Notes: generated by a model from the letters alone, not told the origin. 64,000 nt of DNA from Candidatus Oxydemutatoraceae bacterium (GCA_965212025.1 OZ243039.1:946180-1010179), one strand, 5' to 3'; counted from the stretch's first letter, positions 1-64,000 are shown. Numbers and translations are program-made.

Positions 1-459
1 GCTGATCTGAGTTTTGCTGATCTGATCGGGGCTAATCTGAGAGGTGCTGATCTGAGTGGGGCCGATCTGACACGGTCTACTCTGATAGGGACTGTTCTGT
101 ATAGGTCGAAGATGTACGGTGCAAGGATATACGAAACTCAGCTTGGCGGTGCAAAGTTCAAGGGTACAAAGTTGTACGGTGCCAACTTTTCTGGATCTAC
201 ACCGCGTGATATAAGCTTGGATAAAGCTGATGGAGAAAGACCAGAAGAATGGGATGATGTTCTGGATAATATCAAACTTGATCTGGAACGAGAGGGCTAT
301 CCGGAGGAGGTTGTTAACGCGTGGGTGGCAAATATTGTACAAAGCGCAGCTTCAGCACTAGGTTATGTTTTGCCAACGGGTACTGATCATTGTGGCTTAT
401 ACGCTGGAAAAACTGAATGGGATTTACCTCCAGAGTGTACTGAAGTTGAGACACACTAA
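1..459 (+). CDS. Pentapeptide-repeat protein, 3' part (runs off the window start); paralog of 1874..4282
   Basis: Frame 1 is open from base 1 (ADLSFADLIGANLRGADLSG...). The C-terminus (...LGYVLPTGTDHCGLYAGKTEWDLPPECTEVETH) is nearly identical to that of 1874..4282. Confidence 0.9.
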   Translation, partial: ADLSFADLIGANLRGADLSGADLTRSTLIGTVLYRSKMYGARIYETQLGGAKFKGTKLYGANFSGSTPRDISLDKADGERPEEWDDVLDNIKLDLEREGYPEEVVNAWVANIVQSAASALGYVLPTGTDHCGLYAGKTEWDLPPECTEVETH

Positions 460-1096
460 TAAGCAAAGGTCACTTCGTTTAGCTGAGGCGGTGGGCATAA
501 CAGGGAGACAGGCGAACGAGTCTTATATTGGGCTTACGGGTTCTTGTCTGCGTAGAGCTATGAGCCAAACATCTTGTAGGAAATGCCGGTATTTTTATAT
601 GTCTCGGGATAATCAGTACGGCTTTGCTTTTCTATACGTGTCGTGCACCTTCAGGCGATATGCTGCTACTCTCTGTCAGATAGTTTAAGCGTTTCTCTTT
701 TCCTGGGGCGTTTACTGTCTCCCGCTCTTCTGTGGAAGCATCGCTCAGTACTATTGATTGGACACCACAAAGAGAATGGGAAACAATTTCTTTCTTATGC
801 TAACCGTTAAGATTTTCTATCCGAATAATCACTTGCTGGCTTCCATCAAGTAGCTGTTTACTGGTTCAAAATGAAACATCCGTGGCCTAGTCTCTTTTAC
901 TTTCTGGAACGGAATGGATGCCGCAAGCAGATAACGGTTGCACCTGGCGGATTGCCTGCTGTTTGATTGTATCCAAGCCTATATGCAGTTTTGTTTCTGG
1001 GTGTGGGTCTCGGCTTGTCTGCCTGCGTTGTCCAGGTTTCTACGATGCGAGTCAGTTAGGCTACCATTGGCTGGTTTGTAGGCTTATCCCTTCACC
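460..1096. repeat. ~630-bp non-coding block downstream of a pentapeptide gene, copy 1
   Basis: Aligns by eye with 4283..4927 (shared gagcaaaggtcacttcgtttagctga-like start, ctctgtcagatagtttaagcgtttctc, ggaacggaatggatgccgcaagcagataacggttgca) and more weakly with 7180..7546. Confidence 0.85.
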
Positions 1097-1607
1097 AACA
1101 GTGGATACTTATGACAAATGCCCGGAAATGAGCGCCCCGGAAGTGGCGCAGGCCTTGATAAAAGCCATGGCAAGGGACGACCTGTCTTTTGCAATCGTGA
1201 ATTTTGCTAACGCCGACATGGTCGGGCACAGCGCGTCTCCGACCCCTACCATCCAGGCAGTGGAAGCCATTGACAAGCAAGTCGGCGACCTTTACCTGGC
1301 GGCAAAAAGATACGGCTGGACCTTGGTCATCACCTCGGATCACGGCAACTGCGATGAAATGGTTGACCTGGAAACCGGAGAGCCAAACACCTGTCACACG
1401 GACAACCCTGTTCCCTGCCTGATCGTGAATGACCCCGGACGCAGGCAGGTTCGTGCGCTAGAGTTTGCAGACGGATGTGCCATCAGCAGCATTGCGCCGA
1501 CCGTTTTGGATCTGATGGGCATCAACATCCCGACAGAAATGAAAGCACCTTCCCTCATCCTGAACCCAAAGGCACTGCGTAAAAGAAAAGCCACGCGTGG
1601 TGCGTAA
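1080..1607 (+). pseudogene. gpmI: 3' fragment of 2,3-bisphosphoglycerate-independent phosphoglycerate mutase
   Basis: RLIPSPTVDTYDKCPEMSA...IVNFANADMVGHS...ITSDHGNCDEM...TCHTDNPVP...IAPTVLDLMG are the iPGM C-terminal motifs. The N-terminal two-thirds is absent and replaced by the repeated non-coding block. Confidence 0.85.
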
Positions 1608-1873
1608 TGTAGTGCGGCAATGCCGGAAAAAACCCAAGCTTTATCCGGGTAGAACCAGTGGGATTCGCACACCTTGTTCGGGGTCATTCTCAGTTTGGTT
1701 CCGTATCCGTCTTATGGCGCGTGCCACAAATTGGGAAGGTCGTTGCGTGCTCGCCAAAGCTACGTATGTTGAGCAAAAATCCGGTGGTTTCTTTTCAGCA
1801 GATAAAGCATAAAATATGACGGGGCAGAGAAGAAACTACCTAGGCTTTATATTTTTGATTTTCAGGAACTGAT

Positions 1874-4282
1874 GTGGAAAAAATGAATGGCAGCTCTACA
1901 AACGAAGATACGATCAAGCAAAACAACGGTGAAAACAAAGACGACCGGATAGAAGAATTAGCACGGAAGTTACGTATGTCAATGTTGGTTGTGCTGATTT
2001 TTTTCTTTTACGCGCTCCTTGCGGTTTTATCAACCACCGACATGATGCTTTTAAGGAAAGGGGTGATAGCCTTGCCTATCATCCAAGCTAGCGTCCCGGT
2101 GGTGGCATTCTACCTAATAGCTCCACTCGTGCTTGTTCTTGTGCATCTTCATTTGCTCGCAAAATTAATCCTGAATGCCAGAAGAATATATTATAGTTGT
2201 GATTCTAAGCAAACACCCAATGAAGCACATGGTTGGTTCCACAAAGGCCTTATAATATTATTCTCATTTGAGCAAAAGAGACTTATTTCAGAGATGAAGA
2301 ATGAGAATCTTAGAGGACTCTTTGTACGCGTAGTTTTTCTAATAATATTTGTAGCGGTCCCGCTGTTGATTTTATTGATATTGCAAGCGCGCTTTCTCGC
2401 TTACCAAGACGAGTGGATCACACTGTATCACCAATCCCTAGTCACATTGGATCTAGTTTCTCAATTCGTGTTTATGCGGAGTTTTTACAAACTTTTTAGG
2501 GTTGAAAAGGAACCTCCATGTGTACCACTACGTGTTATATTGGCTGGTTTAGCGTTTATTGTATTACCATTTCTCTTTGTTTGGACATTTGTTTGGGCAG
2601 TGGCATTGACTCCGGATGGTTATATTGAAAAAACAATCGAATTCGATTTACAACAATCAATTGCGAGATGTTTTTTCTTGGATTGGTGGAAAGAAGGAGG
2701 AGGAGGGGAAGGAAAAGATAATTTATTTTCGTGCCCTATAGTAAAAGGTGAGCGTTTTATTAATATCCAAGGTAAAGTCATCACTTTGCAAGATACACAG
2801 CCCGAGATTATTGGAGCCATAATTCAAGCTGGTGGTAACTTTACCCCTGAAATACCTTGTGAGTATACTGGAGGAATGCTTGTTTTGAGCGGCCGTCGTC
2901 TAAATTACGCAAACTTCAGTGACTCGGTGTTTGAGTGTGTTGAGATGGAAAGCACACAATTGATCCGTTCAAATCTAGCTCGTGCCAAGCTGAACGGTAT
3001 CAGTTTGCAAAAAGCTGACTTGCGCGGTGCAGACCTGAGAAATGTCAAGCTTAGCACAGCAAATTTGATCGAGGCTAATCTGAGTAAGGCTAATCTGAGA
3101 GGGGCTGTTTTGAGTAGTGCTAATCTACGTGGTGCTAATCTGTTTGGTGCTAATCTGGTTGAGGCTAATCTGAGTGATGCTAATCTGTTTGGTGCTAATC
3201 TACGTGATGCTAAACTGTTTGGTGCTAATCTGTTTAAGGCTAATCTGTTTAAGGCTAATCTGGGTGATGCTAGTCTGGCTAATGCTAATCTGAGAGGGGC
3301 TGAGCTGACTGATGCTAATCTGAGTGGTGCTGATCTGAGTGGTGCTGATCTGAGTGGTGCTGATCTGAGTACAGCTATTCTGATTCGGGCTAATCTGAGT
3401 TGGGCTAATCTGAGTGGGGCTGATCTGAGTGGGGCTGATCTGGGTGGGGCTGATCTGGGTGATGCTAATCTGGTTGATGCTAATCTGAGTGGGGCTAATC
3501 TGAGTGGGGCTAATCTGAGTGGGGCTGATTTGAGTAGGTCTTATTTGATTGAGGCTGATCTGAGAGATGCTGATCTGATTGGGGCTGATCTGATTAGTGC
3601 TAGTCTGGGTGGGGCTAATCTCAGCAAGGCTGTTCTGAGTCGTGCTGATCTGAGAGGTGCTGATCTGAGAGATGCTGATCTGATTGGGGCTGATCTGATT
3701 AGTGCTAGTCTGGGTGGGGCTAATCTCAGCAAGGCTGTTCTGAGTCGTGCTGATCTGAGAGGTGCTGATCTGAGAGGTGCTGATCTGAGAGGTGCTGATC
3801 TGATAGAGGCTGATCTGAGAGAGGCTGATCTTTCGGGTGCTGATCTGTCGGGTGCTGATCTGCGTTGGACTCGTCTGACAGGTGCTAAACTGATAGAGGT
3901 TGATCTGAGTGGTTCTGATCTGAGCAGAGCGGAGATGTACGGTGCAAGGCTATACGAGGCTCAGCTTCACGGTGCAACATTAGAAGGTGCCAAGTTGTAT
4001 GGTGCCAACTTTTCTGGATCTACACCGCGTGTTACAAACTTTCGAGATGTTGATGTGGATAAACCGGAAAATTGGGTCGATATTTTGAAAACTATCAAAT
4101 TGCTTCTGGAATCAAAAGGCTATTCGAAGGGTGATGTTGACGCACGGTTGGCAGAGATTGAACAAAACGCAGCTTCACCATTAGGTTATGTTCCGCCGAC
4201 AGGTACTGATCATTGTGGCTTATACGCTGGAGAACCTGAATGGGATTTACCTCCAGAGTGTACTGAAGTTAAGACACACTAA
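1874..4282 (+). CDS. Membrane-anchored pentapeptide-repeat protein (802 aa)
   Basis: Several hydrophobic helices in aa ~35-245, then a long A(D/N)LxX pentapeptide array and a C-terminal cap. Confidence 0.9.
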   Translation: MEKMNGSSTNEDTIKQNNGENKDDRIEELARKLRMSMLVVLIFFFYALLAVLSTTDMMLLRKGVIALPIIQASVPVVAFYLIAPLVLVLVHLHLLAKLILNARRIYYSCDSKQTPNEAHGWFHKGLIILFSFEQKRLISEMKNENLRGLFVRVVFLIIFVAVPLLILLILQARFLAYQDEWITLYHQSLVTLDLVSQFVFMRSFYKLFRVEKEPPCVPLRVILAGLAFIVLPFLFVWTFVWAVALTPDGYIEKTIEFDLQQSIARCFFLDWWKEGGGGEGKDNLFSCPIVKGERFINIQGKVITLQDTQPEIIGAIIQAGGNFTPEIPCEYTGGMLVLSGRRLNYANFSDSVFECVEMESTQLIRSNLARAKLNGISLQKADLRGADLRNVKLSTANLIEANLSKANLRGAVLSSANLRGANLFGANLVEANLSDANLFGANLRDAKLFGANLFKANLFKANLGDASLANANLRGAELTDANLSGADLSGADLSGADLSTAILIRANLSWANLSGADLSGADLGGADLGDANLVDANLSGANLSGANLSGADLSRSYLIEADLRDADLIGADLISASLGGANLSKAVLSRADLRGADLRDADLIGADLISASLGGANLSKAVLSRADLRGADLRGADLRGADLIEADLREADLSGADLSGADLRWTRLTGAKLIEVDLSGSDLSRAEMYGARLYEAQLHGATLEGAKLYGANFSGSTPRVTNFRDVDVDKPENWVDILKTIKLLLESKGYSKGDVDARLAEIEQNAASPLGYVPPTGTDHCGLYAGEPEWDLPPECTEVKTH
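3554..3763 (+). repeat. Exact 105-bp tandem duplication inside the pentapeptide array
   Basis: ADLRDADLIGADLISASLGGANLSKAVLSRADLRG is encoded twice, with units starting at 3554 and 3659. Confidence 0.9.
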
Positions 4283-4927
4283 TGAGCAAAGGTCACTTCG
4301 TTTAGCTGAAGCGGTATAACAGGCAGACAGACGAACGAGCCTTAACATGGGATTTTCAGAGCTCATGTCTGCGCAGAGCTCTGAGCCGAACACTTTGCGG
4401 GGAATGCCGGTATTTTTATATGTCTCGGGAAAATCAGGGCGGCTTTGCTCTTCTATTATGTGTCGCGCACCTTCAGACGATATGTTGGTTGCTTCTCTGT
4501 CAGATAGTTTAAGCGTTTCTCCTTTCCTTGGGCGTTTACTGCCTCTCGCTCCTGCGTGGAATCATCGCTCATTAAGATTGATTGGACACCACAACGAGCG
4601 TGTGAAGCTATTTCACCCTTGTGGTAGCCATTAAGCTTTTATATCCAAGGAAATATTTGCTGGTTCCCCTCAAGAGATTGTTTCCTGGTTCAAAATGAAA
4701 CATCCATGGCTAGTCTCTTTTACTTTCTGGAACGGAATGGATGCCGCAAGCAGATAACGGTTGCATCTGACGGTTTGCCTACTGTTTGATCGTGTCCTTG
4801 CCTGATACGTAGTTTTGTTTCTGGGCATGGGCTTCGGCTTCGGCTTGTCTGTCACGTGTTGTCTAGGTTTCTACGGGGCAGGTCAGTTAGGCTATCGTTG
4901 GTTGGTTCGTAGGCTGAACCCTTCACC
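4283..4927. repeat. ~640-bp non-coding block downstream of a pentapeptide gene, copy 2
   Basis: Similar to 460..1096 throughout. Both copies end at aggct.a.cccttcacc. Confidence 0.85.
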
Positions 4928-4995
4928 TGCCAAAGCATACGCTTGATGAGCGAAAATCCGATGGTTTCTTTTCAGTTTCCAAAGTTGGCAAGCAC

Positions 4996-5040
4996 TGGAA
5001 GGCGTACGAGTGGAAGGCGTACGAGTGGAAGGCATACGGG
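4996..5040. repeat. 15-bp tandem repeat x3 (tggaaggcgtacgag)
   Basis: Read directly from the sequence; the third unit is slightly diverged. Confidence 0.9.
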
Positions 5041-5215
5041 CGAAGGGCGTGTTCGGTGGTGAACCCGGCCTGCCCTGAACCCGTTGTTGATTTTCGGCCA
5101 GTCACTTTAATTCCAGTGCGATGGATAAAGAAATCGGCAACAGATAAAGCATAAAATATGGCGGGGCAGGGAAAAAATGATCCAGGCTTTATATTTTTGA
5201 CTTTCGGGAGCTGAG

Positions 5216-7072
5216 GTGGAAAAAATGAGTGGCAACCTTAAAAGCGAAAAGCTGTCGGGGCAAAACGGCGACAGCCGTGCAGGTGGCCGAGCTGATTTCG
5301 TGGACGAATTGCGCCAATCCATCTACGGGTCAGCCCAAACAATACGTTCCCTGATGCTCTTTGTGCTGATTTCTGTTGCCTATGTGCTCATCTTGGTTGG
5401 GTTGACCACCGACATGATGCTTTTGAGGGAAGAGGCGATTGTTTTGCCTTTTATCCAGGTTGGCGTCCCGGTGGTGGCATTCTACGTGGTCGCTCCTCTG
5501 CTGATCCTGTTTTTGCATTTTAATCTGCTCGCCAGGTTAACTTTGTTGGCCAGGGACATACACGCCTGCTTTGGCGATATCCATTCTCAGCCAATAACGC
5601 CCAATGCGGATGGTATGTTTGAGACGACTTTGACCATGTTGTTTCCAATTGATCCGGTGCGTCTCATGTTGGACATGCGGAAGGTGACGCTGGAAAGGGC
5701 TGTTTTAAGTACAGTTTTCCTCATTCAGGTTGCGACAGTCCCGCTGCTTGTTTTACTGATATTGCAGGCGCGCTTTCTCGCTTTCCAAGACGAGTGGATT
5801 ACGTTGTTCCACCAAATAACGGTCACGGTTGACCTGTTTTTTCAGTTTCTGTTCATGTTGAACTTTAGCAGGCTTTGGGGAGGTGGAGGGAAATTCCTAC
5901 GTATACCACGTTATTTGATTGTCTCGGTGTTGATTGTCATCCCGGCTTTCTATGCCTGGGCGGTCGCTTTGGTTCCGGATGGCTATATTGAAAATAAAGT
6001 CAAAAGTGACTGGCAGCAATCAGTCGCGGGGTGTTTTTTCCCGGATTGGTGGAAAAAATATGAAGGTGATCTGTTTCCGTGTGACTTTTTGGAGGGTGAG
6101 CGCTTTATTAATGTCCAAAGTAAGATCATTACTTTGCAGGATGTGCCGCCAGAAGTTGTTGGTGCTTTGGTGCAGGCAGGGGGTAAGCCTACCCCTGAAA
6201 TACCTTGTGAGCATATTGGGGAGCTAAAGCTGAGCGAACGCCGTCTCTTTTATGCAAACTTCAGCGACTCGAGATTCAAGTGTGTTGAGATGGAGAATGC
6301 GCAGCTGTACGGGGCAAAGCTGGTTGGAACCAAGCTGAACGGTATTGATTTGCAAAGAGCCGAGTTGCGTGGTGCAGACCTGCGCCGCGCTGAGCTGAAT
6401 GGTGCCGACTTGCGTGATGCCGGGTTAAATAATGCGAGTCTGCGCAATGCCGAGTTAAATTATGCGGATCTGCGTGGTGCCAGGTTAAATGGTGCGGATC
6501 TTCGCAATGCGAGGCTGAACAAGGCAGATTTGCGTGGTGCCATGCTACACGGTGCAGATCTGCGTACATCTGAGCTACATGGCGCAGACCTGCGCAAGTC
6601 TGAGCTGCACGGTGCAAGGTTACGCAGTTCCGGGCTACATGGTGCAGACCTTTCCGGGGCACAGCTGTACGGTGCTGATCTGAGCTGGGCCGAGCTGCAC
6701 AGTGCTGACCTGAGCTGGGCCGAGCTGCACGGAGCTGATCTTTACGGAGCCGAGTTGCACGGTGCTGACCTGTCCGGAGCACAGCTCTACGGTGCAAATC
6801 TGTACGAGACTCAGCTTTACGACACGAAGCTCAGCAATACTGAACTGCACGGCACTAACCTCTCCGGAGCCAAATTACACAATACAAGCCTGGACGAAGT
6901 TGACGGAGAAATGCCTAATAGGGAAAGGTGGGTCAACATTTTGGGCAATGTCGAGCGTGGCCTGAAAGAAGTGGGCTATACGGAGAGTGAGATCGCTGCT
7001 CGCTTGGCAACGATTAAACGCAACGGAGCCTCAACGCCGGGTTTTGTTTTGCCTTCTTCTGTCAGCGACTGA
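5216..7072 (+). CDS. Membrane-anchored pentapeptide-repeat protein (618 aa), paralog
   Basis: Shares TTDMMLLR, VPVVAFY, LILQARFLA.QDEWITL, PDGYIE and GERFIN with 1874..4282 and has an AxL(H/N/Y)G/ADLxx array. It has the same upstream leader (cagataaagcataaaatatg...gtggaaaaaatg). Confidence 0.9.
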   Translation: MEKMSGNLKSEKLSGQNGDSRAGGRADFVDELRQSIYGSAQTIRSLMLFVLISVAYVLILVGLTTDMMLLREEAIVLPFIQVGVPVVAFYVVAPLLILFLHFNLLARLTLLARDIHACFGDIHSQPITPNADGMFETTLTMLFPIDPVRLMLDMRKVTLERAVLSTVFLIQVATVPLLVLLILQARFLAFQDEWITLFHQITVTVDLFFQFLFMLNFSRLWGGGGKFLRIPRYLIVSVLIVIPAFYAWAVALVPDGYIENKVKSDWQQSVAGCFFPDWWKKYEGDLFPCDFLEGERFINVQSKIITLQDVPPEVVGALVQAGGKPTPEIPCEHIGELKLSERRLFYANFSDSRFKCVEMENAQLYGAKLVGTKLNGIDLQRAELRGADLRRAELNGADLRDAGLNNASLRNAELNYADLRGARLNGADLRNARLNKADLRGAMLHGADLRTSELHGADLRKSELHGARLRSSGLHGADLSGAQLYGADLSWAELHSADLSWAELHGADLYGAELHGADLSGAQLYGANLYETQLYDTKLSNTELHGTNLSGAKLHNTSLDEVDGEMPNRERWVNILGNVERGLKEVGYTESEIAARLATIKRNGASTPGFVLPSSVSD

Positions 7073-7179
7073 TCAACTCATCGCAACATGCCGGTTCGCA
7101 GTTATCGAAAGGGTGCGCTGAAGACATAACGCGCGAATAGGAAGGTGGCGCGTCATCTACCAGAAGCAGCAGCATAAAA

Positions 7180-7546
7180 CGGGTAGACAGGTGAGCGAGC
7201 CTAATGTGGGATTTTCAGGTTGTTTTCGTGGGTCTGCGGGTCATGCCCTACGGCGAAACCGGTATTTTTATACGCTCCGTGTGGCTCAGTGCGAGTCGGC
7301 CTTCCCCCCATCTCTGGTACGCTGGACGTTTCTCTTCAGGCAGTTTCAGGCATCTATCCCTGGATGCTTGCTATTTCCCGTTTCAGAAAGAAGCCATTAA
7401 CCGACGATACCCGGTGTGGCTGATTGAGTGCCCGGGTATGGGAAGCGATTTCCTTCATACGCCACCGTCAAGCTTTATATACGGGTAAAAGTACCAGCCA
7501 GTCTCTTTCAAGTGGCTGTTTCCTGGTACAAGGCGAAACATCCGTG
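7180..7546. repeat. Diverged third copy of the pentapeptide 3' non-coding block, truncated by the effector array
   Basis: Contains agacagg..acgagcct..tgggattttcag, ccggtatttttata, gaagccattaa, aagctttatat and gaaacatccgtg, which match copies 1 and 2. Confidence 0.65.
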
Positions 7547-7556
7547 ATTCAGATTC

Positions 7557-8897
7557 TCAGCTGACTGGTTTTTCCTCCTGTTTGGGGTCGGGGGTTCCGG
7601 GTGTCGGCACGGGTGTCTCGGTCTTATTCGGTGCCTCGGTCTTCATGGTATCAATTTTACGCGGCGGTTTCGGCGGAGGCGCAGCAATGTTGTCTACAGG
7701 CCGCGGCTGTTGCGCACCATCATCACCAGCCTGTTTCCCAACCTTGTTGACCGTGGAGTAAGTATGGTCAGGTAGTTGACCATCTGTATCTTCCTTAATT
7801 CTATTGTGCCACTTCGTAGTTTCAGCTGTTTTTGTTGGATCACGAAGCGTGTGGGAACTGCCAATAGGACCAATAGATTCATACAGACCTGAATCCCTCG
7901 AGGCACCTGAACCTGAAGGCACATCAGGCAACGGCCGGCTTGGCGTAGCTTCAGTGGTTCTCTCAGGTTCATGAACCGTGCCAGAAGCATCATTATCATC
8001 ATCAACTTCTGCATACGAACCTGAATACTCCAAAGTATTTACAGGCATAGTTGGCAACGGCTGATTTTGCTTACTTTTGGGTTCGGGATTGGCCGACGCT
8101 CGTCTGGTGATGGCAGATTCAAAGGCGGCTGGGTTTATTCTTCCCCCTCTGGTGTGCCTGCTTTTCGAGTGCTCATTCCTTATGGCAACATCCAGCTGTG
8201 CGTTCATATCCTGAGGACTTGCTTTTTCAAGCATCGCCACTCGAATATCTTCGACTCCTCCAGGCTTATTGCCACCTCTTTGCTGCTGTTGCGGATTAGC
8301 CATTTCTTGCCTGGTCGATACGCTCAGGAGGTGTTCTCCTTCGTCCCGCTGGATCTCGTTTTCTGGAGCAATTTCTGCTGCTGCCGCTATAAAAACCCGA
8401 TGCAGGGAATCCAGAAATGCCTGCCTGTTTCCAACGTTCCGCTCGGCATTTTTGAGCGCTGTACTCACGTCTTTGGACAGGCCAGCGGGTGGCTGCCCAT
8501 TTGCCCATACTTCACGGTGGGCTTGTGAGGGTCTGTCTCCTAGTGTGCGAATCTGGTTTTTTGGAACTTCCTGACCTTGGTAAGATTTCAAGCCCTGTCG
8601 GGAATATTTTGCCTGTGACCCGGAACTGGTTCGTATTTCATCCTCTATCATATTCAAAAGAGCATGTCGGTTTTCCAATTTCTTGTCACGATAGCCGGGT
8701 GATACAGCCCACATAAAGCTATGAAGCAATTGTGAAAGTGGTCCTCTCCTTCTGACGGAGTAGACGGCTTCCACGTTATTTGAGAATTTCTCCTGCTTGA
8801 ATGCGGTCAGGGAGCTGTAGCCCATTTTGGGCGTATTCGCCTCATTTACTGCATGCCATGCATTCACATAACCTACTGTTGGTTTTATCTGGCTCAT
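7557..8897 (-). CDS. Effector-like protein A (conserved N-terminal domain; disordered C-terminus with Tyr and Pro-rich motifs)
   Basis: 446-aa ORF with an RBS-like ggagg upstream. The first ~177 aa are near-identical to 9438..10598. Motifs include YAEV, LYESI, HTYSTVNK, RPLPDVP and PPPKPPRK. Confidence 0.8.
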   Translation of the reverse strand: MSQIKPTVGYVNAWHAVNEANTPKMGYSSLTAFKQEKFSNNVEAVYSVRRRGPLSQLLHSFMWAVSPGYRDKKLENRHALLNMIEDEIRTSSGSQAKYSRQGLKSYQGQEVPKNQIRTLGDRPSQAHREVWANGQPPAGLSKDVSTALKNAERNVGNRQAFLDSLHRVFIAAAAEIAPENEIQRDEGEHLLSVSTRQEMANPQQQQRGGNKPGGVEDIRVAMLEKASPQDMNAQLDVAIRNEHSKSRHTRGGRINPAAFESAITRRASANPEPKSKQNQPLPTMPVNTLEYSGSYAEVDDDNDASGTVHEPERTTEATPSRPLPDVPSGSGASRDSGLYESIGPIGSSHTLRDPTKTAETTKWHNRIKEDTDGQLPDHTYSTVNKVGKQAGDDGAQQPRPVDNIAAPPPKPPRKIDTMKTEAPNKTETPVPTPGTPDPKQEEKPVS

Positions 8898-9026
8898 GGA
8901 TCAAATTCCTCCGAATCTGTCTGTTGAATACCGGGCTTTTCGTTGCGCCCGTTGACTGGTTTTGCCAGTTCCTAAAAACATCTGCTCATCCTTCCTGCGA
9001 CAGTTTCACAATGACACGTTGCAAAG

Positions 9027-9437
9027 TCACAGGCTGGACACGTTTGGATTTTTAACTGAACTGACACTAATTTCTGCTTCAGACTGCGGCTGTGGATCCT
9101 GCTTTGTCAGGGTCTATCCAGCCCTGCTCTGTATCCCGGCCTGCCACGGCTATTTCCGGGCTCACGTGCCCGTCTCCGTCAGACTGGATCGGTTGGTAGC
9201 GGTCGCCGGTCTTGCAGGTGCTAATCTTTGAGTTGCCGCCGTCTGTTTTGTAGTGGGCACTGTTTCAGGTGGCGGTGGTTCCACAGTTTGAAGCATTGAC
9301 TCTAGAGATGGCGCCGGAGGTTCCGGTTGCACAGGCGGCAGAATTTCCATAGCTTTATGCAACGTAAGAACCCTTGTTGGCTTTCTGTCTTTTCGCTCAA
9401 GCAGCTGTTTTCCAGACGGCATGTTTCAGCCAGTTTC
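9027..9437 (-). pseudogene. 5'-truncated, frameshifted copy of effector-like gene C (10728..11807)
   Basis: Encodes KLAETCR.../KAMEILPPVQP (compare RLAEACRR...EAMQILPPVDP). It ends with the identical EAEISVSSVKNPNVSSL* at an offset of 1701 bp from the end of gene C. Confidence 0.8.
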
Positions 9438-19029: not shown

Positions 19030-19907
19030 TCGCGGCATGGTGGTTTCGATGGTGGGTAAGGGGCAATGGTTGAAGTTGCGGGGAACGGGTGGTAGTGAAG
19101 CTCTTTGTGGGAAGTGAAATTCTGTGGGACAGGATGGCTTTTTGGGTGGTCGCAGGAGGGTAGAGGGATTTGTTGCTTGGTCGCGAGGAGCAACGCTTTT
19201 AGGTGTGTCAGGGTGAATGAAGTTGAAACGCAAAAAATAAGTTGTTGTGCGTGGTGGTTGCGATGGTGGGTGAAGGGCAATGGCTGAAGTTGCGGGGAGG
19301 GGGTGGTAGTGAAGCTCTTTGTGGGAAGTGAAATTTCGTGGGACAGGATGGCTTTTTGGGTGGTCGCAGGAGGGTAGAGGGATTTGTTGCTTGGTCGCGA
19401 GGAGCAATGCTTTTAGGTGTATCAGGGTGAATGAAGTTGAAACGTAAAAAATGAATTGTTGTGCGTGGTGGTTTCGATGGCGGGTACGAAGGGTAATGGT
19501 TGAAGTTGCGGAGGGAGCGGGGTGGTAGTGAAGCTCTTTGTGGGAAGTGAAGCTCTGTGGGACAGGATGGCTTTTTGGGTGGTCGCGGGAGGGTGGAGGG
19601 ATTTGTTGCTTGGTCGCGAGGAGCAATGCTTTTAGGTGTATCAGGATGAATGAAGTCGAAACGCAAAAAATAAGTTGTTGTGCGTGGTGGTTTTGATGGT
19701 GGGTACGAAGGGCAATGGTTGAAGTTGCGGGGGGTGGGTGGTAGTGAAGCTCTTTGTGGGAAGTGAAATTCTGTGGGGCAGGATGGCTTTTTGGGTGGTC
19801 GCAGGAGGGTAGAGGGATTTTTTGCTTGTCGCGAGGAGTAATGTTTTTAGGTGTATCAGGGCGAATGAAGTTGAAACGCAAAAAATAAGTTGTTGTGCAT
19901 GGTGGTT
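19030..19907. repeat. Tandem array of 4 x ~214-219-bp units derived from the NUDIX tail plus the X downstream spacer
   Basis: The anchor gtgaagctctttg occurs at 19095, 19309, 19528 and 19744. Confidence 0.9.
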
Positions 19908-20267
19908 GCACAGGTGCGTGTGTTTGGGTATGATTTGCCGCACTGGATGGTTGCTATGGAAAAAGCAGCTTTTTTTGATGCTCCGCCTAAAAGAGGCATT
20001 TGTACTTGGGTATCCAAGCCAGTTTCTTGCTGGTGTTGCCAGACCATGGATGGCATTGCTTGCCTGTGCTTAAAAGACGCTTTGGGAAAGAATGAATGGC
20101 TTTCGCATCAAGGGCTTCAAAAAACGGTACCATGCACGGTGCTGAGAACGGGGATCGTTTATGGCGGTCACTTTCATTACAGCGGAGAGTCGGGGGGCTT
20201 TTTGACAATGTTTTTACAGGCTCATAGAGCACACAAGCCCAACAAACACCAAAGGAGTCAAAATCAA

Positions 20268-21615
20268 ATGAAAAAATTGGTATTACTTGCATCAAAATCA
20301 GTTGACTTGCATTTATTTTTCTTTTCAGTGCAGGGATGGCTTATAGCCAACCTGACTACGAGCAAATTATACAATCAGCGTACCGAGGCAATGCGGCAGA
20401 TCAATTTAATTTAGGCATAATGTATGGAAATGGAGAAGGTGTTGCCCTGGATGATAGACAGGCAGTTTATTGGTACCGAAAAGCAGCAGACCAAGGGTAT
20501 GCGGATGCTCAATTTAATTTAGGCAATGGGTATTATAATGGAAAAGGCGTTACCAAGGATTATAAACAGGCAGTTTATTGGTACAGGAAAGCAGCAGACC
20601 AAGGGAATGCGAGGGCTCAATTTAATTTAGCCTTGGTATGAACATGGAAAGGCGTTGCTCTGGATGATAAACAGGCAGTTTATTGGTACAGAAAAGCAGC
20701 AGACCAAGGGTATGCGAATGGTCAATCTAATTTAGGCTTTATGTATGAAAAAGGAAAAGGTGTTGCCCTGGATGATAGACAGGCAGTTTATTGGTACAGA
20801 AAAGCAGCAGACCAAGGGGATGCGGATGCTCAATATAATTTAGGCTTAATGTATGGAAAAGGAAAAGGCGTTGCCAAGGATTATAAACAGGCAGTTTATT
20901 GGTACAGAAAAGCAGCAGACCAAGGGCAGTTTGCGAGCGCTCAAACTAATTTAGGCAATGGTATTATTTTGGAAAAGGCGTTGCCAAGGATTATAGACAG
21001 GCAGTTTATTGGTTCAGAAAAGCAGCAGACCAAGGGAATGGGTGCTCAATTTAATTTAGGTGAAATGTATTATTTTGGAAAAGGCGTTGCCCTGGATTAT
21101 AGACAGGCAGTTTATTGGTACAGAAAAGCGGCAGACCAAGGGTATGCGAACGGTCAATCTAATTTAGGCTTTATGTATGGAAATGGAAAAGGTGTTGCCC
21201 TGGATGATAAACAGGCAGTTTATTGGTACAGGAAAGCAGCAGACCAAGGGTATGCGAGAGCTCAAGCTAATTTAGGCTTTATGTATGAAAAAGGAAAAGG
21301 TGTTGCCCTGGATATAGACAGGCAGTTTATTGGTACAGAAAAGCAGCAGACCAAGGGGATGCGGATGCTCAATATAATTTAGGCAATGGGGAATGGAAAA
21401 GGCGTTACCAAGGATTATAAACAGGCAGTTTATTGGTACAGGAAAGCAGCAGACCAAGGGTATGCGAGAGCTCAATCCAATTTAGGCTTTATGTATAGAA
21501 GGATGGAAAAGGTGTTGCCAAGGATTATAAACAGGCAGTTTATTGGTACAGACAAGCTGCAGACCAAGAACATGAAGATGCCAAGCAGGCATTAGAGGAA
21601 CTAGGAGCGAGATGA
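20268..21615 (+). pseudogene. Secreted Sel1-like repeat protein, copy 2 (multiple frameshifts as assembled)
   Basis: MKKLVLLA signal and ~11 Sel1 units of 108 bp split over several ORFs, ending gagcgagatga. Confidence 0.85.
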
Positions 21616-21838
21616 AGACGGGCTTGCCTGTCTACGGAAAAATCACGGGCTGCTAGACAGGGAAAACCTTGGGTGCCCGGCTTGTTTGGGCATAATGTAT
21701 GATGACAGAGTCGGGTTGCGCCGAGCACCCGCCTTGCCAGGAAGCCTTGGTCTCTTACGCTGAGCGCCAGCCGTAAATTTTGGCTGTGCGGTGGGAGACC
21801 GGGTGTCGGAATCTTCAGAAATCAGGAGTGCTTTGCTT

Positions 21839-22194
21839 ATGGGTCGTTTTTTTGCCAAGGAAAGCATCATTGCCAGGCCGGGCTACAACCGCTGGAAAGT
21901 TCCTCCGGCGTCCATCGCCATTCACCTTTGCATTGGTTCTGTTTATGCCTGGAGCATCTATAACCCGGCGCTGACAAGGGCTATCGGCGTGGTCGGCAGT
22001 GCTGCGGATGACTGGAGCCTGGGTGAGGTCGTGTGGATTTTTACCAACGACAACGAGACCGTGTTTTTGGTGTCTGGCACTAGCAAAGGACTCAGCCTCG
22101 GCAGGCTTTTTGATAAGGACACGATGGGTGTGTGCTACGTGGGGTTGGGAGCGGAAGCTACGGTTGGGTGACTTTGTTTAAGGGACAGAAATAG
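21839..22194 (+). pseudogene. Chimera: MFS 5' end fused in frame to the X 3' end, copy 2
   Basis: The ORF reads ...GEVVWIFT|NDNETVFLVSGTSKGLSLGRLFDKDTMGVCYVGLGAEATVG*. Confidence 0.85.
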
Positions 22195-22249
22195 CTTGGT
22201 TGGTTTGGAATGGAGTTCGTGAGTTGGGTGCCAGGTTTAGGTTCGCGGC

Positions 22250-23553
22250 ATGGTGGTTTCGATGGTGGGTACGAGGGGCAATGACTGAAGTTGCGGGGAA
22301 GGTGGTAGTGAAGCTCTTTGCGGGAAGTGAAATTCTGTGGGGCAGGATGGCTTTTTGGGTGGTCGCAGGAGGTAGAGGGATTTTTTGCCTGGTCGCGAGG
22401 AGCAATGCTTTTAGGTGTATCAGGGTGAATGAAGTTGAAACGCAAAAAATAAGTTGTTGTGCGTGGTGGTTTCGATGGTGGGTGAAGGGCAATGGCTGAA
22501 GTTGCGGGGAGGGGGTGGTAGTGAAGCTCTTTGTGGGAAGTGAAATTTCGTGGGACAGGATGGCTTTTGGGTGGTCGCATAGGATGGTAGAGGGATTTGT
22601 TGCTTGGTCGCGAGGAGCAACGCTTTTAGGTGTATCAGGGTGAATGAAGTTGAAACGCAAAAAATGAATTGTTGTGCGTGGTGGTTTCGATGGCGGGTAC
22701 GAAGGGCAATGGTTGAAGTTGCGGAGGGAGCGGGGTGGTAGTGAAGCTCTTTGTGGGAAGTGAAGCTCTGTGGGGCAGGATGGCTTTTTGGGTGGTCGCA
22801 GTAGGGTAGAGGGATTTGTTGCTTGGTCACGAGGAGCAATGCTTTTAGGTGTATCAGGGTGAATGAAGTGAAACGCAAAAAATAAGTTGTTGTGCGTGGT
22901 GGTTTCGATGGCGGGTACGAGGGGTAATGGTTGAAGTTGCGGAGGGAACGGGGGGTAGTGAAGCTCTTTGTGGGAAGTGAAGTTCTGTGGGACAGGGTGG
23001 CTTTTCGGGTGGTTATAGGAGGGTAGAGGGATTTGTTGCTTGGTCGCGAGGAGCAATGCTTTTAGGTGTATCAGGGTGAATGAAGTTGAAACGCAAAAAA
23101 TAAGTTGTTGTGCGTGGTGGTTTCGATGGCGGGTACGAAGGGTAATGGTTGAAGTTGCGGAGGGAGCGGGGTGGTAGTGAAGCTCTTTGTGGGAAGTGAA
23201 GTTCTGTGGGACAGGATGGCTTTTTGGGTGGTCATAGGTGGTAGAGGGATTTGTTGCTTGGTCGCGGGGAGCAATGCTTTTAGGTGTATCAGGGTGAATG
23301 AAGTTGAAACGCAAAAAATAAGTTGTTGTGCGTGGTGGTTTTGATGGTGGGTACGAAGGGCAATGGTTGAAGTTGCGGGGGGGCGGGGTGGCAGTGAAGC
23401 TCTTTGTGGGAAGTGAAGTTCTGTGGGCAGGATGGCTTTTTGGGTGGTCGCAGGAGGGTAGAGGGATTTGTTGCTTGGTCGCGAGGAGCAATGCTTTTAG
23501 GTGTATCAGGGTGAATGAAGTCGAAACGCAAAAAATGAATTGTTGTGCGTGGT
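22250..23553. repeat. Tandem array of 6 x ~213-220-bp NUDIX-tail-derived units
   Basis: The anchor gtgaagctctttg occurs at 22308, 22521, 22741, 22958, 23177 and 23394. Confidence 0.9.
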
Positions 23554-23939
23554 TATTTTCTGCACAGGTGCGTGTGTTTGGGTATGATTTGCCGCACTGG
23601 ATGGTGTGCTATGGAAAAAGCGGCTTTTTTTGATGCTCCGCCTGTCAGGGGCATTTGTACTTGCTTTCGCGTATCCAAGTCAGTTTCTTGCTGGTGTTGC
23701 CAGCACCACAGATCATTGCTACGAGATGCCCGTACTTAAAAGACGCTTTGGGAAAGAATGAATGGTGCCTTGTCTAGCATCAAGGGCTTCAAAAAACGGT
23801 ACCATGCACGGTGCTGAGAACGGGGATCGTTTATGGCGGTCACTTTCATTACAGCGGAGAGTCGGGGGGCTTTTTGACAATGTTTTTACAGGCTCAGAGA
23901 GCACACAAGCCCAACAAACACTAAAGGAGTCAAAATCAA

Positions 23940-25454
23940 ATGAAAAAATTGGTATTACTTGCATTTATTTTTCTTTTCAGTGCAGGGATGGCTTATAGCC
24001 AACCTGACTACGAGCAAATTATACAATCTGCGTACCGAGGCAATGCGGCAGATCAATTTAATTTAGGCTTTATGTATGAAAAAGGAAAAGGCGTTGCCTT
24101 GGATTATGTATTGGTACAGGAAAGCAGCAGACCAAATGCGGAGCTCAATCTAAAGGCGTTGCGTTGCCAAGGATTATAGACAGGCAGTTTATTGGTACAG
24201 AAAAGCAGCAGACCAAGGGAATGCGAACGCTCAATTAATTTAGGCGTAATGTATGAAAATGGAGAAGGCGTTGCCAAGGATGATAAACAGGCAGTTTATT
24301 GGTACAGAAAAGCAGCAGACCAAGGGTATGCGAGTGCTCAATATAATTTAGGCTTAATGTATGAAAAGGAGAAGGCGTTGCTCTGGATGATAAACAGGCA
24401 GTTTATTGGTACAGGAAAGCAGCAGACCAAGGGAATGCGGTTGCTCAATATAATTTAGGCAATGGATGTATTAATGGAAAAGGCGTTGCCAAGGATTATA
24501 AACAGGCAGTTTATTGGTACAGAAAAGCAGCAGACCAAGGGCATGCGGGCTCCTAATTTAGGCAATATGTATCGTCTTGGAAAAGGCGTTGCCAAGGATG
24601 ATAAACAGGCAGTTTATTGGTACAGAAAGCAGCAGACCATGCGAGCGCTCAAACTAATTTAGGCTTTATGTATAGAAATGGAAAAGGCGTTGCCAAGGAA
24701 TAAACAGGCAGTTTATTGGTACAGAAAAGCAGCAGACCTGCGAGGGCTCAATATAATTTAGGCTGGATGTATGATAATGGAAAAGGCGTTGCCAAGGATG
24801 ATAAACAGGCAGTTTATTGGTACAGAAAGCAGCAGACCAAGGGAATGCGAGCGCTCAATATAATTTAGCCCTGATGTATGGTGAAGGACAAGGCGTTGCC
24901 CTGGATGATAAACAGGCAGTTTATTGGTACAGAAAAGCAGCAGACCAATTGCGAGTGCTCAGGCATATTTAGGCAAGGGCATGCGTATGCTCAATATAAT
25001 TTAGCCCTGATGTATGGGAGGACAAGGCGTTGCCAAGGATTATAAACAGGCAGTTTATTGGTACAGAAAAGCAGCAGACCAAGGGGATGCGGATGCTCAA
25101 TTGTATTTAGGCTTAATGTATGAAAATGGGAAAGGCGTTGCCCTGGATTATAGACAGGCAGTTTATTGGTACAGACAAGCAGCAGACCAAGGGAATTCGC
25201 ATGGTCAGCATAATTTAGGAGATTTGTATAGAGAAGGAAAAGGCGTTGCCAAGGATGGTAATCAGGCAGTTTATTGGTATCGAAAAGCAGCAGACCAAGG
25301 GGATGAGGATGGTCAATATGGTTTGGGATTAATGTATGAAGATGGAAAAGGTGTTGCCAAGGATTATAAACAGGCAGTTTATTGGTACAGAAAAGCGGCA
25401 GACCAAGGGCATGAAGATGCCAAGCAGGCATTAGAGGAACTAGGAGCGAGATGA
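23940..25454 (+). pseudogene. Secreted Sel1-like repeat protein, copy 3 (frameshifted as assembled)
   Basis: MKKLVLLAFIFLFSAGMAYS, Sel1 units, and an intact last four repeats ending AKQALEELGAR*. Confidence 0.85.
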
Positions 25455-25678
25455 GGTAGGTCTTGCCTGCCTACGGAAAAATCACGGGCTGCTAGACAGG
25501 GAAAACCTTGGGTGCCCAGCTTGTTTGGGCATTGATGTATGATGACAGAGTCGGGTTGCACCGGGCACCCGCCTTGCCAGGAAGCCTTGGTCTCTTGCGC
25601 TGAGCGCCAGCCGTAAATTTTGGCTGTGCAGTGGGAGACCGGGTGTCGGAATCTTCAGAAATCAGGAGTGCTTTGCTT

Positions 25679-27373
25679 ATGGGTCGTTTTTTTGCCAAGG
25701 AAAGCATCATTGCCAGGCCGGGCTACAACCGCTGGAAAGTTCCTCCGGCGTCCATCGCCATTCACCTTTGCATTGGTTCTGTTTATGCCTGGAGCATCTA
25801 TAACCCGGTGCTGACAAGGGCTATCGGCGTGGTCGGCAGTGCTGCGGATGACTGGAGCCTGGGTGAGGTCGTGTGGATTTTTACCGTTGCCATCGTTTTT
25901 CTTGGACTTGCTGCGGCGTTTGCCGGTCGGTGGCTGGAAACCGTTGGGCCACGCACGGTGGGAATTGTTGCTGCCTTTTGTTGGGGTGGTGGCTACATTG
26001 TCGGCAGTGTCGGTATTGCCACGCACCAGCTTTGGTTGGTCTATCTCGGCTATGGCGCCATTGGCGGATGCGGGTTGGGGTTGGGCTATGTTTCACCCGT
26101 GAGCACGCTCATTCGCTGGTTTCCGGACAGACGGGGCATGGCGACCGGTATGGCCATCATGGGTTTTGGTGGTGGTGCCATCCTGGCAACGCCTCTGAAG
26201 GGGTATCTGCTCCGCATGTTTTATGAGGCTCCGGAATATCTGGGAGTCGAGTCGGCGGTTAATCTGGTGACCAGGGGTGGGCGCCGTTTCGTGGAAATGG
26301 GCAACGAATTGAAAGAAGTTGTCGTTGTCGGCGCCAATGAGGTCAGCAAAATGGTGGTTCCTGGCGACCCTGGTGTCTATCTTGTGGGGACTGGCTCGGT
26401 CGGTGCCTGGCAGACTTTTTTGATCATCGGGATGATTTACTTCGTGATCATGATCATTGCTTCAGTGAGTTACCGGTTGCCTGCTCCGGGCTGGAAACCG
26501 GAAGGCTGGGTGCCACCGAGCTCTGATGTGGCGAAAAAGAAGATGATCAGTGACCGTAACGTTGATATCGATCAGGCGTTGAGGACTCCTCAGTTTTACC
26601 AGCTTTGGATTGTTTTGTGTTTCAACGTTACAGCTGGAATCGGTGTTATCGGTGTTGCCAAGACCATGATGACCGACATTTTTGGCACCACTTTGCCTAA
26701 CATTGTTGATGGTACCTTTGCGGCTTTTTATGTGCTCATGATCAGCGTTTTTAACATGATCGGGCGCGTCCTCTGGGCCAGCACATCGGACTACATTGGG
26801 CGCAAAAACACCTACTGGCTGTTTTTTGTGGGCGGCATCTTGCTGTATCTCTCCATCCCGTACGCGGCGCAGCAGGTGAACGTCAATCCTGCGGTGTTCT
26901 GGCTGGTTTTCTTTTACGCCTCTACCATGATTATTTTCACTTTCTACGGTGGTGGCTTTGCAACAATTCCAGCCTATCTTGCGGATGTTTTTGGCACACA
27001 CCACGTCGGCGGCATTCACGGCAGGTTACTGACAGCCTGGAGCGCGGCAGGGGTGCTTGGACCTTTGGCAATCACGACCCTCAGGCAGCACTCTTTGACG
27101 GAGTCCATCCATGATTTGGCGGCGAAAATCAGTCCGGAAAGATTTTTGGAAACCTTTGGAGCGGGAATTGAGCAGTTGAACCTGCTGGTCGAGCAAAAGA
27201 CCGTCACCATCGCCAAGCTCATGGAGATCGTTCCGCCTGGCACGATTGACCCGACTGCGAACCTTTACAACACGACTATGTATTTGATGGCTTTTCTGCT
27301 TTTACTGGCGTTGGTATCCAACGCTTTCATGAAGCCGGTTCATGCCCGGCACCACTTGAAAGACACCACTTGA
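25679..27373 (+). CDS. MFS transporter, oxalate:formate antiporter (OFA)-like family
   Basis: Motifs HLCIGSVYAWS, GLGYVSPVSTLIRWFPDRRGMATGMAIMGFGGGA, SDYIGRK and YGGGFATIPAYLADVFG. Confidence 0.9.
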   Translation: MGRFFAKESIIARPGYNRWKVPPASIAIHLCIGSVYAWSIYNPVLTRAIGVVGSAADDWSLGEVVWIFTVAIVFLGLAAAFAGRWLETVGPRTVGIVAAFCWGGGYIVGSVGIATHQLWLVYLGYGAIGGCGLGLGYVSPVSTLIRWFPDRRGMATGMAIMGFGGGAILATPLKGYLLRMFYEAPEYLGVESAVNLVTRGGRRFVEMGNELKEVVVVGANEVSKMVVPGDPGVYLVGTGSVGAWQTFLIIGMIYFVIMIIASVSYRLPAPGWKPEGWVPPSSDVAKKKMISDRNVDIDQALRTPQFYQLWIVLCFNVTAGIGVIGVAKTMMTDIFGTTLPNIVDGTFAAFYVLMISVFNMIGRVLWASTSDYIGRKNTYWLFFVGGILLYLSIPYAAQQVNVNPAVFWLVFFYASTMIIFTFYGGGFATIPAYLADVFGTHHVGGIHGRLLTAWSAAGVLGPLAITTLRQHSLTESIHDLAAKISPERFLETFGAGIEQLNLLVEQKTVTIAKLMEIVPPGTIDPTANLYNTTMYLMAFLLLLALVSNAFMKPVHARHHLKDTT

Positions 27374-27567
27374 GACCGTTTCCCCTGTAGTGGCAGTGGG
27401 AGCAAGGCAGAAGGGAGGAACAGCAGCAACCCGAGTGCATGGGCTCCCCCGTGGGCGGGGAACATCCGATTATCCACCGTGGGGTAGCCAGGATCTGCGT
27501 TTAATCAGTCGGGGCTTGTGTTGTGTGCCAAGTTGGTGGTCGGGGGGGCTTGAATTGCTGAGTCCGC

Positions 27568-28173
27568 TTACTGCGCGTAGAGGATTTCAACCCGCCGGTT
27601 CAACTCGTAATCTTCATCGCTTTCCCCTTCTACGGCTGGCCTTTCTTCACCATAGCTGACCCAGGTGATTTGGGTCGCTGGCACTTGGTGCGCCAAAAGA
27701 AAATTTCTGACTGACAGGGCGCGTCTTTCTCCGAGGGCGATGTTGTAGCCTGCAGAACCTCGTTCGTCCGTATGTCCTTCGAGGATCGACTTGGCGTTCG
27801 GGTTGCTTCTCAGATATTCCGCATGGTTACGCAGCACCTCACGCCCCTCATCCATTATTTGCGAGCGGTTGTAATTAAAATAAACCACGTTGTAGCGCAG
27901 TTTGGGATCAAAGCTCACCGATTCTTCGTATGGCACGCCGAGCTCTTTGATCACTTCTTCTCCGTACAGGTCAGTGATAGTTCCCACCTCCCCGCTTTCA
28001 TAGACCTCTGGCTCTTGCCATTCGGCGAAAGTATCCGGGGTTTCTCCCCCGTTTTCTTCCCATGGCTGAGGTGCCAACGTTCCGTCTGCTTCCATCCTTG
28101 TCGCTGTGCAGCTCACAAGAAAAATCACGGTTATCGCCGCTGTTGCCAAGGCGTATAAAAAGTGTTTGTTCAT
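27568..28173 (-). CDS. pal: Peptidoglycan-associated lipoprotein (OmpA-C domain)
   Basis: Lipobox FLVSC and motifs VYFNYNRS, EGHTDERGSAGYNIALGERRA, SYGEERP and NRRVE. Confidence 0.9.
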   Translation of the reverse strand: MNKHFLYALATAAITVIFLVSCTATRMEADGTLAPQPWEENGGETPDTFAEWQEPEVYESGEVGTITDLYGEEVIKELGVPYEESVSFDPKLRYNVVYFNYNRSQIMDEGREVLRNHAEYLRSNPNAKSILEGHTDERGSAGYNIALGERRALSVRNFLLAHQVPATQITWVSYGEERPAVEGESDEDYELNRRVEILYAQ

Positions 28174-28533
28174 GTGCGGATTGTGTGGGCAGGGTGTTCC
28201 AATTCGGGCGGAGCATAGCAAAAACCGCAGCCTGTAAAAAGGGGGGTTTGGGTATGTCCGTCCCGTTGTATTGGGGCAGGTTGGTGTTTCATTGCTTATC
28301 CAGGTGAATCATGTCGGCGGGCCATCGTGTGCTTTGCCGCCGTGCACGGACTTAGAAAGTTCTTGCACCGGCCGGGTTCCCGCTTTAGTATGTGCCCCCC
28401 TACAGACGCGCTTTACGAATGCTGCCGCGGTCGGGAACACTGGCTGCCGGATTGCTTTTTAATTATCTCGGCGTGACGGTTTGTTTCCCCGATGTTTTGG
28501 GGTGCCGCTTGATAAGGACGGTTTTCATAAACA

Positions 28534-29451
28534 ATGGAACATTACGAAATAGTTTTCATGGTGCACCCGCAGCACAGCGACCGGGTGCCATCGTTGGTGG
28601 ACAAGTACAAGTCCATTGTTCAAGACAGAAATGGTCATATACACCGGCTTGAGGACTGGGGTTTGCGTACCCTTGCCTACCCGATTCAGAAGTTGAAGAA
28701 CGCGCATTACGTGCTTTTGAACCTGGAATGTGATGCGGATTCTTTGGCGGAAATCAAAGAGGATTTCCGCTTTAACGAGATTCTTTTGCGGAACCTGATT
28801 CTCAGAAAAAGCGAGGCGATCACGGATCCGTCTCCGGTGGCACTTTTGATGAAGCGAGGTGCAGAAAGGGCAGCTAAACAGGGTGGACAGTCGGCGCCTG
28901 AAGGCAAGACGGAAGGTGAAGCAGATCCCAAAGCAAAACCCAGGGCTGAGTCCAAAGCGAAACCCAGGGCTGAGTCCAAAGCGAAACCCGAGGCTGAGTC
29001 CAAAGCAAAATCCAGGGCTGAGTCCAAAGCGAAACCCGAGGCTGAGTCCAAAGCGAAACCCGAGGCTGAGTCCAAAGCAAAACCCAGGGCTGAGTCCAAA
29101 GCGAAACCCGAGGCTGAGTCCAAAGCAAAACCCAAGGCTGAGTCCAAAGCAAAACCCGAGGCAGATCCCAAAGCAAAACCCGAGGCTGAGTCCAAAGCGA
29201 AACCTGAGGCTGAGTCCAAAGCGAAACCTGAGGCTGAGTCCAAAGCGAAACCTGAGGCTGAGTCCAAAGCGAAACCCAAGGCTGATCATGAAGCTGCCCC
29301 TGAGGAGCCAACTTCTCAGGGAGAAAGTTCAGGAGCAGGCAATGAGGTGGCTGAAAAACCTTTGGACGACTCTGATGGCGGCGCTTCGGAAAGTGCCAAT
29401 GGCGAAACCGATAGCCACGAGGGTGGTACTGATACCAAGGAGGGAGTTTAA
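28534..29451 (+). CDS. rpsF: 30S ribosomal protein S6 with a long repetitive C-terminal extension
   Basis: [12 protein letters not shown]...[22 protein letters not shown]...FRFNE; it precedes rpsR. Confidence 0.95.
28921..29280 (+). repeat. In-frame 24-bp VNTR x15 (AESKAKPE/R) in rpsF
   Basis: gctgagtccaaagc(g/a)aaacc(c/t)(g/a)(a/g)g units spanning 360 bp. Confidence 0.95.
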
Positions 29452-29453
29452 GA

Positions 29454-29723
29454 ATGACTGACCAGGAACGGCGCTCAAGGCCGTCACAATGGAACGCCAA
29501 AAAAATTGCCGAGATTGATTACAAGGATGTTGATTTCTTGAGCAAGTTCACGGCCTCAACCGGGAAAATTCTGCCGCGCCAAATTACGGGTGTTGGAGCC
29601 CGCTACCAGCGCCGTGTGGCACATGCCATCAAACTGGCTCGTTTCCTGTCTTTGCTTCCTTATACGGAAAATCACCGTCCTTTCACCGAACCTCCCGCTA
29701 CGCATGATCGCAGGTTTTCGTAG
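29454..29723 (+). CDS. rpsR: 30S ribosomal protein S18
   Basis: [22 protein letters not shown]...[18 protein letters not shown]. Confidence 0.95.
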
Positions 29724-29772
29724 CCCAAAACCCGCCGGTCATTTTCTGCACAGCTTCATCGCCCGTACTTAA

Positions 29773-30704
29773 GTGAAACCACTCGCAGCGGTTGCTGTTT
29801 CCAGTGTGGGTGGGGCAACTACGCTGGTGGTGGTGTTCGGTCTGCTTTCCTTCGTTTTTCCGCCTTTGGGGTTGGTGGCCGGGGGTCTGCTTTCGCTGGT
29901 GGTTCTGAGCCATGGATTGCAGCGGGCGTTCACCGTCATGGCCATTTCGGCTTCTGCCTTGCTGCTGGTCGCGTACTTGTTGCCGTCTCAGGCGGACACA
30001 GATGAAATTTCCTGGTTGGGGATGATGTTCTTGCTGGGAATACAGTGGCTGCCTTTGGTGTTCGCTTCCGAGTTGATGCGGCGGTCCAATTCTTTGTCTT
30101 TCGCAGGTCAGGCGCTAGCGGCCTTGGGTCTGCTCATGGTGTTGCTGGTTTCCTGGTTTGTCCCGGAGCGCGCCGCGCTTTGGGGAGAACTGATTGATGA
30201 TAGTGCTGGTGAATTGCTGCAGGAATTGTTTGCTGCCGACCCGCAAATACGTGATGTCTACGAGCTGGTTCTGCAACAGATGACCGGTATTGCGTTTTTT
30301 ACTTTGGCGACGCTGATCTGGATTCCGGCGTTGATGGTTGGCAGGTGGTGGCAGAGCCAGTTATTTTCGCCAGGCAGTTTCAGTGGCGAATACGCGCATT
30401 TCAGGATGGGGAAAGTGGCTTCCATTCTGTTGATGGCTTTGCTGCTGCTTTCGGTTTTGGACGATAACCTGCTGGTTAACGAATTGCTGCTGGTGCTGAT
30501 ACCATTTTTAATCTTTCAGTTTGCGGCCGCACTTTATTATTTGGCAAAAAGCAGATTGCAGGTCAGCCGATGGCAGGTTTTTTTTTGCACTGCATTTTTT
30601 TTCTGGCGCTACTCGTAGCTCCGCTCCTGTTTGCGTTTGTGTTCAGTTTTCTAGGTGCCATTGATGGCTTGTTCAGTAAGCGCGCCAGGCTGAACAAGCA
30701 ATAA
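29773..30704 (+). CDS. DUF2232/YybS-like membrane protein; frameshift in T-runs at 30578-30602
   Basis: Polytopic membrane ORF between rpsR and rplI with GRWWQSQLFSPGSF.GEY..FRMGK. The tail LALLVAPLL...LGAIDGLFSKRARLNKQ* lies in another frame. Confidence 0.75.
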
Positions 30705-30737
30705 AGCTTGTATTCAGGAATTTTTTAAGGGGGAAAT

Positions 30738-31193
30738 ATGAAATTGGTGTTACTGTCCGATGTTGAGAGTCTTGGCAAAATCGGTGATGTTGTCGACGTG
30801 AAAATGGGCTACGCGCGCAATTACCTGGTTCCGTATGGGAAGGCGTTGCATGCGACGGAAGAAAACCTGGCGTCAGTCCAGATCAAATTGGACGAGTTGG
30901 CGTGTGAAGCCGCCGAGGAGCTGGGGGTCGCCAGGCTTCGTCAGAAAAAACTCGACGGTTTGGCGATTGCGGTCAGCGTTCGAACCACCGAGGAAGGCAA
31001 GATGTTCGGCTCCGTGGGCAGCTCGGATATCGTTGCAGCCATACAGGAATCCTCTGGTCTGGATGTGCCAAGGAGTGAAGTGCAGCTTCCCGAAGGACCC
31101 ATACGGGAGCTGGGTGATCATGAAATCACGGTCGCCCTCTATCCCGAAGTCACTGCGCTCGTGAAGCTAAGCCTGGTAAAACAGGAAGACTGA
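30738..31193 (+). CDS. rplI: 50S ribosomal protein L9
   Basis: MKLVLLSDVESLGKIGDVVDVKMGYARNYLVP...GKMFGSV. Confidence 0.97.
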   Translation: MKLVLLSDVESLGKIGDVVDVKMGYARNYLVPYGKALHATEENLASVQIKLDELACEAAEELGVARLRQKKLDGLAIAVSVRTTEEGKMFGSVGSSDIVAAIQESSGLDVPRSEVQLPEGPIRELGDHEITVALYPEVTALVKLSLVKQED

Positions 31194-31197
31194 GGCC

Positions 31198-32649
31198 ATG
31201 GCGGCGATTCCTCTACTTGAAGAATTGGAATCGCCGGTACTGGAAGACATCCGGCGTCCGCCGCACTCCTTGGTGGCGGAACAAGCTGTGCTCGGCGGGC
31301 TGATGCTGGACAACGATGGCTGGGACAAGGTTGCGGATCTGATAAGCGAGGCTGATTTTTTCGTCAAAGAGCATCGCCACCTGTTTTCGGTCATCAACGC
31401 GTTGGTGCAAAAGGACACGCCGTTCGACGCAGTCACCATTTCGGAACGGATCTCCTCCAGTAAAGATGGCGCCCGTGCCGGAAAAGCCGGAGCGCTGGCC
31501 TACTTGGCGAAAATCGCCAGCGAAACCCCCAGTGCCGCAAATATTCGTGCATACGCGGAGATCGTGCGGCAAAAATCCATTCGTCGTGCATTGATCGCGG
31601 CGGCCAACCAGATGATAGAAAGCTCCTATTCCGAGCAGAGTGAAGACAGCCGCATGCTGCTGGATAAGGCGGAAAAAGTGGTTTTTGAAATTGCGGACCA
31701 AGACAGCAACCGGGCAGGCGGTTTTGTTCCCATCAGCACATTAAGCACGACCGTCTTCGATGAGATTGACGCCTTGGGAGACTCTGGCTCTGACTTGACC
31801 GGGCTGAGCACAGGGTTCAAGGAATTAGACGAAAAAACTTCGGGACTGCAGAAAGGAGATTTGATCATCGTGGCCGGCCGCCCCGGAATGGGGAAAACCA
31901 GCTTCGCATTGAACATTGTCGAACAGGTGGCGATGAAGCGAAAAGATTGCCCGGTCGCGGTTTTCAGTATGGAAATGTCAGGCAGGCAGCTGGCGATGCG
32001 TTTTTATTCTTCGCTGGCAAGAATAAAACTGACTTCCTTACGCTCGGGAAGGCTTGAAAGTTATGAATGGCCGCGGATGACGTCAGCGATGAAAATGATG
32101 CAGGGCAGCCGGATACACATTGATGACAGCGGCACTTTGTCACCGGTTGAAATCCGTGCCCGGGCGCGGCGTTTGAAACGTGAGCAAGGTTCCCTGGGGT
32201 TGGTCGTCGTCGATTATTTGCAACTCATGCAGTCGTCTGTCAAGGCGGAAAACCGCACTATGGAAATCACGCACATTTCGCGATCCCTGAAAGCCATGGC
32301 CAGAGAGCTGGACGTTCCCGTGGTCGTGCTTTCCCAGTTAAATCGCAATGTCGAGCAACGTACAGATCACCGCCCGGTGCTGTCGGATTTACGGGATTCA
32401 GGAGCGATCGAGCAGGACGCTGACTTGATTCTCTTTCTGTACCGAAAAAAAGAAAATTCAGATGAGGACATTGAGCGGGACACTTCTTCCTACCGGGTGG
32501 AAATGGAAGCTGCAAAGCAACGTAACGGCCCGACCTTTACGACCAGCCTGACTTTCCTGGGCACGTTCACGCACTTCAAAGACTACATCAGCGATGAAAT
32601 CGCGGACGGCGAGATTTACTCGGATGGTGGTGACCATGATTACTTTTAG
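31198..32649 (+). CDS. dnaB: Replicative DNA helicase
   Basis: PPHSLVAEQAVLGGLM, AGRPGMGKT, FSMEM, VDYLQLM, SQLNR and SDLRDSGAIEQDAD. Confidence 0.97.
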   Translation: MAAIPLLEELESPVLEDIRRPPHSLVAEQAVLGGLMLDNDGWDKVADLISEADFFVKEHRHLFSVINALVQKDTPFDAVTISERISSSKDGARAGKAGALAYLAKIASETPSAANIRAYAEIVRQKSIRRALIAAANQMIESSYSEQSEDSRMLLDKAEKVVFEIADQDSNRAGGFVPISTLSTTVFDEIDALGDSGSDLTGLSTGFKELDEKTSGLQKGDLIIVAGRPGMGKTSFALNIVEQVAMKRKDCPVAVFSMEMSGRQLAMRFYSSLARIKLTSLRSGRLESYEWPRMTSAMKMMQGSRIHIDDSGTLSPVEIRARARRLKREQGSLGLVVVDYLQLMQSSVKAENRTMEITHISRSLKAMARELDVPVVVLSQLNRNVEQRTDHRPVLSDLRDSGAIEQDADLILFLYRKKENSDEDIERDTSSYRVEMEAAKQRNGPTFTTSLTFLGTFTHFKDYISDEIADGEIYSDGGDHDYF

Positions 32650-32768
32650 CTCGCTTCATCTGCGAGTCCGGAGTGCCGGCAGCGGATGACGCGGTTCTGA
32701 GCGATTCCCCGGTTGCGGGCATTGTGGAAACGGGATGGTTTTCTGCGTAACGGGAATGGTGAGACGGG

Positions 32769-33910
32769 GACGGGACGGTGAGTCAGTGGGAGTGAATAGA
32801 CATTTGGCAGTGGGCGCTCTGGAAAGTTGGCGAAACACTCGCCTGAAGCGCCGACTGACCGTCTGGTGTCTGGGGGCGGCTTTGCTGCTCGTATTGATCC
32901 TGGCTTCTACCCCAGGCGCCGTGCCGCTGCCATTTGCCGAATTGTTTCATGCGCTCGTCGGGGATGGCGATTTTCAGGATGGGGAAGGTGTGCTCGCCAC
33001 GGTGAGTCAGTGGGAGTGAATAGACATTTGGCAGTGGGCGCTCTGGAAAGTTGGCGAAACACTCGCCTGAAGCGCCGACTGACCGTCTGGTGTCTGGGGG
33101 CGGCTTTGCTGCTCGTATTGATCCTGGCTTCTACCCTAGGCGCCGTGCCGCTGCCATTTGCCGAATTGTTTCATGCGCTCGTCGGGGATGGCGATCTTCA
33201 GGATGGGGAAGGTGTGCTCGGGACGGGACGGTGAGTCGGTGGGAGTGAATAGACATTTGGCAGTGGGCGCTCTGGAAAGTTGGCGAAACACTCGCCTGAA
33301 GCGCCGACTGACCGTCTGGTGTCTGGGGGCGGCTTTGCTGCTCGTATTGATCCTGGCTTCTACCCCAGGCGCCGTGCCGCTGCCATTTGCCGAATTGTTT
33401 CATGCGCTCGTCGGGGATGGCGATTTTCAGGACGGGGAAGGCGTGCTCGGGACGGGACGGTGAGTCAGTGGGAGTGAATAGACATTTGGCAGTGGGCGCT
33501 CTGGAAAGTTGGCGAAACACTCGCCTGAAGCGCCGACTGACCGTCTGGTGTCTGGGGGCGGCTTTGCTGCTCGTATTGATCCTGGCTTCTACCGTAGGCG
33601 CCGTGTCGCTGTCATTTGCCGAATTGTTTCATGCGCTCGTCGGGGATGGCGATTTTCAGGACGGGGAAGGCGTGCTCGGGACGGGACGGTGAGTCGGTGG
33701 GAGTGAATAGACATTTGGCAGTGGGCGCTCTGGAAAGTTGGCGAAACACTCGCCTGAAGCGCCGACTGACCGTCTGGTGTCTGGGGGCGGCTTTGCTGCT
33801 CGTATTGATCCTGGCTTCTACCCTAGGCGCCGTGCCGCTGCCATTTGCCGAATTGTTTCATGCGCTCGTCGGGGATGGCGATTTTCAGGACGGGGAAGGC
33901 GTGCTCGCCA
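32769..33910 (+). repeat. Five tandem copies (224/229-bp units) of the 5' end of the ABC permease gene
   Basis: ggtgagtc(a/g)gtgggagtgaatag occurs at 32777, 33001, 33230, 33459 and 33688. Only the last copy continues into the gene. Confidence 0.92.
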
Positions 33911-34782
33911 CTTATTCGTCTATTTGGTTCTCGTTGCGTCTGCCGCGCCTGCTGCTCGCAGCGGTGATCGGGATGGTGCTGGCGGGCAGTGGCGTGGTCA
34001 TGCAAAGCCTGTTTCAGAATCCGCTCGGTGATCCGGCGTTGTTGGGGGTGTCAGGAGGTGCCGCGATGGGCACGGTTCTTGTTTTGGCATTGGGCTGGCA
34101 TCAGGGTGGCGGTCTTTCATTTATGGTTTTGCCTTTTGCCGCCTTTATTGGGGGTCTGCTTGCCGTCCTTCTTGTCTACATGGTCGCGCGTCGTGTCGGC
34201 CGTACAGATATGGCGTCCTTGCTTTTGGGTGGTGTGGCGCTGAATGCGTTAACGGCGGCGGTAACCGGGGTGTTCATAGTTCGCTCCACTGACCCGGAAT
34301 TGCGCGGATTCATGTTTTGGATGTTGGGCGGTCTGGACGACGCTGATTGGTTCCGGCTTGGCGTGGTGTCGCTTTTTGCCTTTCCGGCGCTCGCGGTGAT
34401 TTTGGCGGCGGGCAAGGAGCTGGACGCCTTTGCCTTGGGAGAGCGCAACGCCTTCTGGCTGGGGTTGGCAGTTGAACGCTGGCACTTGGCGCTGGTCATC
34501 GCCGTTTCCGCTGCTGTCGGGATCAGCGTGGCATTTTGCGGAATCATCGGCTTTGTCGGTTTGCTGGCGCCGCACTTGGTGCGTGCCTTAATCGGGGCAA
34601 GTCATACGACCTTGTTGCCGGGGGCGTTGTTTCTGGGAGCCATCATTCTGGTTTTGGCGGATCTGGTTGCGCGCACCGCATTTTTGCCTGGAGAGGCACC
34701 GGTCGGTGTGATGACTGCTTTCCTGGGGGTTCCGTTTTTTCTGTTCCTGTTGCTTGCCAATCGGCAACGCGATTTCGCTTGA
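33697..34782 (+). CDS. Iron-chelate/heme ABC transporter permease (FecCD/HmuU/BtuC family)
   Basis: LRLPRLLLA, MQSLFQNPLGDP.LLGVSGGA, FWMLGGL, ALGERNA..LG and CGIIGFVGLLAPH. Confidence 0.9.
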   Translation: MGVNRHLAVGALESWRNTRLKRRLTVWCLGAALLLVLILASTLGAVPLPFAELFHALVGDGDFQDGEGVLATYSSIWFSLRLPRLLLAAVIGMVLAGSGVVMQSLFQNPLGDPALLGVSGGAAMGTVLVLALGWHQGGGLSFMVLPFAAFIGGLLAVLLVYMVARRVGRTDMASLLLGGVALNALTAAVTGVFIVRSTDPELRGFMFWMLGGLDDADWFRLGVVSLFAFPALAVILAAGKELDAFALGERNAFWLGLAVERWHLALVIAVSAAVGISVAFCGIIGFVGLLAPHLVRALIGASHTTLLPGALFLGAIILVLADLVARTAFLPGEAPVGVMTAFLGVPFFLFLLLANRQRDFA

Positions 34783-35573
34783 GCCTGGTTGCCGACTCGC
34801 TGAGTTACGGTGTCAGTGGGAAAACACTGATACGCGATTTCAGTATGGTTTTTCGTCGCGGGGAAATGGTCGCGGTGGTGGGGAACAATGGTTCGGGCAA
34901 ATCCACGCTGCTGTCTTTGCTGGCTGGGTGCCCGCTACCGGACACGGGTTCGATTCGCCTGGATGATCTGGAACTCAGCGCTTGGAAGGTCGCAGCTCTT
35001 GCGCGCCGCCGGGTCATGTTGCCGCAGGCCTTTGCCTTGAATTTTCCTTACTGCGTGGCTGACGTGGTAAAAATGGGGGGCGTTTCAGGCGTTTTGCAAC
35101 GGCGGGAAGACCAGGTTTTGTGCGAGGTCATGCACTGGTTTGACATTGGCCACTTGGCGAATGCGCGGTGGGACACGCTCTCCGGCGGTGAGCGGCAACG
35201 GACTCATCTTGCCCGGGCGGTGCTACAGGTCTTGACGGGAGACGCAGACGAATTTCGTTATTTATTGCTCGACGAACCAACGGCGTCTCTTGATCTCAAG
35301 TATGGCCATCGCCTGATGGAAGTGCTGGAAAAATTGTTGGAAGCAGGGGTGTGTGTGGTCTTGGTCAGCCATGACTTGGCACTGTTGCTGAACCGTGTGG
35401 ATCTTGTCGTCATGCTGGAGTCCGGAAAGGTGTATTTTCAGGGTCCGCCGAACGTCGCGCTTAATCCTGAAAAGATCGGTGCCGTTTTTGGGGTGGGTGC
35501 CACTTTGCTTCGTGAATCGGCGAGTGGGCAGGTGGCGTTGCTCACGGAGCCTCTATGCGGGAACCGTGCGTGA
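34779..35573 (+). CDS. Heme/iron-chelate ABC transporter ATP-binding protein (HmuV-like)
   Basis: GNNGSGKST, LARRRVMLPQ, LSGGERQR, LLLDEPTASLD and SHD. The TTG start overlaps the permease stop. Confidence 0.88.
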   Translation: MSLVADSLSYGVSGKTLIRDFSMVFRRGEMVAVVGNNGSGKSTLLSLLAGCPLPDTGSIRLDDLELSAWKVAALARRRVMLPQAFALNFPYCVADVVKMGGVSGVLQRREDQVLCEVMHWFDIGHLANARWDTLSGGERQRTHLARAVLQVLTGDADEFRYLLLDEPTASLDLKYGHRLMEVLEKLLEAGVCVVLVSHDLALLLNRVDLVVMLESGKVYFQGPPNVALNPEKIGAVFGVGATLLRESASGQVALLTEPLCGNRA

Positions 35574-35722
35574 TAGCATAGACGGCGACCGTTTGTTCCG
35601 GTGTGAAGCCTTTCAGTCAGAGCAACGTGTCCTGATTGGGATGGTGCGTGAAAGTGCGCTTCGGGTCTTTGGTTCTGAACCCGCATGGTGCCGGTTTCTA
35701 CTCACTGTAAAAAGCAGAATTT

Positions 35723-36724
35723 ATGGCTAATTTGAAAAAATCATTAAGCGCCACCTTAAGTAAAATAGAACAGGATTTTGGCAAAGGGGCGGTGATCCGT
35801 TTGGGCAGCACAGAAACCATGCGCGTTCCTGTGATTTCCACGGGCTCACTGTCTTTGGATGCCGCACTCGGCATTGGTGGGTTGCCTGTCAAACGCGTGG
35901 TGGAAATTTACGGACCGGAGTCTTCGGGGAAAACCACTCTGGCTTTGCACGTGATTGCGGAGTGCCAGAAACAGGGAGGCGTCGCTGCCTTTGTAGATGC
36001 CGAGCACGCCATGGATCCCATCTACGCAGAAAAGTTGGGGGTGAACGTGGCGGAATTGCTGGTTTCACAACCTGATAACGGGGAACAGGCTCTGGGGATT
36101 ACCGACATATTGGTGGCTTCCGGAGAGGTGCAGGTAGTGGTTCTGGATTCGGTGGCAGCCTTGACTCCACGCGCGGAAATAGAAGGGGAAATGGGTGACA
36201 GCCACATGGGCTTGCACGCCCGCCTGATGTCTCAGGCTCTGAGAAAACTGACTGCCAGCATCCAGCGTGGCAATGCTCTGGTGGTTTTCATCAACCAGAT
36301 CCGCATGAAAATCGGGGTCGTGTTCGGTAATCCGGAAACCACAACCGGCGGCAACGCCCTGAAGTTCTTTTCTTCGATGCGGCTGGAAATCCGGCGTCAG
36401 TCCACGATCAAGGATGGGGACAAAGTCCTTGGCAACGAAGTGAAGGTCAAGGTGGTCAAAAACAAGCTTGCTCCACCGTTTCGCGTCGCGCATTTTGAAA
36501 TCCGCTACGGCGAAGGCATCAATCGGGTGACAGAGCTGATCACCTTAGGGGTCGAAAATGATCTGTTGGAGAAATCCGGTTCCTGGTATTCCTACCAGGG
36601 TCAGAGGATAGGACAGGGGAAGGAAAATGCGCGTGAGTGGCTGAAAAGCCATCCTGAAGCCAGACAAGCACTGCGAGCGGCATTACGCGAAAAATTGTTG
36701 CCTCCTTCGAACGCGTCTAAGTAA
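35723..36724 (+). CDS. recA: Recombinase A
   Basis: [25 protein letters not shown] and [27 protein letters not shown]. Confidence 0.99.
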
Positions 36725-36765
36725 GGCGCGGTCGGTGGAAGCAGCTACTGCTCCCGGTTCAGATT

Positions 36766-37221
36766 GTGCAAAAGCAAGGCAACAGAGTCCCGGTTTATGA
36801 AAAAGCACTCGTTTTGCTTGGCCGGCGTGAACACGCGCGATCCGAGTTGTGTGGCAAGCTGCTGCACCGGCACTATTCCAAAGCGGAGATAGACAAGACC
36901 CTGGATTCTCTGGAAGCGGAGAATCTGCTTTCCGATCACCGCTTTTGCGAAATGTACATCCTGTCCAGAAACCAGAGAGGCTATGGCCCCTTGCGAATCT
37001 CGCGTGAACTGTGCGCGAAGCAGGTGGCGAAAGACATTGTGTCGGCGGCGATCGCGGGTTGCGAATGTGACTGGGAGGCCAGTGCCCGACGATGTTTTGC
37101 AAAACGCTATGGCGAAGGGTGCATGCGCGCCGGAGAACCACCTGCGAAGCAACAGCACTATCTTTTTCAGCGTGGCTTTCCGGGCGAGGTCATAGCGCGC
37201 GTCCTGGCGGACGAGGTGTGA
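36766..37221 (+). CDS. recX: Regulatory protein RecX
   Basis: LLGRREHARSEL, LLSDHRF, GYGPLRISREL and YLFQRGF; it follows recA. Confidence 0.9.
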   Translation: MQKQGNRVPVYEKALVLLGRREHARSELCGKLLHRHYSKAEIDKTLDSLEAENLLSDHRFCEMYILSRNQRGYGPLRISRELCAKQVAKDIVSAAIAGCECDWEASARRCFAKRYGEGCMRAGEPPAKQQHYLFQRGFPGEVIARVLADEV

Positions 37222-37232
37222 ACAAGCAGGCC

Positions 37233-39836
37233 ATGAATCAGACCGTCAGCAAAAGCTACGAAATTCGTTCGGCTTTTCTGGATTTCTTCCGGCAGCGTGG
37301 CCATCGGATTGTGCCTTCCAGTTCGCTCGTCCCGGCGGGTGACCCCAGTCTGCTGTTCACAAATTCCGGCATGGTGCAGTTCAAGGATATTTTTCTGGGC
37401 AATACGCAAAGCGAGTACCAGCGGGCGGCTAGCTGCCAGCGTTGTTTGCGCGCAGGTGGCAAACACAACGATTTGGAAAATGTGGGCTACACCCGAAGCC
37501 ATCACACTTTTTTCGAAATGCTCGGCAACTTCAGTTTCGGTGATTACTCCAAGCGGGAAGCGATTATCTATGCGTGGGAATTTTTGGGGGAAGTCTTGCG
37601 ATTGCCGCGCGAGAAATTGTGGGTCACGGTTTATGAAGACGACGATGAGGCGGCAGAAGTCTGGTCAAAGGAAACCGGAATTGACAGGCAACGCATTTCG
37701 TCTCTGGGAGAGGCGGACAATTTCTGGTCGATGGGAAAAACCGGACCCTGCGGCCCGTGCGCCGAGGTCTACTACGATCGCGGGCCAGAAGTGAAAGGAG
37801 GACCGCCGGGGTCGGGCGAAGATGGGGAACGCTTTGTTGAGATATGGAACCTGGTCTTCATGCTCTATGAGCGAGACGGGCAGAATCAATTACACGACTT
37901 GCCCCGTCAGTGCGTTGATACCGGGATGGGTCTGGAGCGTATTTCGGCAGTGATGCAAGGTGTGGAGTCCAATTTTGAAACCGATTTGTTCAACACGCTT
38001 CTGCGTCGGGTCGCTGAGCTTCTTTCTGTGGATGGGTTGGATCATCCTTCTTTGAAAGTGATTGCTGACCATGCCCGTGCCTGTACTTTTTTGATCGCAG
38101 ACGGGGTTTTTCCTGCCAACGACGGACACGGCTATGTTTTAAGGAGAATCATTCGTCGTGCCATCCGTCATGGGCATAAATTGGGCGCGCGGCGACCTTT
38201 TTTCCATCAGCTTGCCGGACAGGTGATTGAGGAGATGCATCTTGTCTATCCTGGGTTGCTTGAGCCGCGTGGCTTCGTGATGCGTGTGTTGGAGTCGGAG
38301 GAACTGCGTTTTGCCGAGACGCTGGACGAGGGCTTGAAAATTCTTGAGGCCGAGCTGCCGAGGCTGTCTGGTTCGGAAATTCCCGGAGAGTTTGTTTTCA
38401 AGCTTTTTGACACATACGGATTTCCGGCTGACCTGACTGCGGACATTGCCCGTGAAAAAAATCTGCAGGTCGATTTGGCTGGTTTTGAGACCGCCATGCA
38501 GGCGCAGCGTTCCCGCTCACGTGCGGCGGCCGGCTTTCGTGCTTCACGTAAATCAGATGCCCCGGCCATCTCGGTCAAAAGCACATTTTGCGGATACCAG
38601 TCGTCTGCCGGAACGGCGCGGCTGCTTGAGTTGTTCGTGGATGGCAATTCGGTCAACCGTCTCACGCAAAATCAGGATGCAGTTGTGGTGCTGGATGAGA
38701 CGCCGTTTTATGCGGAAGGCGGTGGGCAGCTTGGTGATACCGGTCATTTGGAAAACAGGAATGGTTTTTTTGCCGTTCGGGACACCCAAAAACAAGGTCA
38801 CGCGATCATGCATATCGGCACCTTGCAGAAAGGGACAATCCAGGTTGGCGAGACCCTGTTTGCCCGGATTGACCAGCAAAGACGGGCGAATTTGGCGTTA
38901 AACCATTCCGCAACGCATCTTTTGAACGCCGCGCTGCGGCAAGTTCTGGGTAAACACGTTACCCAGAAAGGTTCACTGGTTGCCCCGGATCGCCTGCGCT
39001 TCGATTTTTCCCATGACCGGCGCCTGTCAGAAGCTGAAAAGGCGGAAATAGAAGCTTTGGTGAATCGGGAAATCCGGCGGAACTCGGAAGTGCAGGTTGA
39101 ACTTTTGCCGCGCGAAGAGGCTATTGCCAAGGGGGCGATGGCGTTGTTCGGGGAGAAATACGAGGATGAAGTTCGAGTGCTGGGTATGGGGGAATTTTCC
39201 ATAGAGCTTTGCGGTGGCACACACGTAACGCATACCGGCGATATCGGGCTGTTCAAAATCATTTCCGACTCGGCCATTGCTGCCGGAGTCAGGCGTATAG
39301 AGGCACTGAGCGGGGAAACGGCGTGTCAGTACGTTGGTGAAGTGGAGCAGCAGTTGAAAGAGGTGGCACTATTGCTGAAAACGGAGCGTCCCATGCTCCT
39401 GGAAAAAGTTAAAAAACTGCTGGCCGAGCGTCGGGCATTGGCAAAGCGTCCGGACAAAGAACGCCACAGGAGCCTTTTTATTCCGGGAATGCTGAACTCA
39501 CATGACGTCAACGGGGTCAAAGTGTTAACGGGATACTTACCGGAGATGGATCGCCAGAACCTGCGCCAACAGGTGGATCTGTTAAAAGGCGATTTGGATC
39601 GCGGGGTGGTGGTGGTGGCGGGCGGTGAAAGTGGCAAAGTGCGCCTGGTGGTAGGGGTCACGCCAAATGCGGTCGGGCAAATTCACGCGGGTCAGCTGGC
39701 TTCCAGCCTGGCGGAAAAGCTGGGTGGCAAAGGGGGTGGTCGCGCCAATATGGCGGAAGCCGGTGGCGATAATCCTCACGCTATTGAGGACGTGCTTTCC
39801 CAGGTGCCCACTTGGGTTCGTGCCCGGACTTCCTGA
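37233..39836 (+). CDS. alaS: Alanine--tRNA ligase
   Basis: LLFTNSGMVQFK, HHTFFEMLGNFSFGDY, DTGMGLER, NHSATHLL and ELCGGTH. Confidence 0.98.
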   Translation: MNQTVSKSYEIRSAFLDFFRQRGHRIVPSSSLVPAGDPSLLFTNSGMVQFKDIFLGNTQSEYQRAASCQRCLRAGGKHNDLENVGYTRSHHTFFEMLGNFSFGDYSKREAIIYAWEFLGEVLRLPREKLWVTVYEDDDEAAEVWSKETGIDRQRISSLGEADNFWSMGKTGPCGPCAEVYYDRGPEVKGGPPGSGEDGERFVEIWNLVFMLYERDGQNQLHDLPRQCVDTGMGLERISAVMQGVESNFETDLFNTLLRRVAELLSVDGLDHPSLKVIADHARACTFLIADGVFPANDGHGYVLRRIIRRAIRHGHKLGARRPFFHQLAGQVIEEMHLVYPGLLEPRGFVMRVLESEELRFAETLDEGLKILEAELPRLSGSEIPGEFVFKLFDTYGFPADLTADIAREKNLQVDLAGFETAMQAQRSRSRAAAGFRASRKSDAPAISVKSTFCGYQSSAGTARLLELFVDGNSVNRLTQNQDAVVVLDETPFYAEGGGQLGDTGHLENRNGFFAVRDTQKQGHAIMHIGTLQKGTIQVGETLFARIDQQRRANLALNHSATHLLNAALRQVLGKHVTQKGSLVAPDRLRFDFSHDRRLSEAEKAEIEALVNREIRRNSEVQVELLPREEAIAKGAMALFGEKYEDEVRVLGMGEFSIELCGGTHVTHTGDIGLFKIISDSAIAAGVRRIEALSGETACQYVGEVEQQLKEVALLLKTERPMLLEKVKKLLAERRALAKRPDKERHRSLFIPGMLNSHDVNGVKVLTGYLPEMDRQNLRQQVDLLKGDLDRGVVVVAGGESGKVRLVVGVTPNAVGQIHAGQLASSLAEKLGGKGGGRANMAEAGGDNPHAIEDVLSQVPTWVRARTS

Positions 39837-39877
39837 ATTTTTCGTTCAGGTTTCTTTCCCGGTTTTAAGAGCTGTCA

Positions 39878-41095
39878 GTGGAAATTGTTGTCCATAAATT
39901 CGGAGGGTCTTCGCTTGCCACCCTGGAGGCCGTGGAAGGTGTTGCCGCCAAAATTGCCAAGGCTCGACTGACTGAGGAAAAAATCGTAGTCGTGGTGTCT
40001 GCCATGGGAAACGAGACCGACCGCTTGTTGGACTTGGCGAAGGGTGCGGACAGCAATTGCCGTGGTCGCGAACTGGATGCCATATTGGCTTCCGGTGAAC
40101 AGGTCAGCGCAGCGCTTCTGGCGACGATGCTGTTGAAGCATGGTGTTGACGCGGTTTCTTTCAGTGGCAGGCAGGCAGGAATCGTGACTGAGGACAGGCA
40201 TAATCGGGCACGCATCAAAAGCATTGACTGCAGCGCGATACGAGCGTGTTTGCATGACGGGAAAGTTGTGGTGGTTGCCGGGTTTCAAGGCACTAATGAA
40301 GCTGGAGAGATTACGACTCTGGGGCGAGGGGGGTCTGACATGACTGCTGTTGCTTTGGCGGCCGTTTTGCAGGCCAACGAGTGCTGGATTTATACGGATG
40401 TGGACGGGGTGTATACGACTGACCCGCGTATCGAACCGAAAGCGAGAAGGCTGTCACGGGTCACGTTTGAGGAGATGTTGGAAATGGCGAGCTTGGGCAC
40501 ACAGGTTTTACAAAATCGGGCAGTGCGGTTCGCCGAGGAATACAATGTCCCTCTGCGAGTGCTTTCCACTTTTGTTACAGGAGAAGGAACCTTGATTGTT
40601 AAAAATGCAGAAGATTTGGAAAAGGTCAGGATAGTCGGCATTGCCGCCAACCGGGATGAAGCGCAGCTGACCATCACCCGAGTCAAGGATCAGCCTGGTG
40701 TTGCTGCGAGAATACTGGAAGCCATTGCGGAACAGGATATTGAGGTGGACATGATCGTACAGAATGTGGGGATCAGCAGTCATCAGGCGGATTTCACGTT
40801 TACAGTCCACCAAAGAGACTATTCGCGGGCTTTGTCATGCCTGCAAGAGCTTGCCAAAGAGTTGGAGTCAGGGTCGGTTTTTGGTGATAATGACATCGTG
40901 AAGGTTTCGTTGGTCGGTGTCGGGATGCGATCCCACGCCGGAATTGCCGCCAAAATGTTTGCCGCGATTGCCAAACACGGCATCAATGTCAAGATGATTT
41001 CCACCTCCGAAATTAAAATATCCGTGGTGGTGGAGTCGCGGCATGGGGACGAATTGGTGCGTATTTTGCACGAGGCTTTCGAGCTGGACGCCTGA
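39878..41095 (+). CDS. lysC: Aspartate kinase
   Basis: KFGGSS, VVVSAMG, TLGRGGSD, TDVDGVYTTDPR, two ACT domains and STSEIKIS. Confidence 0.97.
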   Translation: MEIVVHKFGGSSLATLEAVEGVAAKIAKARLTEEKIVVVVSAMGNETDRLLDLAKGADSNCRGRELDAILASGEQVSAALLATMLLKHGVDAVSFSGRQAGIVTEDRHNRARIKSIDCSAIRACLHDGKVVVVAGFQGTNEAGEITTLGRGGSDMTAVALAAVLQANECWIYTDVDGVYTTDPRIEPKARRLSRVTFEEMLEMASLGTQVLQNRAVRFAEEYNVPLRVLSTFVTGEGTLIVKNAEDLEKVRIVGIAANRDEAQLTITRVKDQPGVAARILEAIAEQDIEVDMIVQNVGISSHQADFTFTVHQRDYSRALSCLQELAKELESGSVFGDNDIVKVSLVGVGMRSHAGIAAKMFAAIAKHGINVKMISTSEIKISVVVESRHGDELVRILHEAFELDA

Positions 41096-41127
41096 GAGGG
41101 ACTCTCCAGGGGAGCAATCGTTACGTC

Positions 41128-41574
41128 ATGCTGCTGGTTTCAAATGTTCCGGGTTTCTGGACTTGTCGCAAGACTTGGCAGCGAAGTGCTTACAACACGA
41201 TGTGGTGCCTGATTGGTTGCTCGGTAGGTGACCTCGGTACCATCCTGTTTTTTCAATGGTCCGGAATTGGGTGGCCGGTCCTGGCGATTATGGTTTTGGC
41301 GATGGTCAATGGGCTGGTAACCAGCCTGATACTTGAGACGGTGGTTTTGCTGCGTGGCGGTATGGCTCTCGTACTGGCTTTCAAAACCGCTTTTGGAATG
41401 AGTTTTATTTCCATGCTGGGCATGGAGGCCACTATGAATATGGTCGATTTTTTCCTTGTTGGCGGTGCAAGGATTGTTCTTTGGGCCTTACCGTTTATCT
41501 TTTTGGCTGGCTTCGTCACCCCTTGGCCGTACAACTACTGGCAGTTGAAAAAGTACGGCAAGGCCTGCCACTGA
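41128..41574 (+). CDS. DUF4396-like membrane protein
   Basis: TMWCLIGCSVGD...SFISMLGMEATMN...AGFVTPWPYNYWQLKKYGKACH. Confidence 0.75.
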   Translation: MLLVSNVPGFWTCRKTWQRSAYNTMWCLIGCSVGDLGTILFFQWSGIGWPVLAIMVLAMVNGLVTSLILETVVLLRGGMALVLAFKTAFGMSFISMLGMEATMNMVDFFLVGGARIVLWALPFIFLAGFVTPWPYNYWQLKKYGKACH

Positions 41575-41602
41575 ATCGCGTAGCAAACGGTCTGTCCCGC
41601 GG

Positions 41603-41624
41603 AAACCCGGAAATGGCCGGGTTT
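41603..41624. terminator. Hairpin between convergent genes (aaacccgg-N6-ccgggttt)
   Basis: Perfect 8-bp inverted repeat between the DUF4396 and mobB stops. Confidence 0.5.
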
Positions 41625-41678
41625 GTCGGCTCTGCGCTCAGGCCTGTTCTGGAGTCAGATCGGCTGAGTCAGCAGTCG

Positions 41679-42233
41679 TTACCACCGAGACCGTAGCAAA
41701 CCCTCGCGTTCACGGGCAATAAAGTCTGCAATGGCGGTGCTGTCATTGATGGGCAGCACGGGAATCCTGATGTTTGCAGGGGCTTTTCCATCGCTTGCGA
41801 ACGCAATGATGTTGGGGTCGTGTGGGTACAGGGGCGCGCGCCCCAAAACGCTCCGATGCAATTCAATTTTCGGAAAAAACTCTTTTTTGAATCCTTCCAC
41901 CAGCACCAGATCAAGCGACTTCAGATCGAGTTTTGGCAGCAGTTCCTGCAACGTGGGTTCGCGTGTGCCTTTTGGCAGTTCCGTAACCAGCGCATGGCGC
42001 CTGCTGGAAGAAATCAGCATTTGTTCCGCGCCTGAGTGGCGCAGTTCATAGCTGTCCTTGCCCGGTATGTCAGTGTCAAAGTCATGGTGAGCGTGTTTGA
42101 TCACGCCAACCCGCAGCTTTTTTGCGCACAGCAAGGGGAGCAGCTTTTTTAGCAGTGTGGTTTTGCCGGTGCCACTGATGGCACAAAAGCCAACAATGGA
42201 CAAAGCGGGAGAAGGAGCTTCCACGCGAGTCAT
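41679..42233 (-). CDS. mobB: Molybdopterin-guanine dinucleotide biosynthesis protein B
   Basis: GFCAISGTGKTTLL, IKHAHHDFDTDIPGKDSYELR and DLVLVEGFK. Confidence 0.95.
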   Translation of the reverse strand: MTRVEAPSPALSIVGFCAISGTGKTTLLKKLLPLLCAKKLRVGVIKHAHHDFDTDIPGKDSYELRHSGAEQMLISSSRRHALVTELPKGTREPTLQELLPKLDLKSLDLVLVEGFKKEFFPKIELHRSVLGRAPLYPHDPNIIAFASDGKAPANIRIPVLPINDSTAIADFIAREREGLLRSRW

Positions 42234-42829
42234 GTCAGCAGAAAGCGCGTGACGGCTTTCAGGGAGTCCGGGTCGTTGATGTTCGCAAAGCGCGGGTCAC
42301 CCTTTTCGTAAACAGCTTCAGCGACCTTTATTTCCCGAAACCACTGGTCAATTTTCCGTCTGCCACTGCGCAAAAACGCCTCCAGAGAACCCAGAAGTCT
42401 TTTGTGCATCAGGCAAAACACCGGATGCAATCTTTCTCCTTCCCGCACCGTGACCAGATCTGCCTTGGTTTCGGTCAACTTCAGGCATTGGCGGGCGATC
42501 AGATCAGCAGGAGGCGCGGGACAATCGCAGGGAAAGGTAGCCAACAGTGGGGTTTCGCAGTATTTGAGGGCAGTGACCATTCCCGCAAGCGGGCCCTGGA
42601 AATTCCCCAAAGTGTCTTTGTGCACCGGGAAGCCATAACTTTCATAGCGCCGGGTGTTTTGGTTGGCATTGATCATGATGCGGCTCACTTGGCCTGATAT
42701 GGCTGCCAGAACGTGCTCCACAGCAGGTTTTCCTGCCAGTTCCATCAGGCCTTTGTCGCACAGCCCCATGCGTCTGCCTTGGCCGCCGCACAGAATGACC
42801 CCGGTGATTTCCTTGTCGTCGCAGTTCAT
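42230..42829 (-). CDS. mobA: Molybdenum cofactor guanylyltransferase
   Basis: GVILCGGQGRRMG..DKGL, GPLAG, PCDCP, HPVF and FANIN. Confidence 0.95.
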   Translation of the reverse strand: MNCDDKEITGVILCGGQGRRMGLCDKGLMELAGKPAVEHVLAAISGQVSRIMINANQNTRRYESYGFPVHKDTLGNFQGPLAGMVTALKYCETPLLATFPCDCPAPPADLIARQCLKLTETKADLVTVREGERLHPVFCLMHKRLLGSLEAFLRSGRRKIDQWFREIKVAEAVYEKGDPRFANINDPDSLKAVTRFLLT

Positions 42830-42973
42830 GAAAAAAGGGTTCAGGACAGGGTTTGGGCAGGATTGGTTATGGCTTGCAGTAACACCTGGGGTAGAATGGC
42901 AAGGGCTTCATTTTGTACCCGTTTTTCGGGCGAATGACAACAAGCTACGAATTATAGATTGGGAGAATTCAAA

Positions 42974-43279
42974 ATGTCGGGTGAAAACAAAACGCAAGAG
43001 ACACTTCGCATCGAGTCAGCAGTTTTTCAGCGGCTGCTTGAGCATTTGCGCAAACGTTCGGATGTTCAAAACATCGACTTGATGGAGCTTGCCGATTTTT
43101 GTCGGAACTGTCTTGCGGATTGGTATGTGAAAGCAGCCAAAGACGAAAATATCACTGTCAGCTATGATCAGGCTCGTGAACGGGTTTATGGAATGCCGTA
43201 CCAGGAGTGGAAGGAAAAGCACCAAACCCCGATGACCCCGGAACAGGGAAAAGCATTTTCCGCCCGTGAAAAGAAATAA
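42974..43279 (+). CDS. DUF1244 family protein
   Basis: FQRLLEHLRKRSDVQNIDLMELADFCRNCLADWY...VYGMPYQEWK..HQ. Confidence 0.85.
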   Translation: MSGENKTQETLRIESAVFQRLLEHLRKRSDVQNIDLMELADFCRNCLADWYVKAAKDENITVSYDQARERVYGMPYQEWKEKHQTPMTPEQGKAFSAREKK

Positions 43280-44061
43280 TACCTGAAGCCGATTTTGGCG
43301 ACGCGCAATTGTTGCGCTACAGCCGCCAGATCATGCTCCCTGAGATTGGCTTGCAAGGACAGCAGACCTTGCATGATTCCTGCGTTTTGATCATTGGCAT
43401 GGGAGGCTTGGGCATTCCTCTGGCGACCTACCTCGCCACCAGCGGTATCGGCAAGCTGATTCTGGTTGACGGCGATTGGGTCGAACTTGGCAATCTTCCC
43501 CGCCAGCCTCTCTACGGCGAAAGTGACGTGGGGATGAAAAAAGTGACTGTGGCGGCAGAGCGTCTGAGGGCATTGAATTCGGAAACTCAAATACAGGCGG
43601 TCGCCCAGCATTCCGATGAAGCCATGATCTCCAATCTCGTGTCCGGAGTGCAGGTGGTGGCCGACAGTTCGGATAATTTCCCAACCCGTTTTGCTGTGAA
43701 TCGCGCCTGCTGGAGAAGTACCAAACCCTTGGTGAGCGCCGCGGTCATTCGTATGGAAGGTCAACTGTCGGTTTTTGACTCCCGGAACCAGGAAAATCCT
43801 TGCTACGCCTGCCTCTACCCGGAACCATACGCGGAACAACCAGAAGAAAGGTGCGTGGAAAATGGCGTAGTCGCGCCTCTGGCCGGAATGATGGGTTGTG
43901 CGCAGGCTATGGAAGTCATCAAGCTCCTGCTGAATATTGGCAGCTCTTTGACGGGTCGGCTGTTGATGCTGGACGCCCTCCTGATGAAGTGGCGTGAAAT
44001 CCGGTTGCGGAAAAACCCGGGCTGCGCGGTGTGCGGGACAGCAAAGCCGCTTGCGATATGA
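43279..44061 (+). CDS. moeB: Molybdopterin-synthase adenylyltransferase MoeB/ThiF family (start codon uncertain)
   Basis: RYSRQIML, IGMGGLG, NLPRQ, SDNFPTRFAVN, CYAC and CAVC. Confidence 0.9.
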   Translation: MPEADFGDAQLLRYSRQIMLPEIGLQGQQTLHDSCVLIIGMGGLGIPLATYLATSGIGKLILVDGDWVELGNLPRQPLYGESDVGMKKVTVAAERLRALNSETQIQAVAQHSDEAMISNLVSGVQVVADSSDNFPTRFAVNRACWRSTKPLVSAAVIRMEGQLSVFDSRNQENPCYACLYPEPYAEQPEERCVENGVVAPLAGMMGCAQAMEVIKLLLNIGSSLTGRLLMLDALLMKWREIRLRKNPGCAVCGTAKPLAI

Positions 44062-45245
44062 CTGAAACAGACACGCCTCAAAGCATAGAGGTTGGTGGCA
44101 GCAGGCTGGACATCCTGGGAACGGCCCATGTTTCCAAAGTCAGTCACCAGACAGTAACGGAGCTGATTACCAGCAAAGCCTACGATTCGGTTGCGGTTGA
44201 GCTGTGCGCGCATCGTGTGCGCATGATTTTTGACGAAGGAAAATACTCTGAGACCGACATTTGGAAATTGATCAAAAAAAAGCAGATGGCGGCTTTTGCG
44301 ACCGGCTTGCTTTTCAGCGCCTTTCAGCAACGGATTGCCGAACAGCTCGGAGTTCAGCCCGGTTCCGAACTGAAAGCGGCTGTTCGGTTAAGCCGGGAAC
44401 AATCCATTACCCCGCTTTTGGTGGATCGGGATATCGGGGTCACTTTCAAACGTCTGTATCGGAGCCTGTCCTTCTGGACCCGGCTTTCCATCCCTTCGCT
44501 GATTTTCTTTAGCCTGTTTTCACGGCAAAAAATTTCAGCCGAAGAAATAGAGACATTGAAAAAAGGGGATGTGCTTAGCTCTCTTTTTGAACAACTGGAG
44601 CTGGAATACAAAGATATTTATCAGGCTCTGGTCAAGGAACGGGACTGCTATATGGCAGCAAAAGTCGTGGAATATATCCGTGCCAACAAGCCTTCCCGGG
44701 TCTTGCTAGTGGTCGGAGCCGGTCATGTTAACGGCTTGCTGCGGGAAATCCCCGCTGTCGGGGCAGAGCCACAAACCGTGCTGAAAGACCTGGAATCCAT
44801 CCCGCAGTCGGCAAAGTGGCCAAAGTACGTTCCCTGGATCATCGTGGTGATAATCCTCTCTGGTTTTGCCATTGGCTTCAGCCGGGATACGGAACTCGGC
44901 TTTAGTCTGGTGCGCGACTGGGTGCTGATCAACGGTGGCCTGGCAGCTCTTGGAGCCCTGATCGCGGGAGCGCATCCACTAACGGTGGTCACTGCATTCG
45001 TGGCTGCCCCCTTGACTTCGATCAACCCAACGATTGGCGCCGGCATGGTGACGGCCGCCGCTGAACTGTATTTGCGCAAGCCACTCGTGAGTGACTTCAA
45101 GTCGCTGAGAAAATGTACGGGCAGTCTTACCGGGTGGCGAAAAAACCGTGTGACACGAACTGCACTGATTTTTTTGTTGAGTACTCTCGGTTCGATAGCA
45201 GGTACCTGGATTGGTGGCCTGTGGATTTACGAAAGCCTGAGCTGA
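44058..45245 (+). CDS. TraB/PrgY/GumN family protein
   Basis: LGTAHVS, VAVELC, PGSE, DRDIGVT, ERDCYMA, VVGAGHV and APLTSINPTIGAG. Confidence 0.88.
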   Translation: MTETDTPQSIEVGGSRLDILGTAHVSKVSHQTVTELITSKAYDSVAVELCAHRVRMIFDEGKYSETDIWKLIKKKQMAAFATGLLFSAFQQRIAEQLGVQPGSELKAAVRLSREQSITPLLVDRDIGVTFKRLYRSLSFWTRLSIPSLIFFSLFSRQKISAEEIETLKKGDVLSSLFEQLELEYKDIYQALVKERDCYMAAKVVEYIRANKPSRVLLVVGAGHVNGLLREIPAVGAEPQTVLKDLESIPQSAKWPKYVPWIIVVIILSGFAIGFSRDTELGFSLVRDWVLINGGLAALGALIAGAHPLTVVTAFVAAPLTSINPTIGAGMVTAAAELYLRKPLVSDFKSLRKCTGSLTGWRKNRVTRTALIFLLSTLGSIAGTWIGGLWIYESLS

Positions 45246-45367
45246 CGGTTCTGCTGCCTCGGATGGTTGTTGGGAAGCATGGGAAGCAGGCAGCGCATGG
45301 CCTATAAAGAAGAGACGAGTGTCTGTCGTGCTGTCAGCCGAGATGGCAGACGAGTCAGTGCACAAAA

Positions 45368-45711
45368 GTGATGAGCCGGTCTGTAAGCCGGGTTCTGTGA
45401 TCGATAGTCATCCATCTAGAACGTACGTCACCGCACACCTCTTGCGGCCTACCTGAACCATTGCGCAGGCTACGCGGCTCTTTTTGGCCTTGCTCCAAGT
45501 GAGGTTTACCCTGCCGCGTATGTTGCCATCCGCGCGGTGCGCTCTTACCGCACCATTTCACCCTTACCAGCACGCGGCTGGCGGTTTGTTTTCTGTGGCA
45601 CTTTCTGTAGGCTCACGCCCCCCAGGTGTTACCTGGCACTTTGCCTTATGGAGCCCGGACTTTCCTCTGCCACTTAGGAGGGTGACAGCGACTATCCGAC
45701 CGACTCACCAC
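45368..45711 (-). ncRNA. rnpB: RNase P RNA (type A)
   Basis: The minus strand contains GAGGAAAGTCCGGGCTCC, AGTGCCACAGAAAA, GGTGCGGTAAGAGCGCACC, GGTAAACC..GGAGCAAG and ACAGAACCCGGCTTA. The P1 ends are complementary. Confidence 0.97.
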
Positions 45712-45715
45712 TTTC

Positions 45716-45721
45716 AGTATA
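45716..45721 (-). promoter_or_regulatory. Putative -10 box (TATACT) of rnpB
   Basis: TATACT lies a few bases upstream of the predicted rnpB 5' end; no clear -35 is visible. Confidence 0.5.
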
Positions 45722-45860
45722 GCCTGCCGGATGGCACGAAGCCGCCATCCGGAGACGAGGTTCCGGGCTTTTCTCTGCCCACGTACGATGTGGGCAGAGA
45801 CCATCCGTCCAACTTGTCACGTTGGTCTACATGTGCCGTGCAGTGCCAAGCTAGGCCAAG

Positions 45861-46703
45861 CCGACTTGACGATGGCGTGGTTGCCATCCGTGGGCATTCC
45901 CCCAGACACGCCACGCCTTTTCATCTCCCGGGGGCGGGCGGGAACCGGGCGTTCCCGGTCTTTGAATTTCGGGAAGCAGGCTGGGTGTTGCGAAAGGAAA
46001 GTGGAAACAGCGTTCGTGGCACGGCGTTTACTGCTCCGGGTGCTTCCGCAGAGGAGTTCAGGGATCTGCACCGACTCCGGCTGTTTTAGTCGGGGGCTTT
46101 CTCACCCATTGTAGCGGCGTAGCCCTGTCCGACTTGACGATGGCGTGAAGTTGCCATCCGTGGGCATTCCCCCAGACACGCCACGCCTTTTCATCCGGCC
46201 GGGGGGTGGCGGCGGGCGGGAACCGGGCGTTCCCGGGGGCGGGCGGGAACCCGTTCCCGGTCTTTGAATTTCGGGAAGCAGGCCGGGTGTTGCGAAAGGA
46301 AAGTGGAAACAGCGTTCGTGGCACGACGTTTACTGCTCCGGGTGCTTCCGCAGAGGAGTTCAGGGATCATGCACCGACCTTGGCTGTTTTAGTCGGGGGC
46401 TTCTTCACCCATTGTGGCGGCGTAGCCCTGTCCGACTTGACGATGGCGTGAAGTTGCCATCCGTGGGCAATCCCCCAGACACGCCACGTCCTTTTCATCT
46501 CCCGGGGGGTGGGCGGGAACCGGGCGTTCCTGGTCTTTGAATTTCGGGAAGCAGGCCGGGTGTTGCGAAAGGAAAGTGGAAACAGCGTTCGTGGCACGAC
46601 GTTTACTGCTCCGGGTGCTTCCGCAGGGGAGTTCAGGGATCTGCACCGACCTTGGCTGTTTTAGTCGGGGGCTTCTTCACCCATTGTGGCGGCGTAGCCC
46701 TGT
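45861..46703. repeat. Three tandem copies (268/303/272 bp) of the SPOR gene 3' end plus downstream DNA
   Basis: ccgacttgacgatggcgtg occurs at 45861, 46129 and 46432. Each unit ends with the reverse complement of the last ~13 SPOR codons (QGYAATMGEEAPD*, diverged in the first copy). Confidence 0.9.
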
Positions 46704-47194
46704 AGCCTGAGACGACGCAGTGTTTCCCGAGCCTGTTGGTGGGTATAGGGGCCGAGGAACACCCGAAACTGCTTTTTGCCTTCGTGAGGAATGGTTTTGG
46801 TGAAGGCTTCAAGACCCAGTTCTGTTACGCTTTTTTTTAATTCTTCCGCATCTGCGCGCAGGGCAAAGATACGCGATTGCAAGTGGTACGTTTTTCCCGG
46901 GTTTTGGCTTGGCGGATCATCAGAACCTCCGGAGACCAGTTTTTCACGGCTCTTGAGTAAGGTGAAATAAGTGTAGCGGTTCTGTTGCGTTTCCTGGCTG
47001 GTCGCTGTTGGTTCTTTGTTGGCAGGCGGCGAAGGAGGAAGGGGTGTTGCCAGATTTCTGTTCGCGTTTATCTCATAGAGGAGGAGGGATAGCGCCGCGA
47101 AGCTGGCAAGCCCGATGTACAGCACCCACCGTGTCGGTTTTTTCGGTGCCCTGTTCGGTTCATAGTTCAGGTGTTTGTAGTCCCTGTCTGCCAT
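46661..47194 (-). CDS. SPOR-domain cell-division protein (FtsN-like)
   Basis: MADRDYK, one TM helix, YTYFTLL and SPOR-like YHLQ...FRVFLGPY; it follows argS. Confidence 0.8.
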   Translation of the reverse strand: MADRDYKHLNYEPNRAPKKPTRWVLYIGLASFAALSLLLYEINANRNLATPLPPSPPANKEPTATSQETQQNRYTYFTLLKSREKLVSGGSDDPPSQNPGKTYHLQSRIFALRADAEELKKSVTELGLEAFTKTIPHEGKKQFRVFLGPYTHQQARETLRRLRLQGYAATMGEEAPD

Positions 47195-47304
47195 GTCTGC
47201 TGGGTTGTTTTGCTAAAAGTGAAAGAGGATTTCTGTCCCTGTCAGCTGCCCATTATCCTCCGGGTATTGCCAAGCGTGACGTGCATCAAAAATCATGGTT
47301 CCCG

Positions 47305-49077
47305 TCACATCTTTTTGGGTGCCGTGATGTCGAAGATGCCCAAGCCATTTTCCAGCACCTGTGCGATTGCCATAAACAGGCGAGCCCTGGCTCTGCGCAA
47401 GTGTAGATCGTCGATGAGGACTTGGTGCTTGTGATAGCAGCTGTGAAATTTTGCTGCCAGCTCATGAAGATAGACCAAAATATGGTGGGGTTCCTGCGCA
47501 CGATGCGCGACTTTCAGGCTGTGGGCATAGAAGTGTAAATGGCGGATGAGGTCGGCTTCTTCTTTTTCTTTCAGCAAATCAAGTTGGTCAGATCTTTTTT
47601 CTATGGTTCCCGGGTATCGCTCTTTGACTTTGGTGATCACGCTATGTATGCGTGCGTGCGCGTACTGAATATAAAACACCGGATTTTTTTCGCTGCGCGA
47701 TTTTGCCAGGTCGATGTCAAAGTCTAAATGCTGACTCGGTTTTCTGAACAGAAAAAAGAAGCGCGCCGCATCAACGCCGACCTCCTCGAACAAGGTACGC
47801 AGCGTCACAAAATCTCCGGCGCGCGTAGACATGGGAACTTTCTGTCCATCGCGTATCAAGGTCACAAATTGCACGAAGATGATGCGCAATTTTTCCTGAT
47901 CGTAGCCCATGGCCTTAATTGCGGCGCGCAAACGTGCTTCGTAGCCGTGGTGGTCAGCACCCCATACGTTGACGAAGCGGTCGTAGAGACGCCCGTTTGT
48001 ATCTTTGCGTTCAAATTTTTCCCTGTGATAGGCGATATCCGAGGCGAAGTAGGTGAACCGTCCGTCACTGCGCTGTACGACCCGGTCTTTTGTGTCTCCA
48101 AATCTCGTCGAGCGGAACCACCGTGCGCTGTCTTTGCGGTAAAGGTGTCTTCTCTCCTCAAGGATGTCGAGTGCTTCTTTAATTTTCCCCTGGTCTATCA
48201 GTTCCCGTTCTGACTGCCACTTGCCAAAATACACTTTGAAATCCCTCAAGTCGCGCTTTATTTCCTGTTTGATGCTCTCGATCGCAGCATCCCGGATGCG
48301 GGCGACATTTCCTCCCCCGATGGCTTGATTCTGGTAGGTCAGGAACGCGTCAATCTGTTTTTCTCCTTCAGTCGTCAGGCAATTCTCCCCTGGCAGGCAA
48401 TCCGGTGCAGCGGATAGTGTTTTGCCATATTCATCCTTCAGTTCGCGTGCCAGATCCCTGATGTAATCACCTTGGTACGCCAAGGTGGGGAACTTGATGA
48501 GCTTGTTACCTAAAAGGGCAATATAGCGGAGCCAGACCGAAAGACCCAGAATATCGGCCTGCCTGCCAGTGTCGTTAACGTAGTATTCATGATCCGCCAC
48601 ATGACCGAAGACTTTGTTCAGTTCAGCCAGTGCGCTCCCGTATGCCGCCCCCCTGCCGTGTCCCACGTGCAAGGGGCCGGTCGGGTTGGCAGAAACATAT
48701 TCGATGAGCACACGGCCGTCTTTTCTAGCTACCGGAGGTTCAACAAATTCATTGGATTCCAGTATTTGCTCAATCATGGATTCAGGGCCTCCGATACGAA
48801 AATTGATAAAGCCCGGAGGGGTGGGGACGATTTTGCCCAGCTCTACGGGGGCGAGGTGCCACATTTTGCCAACGATTTCCTTGGCAATGTCCATTGGCGG
48901 CTTTTTCAGCTTCCGGGATAACACCATCGCCACATTGGTGGTGTAATCCCCGTGTATCGCCATTTTGCAGGGTTCCACTGTTGGGGTCACCTCGTCCGCC
49001 AGCTCTTTGCCATACAAGGCCTGAAGGGCAGTTTCGAGAGCCTCCCGGATTGCCAGAGCGATGTCTTTGCCTGTCAT
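47305..49077 (-). CDS. argS: Arginine--tRNA ligase
   Basis: HGDYTTNVAM, EYVSANPTGPLHVGHGRGA, WGADHHGY, MSTRAG and YIQYAHARI. Confidence 0.98.
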   Translation of the reverse strand: MTGKDIALAIREALETALQALYGKELADEVTPTVEPCKMAIHGDYTTNVAMVLSRKLKKPPMDIAKEIVGKMWHLAPVELGKIVPTPPGFINFRIGGPESMIEQILESNEFVEPPVARKDGRVLIEYVSANPTGPLHVGHGRGAAYGSALAELNKVFGHVADHEYYVNDTGRQADILGLSVWLRYIALLGNKLIKFPTLAYQGDYIRDLARELKDEYGKTLSAAPDCLPGENCLTTEGEKQIDAFLTYQNQAIGGGNVARIRDAAIESIKQEIKRDLRDFKVYFGKWQSERELIDQGKIKEALDILEERRHLYRKDSARWFRSTRFGDTKDRVVQRSDGRFTYFASDIAYHREKFERKDTNGRLYDRFVNVWGADHHGYEARLRAAIKAMGYDQEKLRIIFVQFVTLIRDGQKVPMSTRAGDFVTLRTLFEEVGVDAARFFFLFRKPSQHLDFDIDLAKSRSEKNPVFYIQYAHARIHSVITKVKERYPGTIEKRSDQLDLLKEKEEADLIRHLHFYAHSLKVAHRAQEPHHILVYLHELAAKFHSCYHKHQVLIDDLHLRRARARLFMAIAQVLENGLGIFDITAPKKM

Positions 49078-49181
49078 ACGTGCATTTGCCGCTATCGGGA
49101 ATAAACCATGACTGCCATCAGCCAGGCCAGGAAATGCGGGACACGGATCGGTTCAGTTCCGCTTTTCGTGCTCCCACCGTC

Positions 49182-50111
49182 TCAGCTTTTTCGGAATTCA
49201 GCGCCTTCTTTTTTGACCGGTGCCATGTCCAGCTGTGTGATTCCGAATGCCACCAGACAAGAGCCGGCTACGTAGACCGAAGAATAGGTGCCGACAATGA
49301 CTCCGACTATCATGGCAATGGTGAAGCCCTGAATCACGGGGCCGCCCAGAACCAGCAAGGCGAACAGCACCAAGAGCGTTGTCAATGAAGTCACGATGGT
49401 GCGCGCCAGCGTCTGGTTGATCGACCGGTTGATGATTCGGGTGGTTTCCAGGCGACGGGAAGCCATGAGATTTTCCCGCACACGGTCATAGACCACGATG
49501 GTGTCATTCAGCGAGTAACCCACGACCGCGAGCAAGGCCGCCAACACCGTCAGGTCGCTCTCGATACCGGTGACGGAGAAAAAGCCGATGGTCAGCAGCA
49601 CGTCATGCGCCAAAGCAATGATGGCGCCAAAAGCAAAGCGGTATTCAAAGCGAAAGGCCACGTAAATGAGGATGCCTAACAAGGCGTACAGCAGTGCCAG
49701 CCCGCCGTCCTCGCGCAGTTCCTCCCCGACTTGGGGACCAACGTATTCAACGCGCCTTATTTTCAGTTCGCCCAGATCTTCCAAGGCTGCGATGACCAGC
49801 GAACTGATTTCGGCACGCGCAGTTTCGGCGCGCAAAGGAATGCGCACGAGCAAGCTTTTGGCGGTGCCAAAGTACTGTACTTTCGCGTCTGAAAGTTCTG
49901 TTTCTTCCAGAACGCGCCGCACGTCATCGAGCACCACGGCTTGCTTGTACTCGACTTCAAGCAGCGTGCCGCCGGTGAAGTCAATGCCAAAGTTCAATCC
50001 CCGAAAAACGAGTGATGTCAACGCGATCAGGATCAGTACAGCTGACACGCGGAGTGCCAGCTTGCGCTGCTGCATGAAGTTAAAACGGGTGTCTTTTAAC
50101 AGGCTGATCAT
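49182..50111 (-). CDS. secF: Protein translocase subunit SecF
   Basis: GLNFGIDFTGGT, VGPQVGEEL, FRFEYRF, HDV and GYSLNDTIVVYDRVRE. Confidence 0.97.
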   Translation of the reverse strand: MISLLKDTRFNFMQQRKLALRVSAVLILIALTSLVFRGLNFGIDFTGGTLLEVEYKQAVVLDDVRRVLEETELSDAKVQYFGTAKSLLVRIPLRAETARAEISSLVIAALEDLGELKIRRVEYVGPQVGEELREDGGLALLYALLGILIYVAFRFEYRFAFGAIIALAHDVLLTIGFFSVTGIESDLTVLAALLAVVGYSLNDTIVVYDRVRENLMASRRLETTRIINRSINQTLARTIVTSLTTLLVLFALLVLGGPVIQGFTIAMIVGVIVGTYSSVYVAGSCLVAFGITQLDMAPVKKEGAEFRKS

Positions 50112-51970
50112 ATTGCCAGGCGAACCTCTTTTTTCCTGCCGTAAATCAGGTTGGCAATGGCGCGTGTGCCCATAATGGCAGTGAACATGGAGCACAGAAT
50201 GCCAATGGACAGCGTGACGGCAAAGCCTTTAATCGGGCCGGTGCCAAAAGTGAAAAGCACCACCGCCGCAATCAGGGTGGTCAGGTTCGCGTCTGCAATC
50301 GTTGACAGAGCCTGTCGGTAGCCAGAGTCGATGCTGACTTGTGGTGTATGACCTGCCTTCAGGTGCTCGCGTATGCGCTCAAAAATCAAGACATTGGCAT
50401 CCACGGCCATGCCGATTGTCAAAACGATCCCGACTATGCCCGGCAAGGTCAATGTGGCTCCCGGGATCAGGGACATGATGGCGATGATGAGCACGATGTT
50501 GGCGAGCAAAGCCAGATTTGCCAGCATGCCGAAGGTTCGGTAATAGATCCCCATGAACAGAACGACCAGCAGGAAAGCCATCAAGATGGAACGCTGTCCC
50601 TGATCAATATTGTCCTGCCCCAGACTCGGCCCAACCGTGCGCTCTTCCACGATCTGCATGGGTGCCGCCAGCGCTCCGGAGCGCAACAGCAAAGAGAGTT
50701 TGCGCGCCTCGCGGGTACTGTCCAGTCCGGTAATCTGGAAGCGCTTGCCGAGCTGTTCCTGGATCCGCGCGACGTTGATGACCTCTTCCACGGTTTTTAG
50801 GCGCCGCTTCGTTTCTCCGCTCGCGGTTCTCACTTTTTCGCTTTTGTTTTCAATGAACACGACCGCCATCATCCGCTTGACGTTTTCGCCGGTTACCTTG
50901 CTGAACAACCGTGCTCCCTTTCCGTTCAGGGTGATGTGCACCGCCGGCCGGCCGGTCTCGGAATCTAGGCCGGAGGAGGCTCCTGTGATGTATTCCCCGC
51001 TCAGCATCACGCGGCGTTTGAGCAATATCGGGTCGCCGTTGCGTTCGTAATACAGTTTGGTGTTACGGGGTATCACGTTGGTGTTAGCCGCACGCTGCGA
51101 GTCTTCATTTTCCGCCACCAGACGAAACTCCAGTGTCGCGGTAGCCCCCAGAATGTCTTTCGCCCGAGCCGTGTCCTGCACGCCCGGCAATTGCACGACG
51201 ATCCGGTCGCGCCCTTGGCGGGTCACGGACGGTTCGGCGACCCCCAACTCGTTCACTCGCTTGCGCAAAGTCACGACATTTTGCTGCACCGCGAAATCAG
51301 TCAGTTCCTTAATCGCGGTCTTGCTCAGCCGGAAAACCGCCTTCAACGGGTCCGGATTTTTTTCCACGACTGTCAGCACGGTTGGATTCTCGGTTTTGAC
51401 CAACTCTACAGCCGCGTCCCGTTCCTCCTGGCTGGCAAAAGAAAAAGAGATCGCGTCTGCGCTCACCCCGGTTTTCCGATAGCGCAGCTTCTCCCCGCGA
51501 AACAGCGTACGCAGTTCGTTGTGATATTCCCGTATTGCCTTCTCTCTGGCTGCTTCAACGTCTACTTCCAGCAGAAAGTGGACACCGCCACGCAAGTCCA
51601 GACCCAGGTTCATGGGCGATGCGTTGAGCGAACGCAGCCACCCCGGAGTGGTTGTCGCCAGATTCAACGCCACAATGTAGCCAGGGGGAGCCCAGTCTCT
51701 TAACAGGGCGGAGGCCAGCAGTTGCGTGTCTGCGTTGTGGAAGCGGATCACCACGCCCTGAGGCGTTTCTTCCAGGGACTTCCAGGCGACTTTTTCTTTG
51801 TCGAGCGTTCCCGTGATTTGGTTCACGATGGTGCCCCCGATGGTGCCGTCAACCACGTTGGAAACCTGTATCGCCGGATCTTCGGGATAAATGTTCGGCA
51901 ATGCGTAGACGACTGCAAGCAGCAGCACGGACACAATCAGGCAGTGTTTCCAGGCGGGATAGTGGTTCAT
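50108..51970 (-). CDS. secD: Protein translocase subunit SecD
   Basis: LGLDLRGGVHF, RVNELGVAEP, VQLPGVQD, VGPSLG and GMAVDANVLIFERIRE. Confidence 0.98.
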   Translation of the reverse strand: MNHYPAWKHCLIVSVLLLAVVYALPNIYPEDPAIQVSNVVDGTIGGTIVNQITGTLDKEKVAWKSLEETPQGVVIRFHNADTQLLASALLRDWAPPGYIVALNLATTTPGWLRSLNASPMNLGLDLRGGVHFLLEVDVEAAREKAIREYHNELRTLFRGEKLRYRKTGVSADAISFSFASQEERDAAVELVKTENPTVLTVVEKNPDPLKAVFRLSKTAIKELTDFAVQQNVVTLRKRVNELGVAEPSVTRQGRDRIVVQLPGVQDTARAKDILGATATLEFRLVAENEDSQRAANTNVIPRNTKLYYERNGDPILLKRRVMLSGEYITGASSGLDSETGRPAVHITLNGKGARLFSKVTGENVKRMMAVVFIENKSEKVRTASGETKRRLKTVEEVINVARIQEQLGKRFQITGLDSTREARKLSLLLRSGALAAPMQIVEERTVGPSLGQDNIDQGQRSILMAFLLVVLFMGIYYRTFGMLANLALLANIVLIIAIMSLIPGATLTLPGIVGIVLTIGMAVDANVLIFERIREHLKAGHTPQVSIDSGYRQALSTIADANLTTLIAAVVLFTFGTGPIKGFAVTLSIGILCSMFTAIMGTRAIANLIYGRKKEVRLAI

Positions 51971-51976
51971 GGGTGT

Positions 51977-52306
51977 TTAGTCTTTCAGCGTCCCTTTTGG
52001 CATCAGTTGCGACACGGCCTGCTTTTGCACTTTCACGATTACATTGTTTGCCAGCTCAAGCTTCAGGAAAGTCTCGCCAACTTCTGTCACGCGACCCAGC
52101 AAGCCACCACTGGTGACGACTTCATCATTACGCGACAGGGAAGAAATCATCTGCTTTTGTTCCTTGCTGCGCTTGCTTTGGGGGCGGATCACCAGCAAGT
52201 AAAGGATGAGAAAAAATCCGCCCAACAAAAGCAGGGTTTCCATGCCACCGCCCGTTGCCTCAGGGTTGGGTGTTTGCGCCACGGCGTTTTCAATAAAAAT
52301 TGCCAT
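51977..52306 (-). CDS. yajC: Preprotein translocase subunit YajC
   Basis: YLLVIRPQSKR, DEVVTSGGLLG and PKGTLK; it precedes secD. Confidence 0.95.
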   Translation of the reverse strand: MAIFIENAVAQTPNPEATGGGMETLLLLGGFFLILYLLVIRPQSKRSKEQKQMISSLSRNDEVVTSGGLLGRVTEVGETFLKLELANNVIVKVQKQAVSQLMPKGTLKD

Positions 52307-52570
52307 CAGTTTCTTACCTCTTATGTGTGAATATTCCGGGGTTTCCGTGTGTCTTATACCGCCTCCAGGTCTTTACCTTAAGCGGTGGCCAAGCCAGCCA
52401 TTTGGGACGAATGATTATGGCACAAATCAGGCATTGCCAAACGCGGTTTAGCAGCAGGCGAAACGAAGCCAAGCCACGTTTAAAGAGCCTGTGGCTTCCT
52501 TAGCCGTGTTCCGCCGCCCGCGTCTTGAGGGGCAGGTACCCGTGCAGATATCAGGACGGCATTATTGCCA

Positions 52571-53884
52571 TCAAGGCACCACCTGTTGTTCATTGGAAGT
52601 TTTTTCCTCCAAAGCCGGGGTCACTTCCAGCGCGTCATCTGTTTCTGTTTCTGGCAAAGACTTTTTCCCGCGCACGCCCAGCTTCTCCAGTTTTTTTGCC
52701 CGGCTCACCAGACTGCCACGCCCTGTCACCAGTCTGTTCATGACGGTTTCATGACTTTTGAGGCTTCGTTCCAGGTGTTTCCCCAGATCTTCTGTTGACT
52801 CCAGGACACCATTGACCTTGTCACAGAAAGACGCGGCCTGTCGCGTAATTTCCTGGGTATTTTCCTGTTGCCTGTGGGTGCGCCAGAGGTTTTCAATGAT
52901 GCGCAGAGTCGGCATCAAGGTATTCAGTGTCACCAGTCCAACTCGCATTTTCAGGGAATTATCGTATAGGGAAGGGTCTTCGTTCAGTGCCGCTGCCAGC
53001 GCGTTTTCCAGGGGAATAAACATGAGGACGAAATCCAGCGAGTGGACTTGCGGCAGATCCTGGTAGTTTTTCGCGGCCAAGTCTTTGACGTGTTTGCGCA
53101 TGGCTGCCGAGTGCGCTTTCAGACACCGGGCTTTGTCGGCCTCGTCTTTTGCTTCTTCCGCGTTCAGGTAGTCGACAATGTTCAGCTTTGAATCAATGAT
53201 GACCTGGCGGTTCGCCGGCAATTCGATCACCACATCCGGGCGCAGGAGACTGCCGTCCTCGTCGTGATAGCTTTTTTGCGTGTGATAATTTATGCCCTCC
53301 TTCAGTCCTGCGGCTTCCAGGACGCGTCCGAGCTGCACTTCTCCCCAACTGCCTCGAACCTGAGGGGAACGGCGCAAGGCGCTTGTGAGATCCTGCGCTT
53401 CATGAGCCAGGGATTCGCTCATTTTCTGTACGTTTTTCAAACCCTCCGCCAGAGTCGTGCGTTCCCGGATGGTTTCCAGCCCTTGCCTTTCCAGTTGTTC
53501 GCGAAACTGCTGGAATGCTTCATTCAACGGCTTTACGGTGGCATTGAGTTCTGTTTTTCCACGCTCAGCGTAACGGCCGTCAAGCGCTTTCATGCTTTTC
53601 AGGGCCGCCTGTTCCAGCCGAGCGTCCAGCGACTGTTCGAGCTCCTTATAAACCTCCATGCTGCTTTCCAGCCGCGCACACTCTTCGCGCTGCGACTGAT
53701 GCGCTGCACGCGCTTTTTCGAGTTCCGACTGCTCATGGCGAAGCTGTGACTCCTGTTTCTGGCACAAGGCTTCCGCCAGCTCGCGCCTTTGTTTTTCCAT
53801 CTTGCGCCTGTGCATGGACAAGACCGTCCCGACCGCGCCGCCGACAGCGAGCCCAAAGAGTAAGTAAATCCATTCCATTGTCAT
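52571..53884 (-). CDS. rmuC: DNA recombination protein RmuC
   Basis: N-terminal TM helix and coiled coil, then RGSWGEVQL..VLEAAGL, RPDVVIELP, IIDSK and DFVLMFIP. Confidence 0.93.
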   Translation of the reverse strand: MTMEWIYLLFGLAVGGAVGTVLSMHRRKMEKQRRELAEALCQKQESQLRHEQSELEKARAAHQSQREECARLESSMEVYKELEQSLDARLEQAALKSMKALDGRYAERGKTELNATVKPLNEAFQQFREQLERQGLETIRERTTLAEGLKNVQKMSESLAHEAQDLTSALRRSPQVRGSWGEVQLGRVLEAAGLKEGINYHTQKSYHDEDGSLLRPDVVIELPANRQVIIDSKLNIVDYLNAEEAKDEADKARCLKAHSAAMRKHVKDLAAKNYQDLPQVHSLDFVLMFIPLENALAAALNEDPSLYDNSLKMRVGLVTLNTLMPTLRIIENLWRTHRQQENTQEITRQAASFCDKVNGVLESTEDLGKHLERSLKSHETVMNRLVTGRGSLVSRAKKLEKLGVRGKKSLPETETDDALEVTPALEEKTSNEQQVVP

Positions 53885-54061
53885 GTCTCCAAAAAATAAG
53901 ATATCGGCCATTTTGCACTTTATGCCGGCTTTGGTTGCCAAACAGCAGACAGGCAGAGATTCTGTTGCAGTACTTTCTGTGATGGCCACGGTTTTGTGCC
54001 CCTGCCAGTGCTCTTCGCGGCGACCGTATTTTCAGGATTGTGGCCGCAGTCTGCCTGACCA

Positions 54062-54221
54062 TTCGCCTGCGCCACGCCGTGTCAGGCGGCCACGCCAACA
54101 GTCAGCGTATCTTATCGGCAGGAGCGGACTGTTCGCCGCTTGTTCGCCTGCGCCACGCCGTGTCAGGCGGCCACGCCACCGGTCAGTGCTTATCAGGCAG
54201 GAGCGGACTGTTCGCCGCTTG
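54062..54221. repeat. ~80-bp tandem duplication spanning the queG stop codon
   Basis: ttcgcctgcgccacgccgtgtcaggcggccacgcca...ggcaggagcggactgttcgccgcttg occurs at 54062 and 54143. Confidence 0.9.
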
Positions 54222-55263
54222 TTTGCCTGTTCTGCCTGAGCAGTGCCCAGCGGACGTGTTCACGTACCAGAGCCGAGGGATGGTTCACCCTGCTGCGTAA
54301 AGCCTGAGCCACCTTTTCGTCTCGTGGTGCGTTGCCAAGTCCGACGGCAAGATTTCGAAGCCAACGTTCGTAGCCAAGCCGGCTTAAGGCACTTCCTCGG
54401 GTTCGGATGGAAAAGTTTTTTTCATCCCAGTCCCAGAGGGAAAGCAAGGTGGCAACATCCAGTCCGTTGCGCACGTGGAAAGCGGTTTCTGCGCTGTTTT
54501 TCGCGAAACGGTTCCAGGGGCAGATGGTCTGGCAGTCGTCGCAGCCGAAAACGCGGTTGCCGATCAGCGGTCTCAGCGCTTCCGGAATACTCCCCTTGTG
54601 TTCGATCGTGAGGTAGGCGATGCAGCGATTTGCGTCCAACTGGTAGGGAGCAATGATGGCTCGTGTTGGACACACGTCCAGGCAGCTCCGGCAGGTACCA
54701 CAGTGATTTTTTGCGGGACGGGAAACGGGGAGCGGCAGATTGGTATAGAGCTCGCCGAGAAAGAACCACGAGCCTTCTCGGCGATTGATCACCACGGTGT
54801 TTTTCCCAATCCAGCCCAATCCCGCCTGTTCGGCGATGGCTTTTTCCATGACCGGGGCGCTGTCGCAAAAAGCTCGGTACTGAAAGCTTCCGGCGGCCTG
54901 AGTGATTTTTTCGGCGAGCTTCTGCAGGCGTTTGCGAATCAGCTTGTGGTAATCACCGCCGAGTGCGTAGCGCGCGATCCGGGCTTGGCCGGAAGCGTCA
55001 TCGTCGAGCCCATAACCGGCAACCTCCGGCGGTAAATAATTCATACGGACTGAAATGATGGTCAGAGTTCCCGGGATCAGTTGTGCTGGCCGCGTACGCT
55101 TGCTGCCGTGTTTCTCCATGAAGTCCATGTCTCCATGCATACCCTCGCGCAACCAGTTCAACAGACGGCTTTCGTGTCCGCCAATGTCGGTGTGGCTGAT
55201 GCCGGTCTGTTGAAAGCCCAGATCGGTTGCCCAACGCTTGATGCGTCTCGCCAGGCTGTGCAT
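54193..55263 (-). CDS. queG: tRNA epoxyqueuosine reductase
   Basis: IARYALGGDYH, DSAPVMEK, GLGWIGKN, CGTCRSCLDVCPT, RCIAYLTIE and FGCDDCQTICPWN. Confidence 0.96.
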   Translation of the reverse strand: MHSLARRIKRWATDLGFQQTGISHTDIGGHESRLLNWLREGMHGDMDFMEKHGSKRTRPAQLIPGTLTIISVRMNYLPPEVAGYGLDDDASGQARIARYALGGDYHKLIRKRLQKLAEKITQAAGSFQYRAFCDSAPVMEKAIAEQAGLGWIGKNTVVINRREGSWFFLGELYTNLPLPVSRPAKNHCGTCRSCLDVCPTRAIIAPYQLDANRCIAYLTIEHKGSIPEALRPLIGNRVFGCDDCQTICPWNRFAKNSAETAFHVRNGLDVATLLSLWDWDEKNFSIRTRGSALSRLGYERWLRNLAVGLGNAPRDEKVAQALRSRVNHPSALVREHVRWALLRQNRQTSGEQSAPA

Positions 55264-55505
55264 TTTTGTTGCCTCAGGCAGGGTGTCGGCTGGTGCGCTG
55301 CTTTGGGTGCCGTGGGGTTTCAGGGTGCGAATAGTGTGTGTCAAAGTGGAAGCGGGAAATGGTTTTTGCCGTGGTACTTGCCGCGGTACTTACGTTGGAG
55401 AATTTTACAGATTTCTGATCTGTAGCAGCATCCGGGATGTTCTGTCCCCAGCCAAAACCATGGTGTCTGATTTGACCACCTTGGCAGGGGCGTTATTATG
55501 ACCTC

Positions 55506-56978
55506 ATGCTTCCCCTGTACACCTCGCAGCAAAGCAAAGTGCTTGACAAAATCATCATGGATACCGGCTTGGTCGGTGGTGTCGAATTGATGGGACGTGC
55601 CGCTCGTGCGTGTTTTGACGAGATCGTGAGACGTTGGCCTGAAGCCAGAAAAATCACGATTTTCGCAGGTCCGGGCAACAACGGAGGAGATGGATACTTG
55701 CTGGGGGCTTTGTTGCTGAGGGAAAACAAATACGAGCCAAAGCTGGTGCCATGCACGGCAAAGAAGCCTTTGTCAGGTGATGCTTCTGTGGCGCGGGAGC
55801 GATTTTTGGCAGAGGGAGGAACGGAGCTGCCTGCGGGAGCCATGCCGCACGCAGACGTGTTGGTAGACGCAATGTTCGGCACGGGTCTGAAGCGGTCTCT
55901 GGACGCTGATACATTATCGATAGTGAGCCATATCAATGGTGCGCAAGCTCGCGTACTGGCCGTGGACGTGCCAAGCGGGCTGGACGCAGATACCGGTGCC
56001 ATGATGCCGCTGGCTGTGCGAGCAGATGCCACCGTCACCTTCATTAGCCGCAAACAGGGGCTGTACACCGCGCAAGGGCGAGACTGCTGCGGAGAAATCG
56101 TTTTCGCTCCGCTCGGAGAGTGGCAGGAGGTGCTTGCCGAGGAGGTTCCGGCGGCGCAACTGTTTTCCTACCGTGATGTCTGTGGGCATCTGCGGCCTCG
56201 CCGCCGGGATGCTCACAAAGGCAATCTGGGTCACGTTCTGGTCATAGGCGGAAATTACGGTATGGCGGGGGCGGCACGGCTTTGTGCTGAGGCGGCACTG
56301 CGCAGCGGTGCCGGATTGGTGAGCGTTGCCACGCGTCCTGGGCATGCGGCCATGATTGCCGCCAATTGTCCGCCCCTGATGGTGCACGGAGTATCCGGCA
56401 AGAAAGAGGCGTTGCGGTTGGCAGAGCGTGCCGACGTCTTGGCTGTGGGGCCCGGGCTGGGTCAAGACGATTGGGCAATGGAGATGATGTCTGTGGCGCT
56501 GGACGCGAGACAATGGCGAGTGATGGATGCCGACGCTCTGAATTTGTTGGCCGCCGAGCCACAGCATTCGCAGTGTTGGGTGTTGACGCCGCACCCTGGC
56601 GAGGCCGGACGGATGTTGGGAATTTCAGGATCCGAAGTACAACAGGATCGTTTTGTGGCGCTGGCACGGTTGCGCGAACGCTATGGCGGGGTATGTATCC
56701 TCAAAGGCTCCGGAACGCTGATTGCCGCAAATGACATGCCTTGTCCTGCCGTGGTTCTTCCTGGCAATCCCGGCATGGCGACTGCGGGTGCCGGCGATGT
56801 CTTGACTGGTGTGGTGGCGGGGTTGCTTGCCCAAGGCTTGAAGCCAGAGGTGGCGGCACAAACGGCGGTATGTGTGCACGCCCAGGCCGGTGATGATGCC
56901 GCGCAGGACGGCGAGCGCGGCATGTTGGCGACTGACATTCTGGCCGCTTTGCGCAGACGTCTGAACTGTTTGCCATGA
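55506..56978 (+). CDS. nnr: Bifunctional NAD(P)H-hydrate epimerase/dehydratase
   Basis: GPGNNGGDG, DAMFGTGL, DVPSGL, HKG, GPGLG, DADALN, TPHPGEA and GNPGMATAGAGDVLTG. Confidence 0.96.
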   Translation: MLPLYTSQQSKVLDKIIMDTGLVGGVELMGRAARACFDEIVRRWPEARKITIFAGPGNNGGDGYLLGALLLRENKYEPKLVPCTAKKPLSGDASVARERFLAEGGTELPAGAMPHADVLVDAMFGTGLKRSLDADTLSIVSHINGAQARVLAVDVPSGLDADTGAMMPLAVRADATVTFISRKQGLYTAQGRDCCGEIVFAPLGEWQEVLAEEVPAAQLFSYRDVCGHLRPRRRDAHKGNLGHVLVIGGNYGMAGAARLCAEAALRSGAGLVSVATRPGHAAMIAANCPPLMVHGVSGKKEALRLAERADVLAVGPGLGQDDWAMEMMSVALDARQWRVMDADALNLLAAEPQHSQCWVLTPHPGEAGRMLGISGSEVQQDRFVALARLRERYGGVCILKGSGTLIAANDMPCPAVVLPGNPGMATAGAGDVLTGVVAGLLAQGLKPEVAAQTAVCVHAQAGDDAAQDGERGMLATDILAALRRRLNCLP

Positions 56979-58228
56979 CTGTGCATGAAACGGGTGAAGG
57001 GCAGCTGTCTGTTGAAACACTCGAGAGCGAGGAAACCGAAGCTTTGGCTGGCACTCTTGCCGCTTTGGGCAGACGTCTGAACTGTTTGCCATGACTGTGC
57101 ATGAAACGGGTGAAGGGCAGCTGTCTGTTGAAACACGCGAGAGCGAGGAAACCGAAGCTTTGGCTGGCACTCTTGCCGCTTTGCGCGGACGTCTGAACTG
57201 TTTGCCATGACTGTGCATGGAACGGGTGAAGGGCAGCTGTCTGTTGAAACACGCGAGAGCGAAGAAACCGAAGCTTTGGCTGGCACTCTTGCCGCTTGGG
57301 CGGACGTCTGAACTGTTTGCCATGACTGTGCATGAAACGGGTGAAGGGCAGCTGTCTGTTGAAACACGCGAGAGCGAGGAAACCGAAGCTTTGGCTGGCA
57401 CTCTTGCCGCTTGGGCGGACGTCTGAACTGTTTGCCATGACTGTGCATGGAACGGGTGAAGGGCAGCTGTCTGTTGAAACACGCGAGAGCGAGGAAACCG
57501 AAGCTTTGGCTGGCACTCTTGCCGCTTGGGCAGACGTCTGAACTGCTTGCCATGACTGTGCATGGAACGGGTGAAGGGCAGCTGTCTGTTGAAACACGCG
57601 AGAGCGAGGAAACCGAAGCTTTGGCTGGCACTCTTGCCGCTTGGGCGGACGTCTGAACTGTTTGCCATGACTGTGCATGGAAACGGGTGAAGGGCAGCTG
57701 TCTGTTGAAACACGCGAGAGCGAGGAAACCGAAGCTTTGGCTGGCACTCTTACCGCTTTGCGCGGACGTCTGAACTGCTTGCCATGACTGTGCATGAAAC
57801 GGGTGAAGGGCAGCTGTCTGTTGAAACACGCGAGAGCGAGGAAACCGAAGCTTTGGCTGGCACTCTTGCCGCCTGGGCGGACGTCTGAACTGCTTGCCAT
57901 GACTGTGCATGGAACGGGTGAGGGGCAGCTGTCTGTTGAAACACGCGAGAGCGAGGAAACCGAAGCTTTGGCTGGCACTCTTGCCGCCTGGGCGGACGTC
58001 TGAACTGCTTGCCATGACTGTGCATGGAACGGGTGAGGGGCAGCTGTCTGTTGAAACACGCGAGAGCGAGGAAACCGAAGCTTTGGCTGGCACTCTTGCC
58101 GCTTGGGCGGACGTCTGAACTGCTTGCCATGACTGTGCATGGAACGGGTGAGGGGCAGCTGTCTGTTGAAACACGCGAGAGCGAGGAAACCGAAGCTTTG
58201 GCTGGCACTCTTGCCGCTTGGGCAGACG
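56938..58228 (+). repeat. Tandem array of 115-117-bp units containing the nnr end / tsaE start (11 ATG copies)
   Basis: atgactgtgcat occurs at 56975, 57091, 57207, 57322, 57437, 57552, 57667, 57784, 57899, 58014 and 58129. Confidence 0.95.
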
Positions 58229-58671
58229 GCGCCGAAAGTATATGGTTGCTTGGCGAAATCGGTAGCGGCAAAACGACTTTCAGCCGCGGCTTCATTCACG
58301 CCTTGGGTTATTCGGGAAACGTGAAAAGCCCCACCTACACGCTCATTGAGTGCTATCCGGAATGCCGGCCGCAGATCACTCATTTTGACTGTTATCGCTT
58401 GGGCAATGCCCGTGAATTTACAATGCTGGGCGCGAACACGTATTTTGATAACAGCCTCTGCCTGATCGAATGGCCCGAACAGGTTGCTGCCGTGTTGCCG
58501 CCCCCTTCGCTGAAGATTTTCTTCACGCACCTGAAAGTAGGCAGGCAATTGCGGCTGGAGCCACAAAACGGCCACTGGCAGGAATGCCTTGCCCAACTGG
58601 CCGCTGAAAGGGCTCAAGCCCATTGCGCACTTCGTGGTCACCACCCGCCGGTCACGCCTCGCCTGATATAA
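58129..58671 (+). CDS. tsaE: tRNA threonylcarbamoyladenosine biosynthesis ATPase TsaE
   Basis: LGEIGSGKTTFSRG, VKSPTYTLIECY, HFDCYRL and LIEWPE, in the conserved nnr-tsaE-amiB order. Confidence 0.93.
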   Translation: MTVHGTGEGQLSVETRESEETEALAGTLAAWADGAESIWLLGEIGSGKTTFSRGFIHALGYSGNVKSPTYTLIECYPECRPQITHFDCYRLGNAREFTMLGANTYFDNSLCLIEWPEQVAAVLPPPSLKIFFTHLKVGRQLRLEPQNGHWQECLAQLAAERAQAHCALRGHHPPVTPRLI

Positions 58672-58727
58672 AAGCGAGTTTGGCCACGTTTTCTCTCGCA
58701 CATCAGCGTAAGCAGTGGTGCAAGCTG

Positions 58728-60002
58728 ATGCTGTGCCTGCTCGCGCTTTATGGCTCCGGGCAGGTACAGGCACAGGCGCTTATTGAAAAAATACAGGTGC
58801 GCGATCTGCCCGACATGAGCGAGATCACGATTGCCTTGAACGCCCCTTTCCGCTATCGCTTCTTTACGCTGGACTCTCCGCACAGACTGGTTGTCGACCT
58901 GTTTGACAGTGCACCGAAAGATCCGCGCAGGCTGGTGTCAGCACACGGCAACCAACGAGTCAAAAATGTGCGCCATGCCCGGAGAGGAGAAAATAATTAC
59001 CGCTTGGTGTTCGATTTGCCTAAGCCGGTCAGCTTTGAAAAACACGTCCGAAGCGAACGGTCGACTCACTTCCTGGTCATTACGGTTAAAAGCCGGAAGG
59101 CAAAGCAGAAACAGGTCGCGAAACCACGCTTACGCTCCGTGGTCGTGGTCATTGACCCGGGCCACGGTGGAAAAGACCCGGGAGCCGTGGGGATCGCCAA
59201 CACCAAAGAGAAAAACGTGGTTTTGGGAGTCGCGAAAGCCCTGTACGCGATGCTGCTGAAAGATTTCGGGATACGACCCGTTTTAACGCGTAGCCGTGAT
59301 GTTTACGTGCCCTTGCGAAAGCGCCTGCAACATTTGCGGAAGAATCGGGCGGATGCCATGTTCTCCTTGCACGCAGACGCGGTACCACAACGTTACGTGG
59401 AAGGAGTTTCGGTTTATACGCTCTCAGCCAAAGGGGCAAGCAGTGAGGCGGCACGCCTGCTTGCAAAACGCGAAAACATTTACGGACAGGATGAAGATGT
59501 GAGCCTCGCCGAAATCGACAAAGAGGTGTCCAGCATCATCATTAACATGTCACAAGCTTCGATAAAGACGCACAGCCTCAAACTGGCTAAAAAGCTACTG
59601 GCAGCGTTGCGCAAAACAGTTCCGCTACGCACCAGCAAAATACAGCATGGCAACTTTGCCGTGCTGAAAGCGCCCGATTCTCCTTCGGTTCTGGTAGAGC
59701 TTGGATATATATCAAACCCGACAGAGGAGGCATCGCTGAAGTCCAAATCCCATCAGCGTCGGCTCGCCAGTGCCTTGCGCGCCGGTCTGCTTGCCTATTT
59801 TGACGAGAATGCCGGGCGCGACACCCTGCTCGGAAATCTTCGCCTGCAGGAATACGTGGTTCGCAGAAACGACACACTTTCCGACATCGCCTTGCGTATG
59901 GGCTCTACCGTTGAAATGATCAAGACGGCATCAAGGCTGCAGTCACAAAAAATTGGCCTCGGCCAGAAACTGCTAGTCCCCGTTCCCAAAACCGCACAGT
60001 AA
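58728..60002 (+). CDS. amiB: N-acetylmuramoyl-L-alanine amidase (AMIN + Amidase_3 + LysM); start approximate
   Basis: PHRLVVDL, IDPGHGGKDPGA, LTRSRD, SLHAD, FAVLKAPDSPSVLVELGYISN and LysM YVVRRNDTLSDIA. Confidence 0.9.
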   Translation: MLCLLALYGSGQVQAQALIEKIQVRDLPDMSEITIALNAPFRYRFFTLDSPHRLVVDLFDSAPKDPRRLVSAHGNQRVKNVRHARRGENNYRLVFDLPKPVSFEKHVRSERSTHFLVITVKSRKAKQKQVAKPRLRSVVVVIDPGHGGKDPGAVGIANTKEKNVVLGVAKALYAMLLKDFGIRPVLTRSRDVYVPLRKRLQHLRKNRADAMFSLHADAVPQRYVEGVSVYTLSAKGASSEAARLLAKRENIYGQDEDVSLAEIDKEVSSIIINMSQASIKTHSLKLAKKLLAALRKTVPLRTSKIQHGNFAVLKAPDSPSVLVELGYISNPTEEASLKSKSHQRRLASALRAGLLAYFDENAGRDTLLGNLRLQEYVVRRNDTLSDIALRMGSTVEMIKTASRLQSQKIGLGQKLLVPVPKTAQ

Positions 60003-60211
60003 TCCGGAACAGGCAGCACCGTTTATCGCTCAACTGACTCAAGACAGTTTTCCAGTAACACGCAGCACGAAGCCTGCCAGCTGAAGGGAGCGCCCCTCAG
60101 CAGTCTTTCCCAAAGGTGAGACCCAAGGTGCCCCGAGCAGATACACGGCACACACAACTCGCTTATAGTTTAGTTAACAAGTGACTCACCACAAAAGCAT
60201 TGAGGGGGACG

Positions 60212-64000: not shown

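Follow-up and report, generated by a model that had tools for sequence, protein, structure and literature searches.

Why should short stretches of DNA be multiplied head to tail across the ends of unrelated genes, with the genes themselves kept whole? The question is posed by a 64,000-nt window (the whole stretch analysed here, OZ243039.1:946180-1010179 of assembly GCA_965212025.1) from the genome of Candidatus Oxydemutatoraceae bacterium, whose positions are counted below from its first letter. Tandem Repeats Finder (TRF), run on this window, returned four arrays in the range singled out by a first-pass annotation, with scores in the window of 274-2360, far beyond chance; copy numbers throughout are those of the assembly. 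That annotation had listed a permease start (five copies), a SPOR stop (three), a queG stop (two) and an nnr-stop/tsaE-start (eleven), and all four are found where it placed them, each with one whole gene retained, as it had also claimed.

The permease array (TRF: 32767-33907, 229 bp x 5.0, 96% match) resolves in alignments into five units on the plus strand (32775..33914), the copies being spaced by 224, 229, 229 and 229 bp. Every unit consists of a leader of ~17 nt followed by the first ~70 codons of a FecCD-family ABC permease. The four upstream copies provide decoy starts at 32792, 33016, 33245 and 33474, with ORFs of 72-75 codons, and the true start, a GTG at 33703, lies inside the last unit and opens the intact gene of 359 aa (33703..34782, plus strand; PF01032, profile positions 2-310 of 311). 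On the minus strand, TRF reports 303 bp x 1.9 with 94% match at 45926-46512 for the SPOR array, which alignments extend to three copies (45880..46755; units of ~303 and ~270 bp). The third, more diverged copy, overlooked by TRF, is the first one when read in the direction of the gene, and holds the real stop of the intact SPOR-domain gene (177 aa; 46661..47194, minus strand, by Pfam and alignment). These units comprise the 14 terminal codons with their stop, then a trailer of ~250 nt, and a G+C-rich, terminator-like hairpin is present in all of them. Directly downstream of this array lies the RNase P RNA gene, rnpB (45368..45707, minus strand; RF00010, 315.8 bits), the only member of a known RNA family found in a search of positions 17000-60000; a plus-strand ORF at 45484-46089 is spurious. 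The queG array (54062..54229, minus strand; TRF: 81 bp x 2.1, 91%) holds two 81-bp copies of the last ~12 codons, stop and trailer of the epoxyqueuosine reductase gene queG, itself intact at 54193..55344 on the same strand (profile search).

The largest array joins two genes on the plus strand. The stop codon of an intact nnr gene (NAD(P)HX epimerase/dehydratase; 55506..56978, profile search) overlaps the array's first ATG (as ATGA), and this junction occurs 11 times over 11.2 units of 115-117 bp (56932..58228; TRF: 115 bp, 97% match; confirmed by alignment). A unit takes in the end of nnr (~12 codons and the stop) together with the first ~27 codons of tsaE. The array ATGs run from 56975 to 58129, ten of them (56975 to 58014) being decoys that open mini-ORFs of 39, 39, 34, 34, 34, 34, 7, 34, 34 and 34 codons, and only the last opens the intact tsaE gene (180 aa; 58129..58671). 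The junction sits in an imperfect direct repeat of ~18 nt, found at the end of nnr and at tsaE codons ~27-33. Copies had been described as differing from each other, with more than one junction type, which agrees with the substitutions and the unit lengths of 115, 116 and 117 nt in this array and with two junction types in the alignment of the permease copies.

Earlier in the window, the end of a NUDIX gene and the start of an MFS gene had been named as further examples. This holds in part, but the structure is more complex and nested: TRF and alignments show a higher-order tandem triplication with units of ~3.2-3.8 kb (17571-25885, plus strand). The unit is made up of a Sel1-repeat gene, an MFS-start fragment of 230 nt (18578-18807 and 21815-22044) and a nested 214/218-bp array (19038-19907, TRF: 214 bp x 4; 22251-23553, TRF: 218 bp x 6). 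This nested array derives from the NUDIX-stop region (15248-15405), beginning ~20 nt before the stop, and the real MFS gene (~25631-27373) follows the triplication.

A scan of the 1.92-Mb genome for arrays with periods of at least 50 bp yielded 94 arrays, which cover 4.5% of it. According to a crude ORF and codon-usage caller made for this analysis (coding fraction ~0.84), 33 of them were called inside genes, 32 having a period divisible by 3. The single frame-breaking exception is actually located between the EIIA and HPr genes, so that none of the 32 arrays with other periods is intragenic, against 67% for random placement of 200,000 segments of the same sizes (binomial p ~2e-14, calculated on 1/32). 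Among the arrays outside genes, 38 of 58 straddle a gene end, whereas a null model that keeps whatever breaks no gene predicts 77%; there is therefore no excess, and gene ends are not specially targeted. Start-only arrays are rarer than expected (6 vs 14.9) and stop-only ones commoner (24 vs 13.4), with 8 vs 14.6 for start plus stop (chi-square p = 1.7e-4). Arrays occupy 20 of 179 convergent spacers, 33 of 1167 co-directional ones and 3 of 179 divergent ones: stops and convergent spacers are preferred over starts and divergent spacers. One of the two readings offered at the outset, in which tandem duplications arise at a very high rate but survive at gene edges only, is supported by the lack of frame-breaking intragenic arrays and by a straddling frequency that does not exceed the filter null. 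A point against it is that periods are multiples of 3 in 30 of the 61 arrays not inside genes, more than one third, a surplus for which decayed protein repeats account only in part. Variable sites in the extra copies fall on codon positions 1, 2 and 3 in numbers of 81, 76 and 90 (p = 0.54), and no coding constraint is visible in the extra gene pieces. A dispersed intergenic repeat family (REP/BIME elements or MITEs) was rejected, as the arrays share no sequence family: an all-against-all BLAST of 58 units matched just neighbouring arrays.

We consider it likely that the arrays have no function and are left over from local tandem duplication, which would be frequent and filtered by selection. 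Judging from the junctions, a stretch of ~80-550 bp would be doubled head to tail through illegitimate recombination or replication template switching, where homology is slight or absent (0-5 nt) or where a short, imperfect direct repeat of 13-19 nt is available. In five young and clean duplications with two copies the junction overlaps are 0, 0, 0, 4 and 5 nt, and a junction at rmuC in the sister species G001 falls in a 13-nt imperfect direct repeat. The structure of the arrays suggests that unequal homologous exchange or slippage between copies would then shift the copy number up or down and partly homogenise the units; among the 42 arrays whose match is 90% or higher, 28 have a near-integer copy number (p = 7e-11). 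A duplication within a gene breaks it and is purged, a step that the statistics show, and since the genome is compact the survivors are those in spacers or across gene ends. The whole gene would survive from the first copy of an array at its 3′ end, or from the last copy of one at its 5′ end, and the surplus pieces would decay as junk. Duplications at 5′ ends or in divergent promoter spacers would be more harmful, which would account for the predominance of 3′ ends and of convergent spacers. The outcome is a simple and testable rule, where duplications that break no gene persist and accumulate over gene ends in a compact genome. Amplification in Escherichia coli and Salmonella also starts with an infrequent initial duplication, needing short homology or none, followed by frequent copy-number changes through homologous exchange, the same order of events as proposed here. 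These classical duplications, however, span kilobases to hundreds of kilobases, are unstable and are kept only under selection, whereas the present arrays of 80-550 bp persist without evident selection.

Comparison with relatives extends these observations beyond a single genome. The tsaE array, with 11 copies here (G000), has one copy in each of two sister species of the same genus (G001 and G002), where the query span at the locus is shorter by 1154 and 1164 bp, or ~10 units; a contig of sequencing run X4 (90% likeness) joins 56998 to 58153. In the order G000, G001 and G002, the permease array has 5, 6.9 and 1 copies, and the rmuC array 1, 4.1 and 3.2, and the syntenic 60 kb of the two sister species contain 11 and 5 other arrays. 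Junctions are not the same between G001 and G002 at rmuC, nor between G000 and G001 at the permease start. Three of the four array-bearing spacers of G000 also bear arrays in G001 (where 9 of 29 do), against 1.2 expected (hypergeometric p ~0.08, computed by hand), which suggests that particular ends are hot spots or under selection and that the hits are not uniformly random. In five other genera of the family there are 3-13.5 arrays per 100 kb, and in three genomes of the sister family 0, 0.5 and 2, all of these with periods that are multiples of 3. The high array load characterises the symbiont family as a whole and not this locus. The array-specific junction was also sought in metagenome contigs of independent assemblies and had no match there.

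Several other explanations deserve attention. That the assembler or the reads stuttered is very improbable. Only short-word contigs were compared, which break at arrays; yet the copies differ by substitutions and form higher-order structures, contigs of run X1 end at the array edges (56982 and 58179), and depth in that run rises up to 277 within the array against ~53 in the flanks. Similar arrays are also present in the single-contig genomes of the two sister species and of four of the five other genera (the remaining one, G004, consists of three contigs), and both the near-integer copy numbers and the rule of multiples of 3 are biological signatures. Also unlikely is the idea that the bias arises from the origin of the duplications and not from their survival, the ends of transcription units being mechanistic hot spots where, for example, replication would stall or switch templates at terminators or under head-on transcription. 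Arrays are 7 times commoner in convergent than in divergent spacers, and sister species show repeated, independent events at shared gene ends, as this idea would have it, but the same bias is expected from selection against promoter disturbance, and the genome shows no replication-linked gradient of arrays from origin to terminus. Hairpin-rich units were likewise rejected as a driver, given that their folding does not differ significantly from that of stop-centred controls (z -0.29 vs -0.04, p = 0.16, 52 vs 52). Counts of terminator-like and promoter-like sites in array regions equal the shuffled expectation.

The other reading put forward in the first-pass annotation was a general copy-number rheostat, acting by multiplication of RBS/start or terminator regions. 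In this case selection would keep the arrays since the number of units tunes the adjoining gene. Between translationally coupled genes (nnr to tsaE, EIIA to HPr), for example, a series of decoy starts and mini-ORFs could damp translation downstream, or terminator hairpins stacked behind genes could strengthen termination or insulation. In every tsaE unit an ATG is retained, with a stop in its frame that either overlaps the following ATG or lies 13 nt ahead of it, nine of ten decoy tsaE ORFs have 34-39 codons, the terminator-like hairpin is kept in each SPOR unit, and arrays have formed independently at some boundaries in two species. Even so, we regard a rheostat as unlikely and unsupported: gene starts are rarer than expected (6 start-only arrays vs ~15), straddling is no commoner than under the neutral filter, the extra copies show no codon-position bias, the tsaE array is missing from both sister species, and neither of the two start arrays contains a promoter-like site. 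Moreover, copies with 96-97% identity are too young for their retained ATGs to carry meaning. It is decidedly unlikely that gene-end minisatellite amplification is used by this family, beyond being tolerated, as a heritable, reversible expression dial arising independently at boundaries that sister species share, where the copy number of decoy-start/mini-ORF units between coupled genes (nnr to tsaE, EIIA to HPr) or of terminator units behind genes would set expression of the neighbour. Contingency loci, which are on/off switches with units of 1-9 nt in a promoter or reading frame, were rejected, the units here having 81-303 bp and the gene being intact at any copy number. So was the accretion of att sites by integrative elements at gene 3′ ends, or of cassettes, which would place cargo genes between the repeated ends and an integrase nearby, because the units carry no cargo; they abut head to tail, contain local sequence only, and amplify 5′ ends too.

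Pseudogenes in Ehrlichia ruminantium are mostly truncated gene fragments associated with repeats, and the tandem-repeat plasticity of its genome was reportedly described by Collins et al. in PNAS in 2005 and by Frutos et al. in J Bacteriol in 2006. To say that no named system has the present architecture, as had been done at first, was too strong: E. ruminantium is a described precedent (PMC10710844, PMC3287509), and the arrays belong to this type of plasticity. Abundant tandem repeats of ~100-500 bp and variable copy number are described in its non-coding DNA, which expand and contract in a genome with a coding density of ~64%, and a published table lists 201 TRF rows and 6.3% for E. ruminantium, against 0.38% for E. 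coli (PMC10710844, PMC3287509). With the settings of that table, TRF in basic mode gave 262 rows here, amounting to 99,637 bp (5.2%) with a mean period of 108 bp. Both genomes thus have hundreds of rows, units of ~100-500 bp, ~90% match and 4-6% of a small genome in repeats; both hold them outside coding sequence or across gene ends, with truncated gene fragments left behind (0/32 intragenic and 38/58 at an end in our case), and copy number differs among close relatives (tsaE, permease and rmuC, compared between species). They differ in coding density (~84% here, by crude calls, vs ~64%) and in the organism, a gammaproteobacterial sponge symbiont with 52% G+C instead of an AT-rich, tick-borne rickettsial pathogen. 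Beyond that precedent, an entire family is shown here to share the load, and the position at gene ends was tested against a null. A literature search on tandem repeats in sponge symbionts gave nothing relevant. This marine sponge symbiont family joins a very short list of bacteria with such a load.

Two other symbionts offer partial parallels. In Portiera, a whitefly endosymbiont, genome instability is described as following the loss of dnaQ, with expanded spacers, extensive rearrangement and many repeats, mainly microsatellites, 111 tandem repeats being tabulated for Portiera of Bemisia tabaci (PMC7821994). The lineage studied here is also a symbiont with many tandem repeats, but its dnaQ is present and open. 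Wolbachia, in line with bacterial minisatellites generally, has intergenic VNTR loci with units of ~100-140 bp in spacers, whose copy number varies among close strains (PMC3287509); these are few per genome, unlike the ~60 arrays outside genes here, most of them with a gene end.

The genes mutS, mutL, recA, recJ, xseA, uvrD, ruvA, ruvC and recG and a recB/addA-like gene are, like dnaQ, present and open. Mismatch repair, recombination and proofreading genes being apparently intact, the usual story of a lost repair gene does not apply, and the loss of a repair gene was rejected as the cause after 15 genes were tested in G000 and relatives, where no loss separates the array-rich from the array-poor family. 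Neither recQ nor Ku is present in any of the five genomes tested, the array-poor ones among them; sbcB turned up in G024 alone, which belongs to the sister family, and G004 alone had no match to recJ. The high load could be due to a raised duplication rate, or to weak purging in small populations. In practice, such arrays are a hazard for annotation, giving false small ORFs and wrong starts (4 decoy permease and 10 decoy tsaE starts in this window), and they would suit strain typing as markers.

All the arrays claimed by the first-pass annotation are present in the window, where they were identified with Tandem Repeats Finder (TRF) and then aligned copy by copy. At the start of a FecCD-family ABC permease gene (Pfam), five units spaced 224, 229, 229 and 229 bp apart (32775-33914) each comprise a leader of ~17 nt and the first ~70 codons of the gene. 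Because this period is not divisible by 3, each of the four upstream copies opens a decoy ORF of 72-75 codons, an extra gene start that does not lead into the full gene, and the 359-aa permease gene continues from the last copy only; the first junction is unlike the other three. The array at the stop of a SPOR-domain gene encoded on the - strand (45880-46755) holds three copies of its last 14 codons, the stop and a trailer of ~250 nt, of which TRF counted only 1.9 because the copy with the real stop is more diverged, and rnpB (45368-45707) lies directly downstream. The end of queG occurs as two 81-bp copies (54062-54229). At the nnr stop and tsaE start (56932-58228), 11.2 units of 115-117 bp repeat ~12 nnr codons, the nnr stop overlapping the tsaE start (ATGA) and ~27 tsaE codons; this yields ten decoy ATGs, whose mini-ORFs span 7-39 codons, ahead of the genuine start of the 180-aa tsaE at 58129. 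The arrays described as a NUDIX end and an MFS start, which lie earlier in the window, are part of a triplication of ~3.2-3.8 kb in which sub-arrays of 214/218 bp are nested.

The genome that holds the window (G000) is a single contig of 1,918,571 bp with 52% G+C. Merging of TRF rows gave 94 arrays with a period of at least 50 bp, which occupy 4.5% of this genome, and gene calling relied on a crude caller based on ORFs and codon usage, which made 1585 calls, 1526 of them mostly outside arrays. Thirty-three arrays lie inside a called gene, 32 of them with a period divisible by 3, corresponding to protein repeats; three more are terminal protein repeats, 38 include a gene end with one or more additional units past it, and 20 lie in spacers, where the SPOR array was scored purely owing to its TRF bounds. 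The sole frame-breaking array scored as internal is actually located between the EIIA and HPr genes, so that after this Pfam check none of the 32 arrays genome-wide with a period not multiple of 3 is inside a gene. This absence supports one of the two readings originally offered, a high rate of tandem duplication with survival only at gene edges; the other, a copy-number rheostat multiplying start or terminator regions, received no support.

Neither did the suggested enrichment over gene ends as a whole appear when compared with 200,000 same-size segments placed at random in the genome. Among these segments, 67% fell inside a gene, and of the remainder 22.6% were purely intergenic and 77% touched a gene end or held a whole gene. 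The observed proportion of arrays outside genes that include a gene end is 38 of 58 (66%; p = 0.04, on the low side), and therefore there is no excess of gene-end arrays: with a median spacer of 69 bp, a duplication of 100-500 bp that spares gene interiors can hardly avoid crossing a gene end. Which end is crossed does depart from the null (chi-square p = 1.7e-4), with 24 arrays covering a stop only (13.4 expected), 6 a start only (14.9) and 8 a start plus a stop (14.6). These last eight are all between two distinct complete genes, such as kdsA/eno, pqqB/pqqC and cysS/hisI, and none represents a split gene. Arrays occupy 20 of 179 convergent spacers, 3 of 179 divergent ones and 33 of 1167 co-directional ones, a bias in the direction expected if separating a gene from its promoter or from a coupled upstream gene costs more. 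A stretch of 8 kb in and beside the pqq operon (G000:C1:638747-646559) contains three two-copy duplications of 322, 182 and 201 bp that are very young (97-100% identical), located at the end of pqqE and at the boundary between pqqB and pqqC.

Two genomes of the same genus, G001 (~89% identical) and G002 (~80%), were compared through genome search and 60-kb syntenic stretches. The nnr/tsaE boundary (115 bp x11.2 in G000) is single copy in both, and a contig of the public sequencing run X4 (90% likeness) connects 56998 to 58153, omitting 1154 bp, which corresponds to the single-copy tsaE state. The permease start (229 bp x5 in G000) carries 194 bp x6.9 with a different right-hand junction in G001 and is single copy in G002; the rmuC stop is single copy in G000, 250 bp x4.1 in G001 and 296 bp x3.2 in G002, with a junction unlike that of G001; and the rnpB-SPOR spacer shows ~300 bp x3 in G000, two copies of the SPOR end at a distance of 2,067 bp in G001 and 220 bp x ~17 in G002. 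Further arrays occur at the MFS/OmpA, DUF4396/mobB, TraB/rnpB, argS/secF, rmuC/queG and queG/nnr boundaries of G001, and at thiF/TraB and queG/nnr in G002. Over the time in which species diverge, arrays thus arise, are lost and form anew. Three of the four array-bearing spacers of G000 are among the 9 of 29 in G001, versus 1.2 expected (hand-computed hypergeometric p ~0.08), a sharing somewhat above independence that could reflect tolerant sites, hot spots or selection.

The mechanism behind the arrays is an ordinary one that runs here on an unusual scale. Their units are local sequence: when the 58 units outside genes were compared all against all by BLAST, only those of neighbouring arrays matched, with no mobile element or shared motif involved. 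Of the 42 arrays whose copies match by 90% or more, 28 deviate from an integer copy number by no more than 0.1 (p = 7e-11), which fits a model where one segment would be cleanly duplicated and whole units then gained and lost. The junctions of five two-copy duplications that are clean and young (97-100% identity) share 0, 0, 0, 4 and 5 nt; the nnr/tsaE junction falls in an imperfect direct repeat of ~18 nt common to the nnr end and tsaE codons ~27-33, and the rmuC-end junction of G001 within one of 13 nt, 12 of them matching. Blocks of adjacent tsaE units have variants in common and TRF detects higher-order periods of 462 and 577 bp, a pattern that stepwise unequal exchange among the units may explain. 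The extra gene fragments are not maintained as coding sequence: in 26 coding pieces of extra non-functional copies from 20 arrays, variable sites at codon positions 1, 2 and 3 number 81, 76 and 90 (p = 0.54).

Could the arrays be an artefact? Evidence from public runs consists of short-word contigs, and those of the best-matching run (X1) break off at 56982 and 58179, the two edges of the tsaE array, with a depth inside it of up to 277 versus ~53 in the flanks, as expected of a genuine multi-copy repeat, although not a measure of copy number. An artefact is very unlikely, given that the copies differ by substitutions, that copy numbers are near-integer, that the mod-3 rule holds and that several independent single-contig genomes show the phenomenon too.

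The array load is a family trait. Counting arrays with a period of at least 50 bp in a 200-kb sample per relative, five genomes from other genera of the family hold 14 (G003), 27 (G004), 10 (G005), 6 (G006) and 16 (G007), of which 9, 12, 4, 3 and 14, respectively, have a period not multiple of 3; the whole-genome rates of G000 are 4.9 and 1.67 per 100 kb. The sister family shows 0 (G019), 1 (G024) and 4 (G022) arrays, none with such a period. Many short arrays of G007 (G007:C1:100001-300000) share periods of 98 and 107 bp at a dozen places, which looks like a dispersed repeat family rather than local duplications.

Regarding the cause of this load, the mismatch-repair genes mutS and mutL, as well as recA, recJ, xseA, a uvrD/rep-type helicase, dnaQ, a recB/addA-like gene, ruvA, ruvC and recG are all present with open frames. 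Neither recQ nor Ku was found in the five genomes tested, and sbcB was detected only in G024; none of these absences separates the array-rich family from the array-poor G019, and they were discarded as causes, as was an unusual unit structure, since the array units are not unusually structured. No origin-to-terminus gradient of arrays was seen in G000. The candidates are a subtler change in replication proteins and, alternatively, weak selection against mildly deleterious DNA where symbiont populations are small. Repair genes carry arrays themselves: extra dnaQ starts (G001:C1:1632811-1634332), a duplicated ruvC-end/ruvA-start (G001:C1:983586-983830) and an extra recG end (G001:C1:2075368-2075712) in G001, two extra mutS ends in G002 (G002:C1:128683-129063) and an extra uvrD end in G004 (G004:C3:133724-133882).

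The closest described case is Ehrlichia ruminantium, for which Collins in 2005 and Frutos in 2006 reportedly described units of ~150 bp, with truncated pieces of genes accompanying the repeats. When TRF was rerun with the settings of a published comparison (PMC3287509), G000 gave 262 rows and 99,637 bp (5.2% summed, 3.76% merged); the TRF table of that comparison lists 201 rows (6.3%) for E. ruminantium against 89 rows (0.38%) for E. coli. A second symbiont case, that of Portiera of whiteflies, is linked there to the loss of dnaQ (PMC7821994), an account inapplicable to G000, where dnaQ is present with an open frame. A narrow search of the literature on tandem repeats in sponge symbionts turned up no account of the trait for this group.

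Ribosomal protein S6 is usually ~100-135 aa long, and rpsF (28534-29451, +) has a C-terminal extension of ~190 aa including ~15 tandem 8-residue units SKAKPEAE (24-bp period at 28928-29285). Two large adjacent pentapeptide-repeat proteins of 802 and 618 aa (1874-4282 and 5216-7072, +) are followed by three Sel1-repeat genes (17.3-25.5 kb), both being eukaryote-like families typical of host-associated bacteria. An HTH plus M78-peptidase (ImmA/IrrE-like) gene and the DUF4411 gene that comes after it form a toxin-antitoxin-like pair (60200-61942, +), a block tandemly duplicated in G001 with a period of ~1.66 kb, and a CesT-family gene, type III secretion chaperone-like, is present at 62215-62877 (+) in an otherwise reduced-looking genome.
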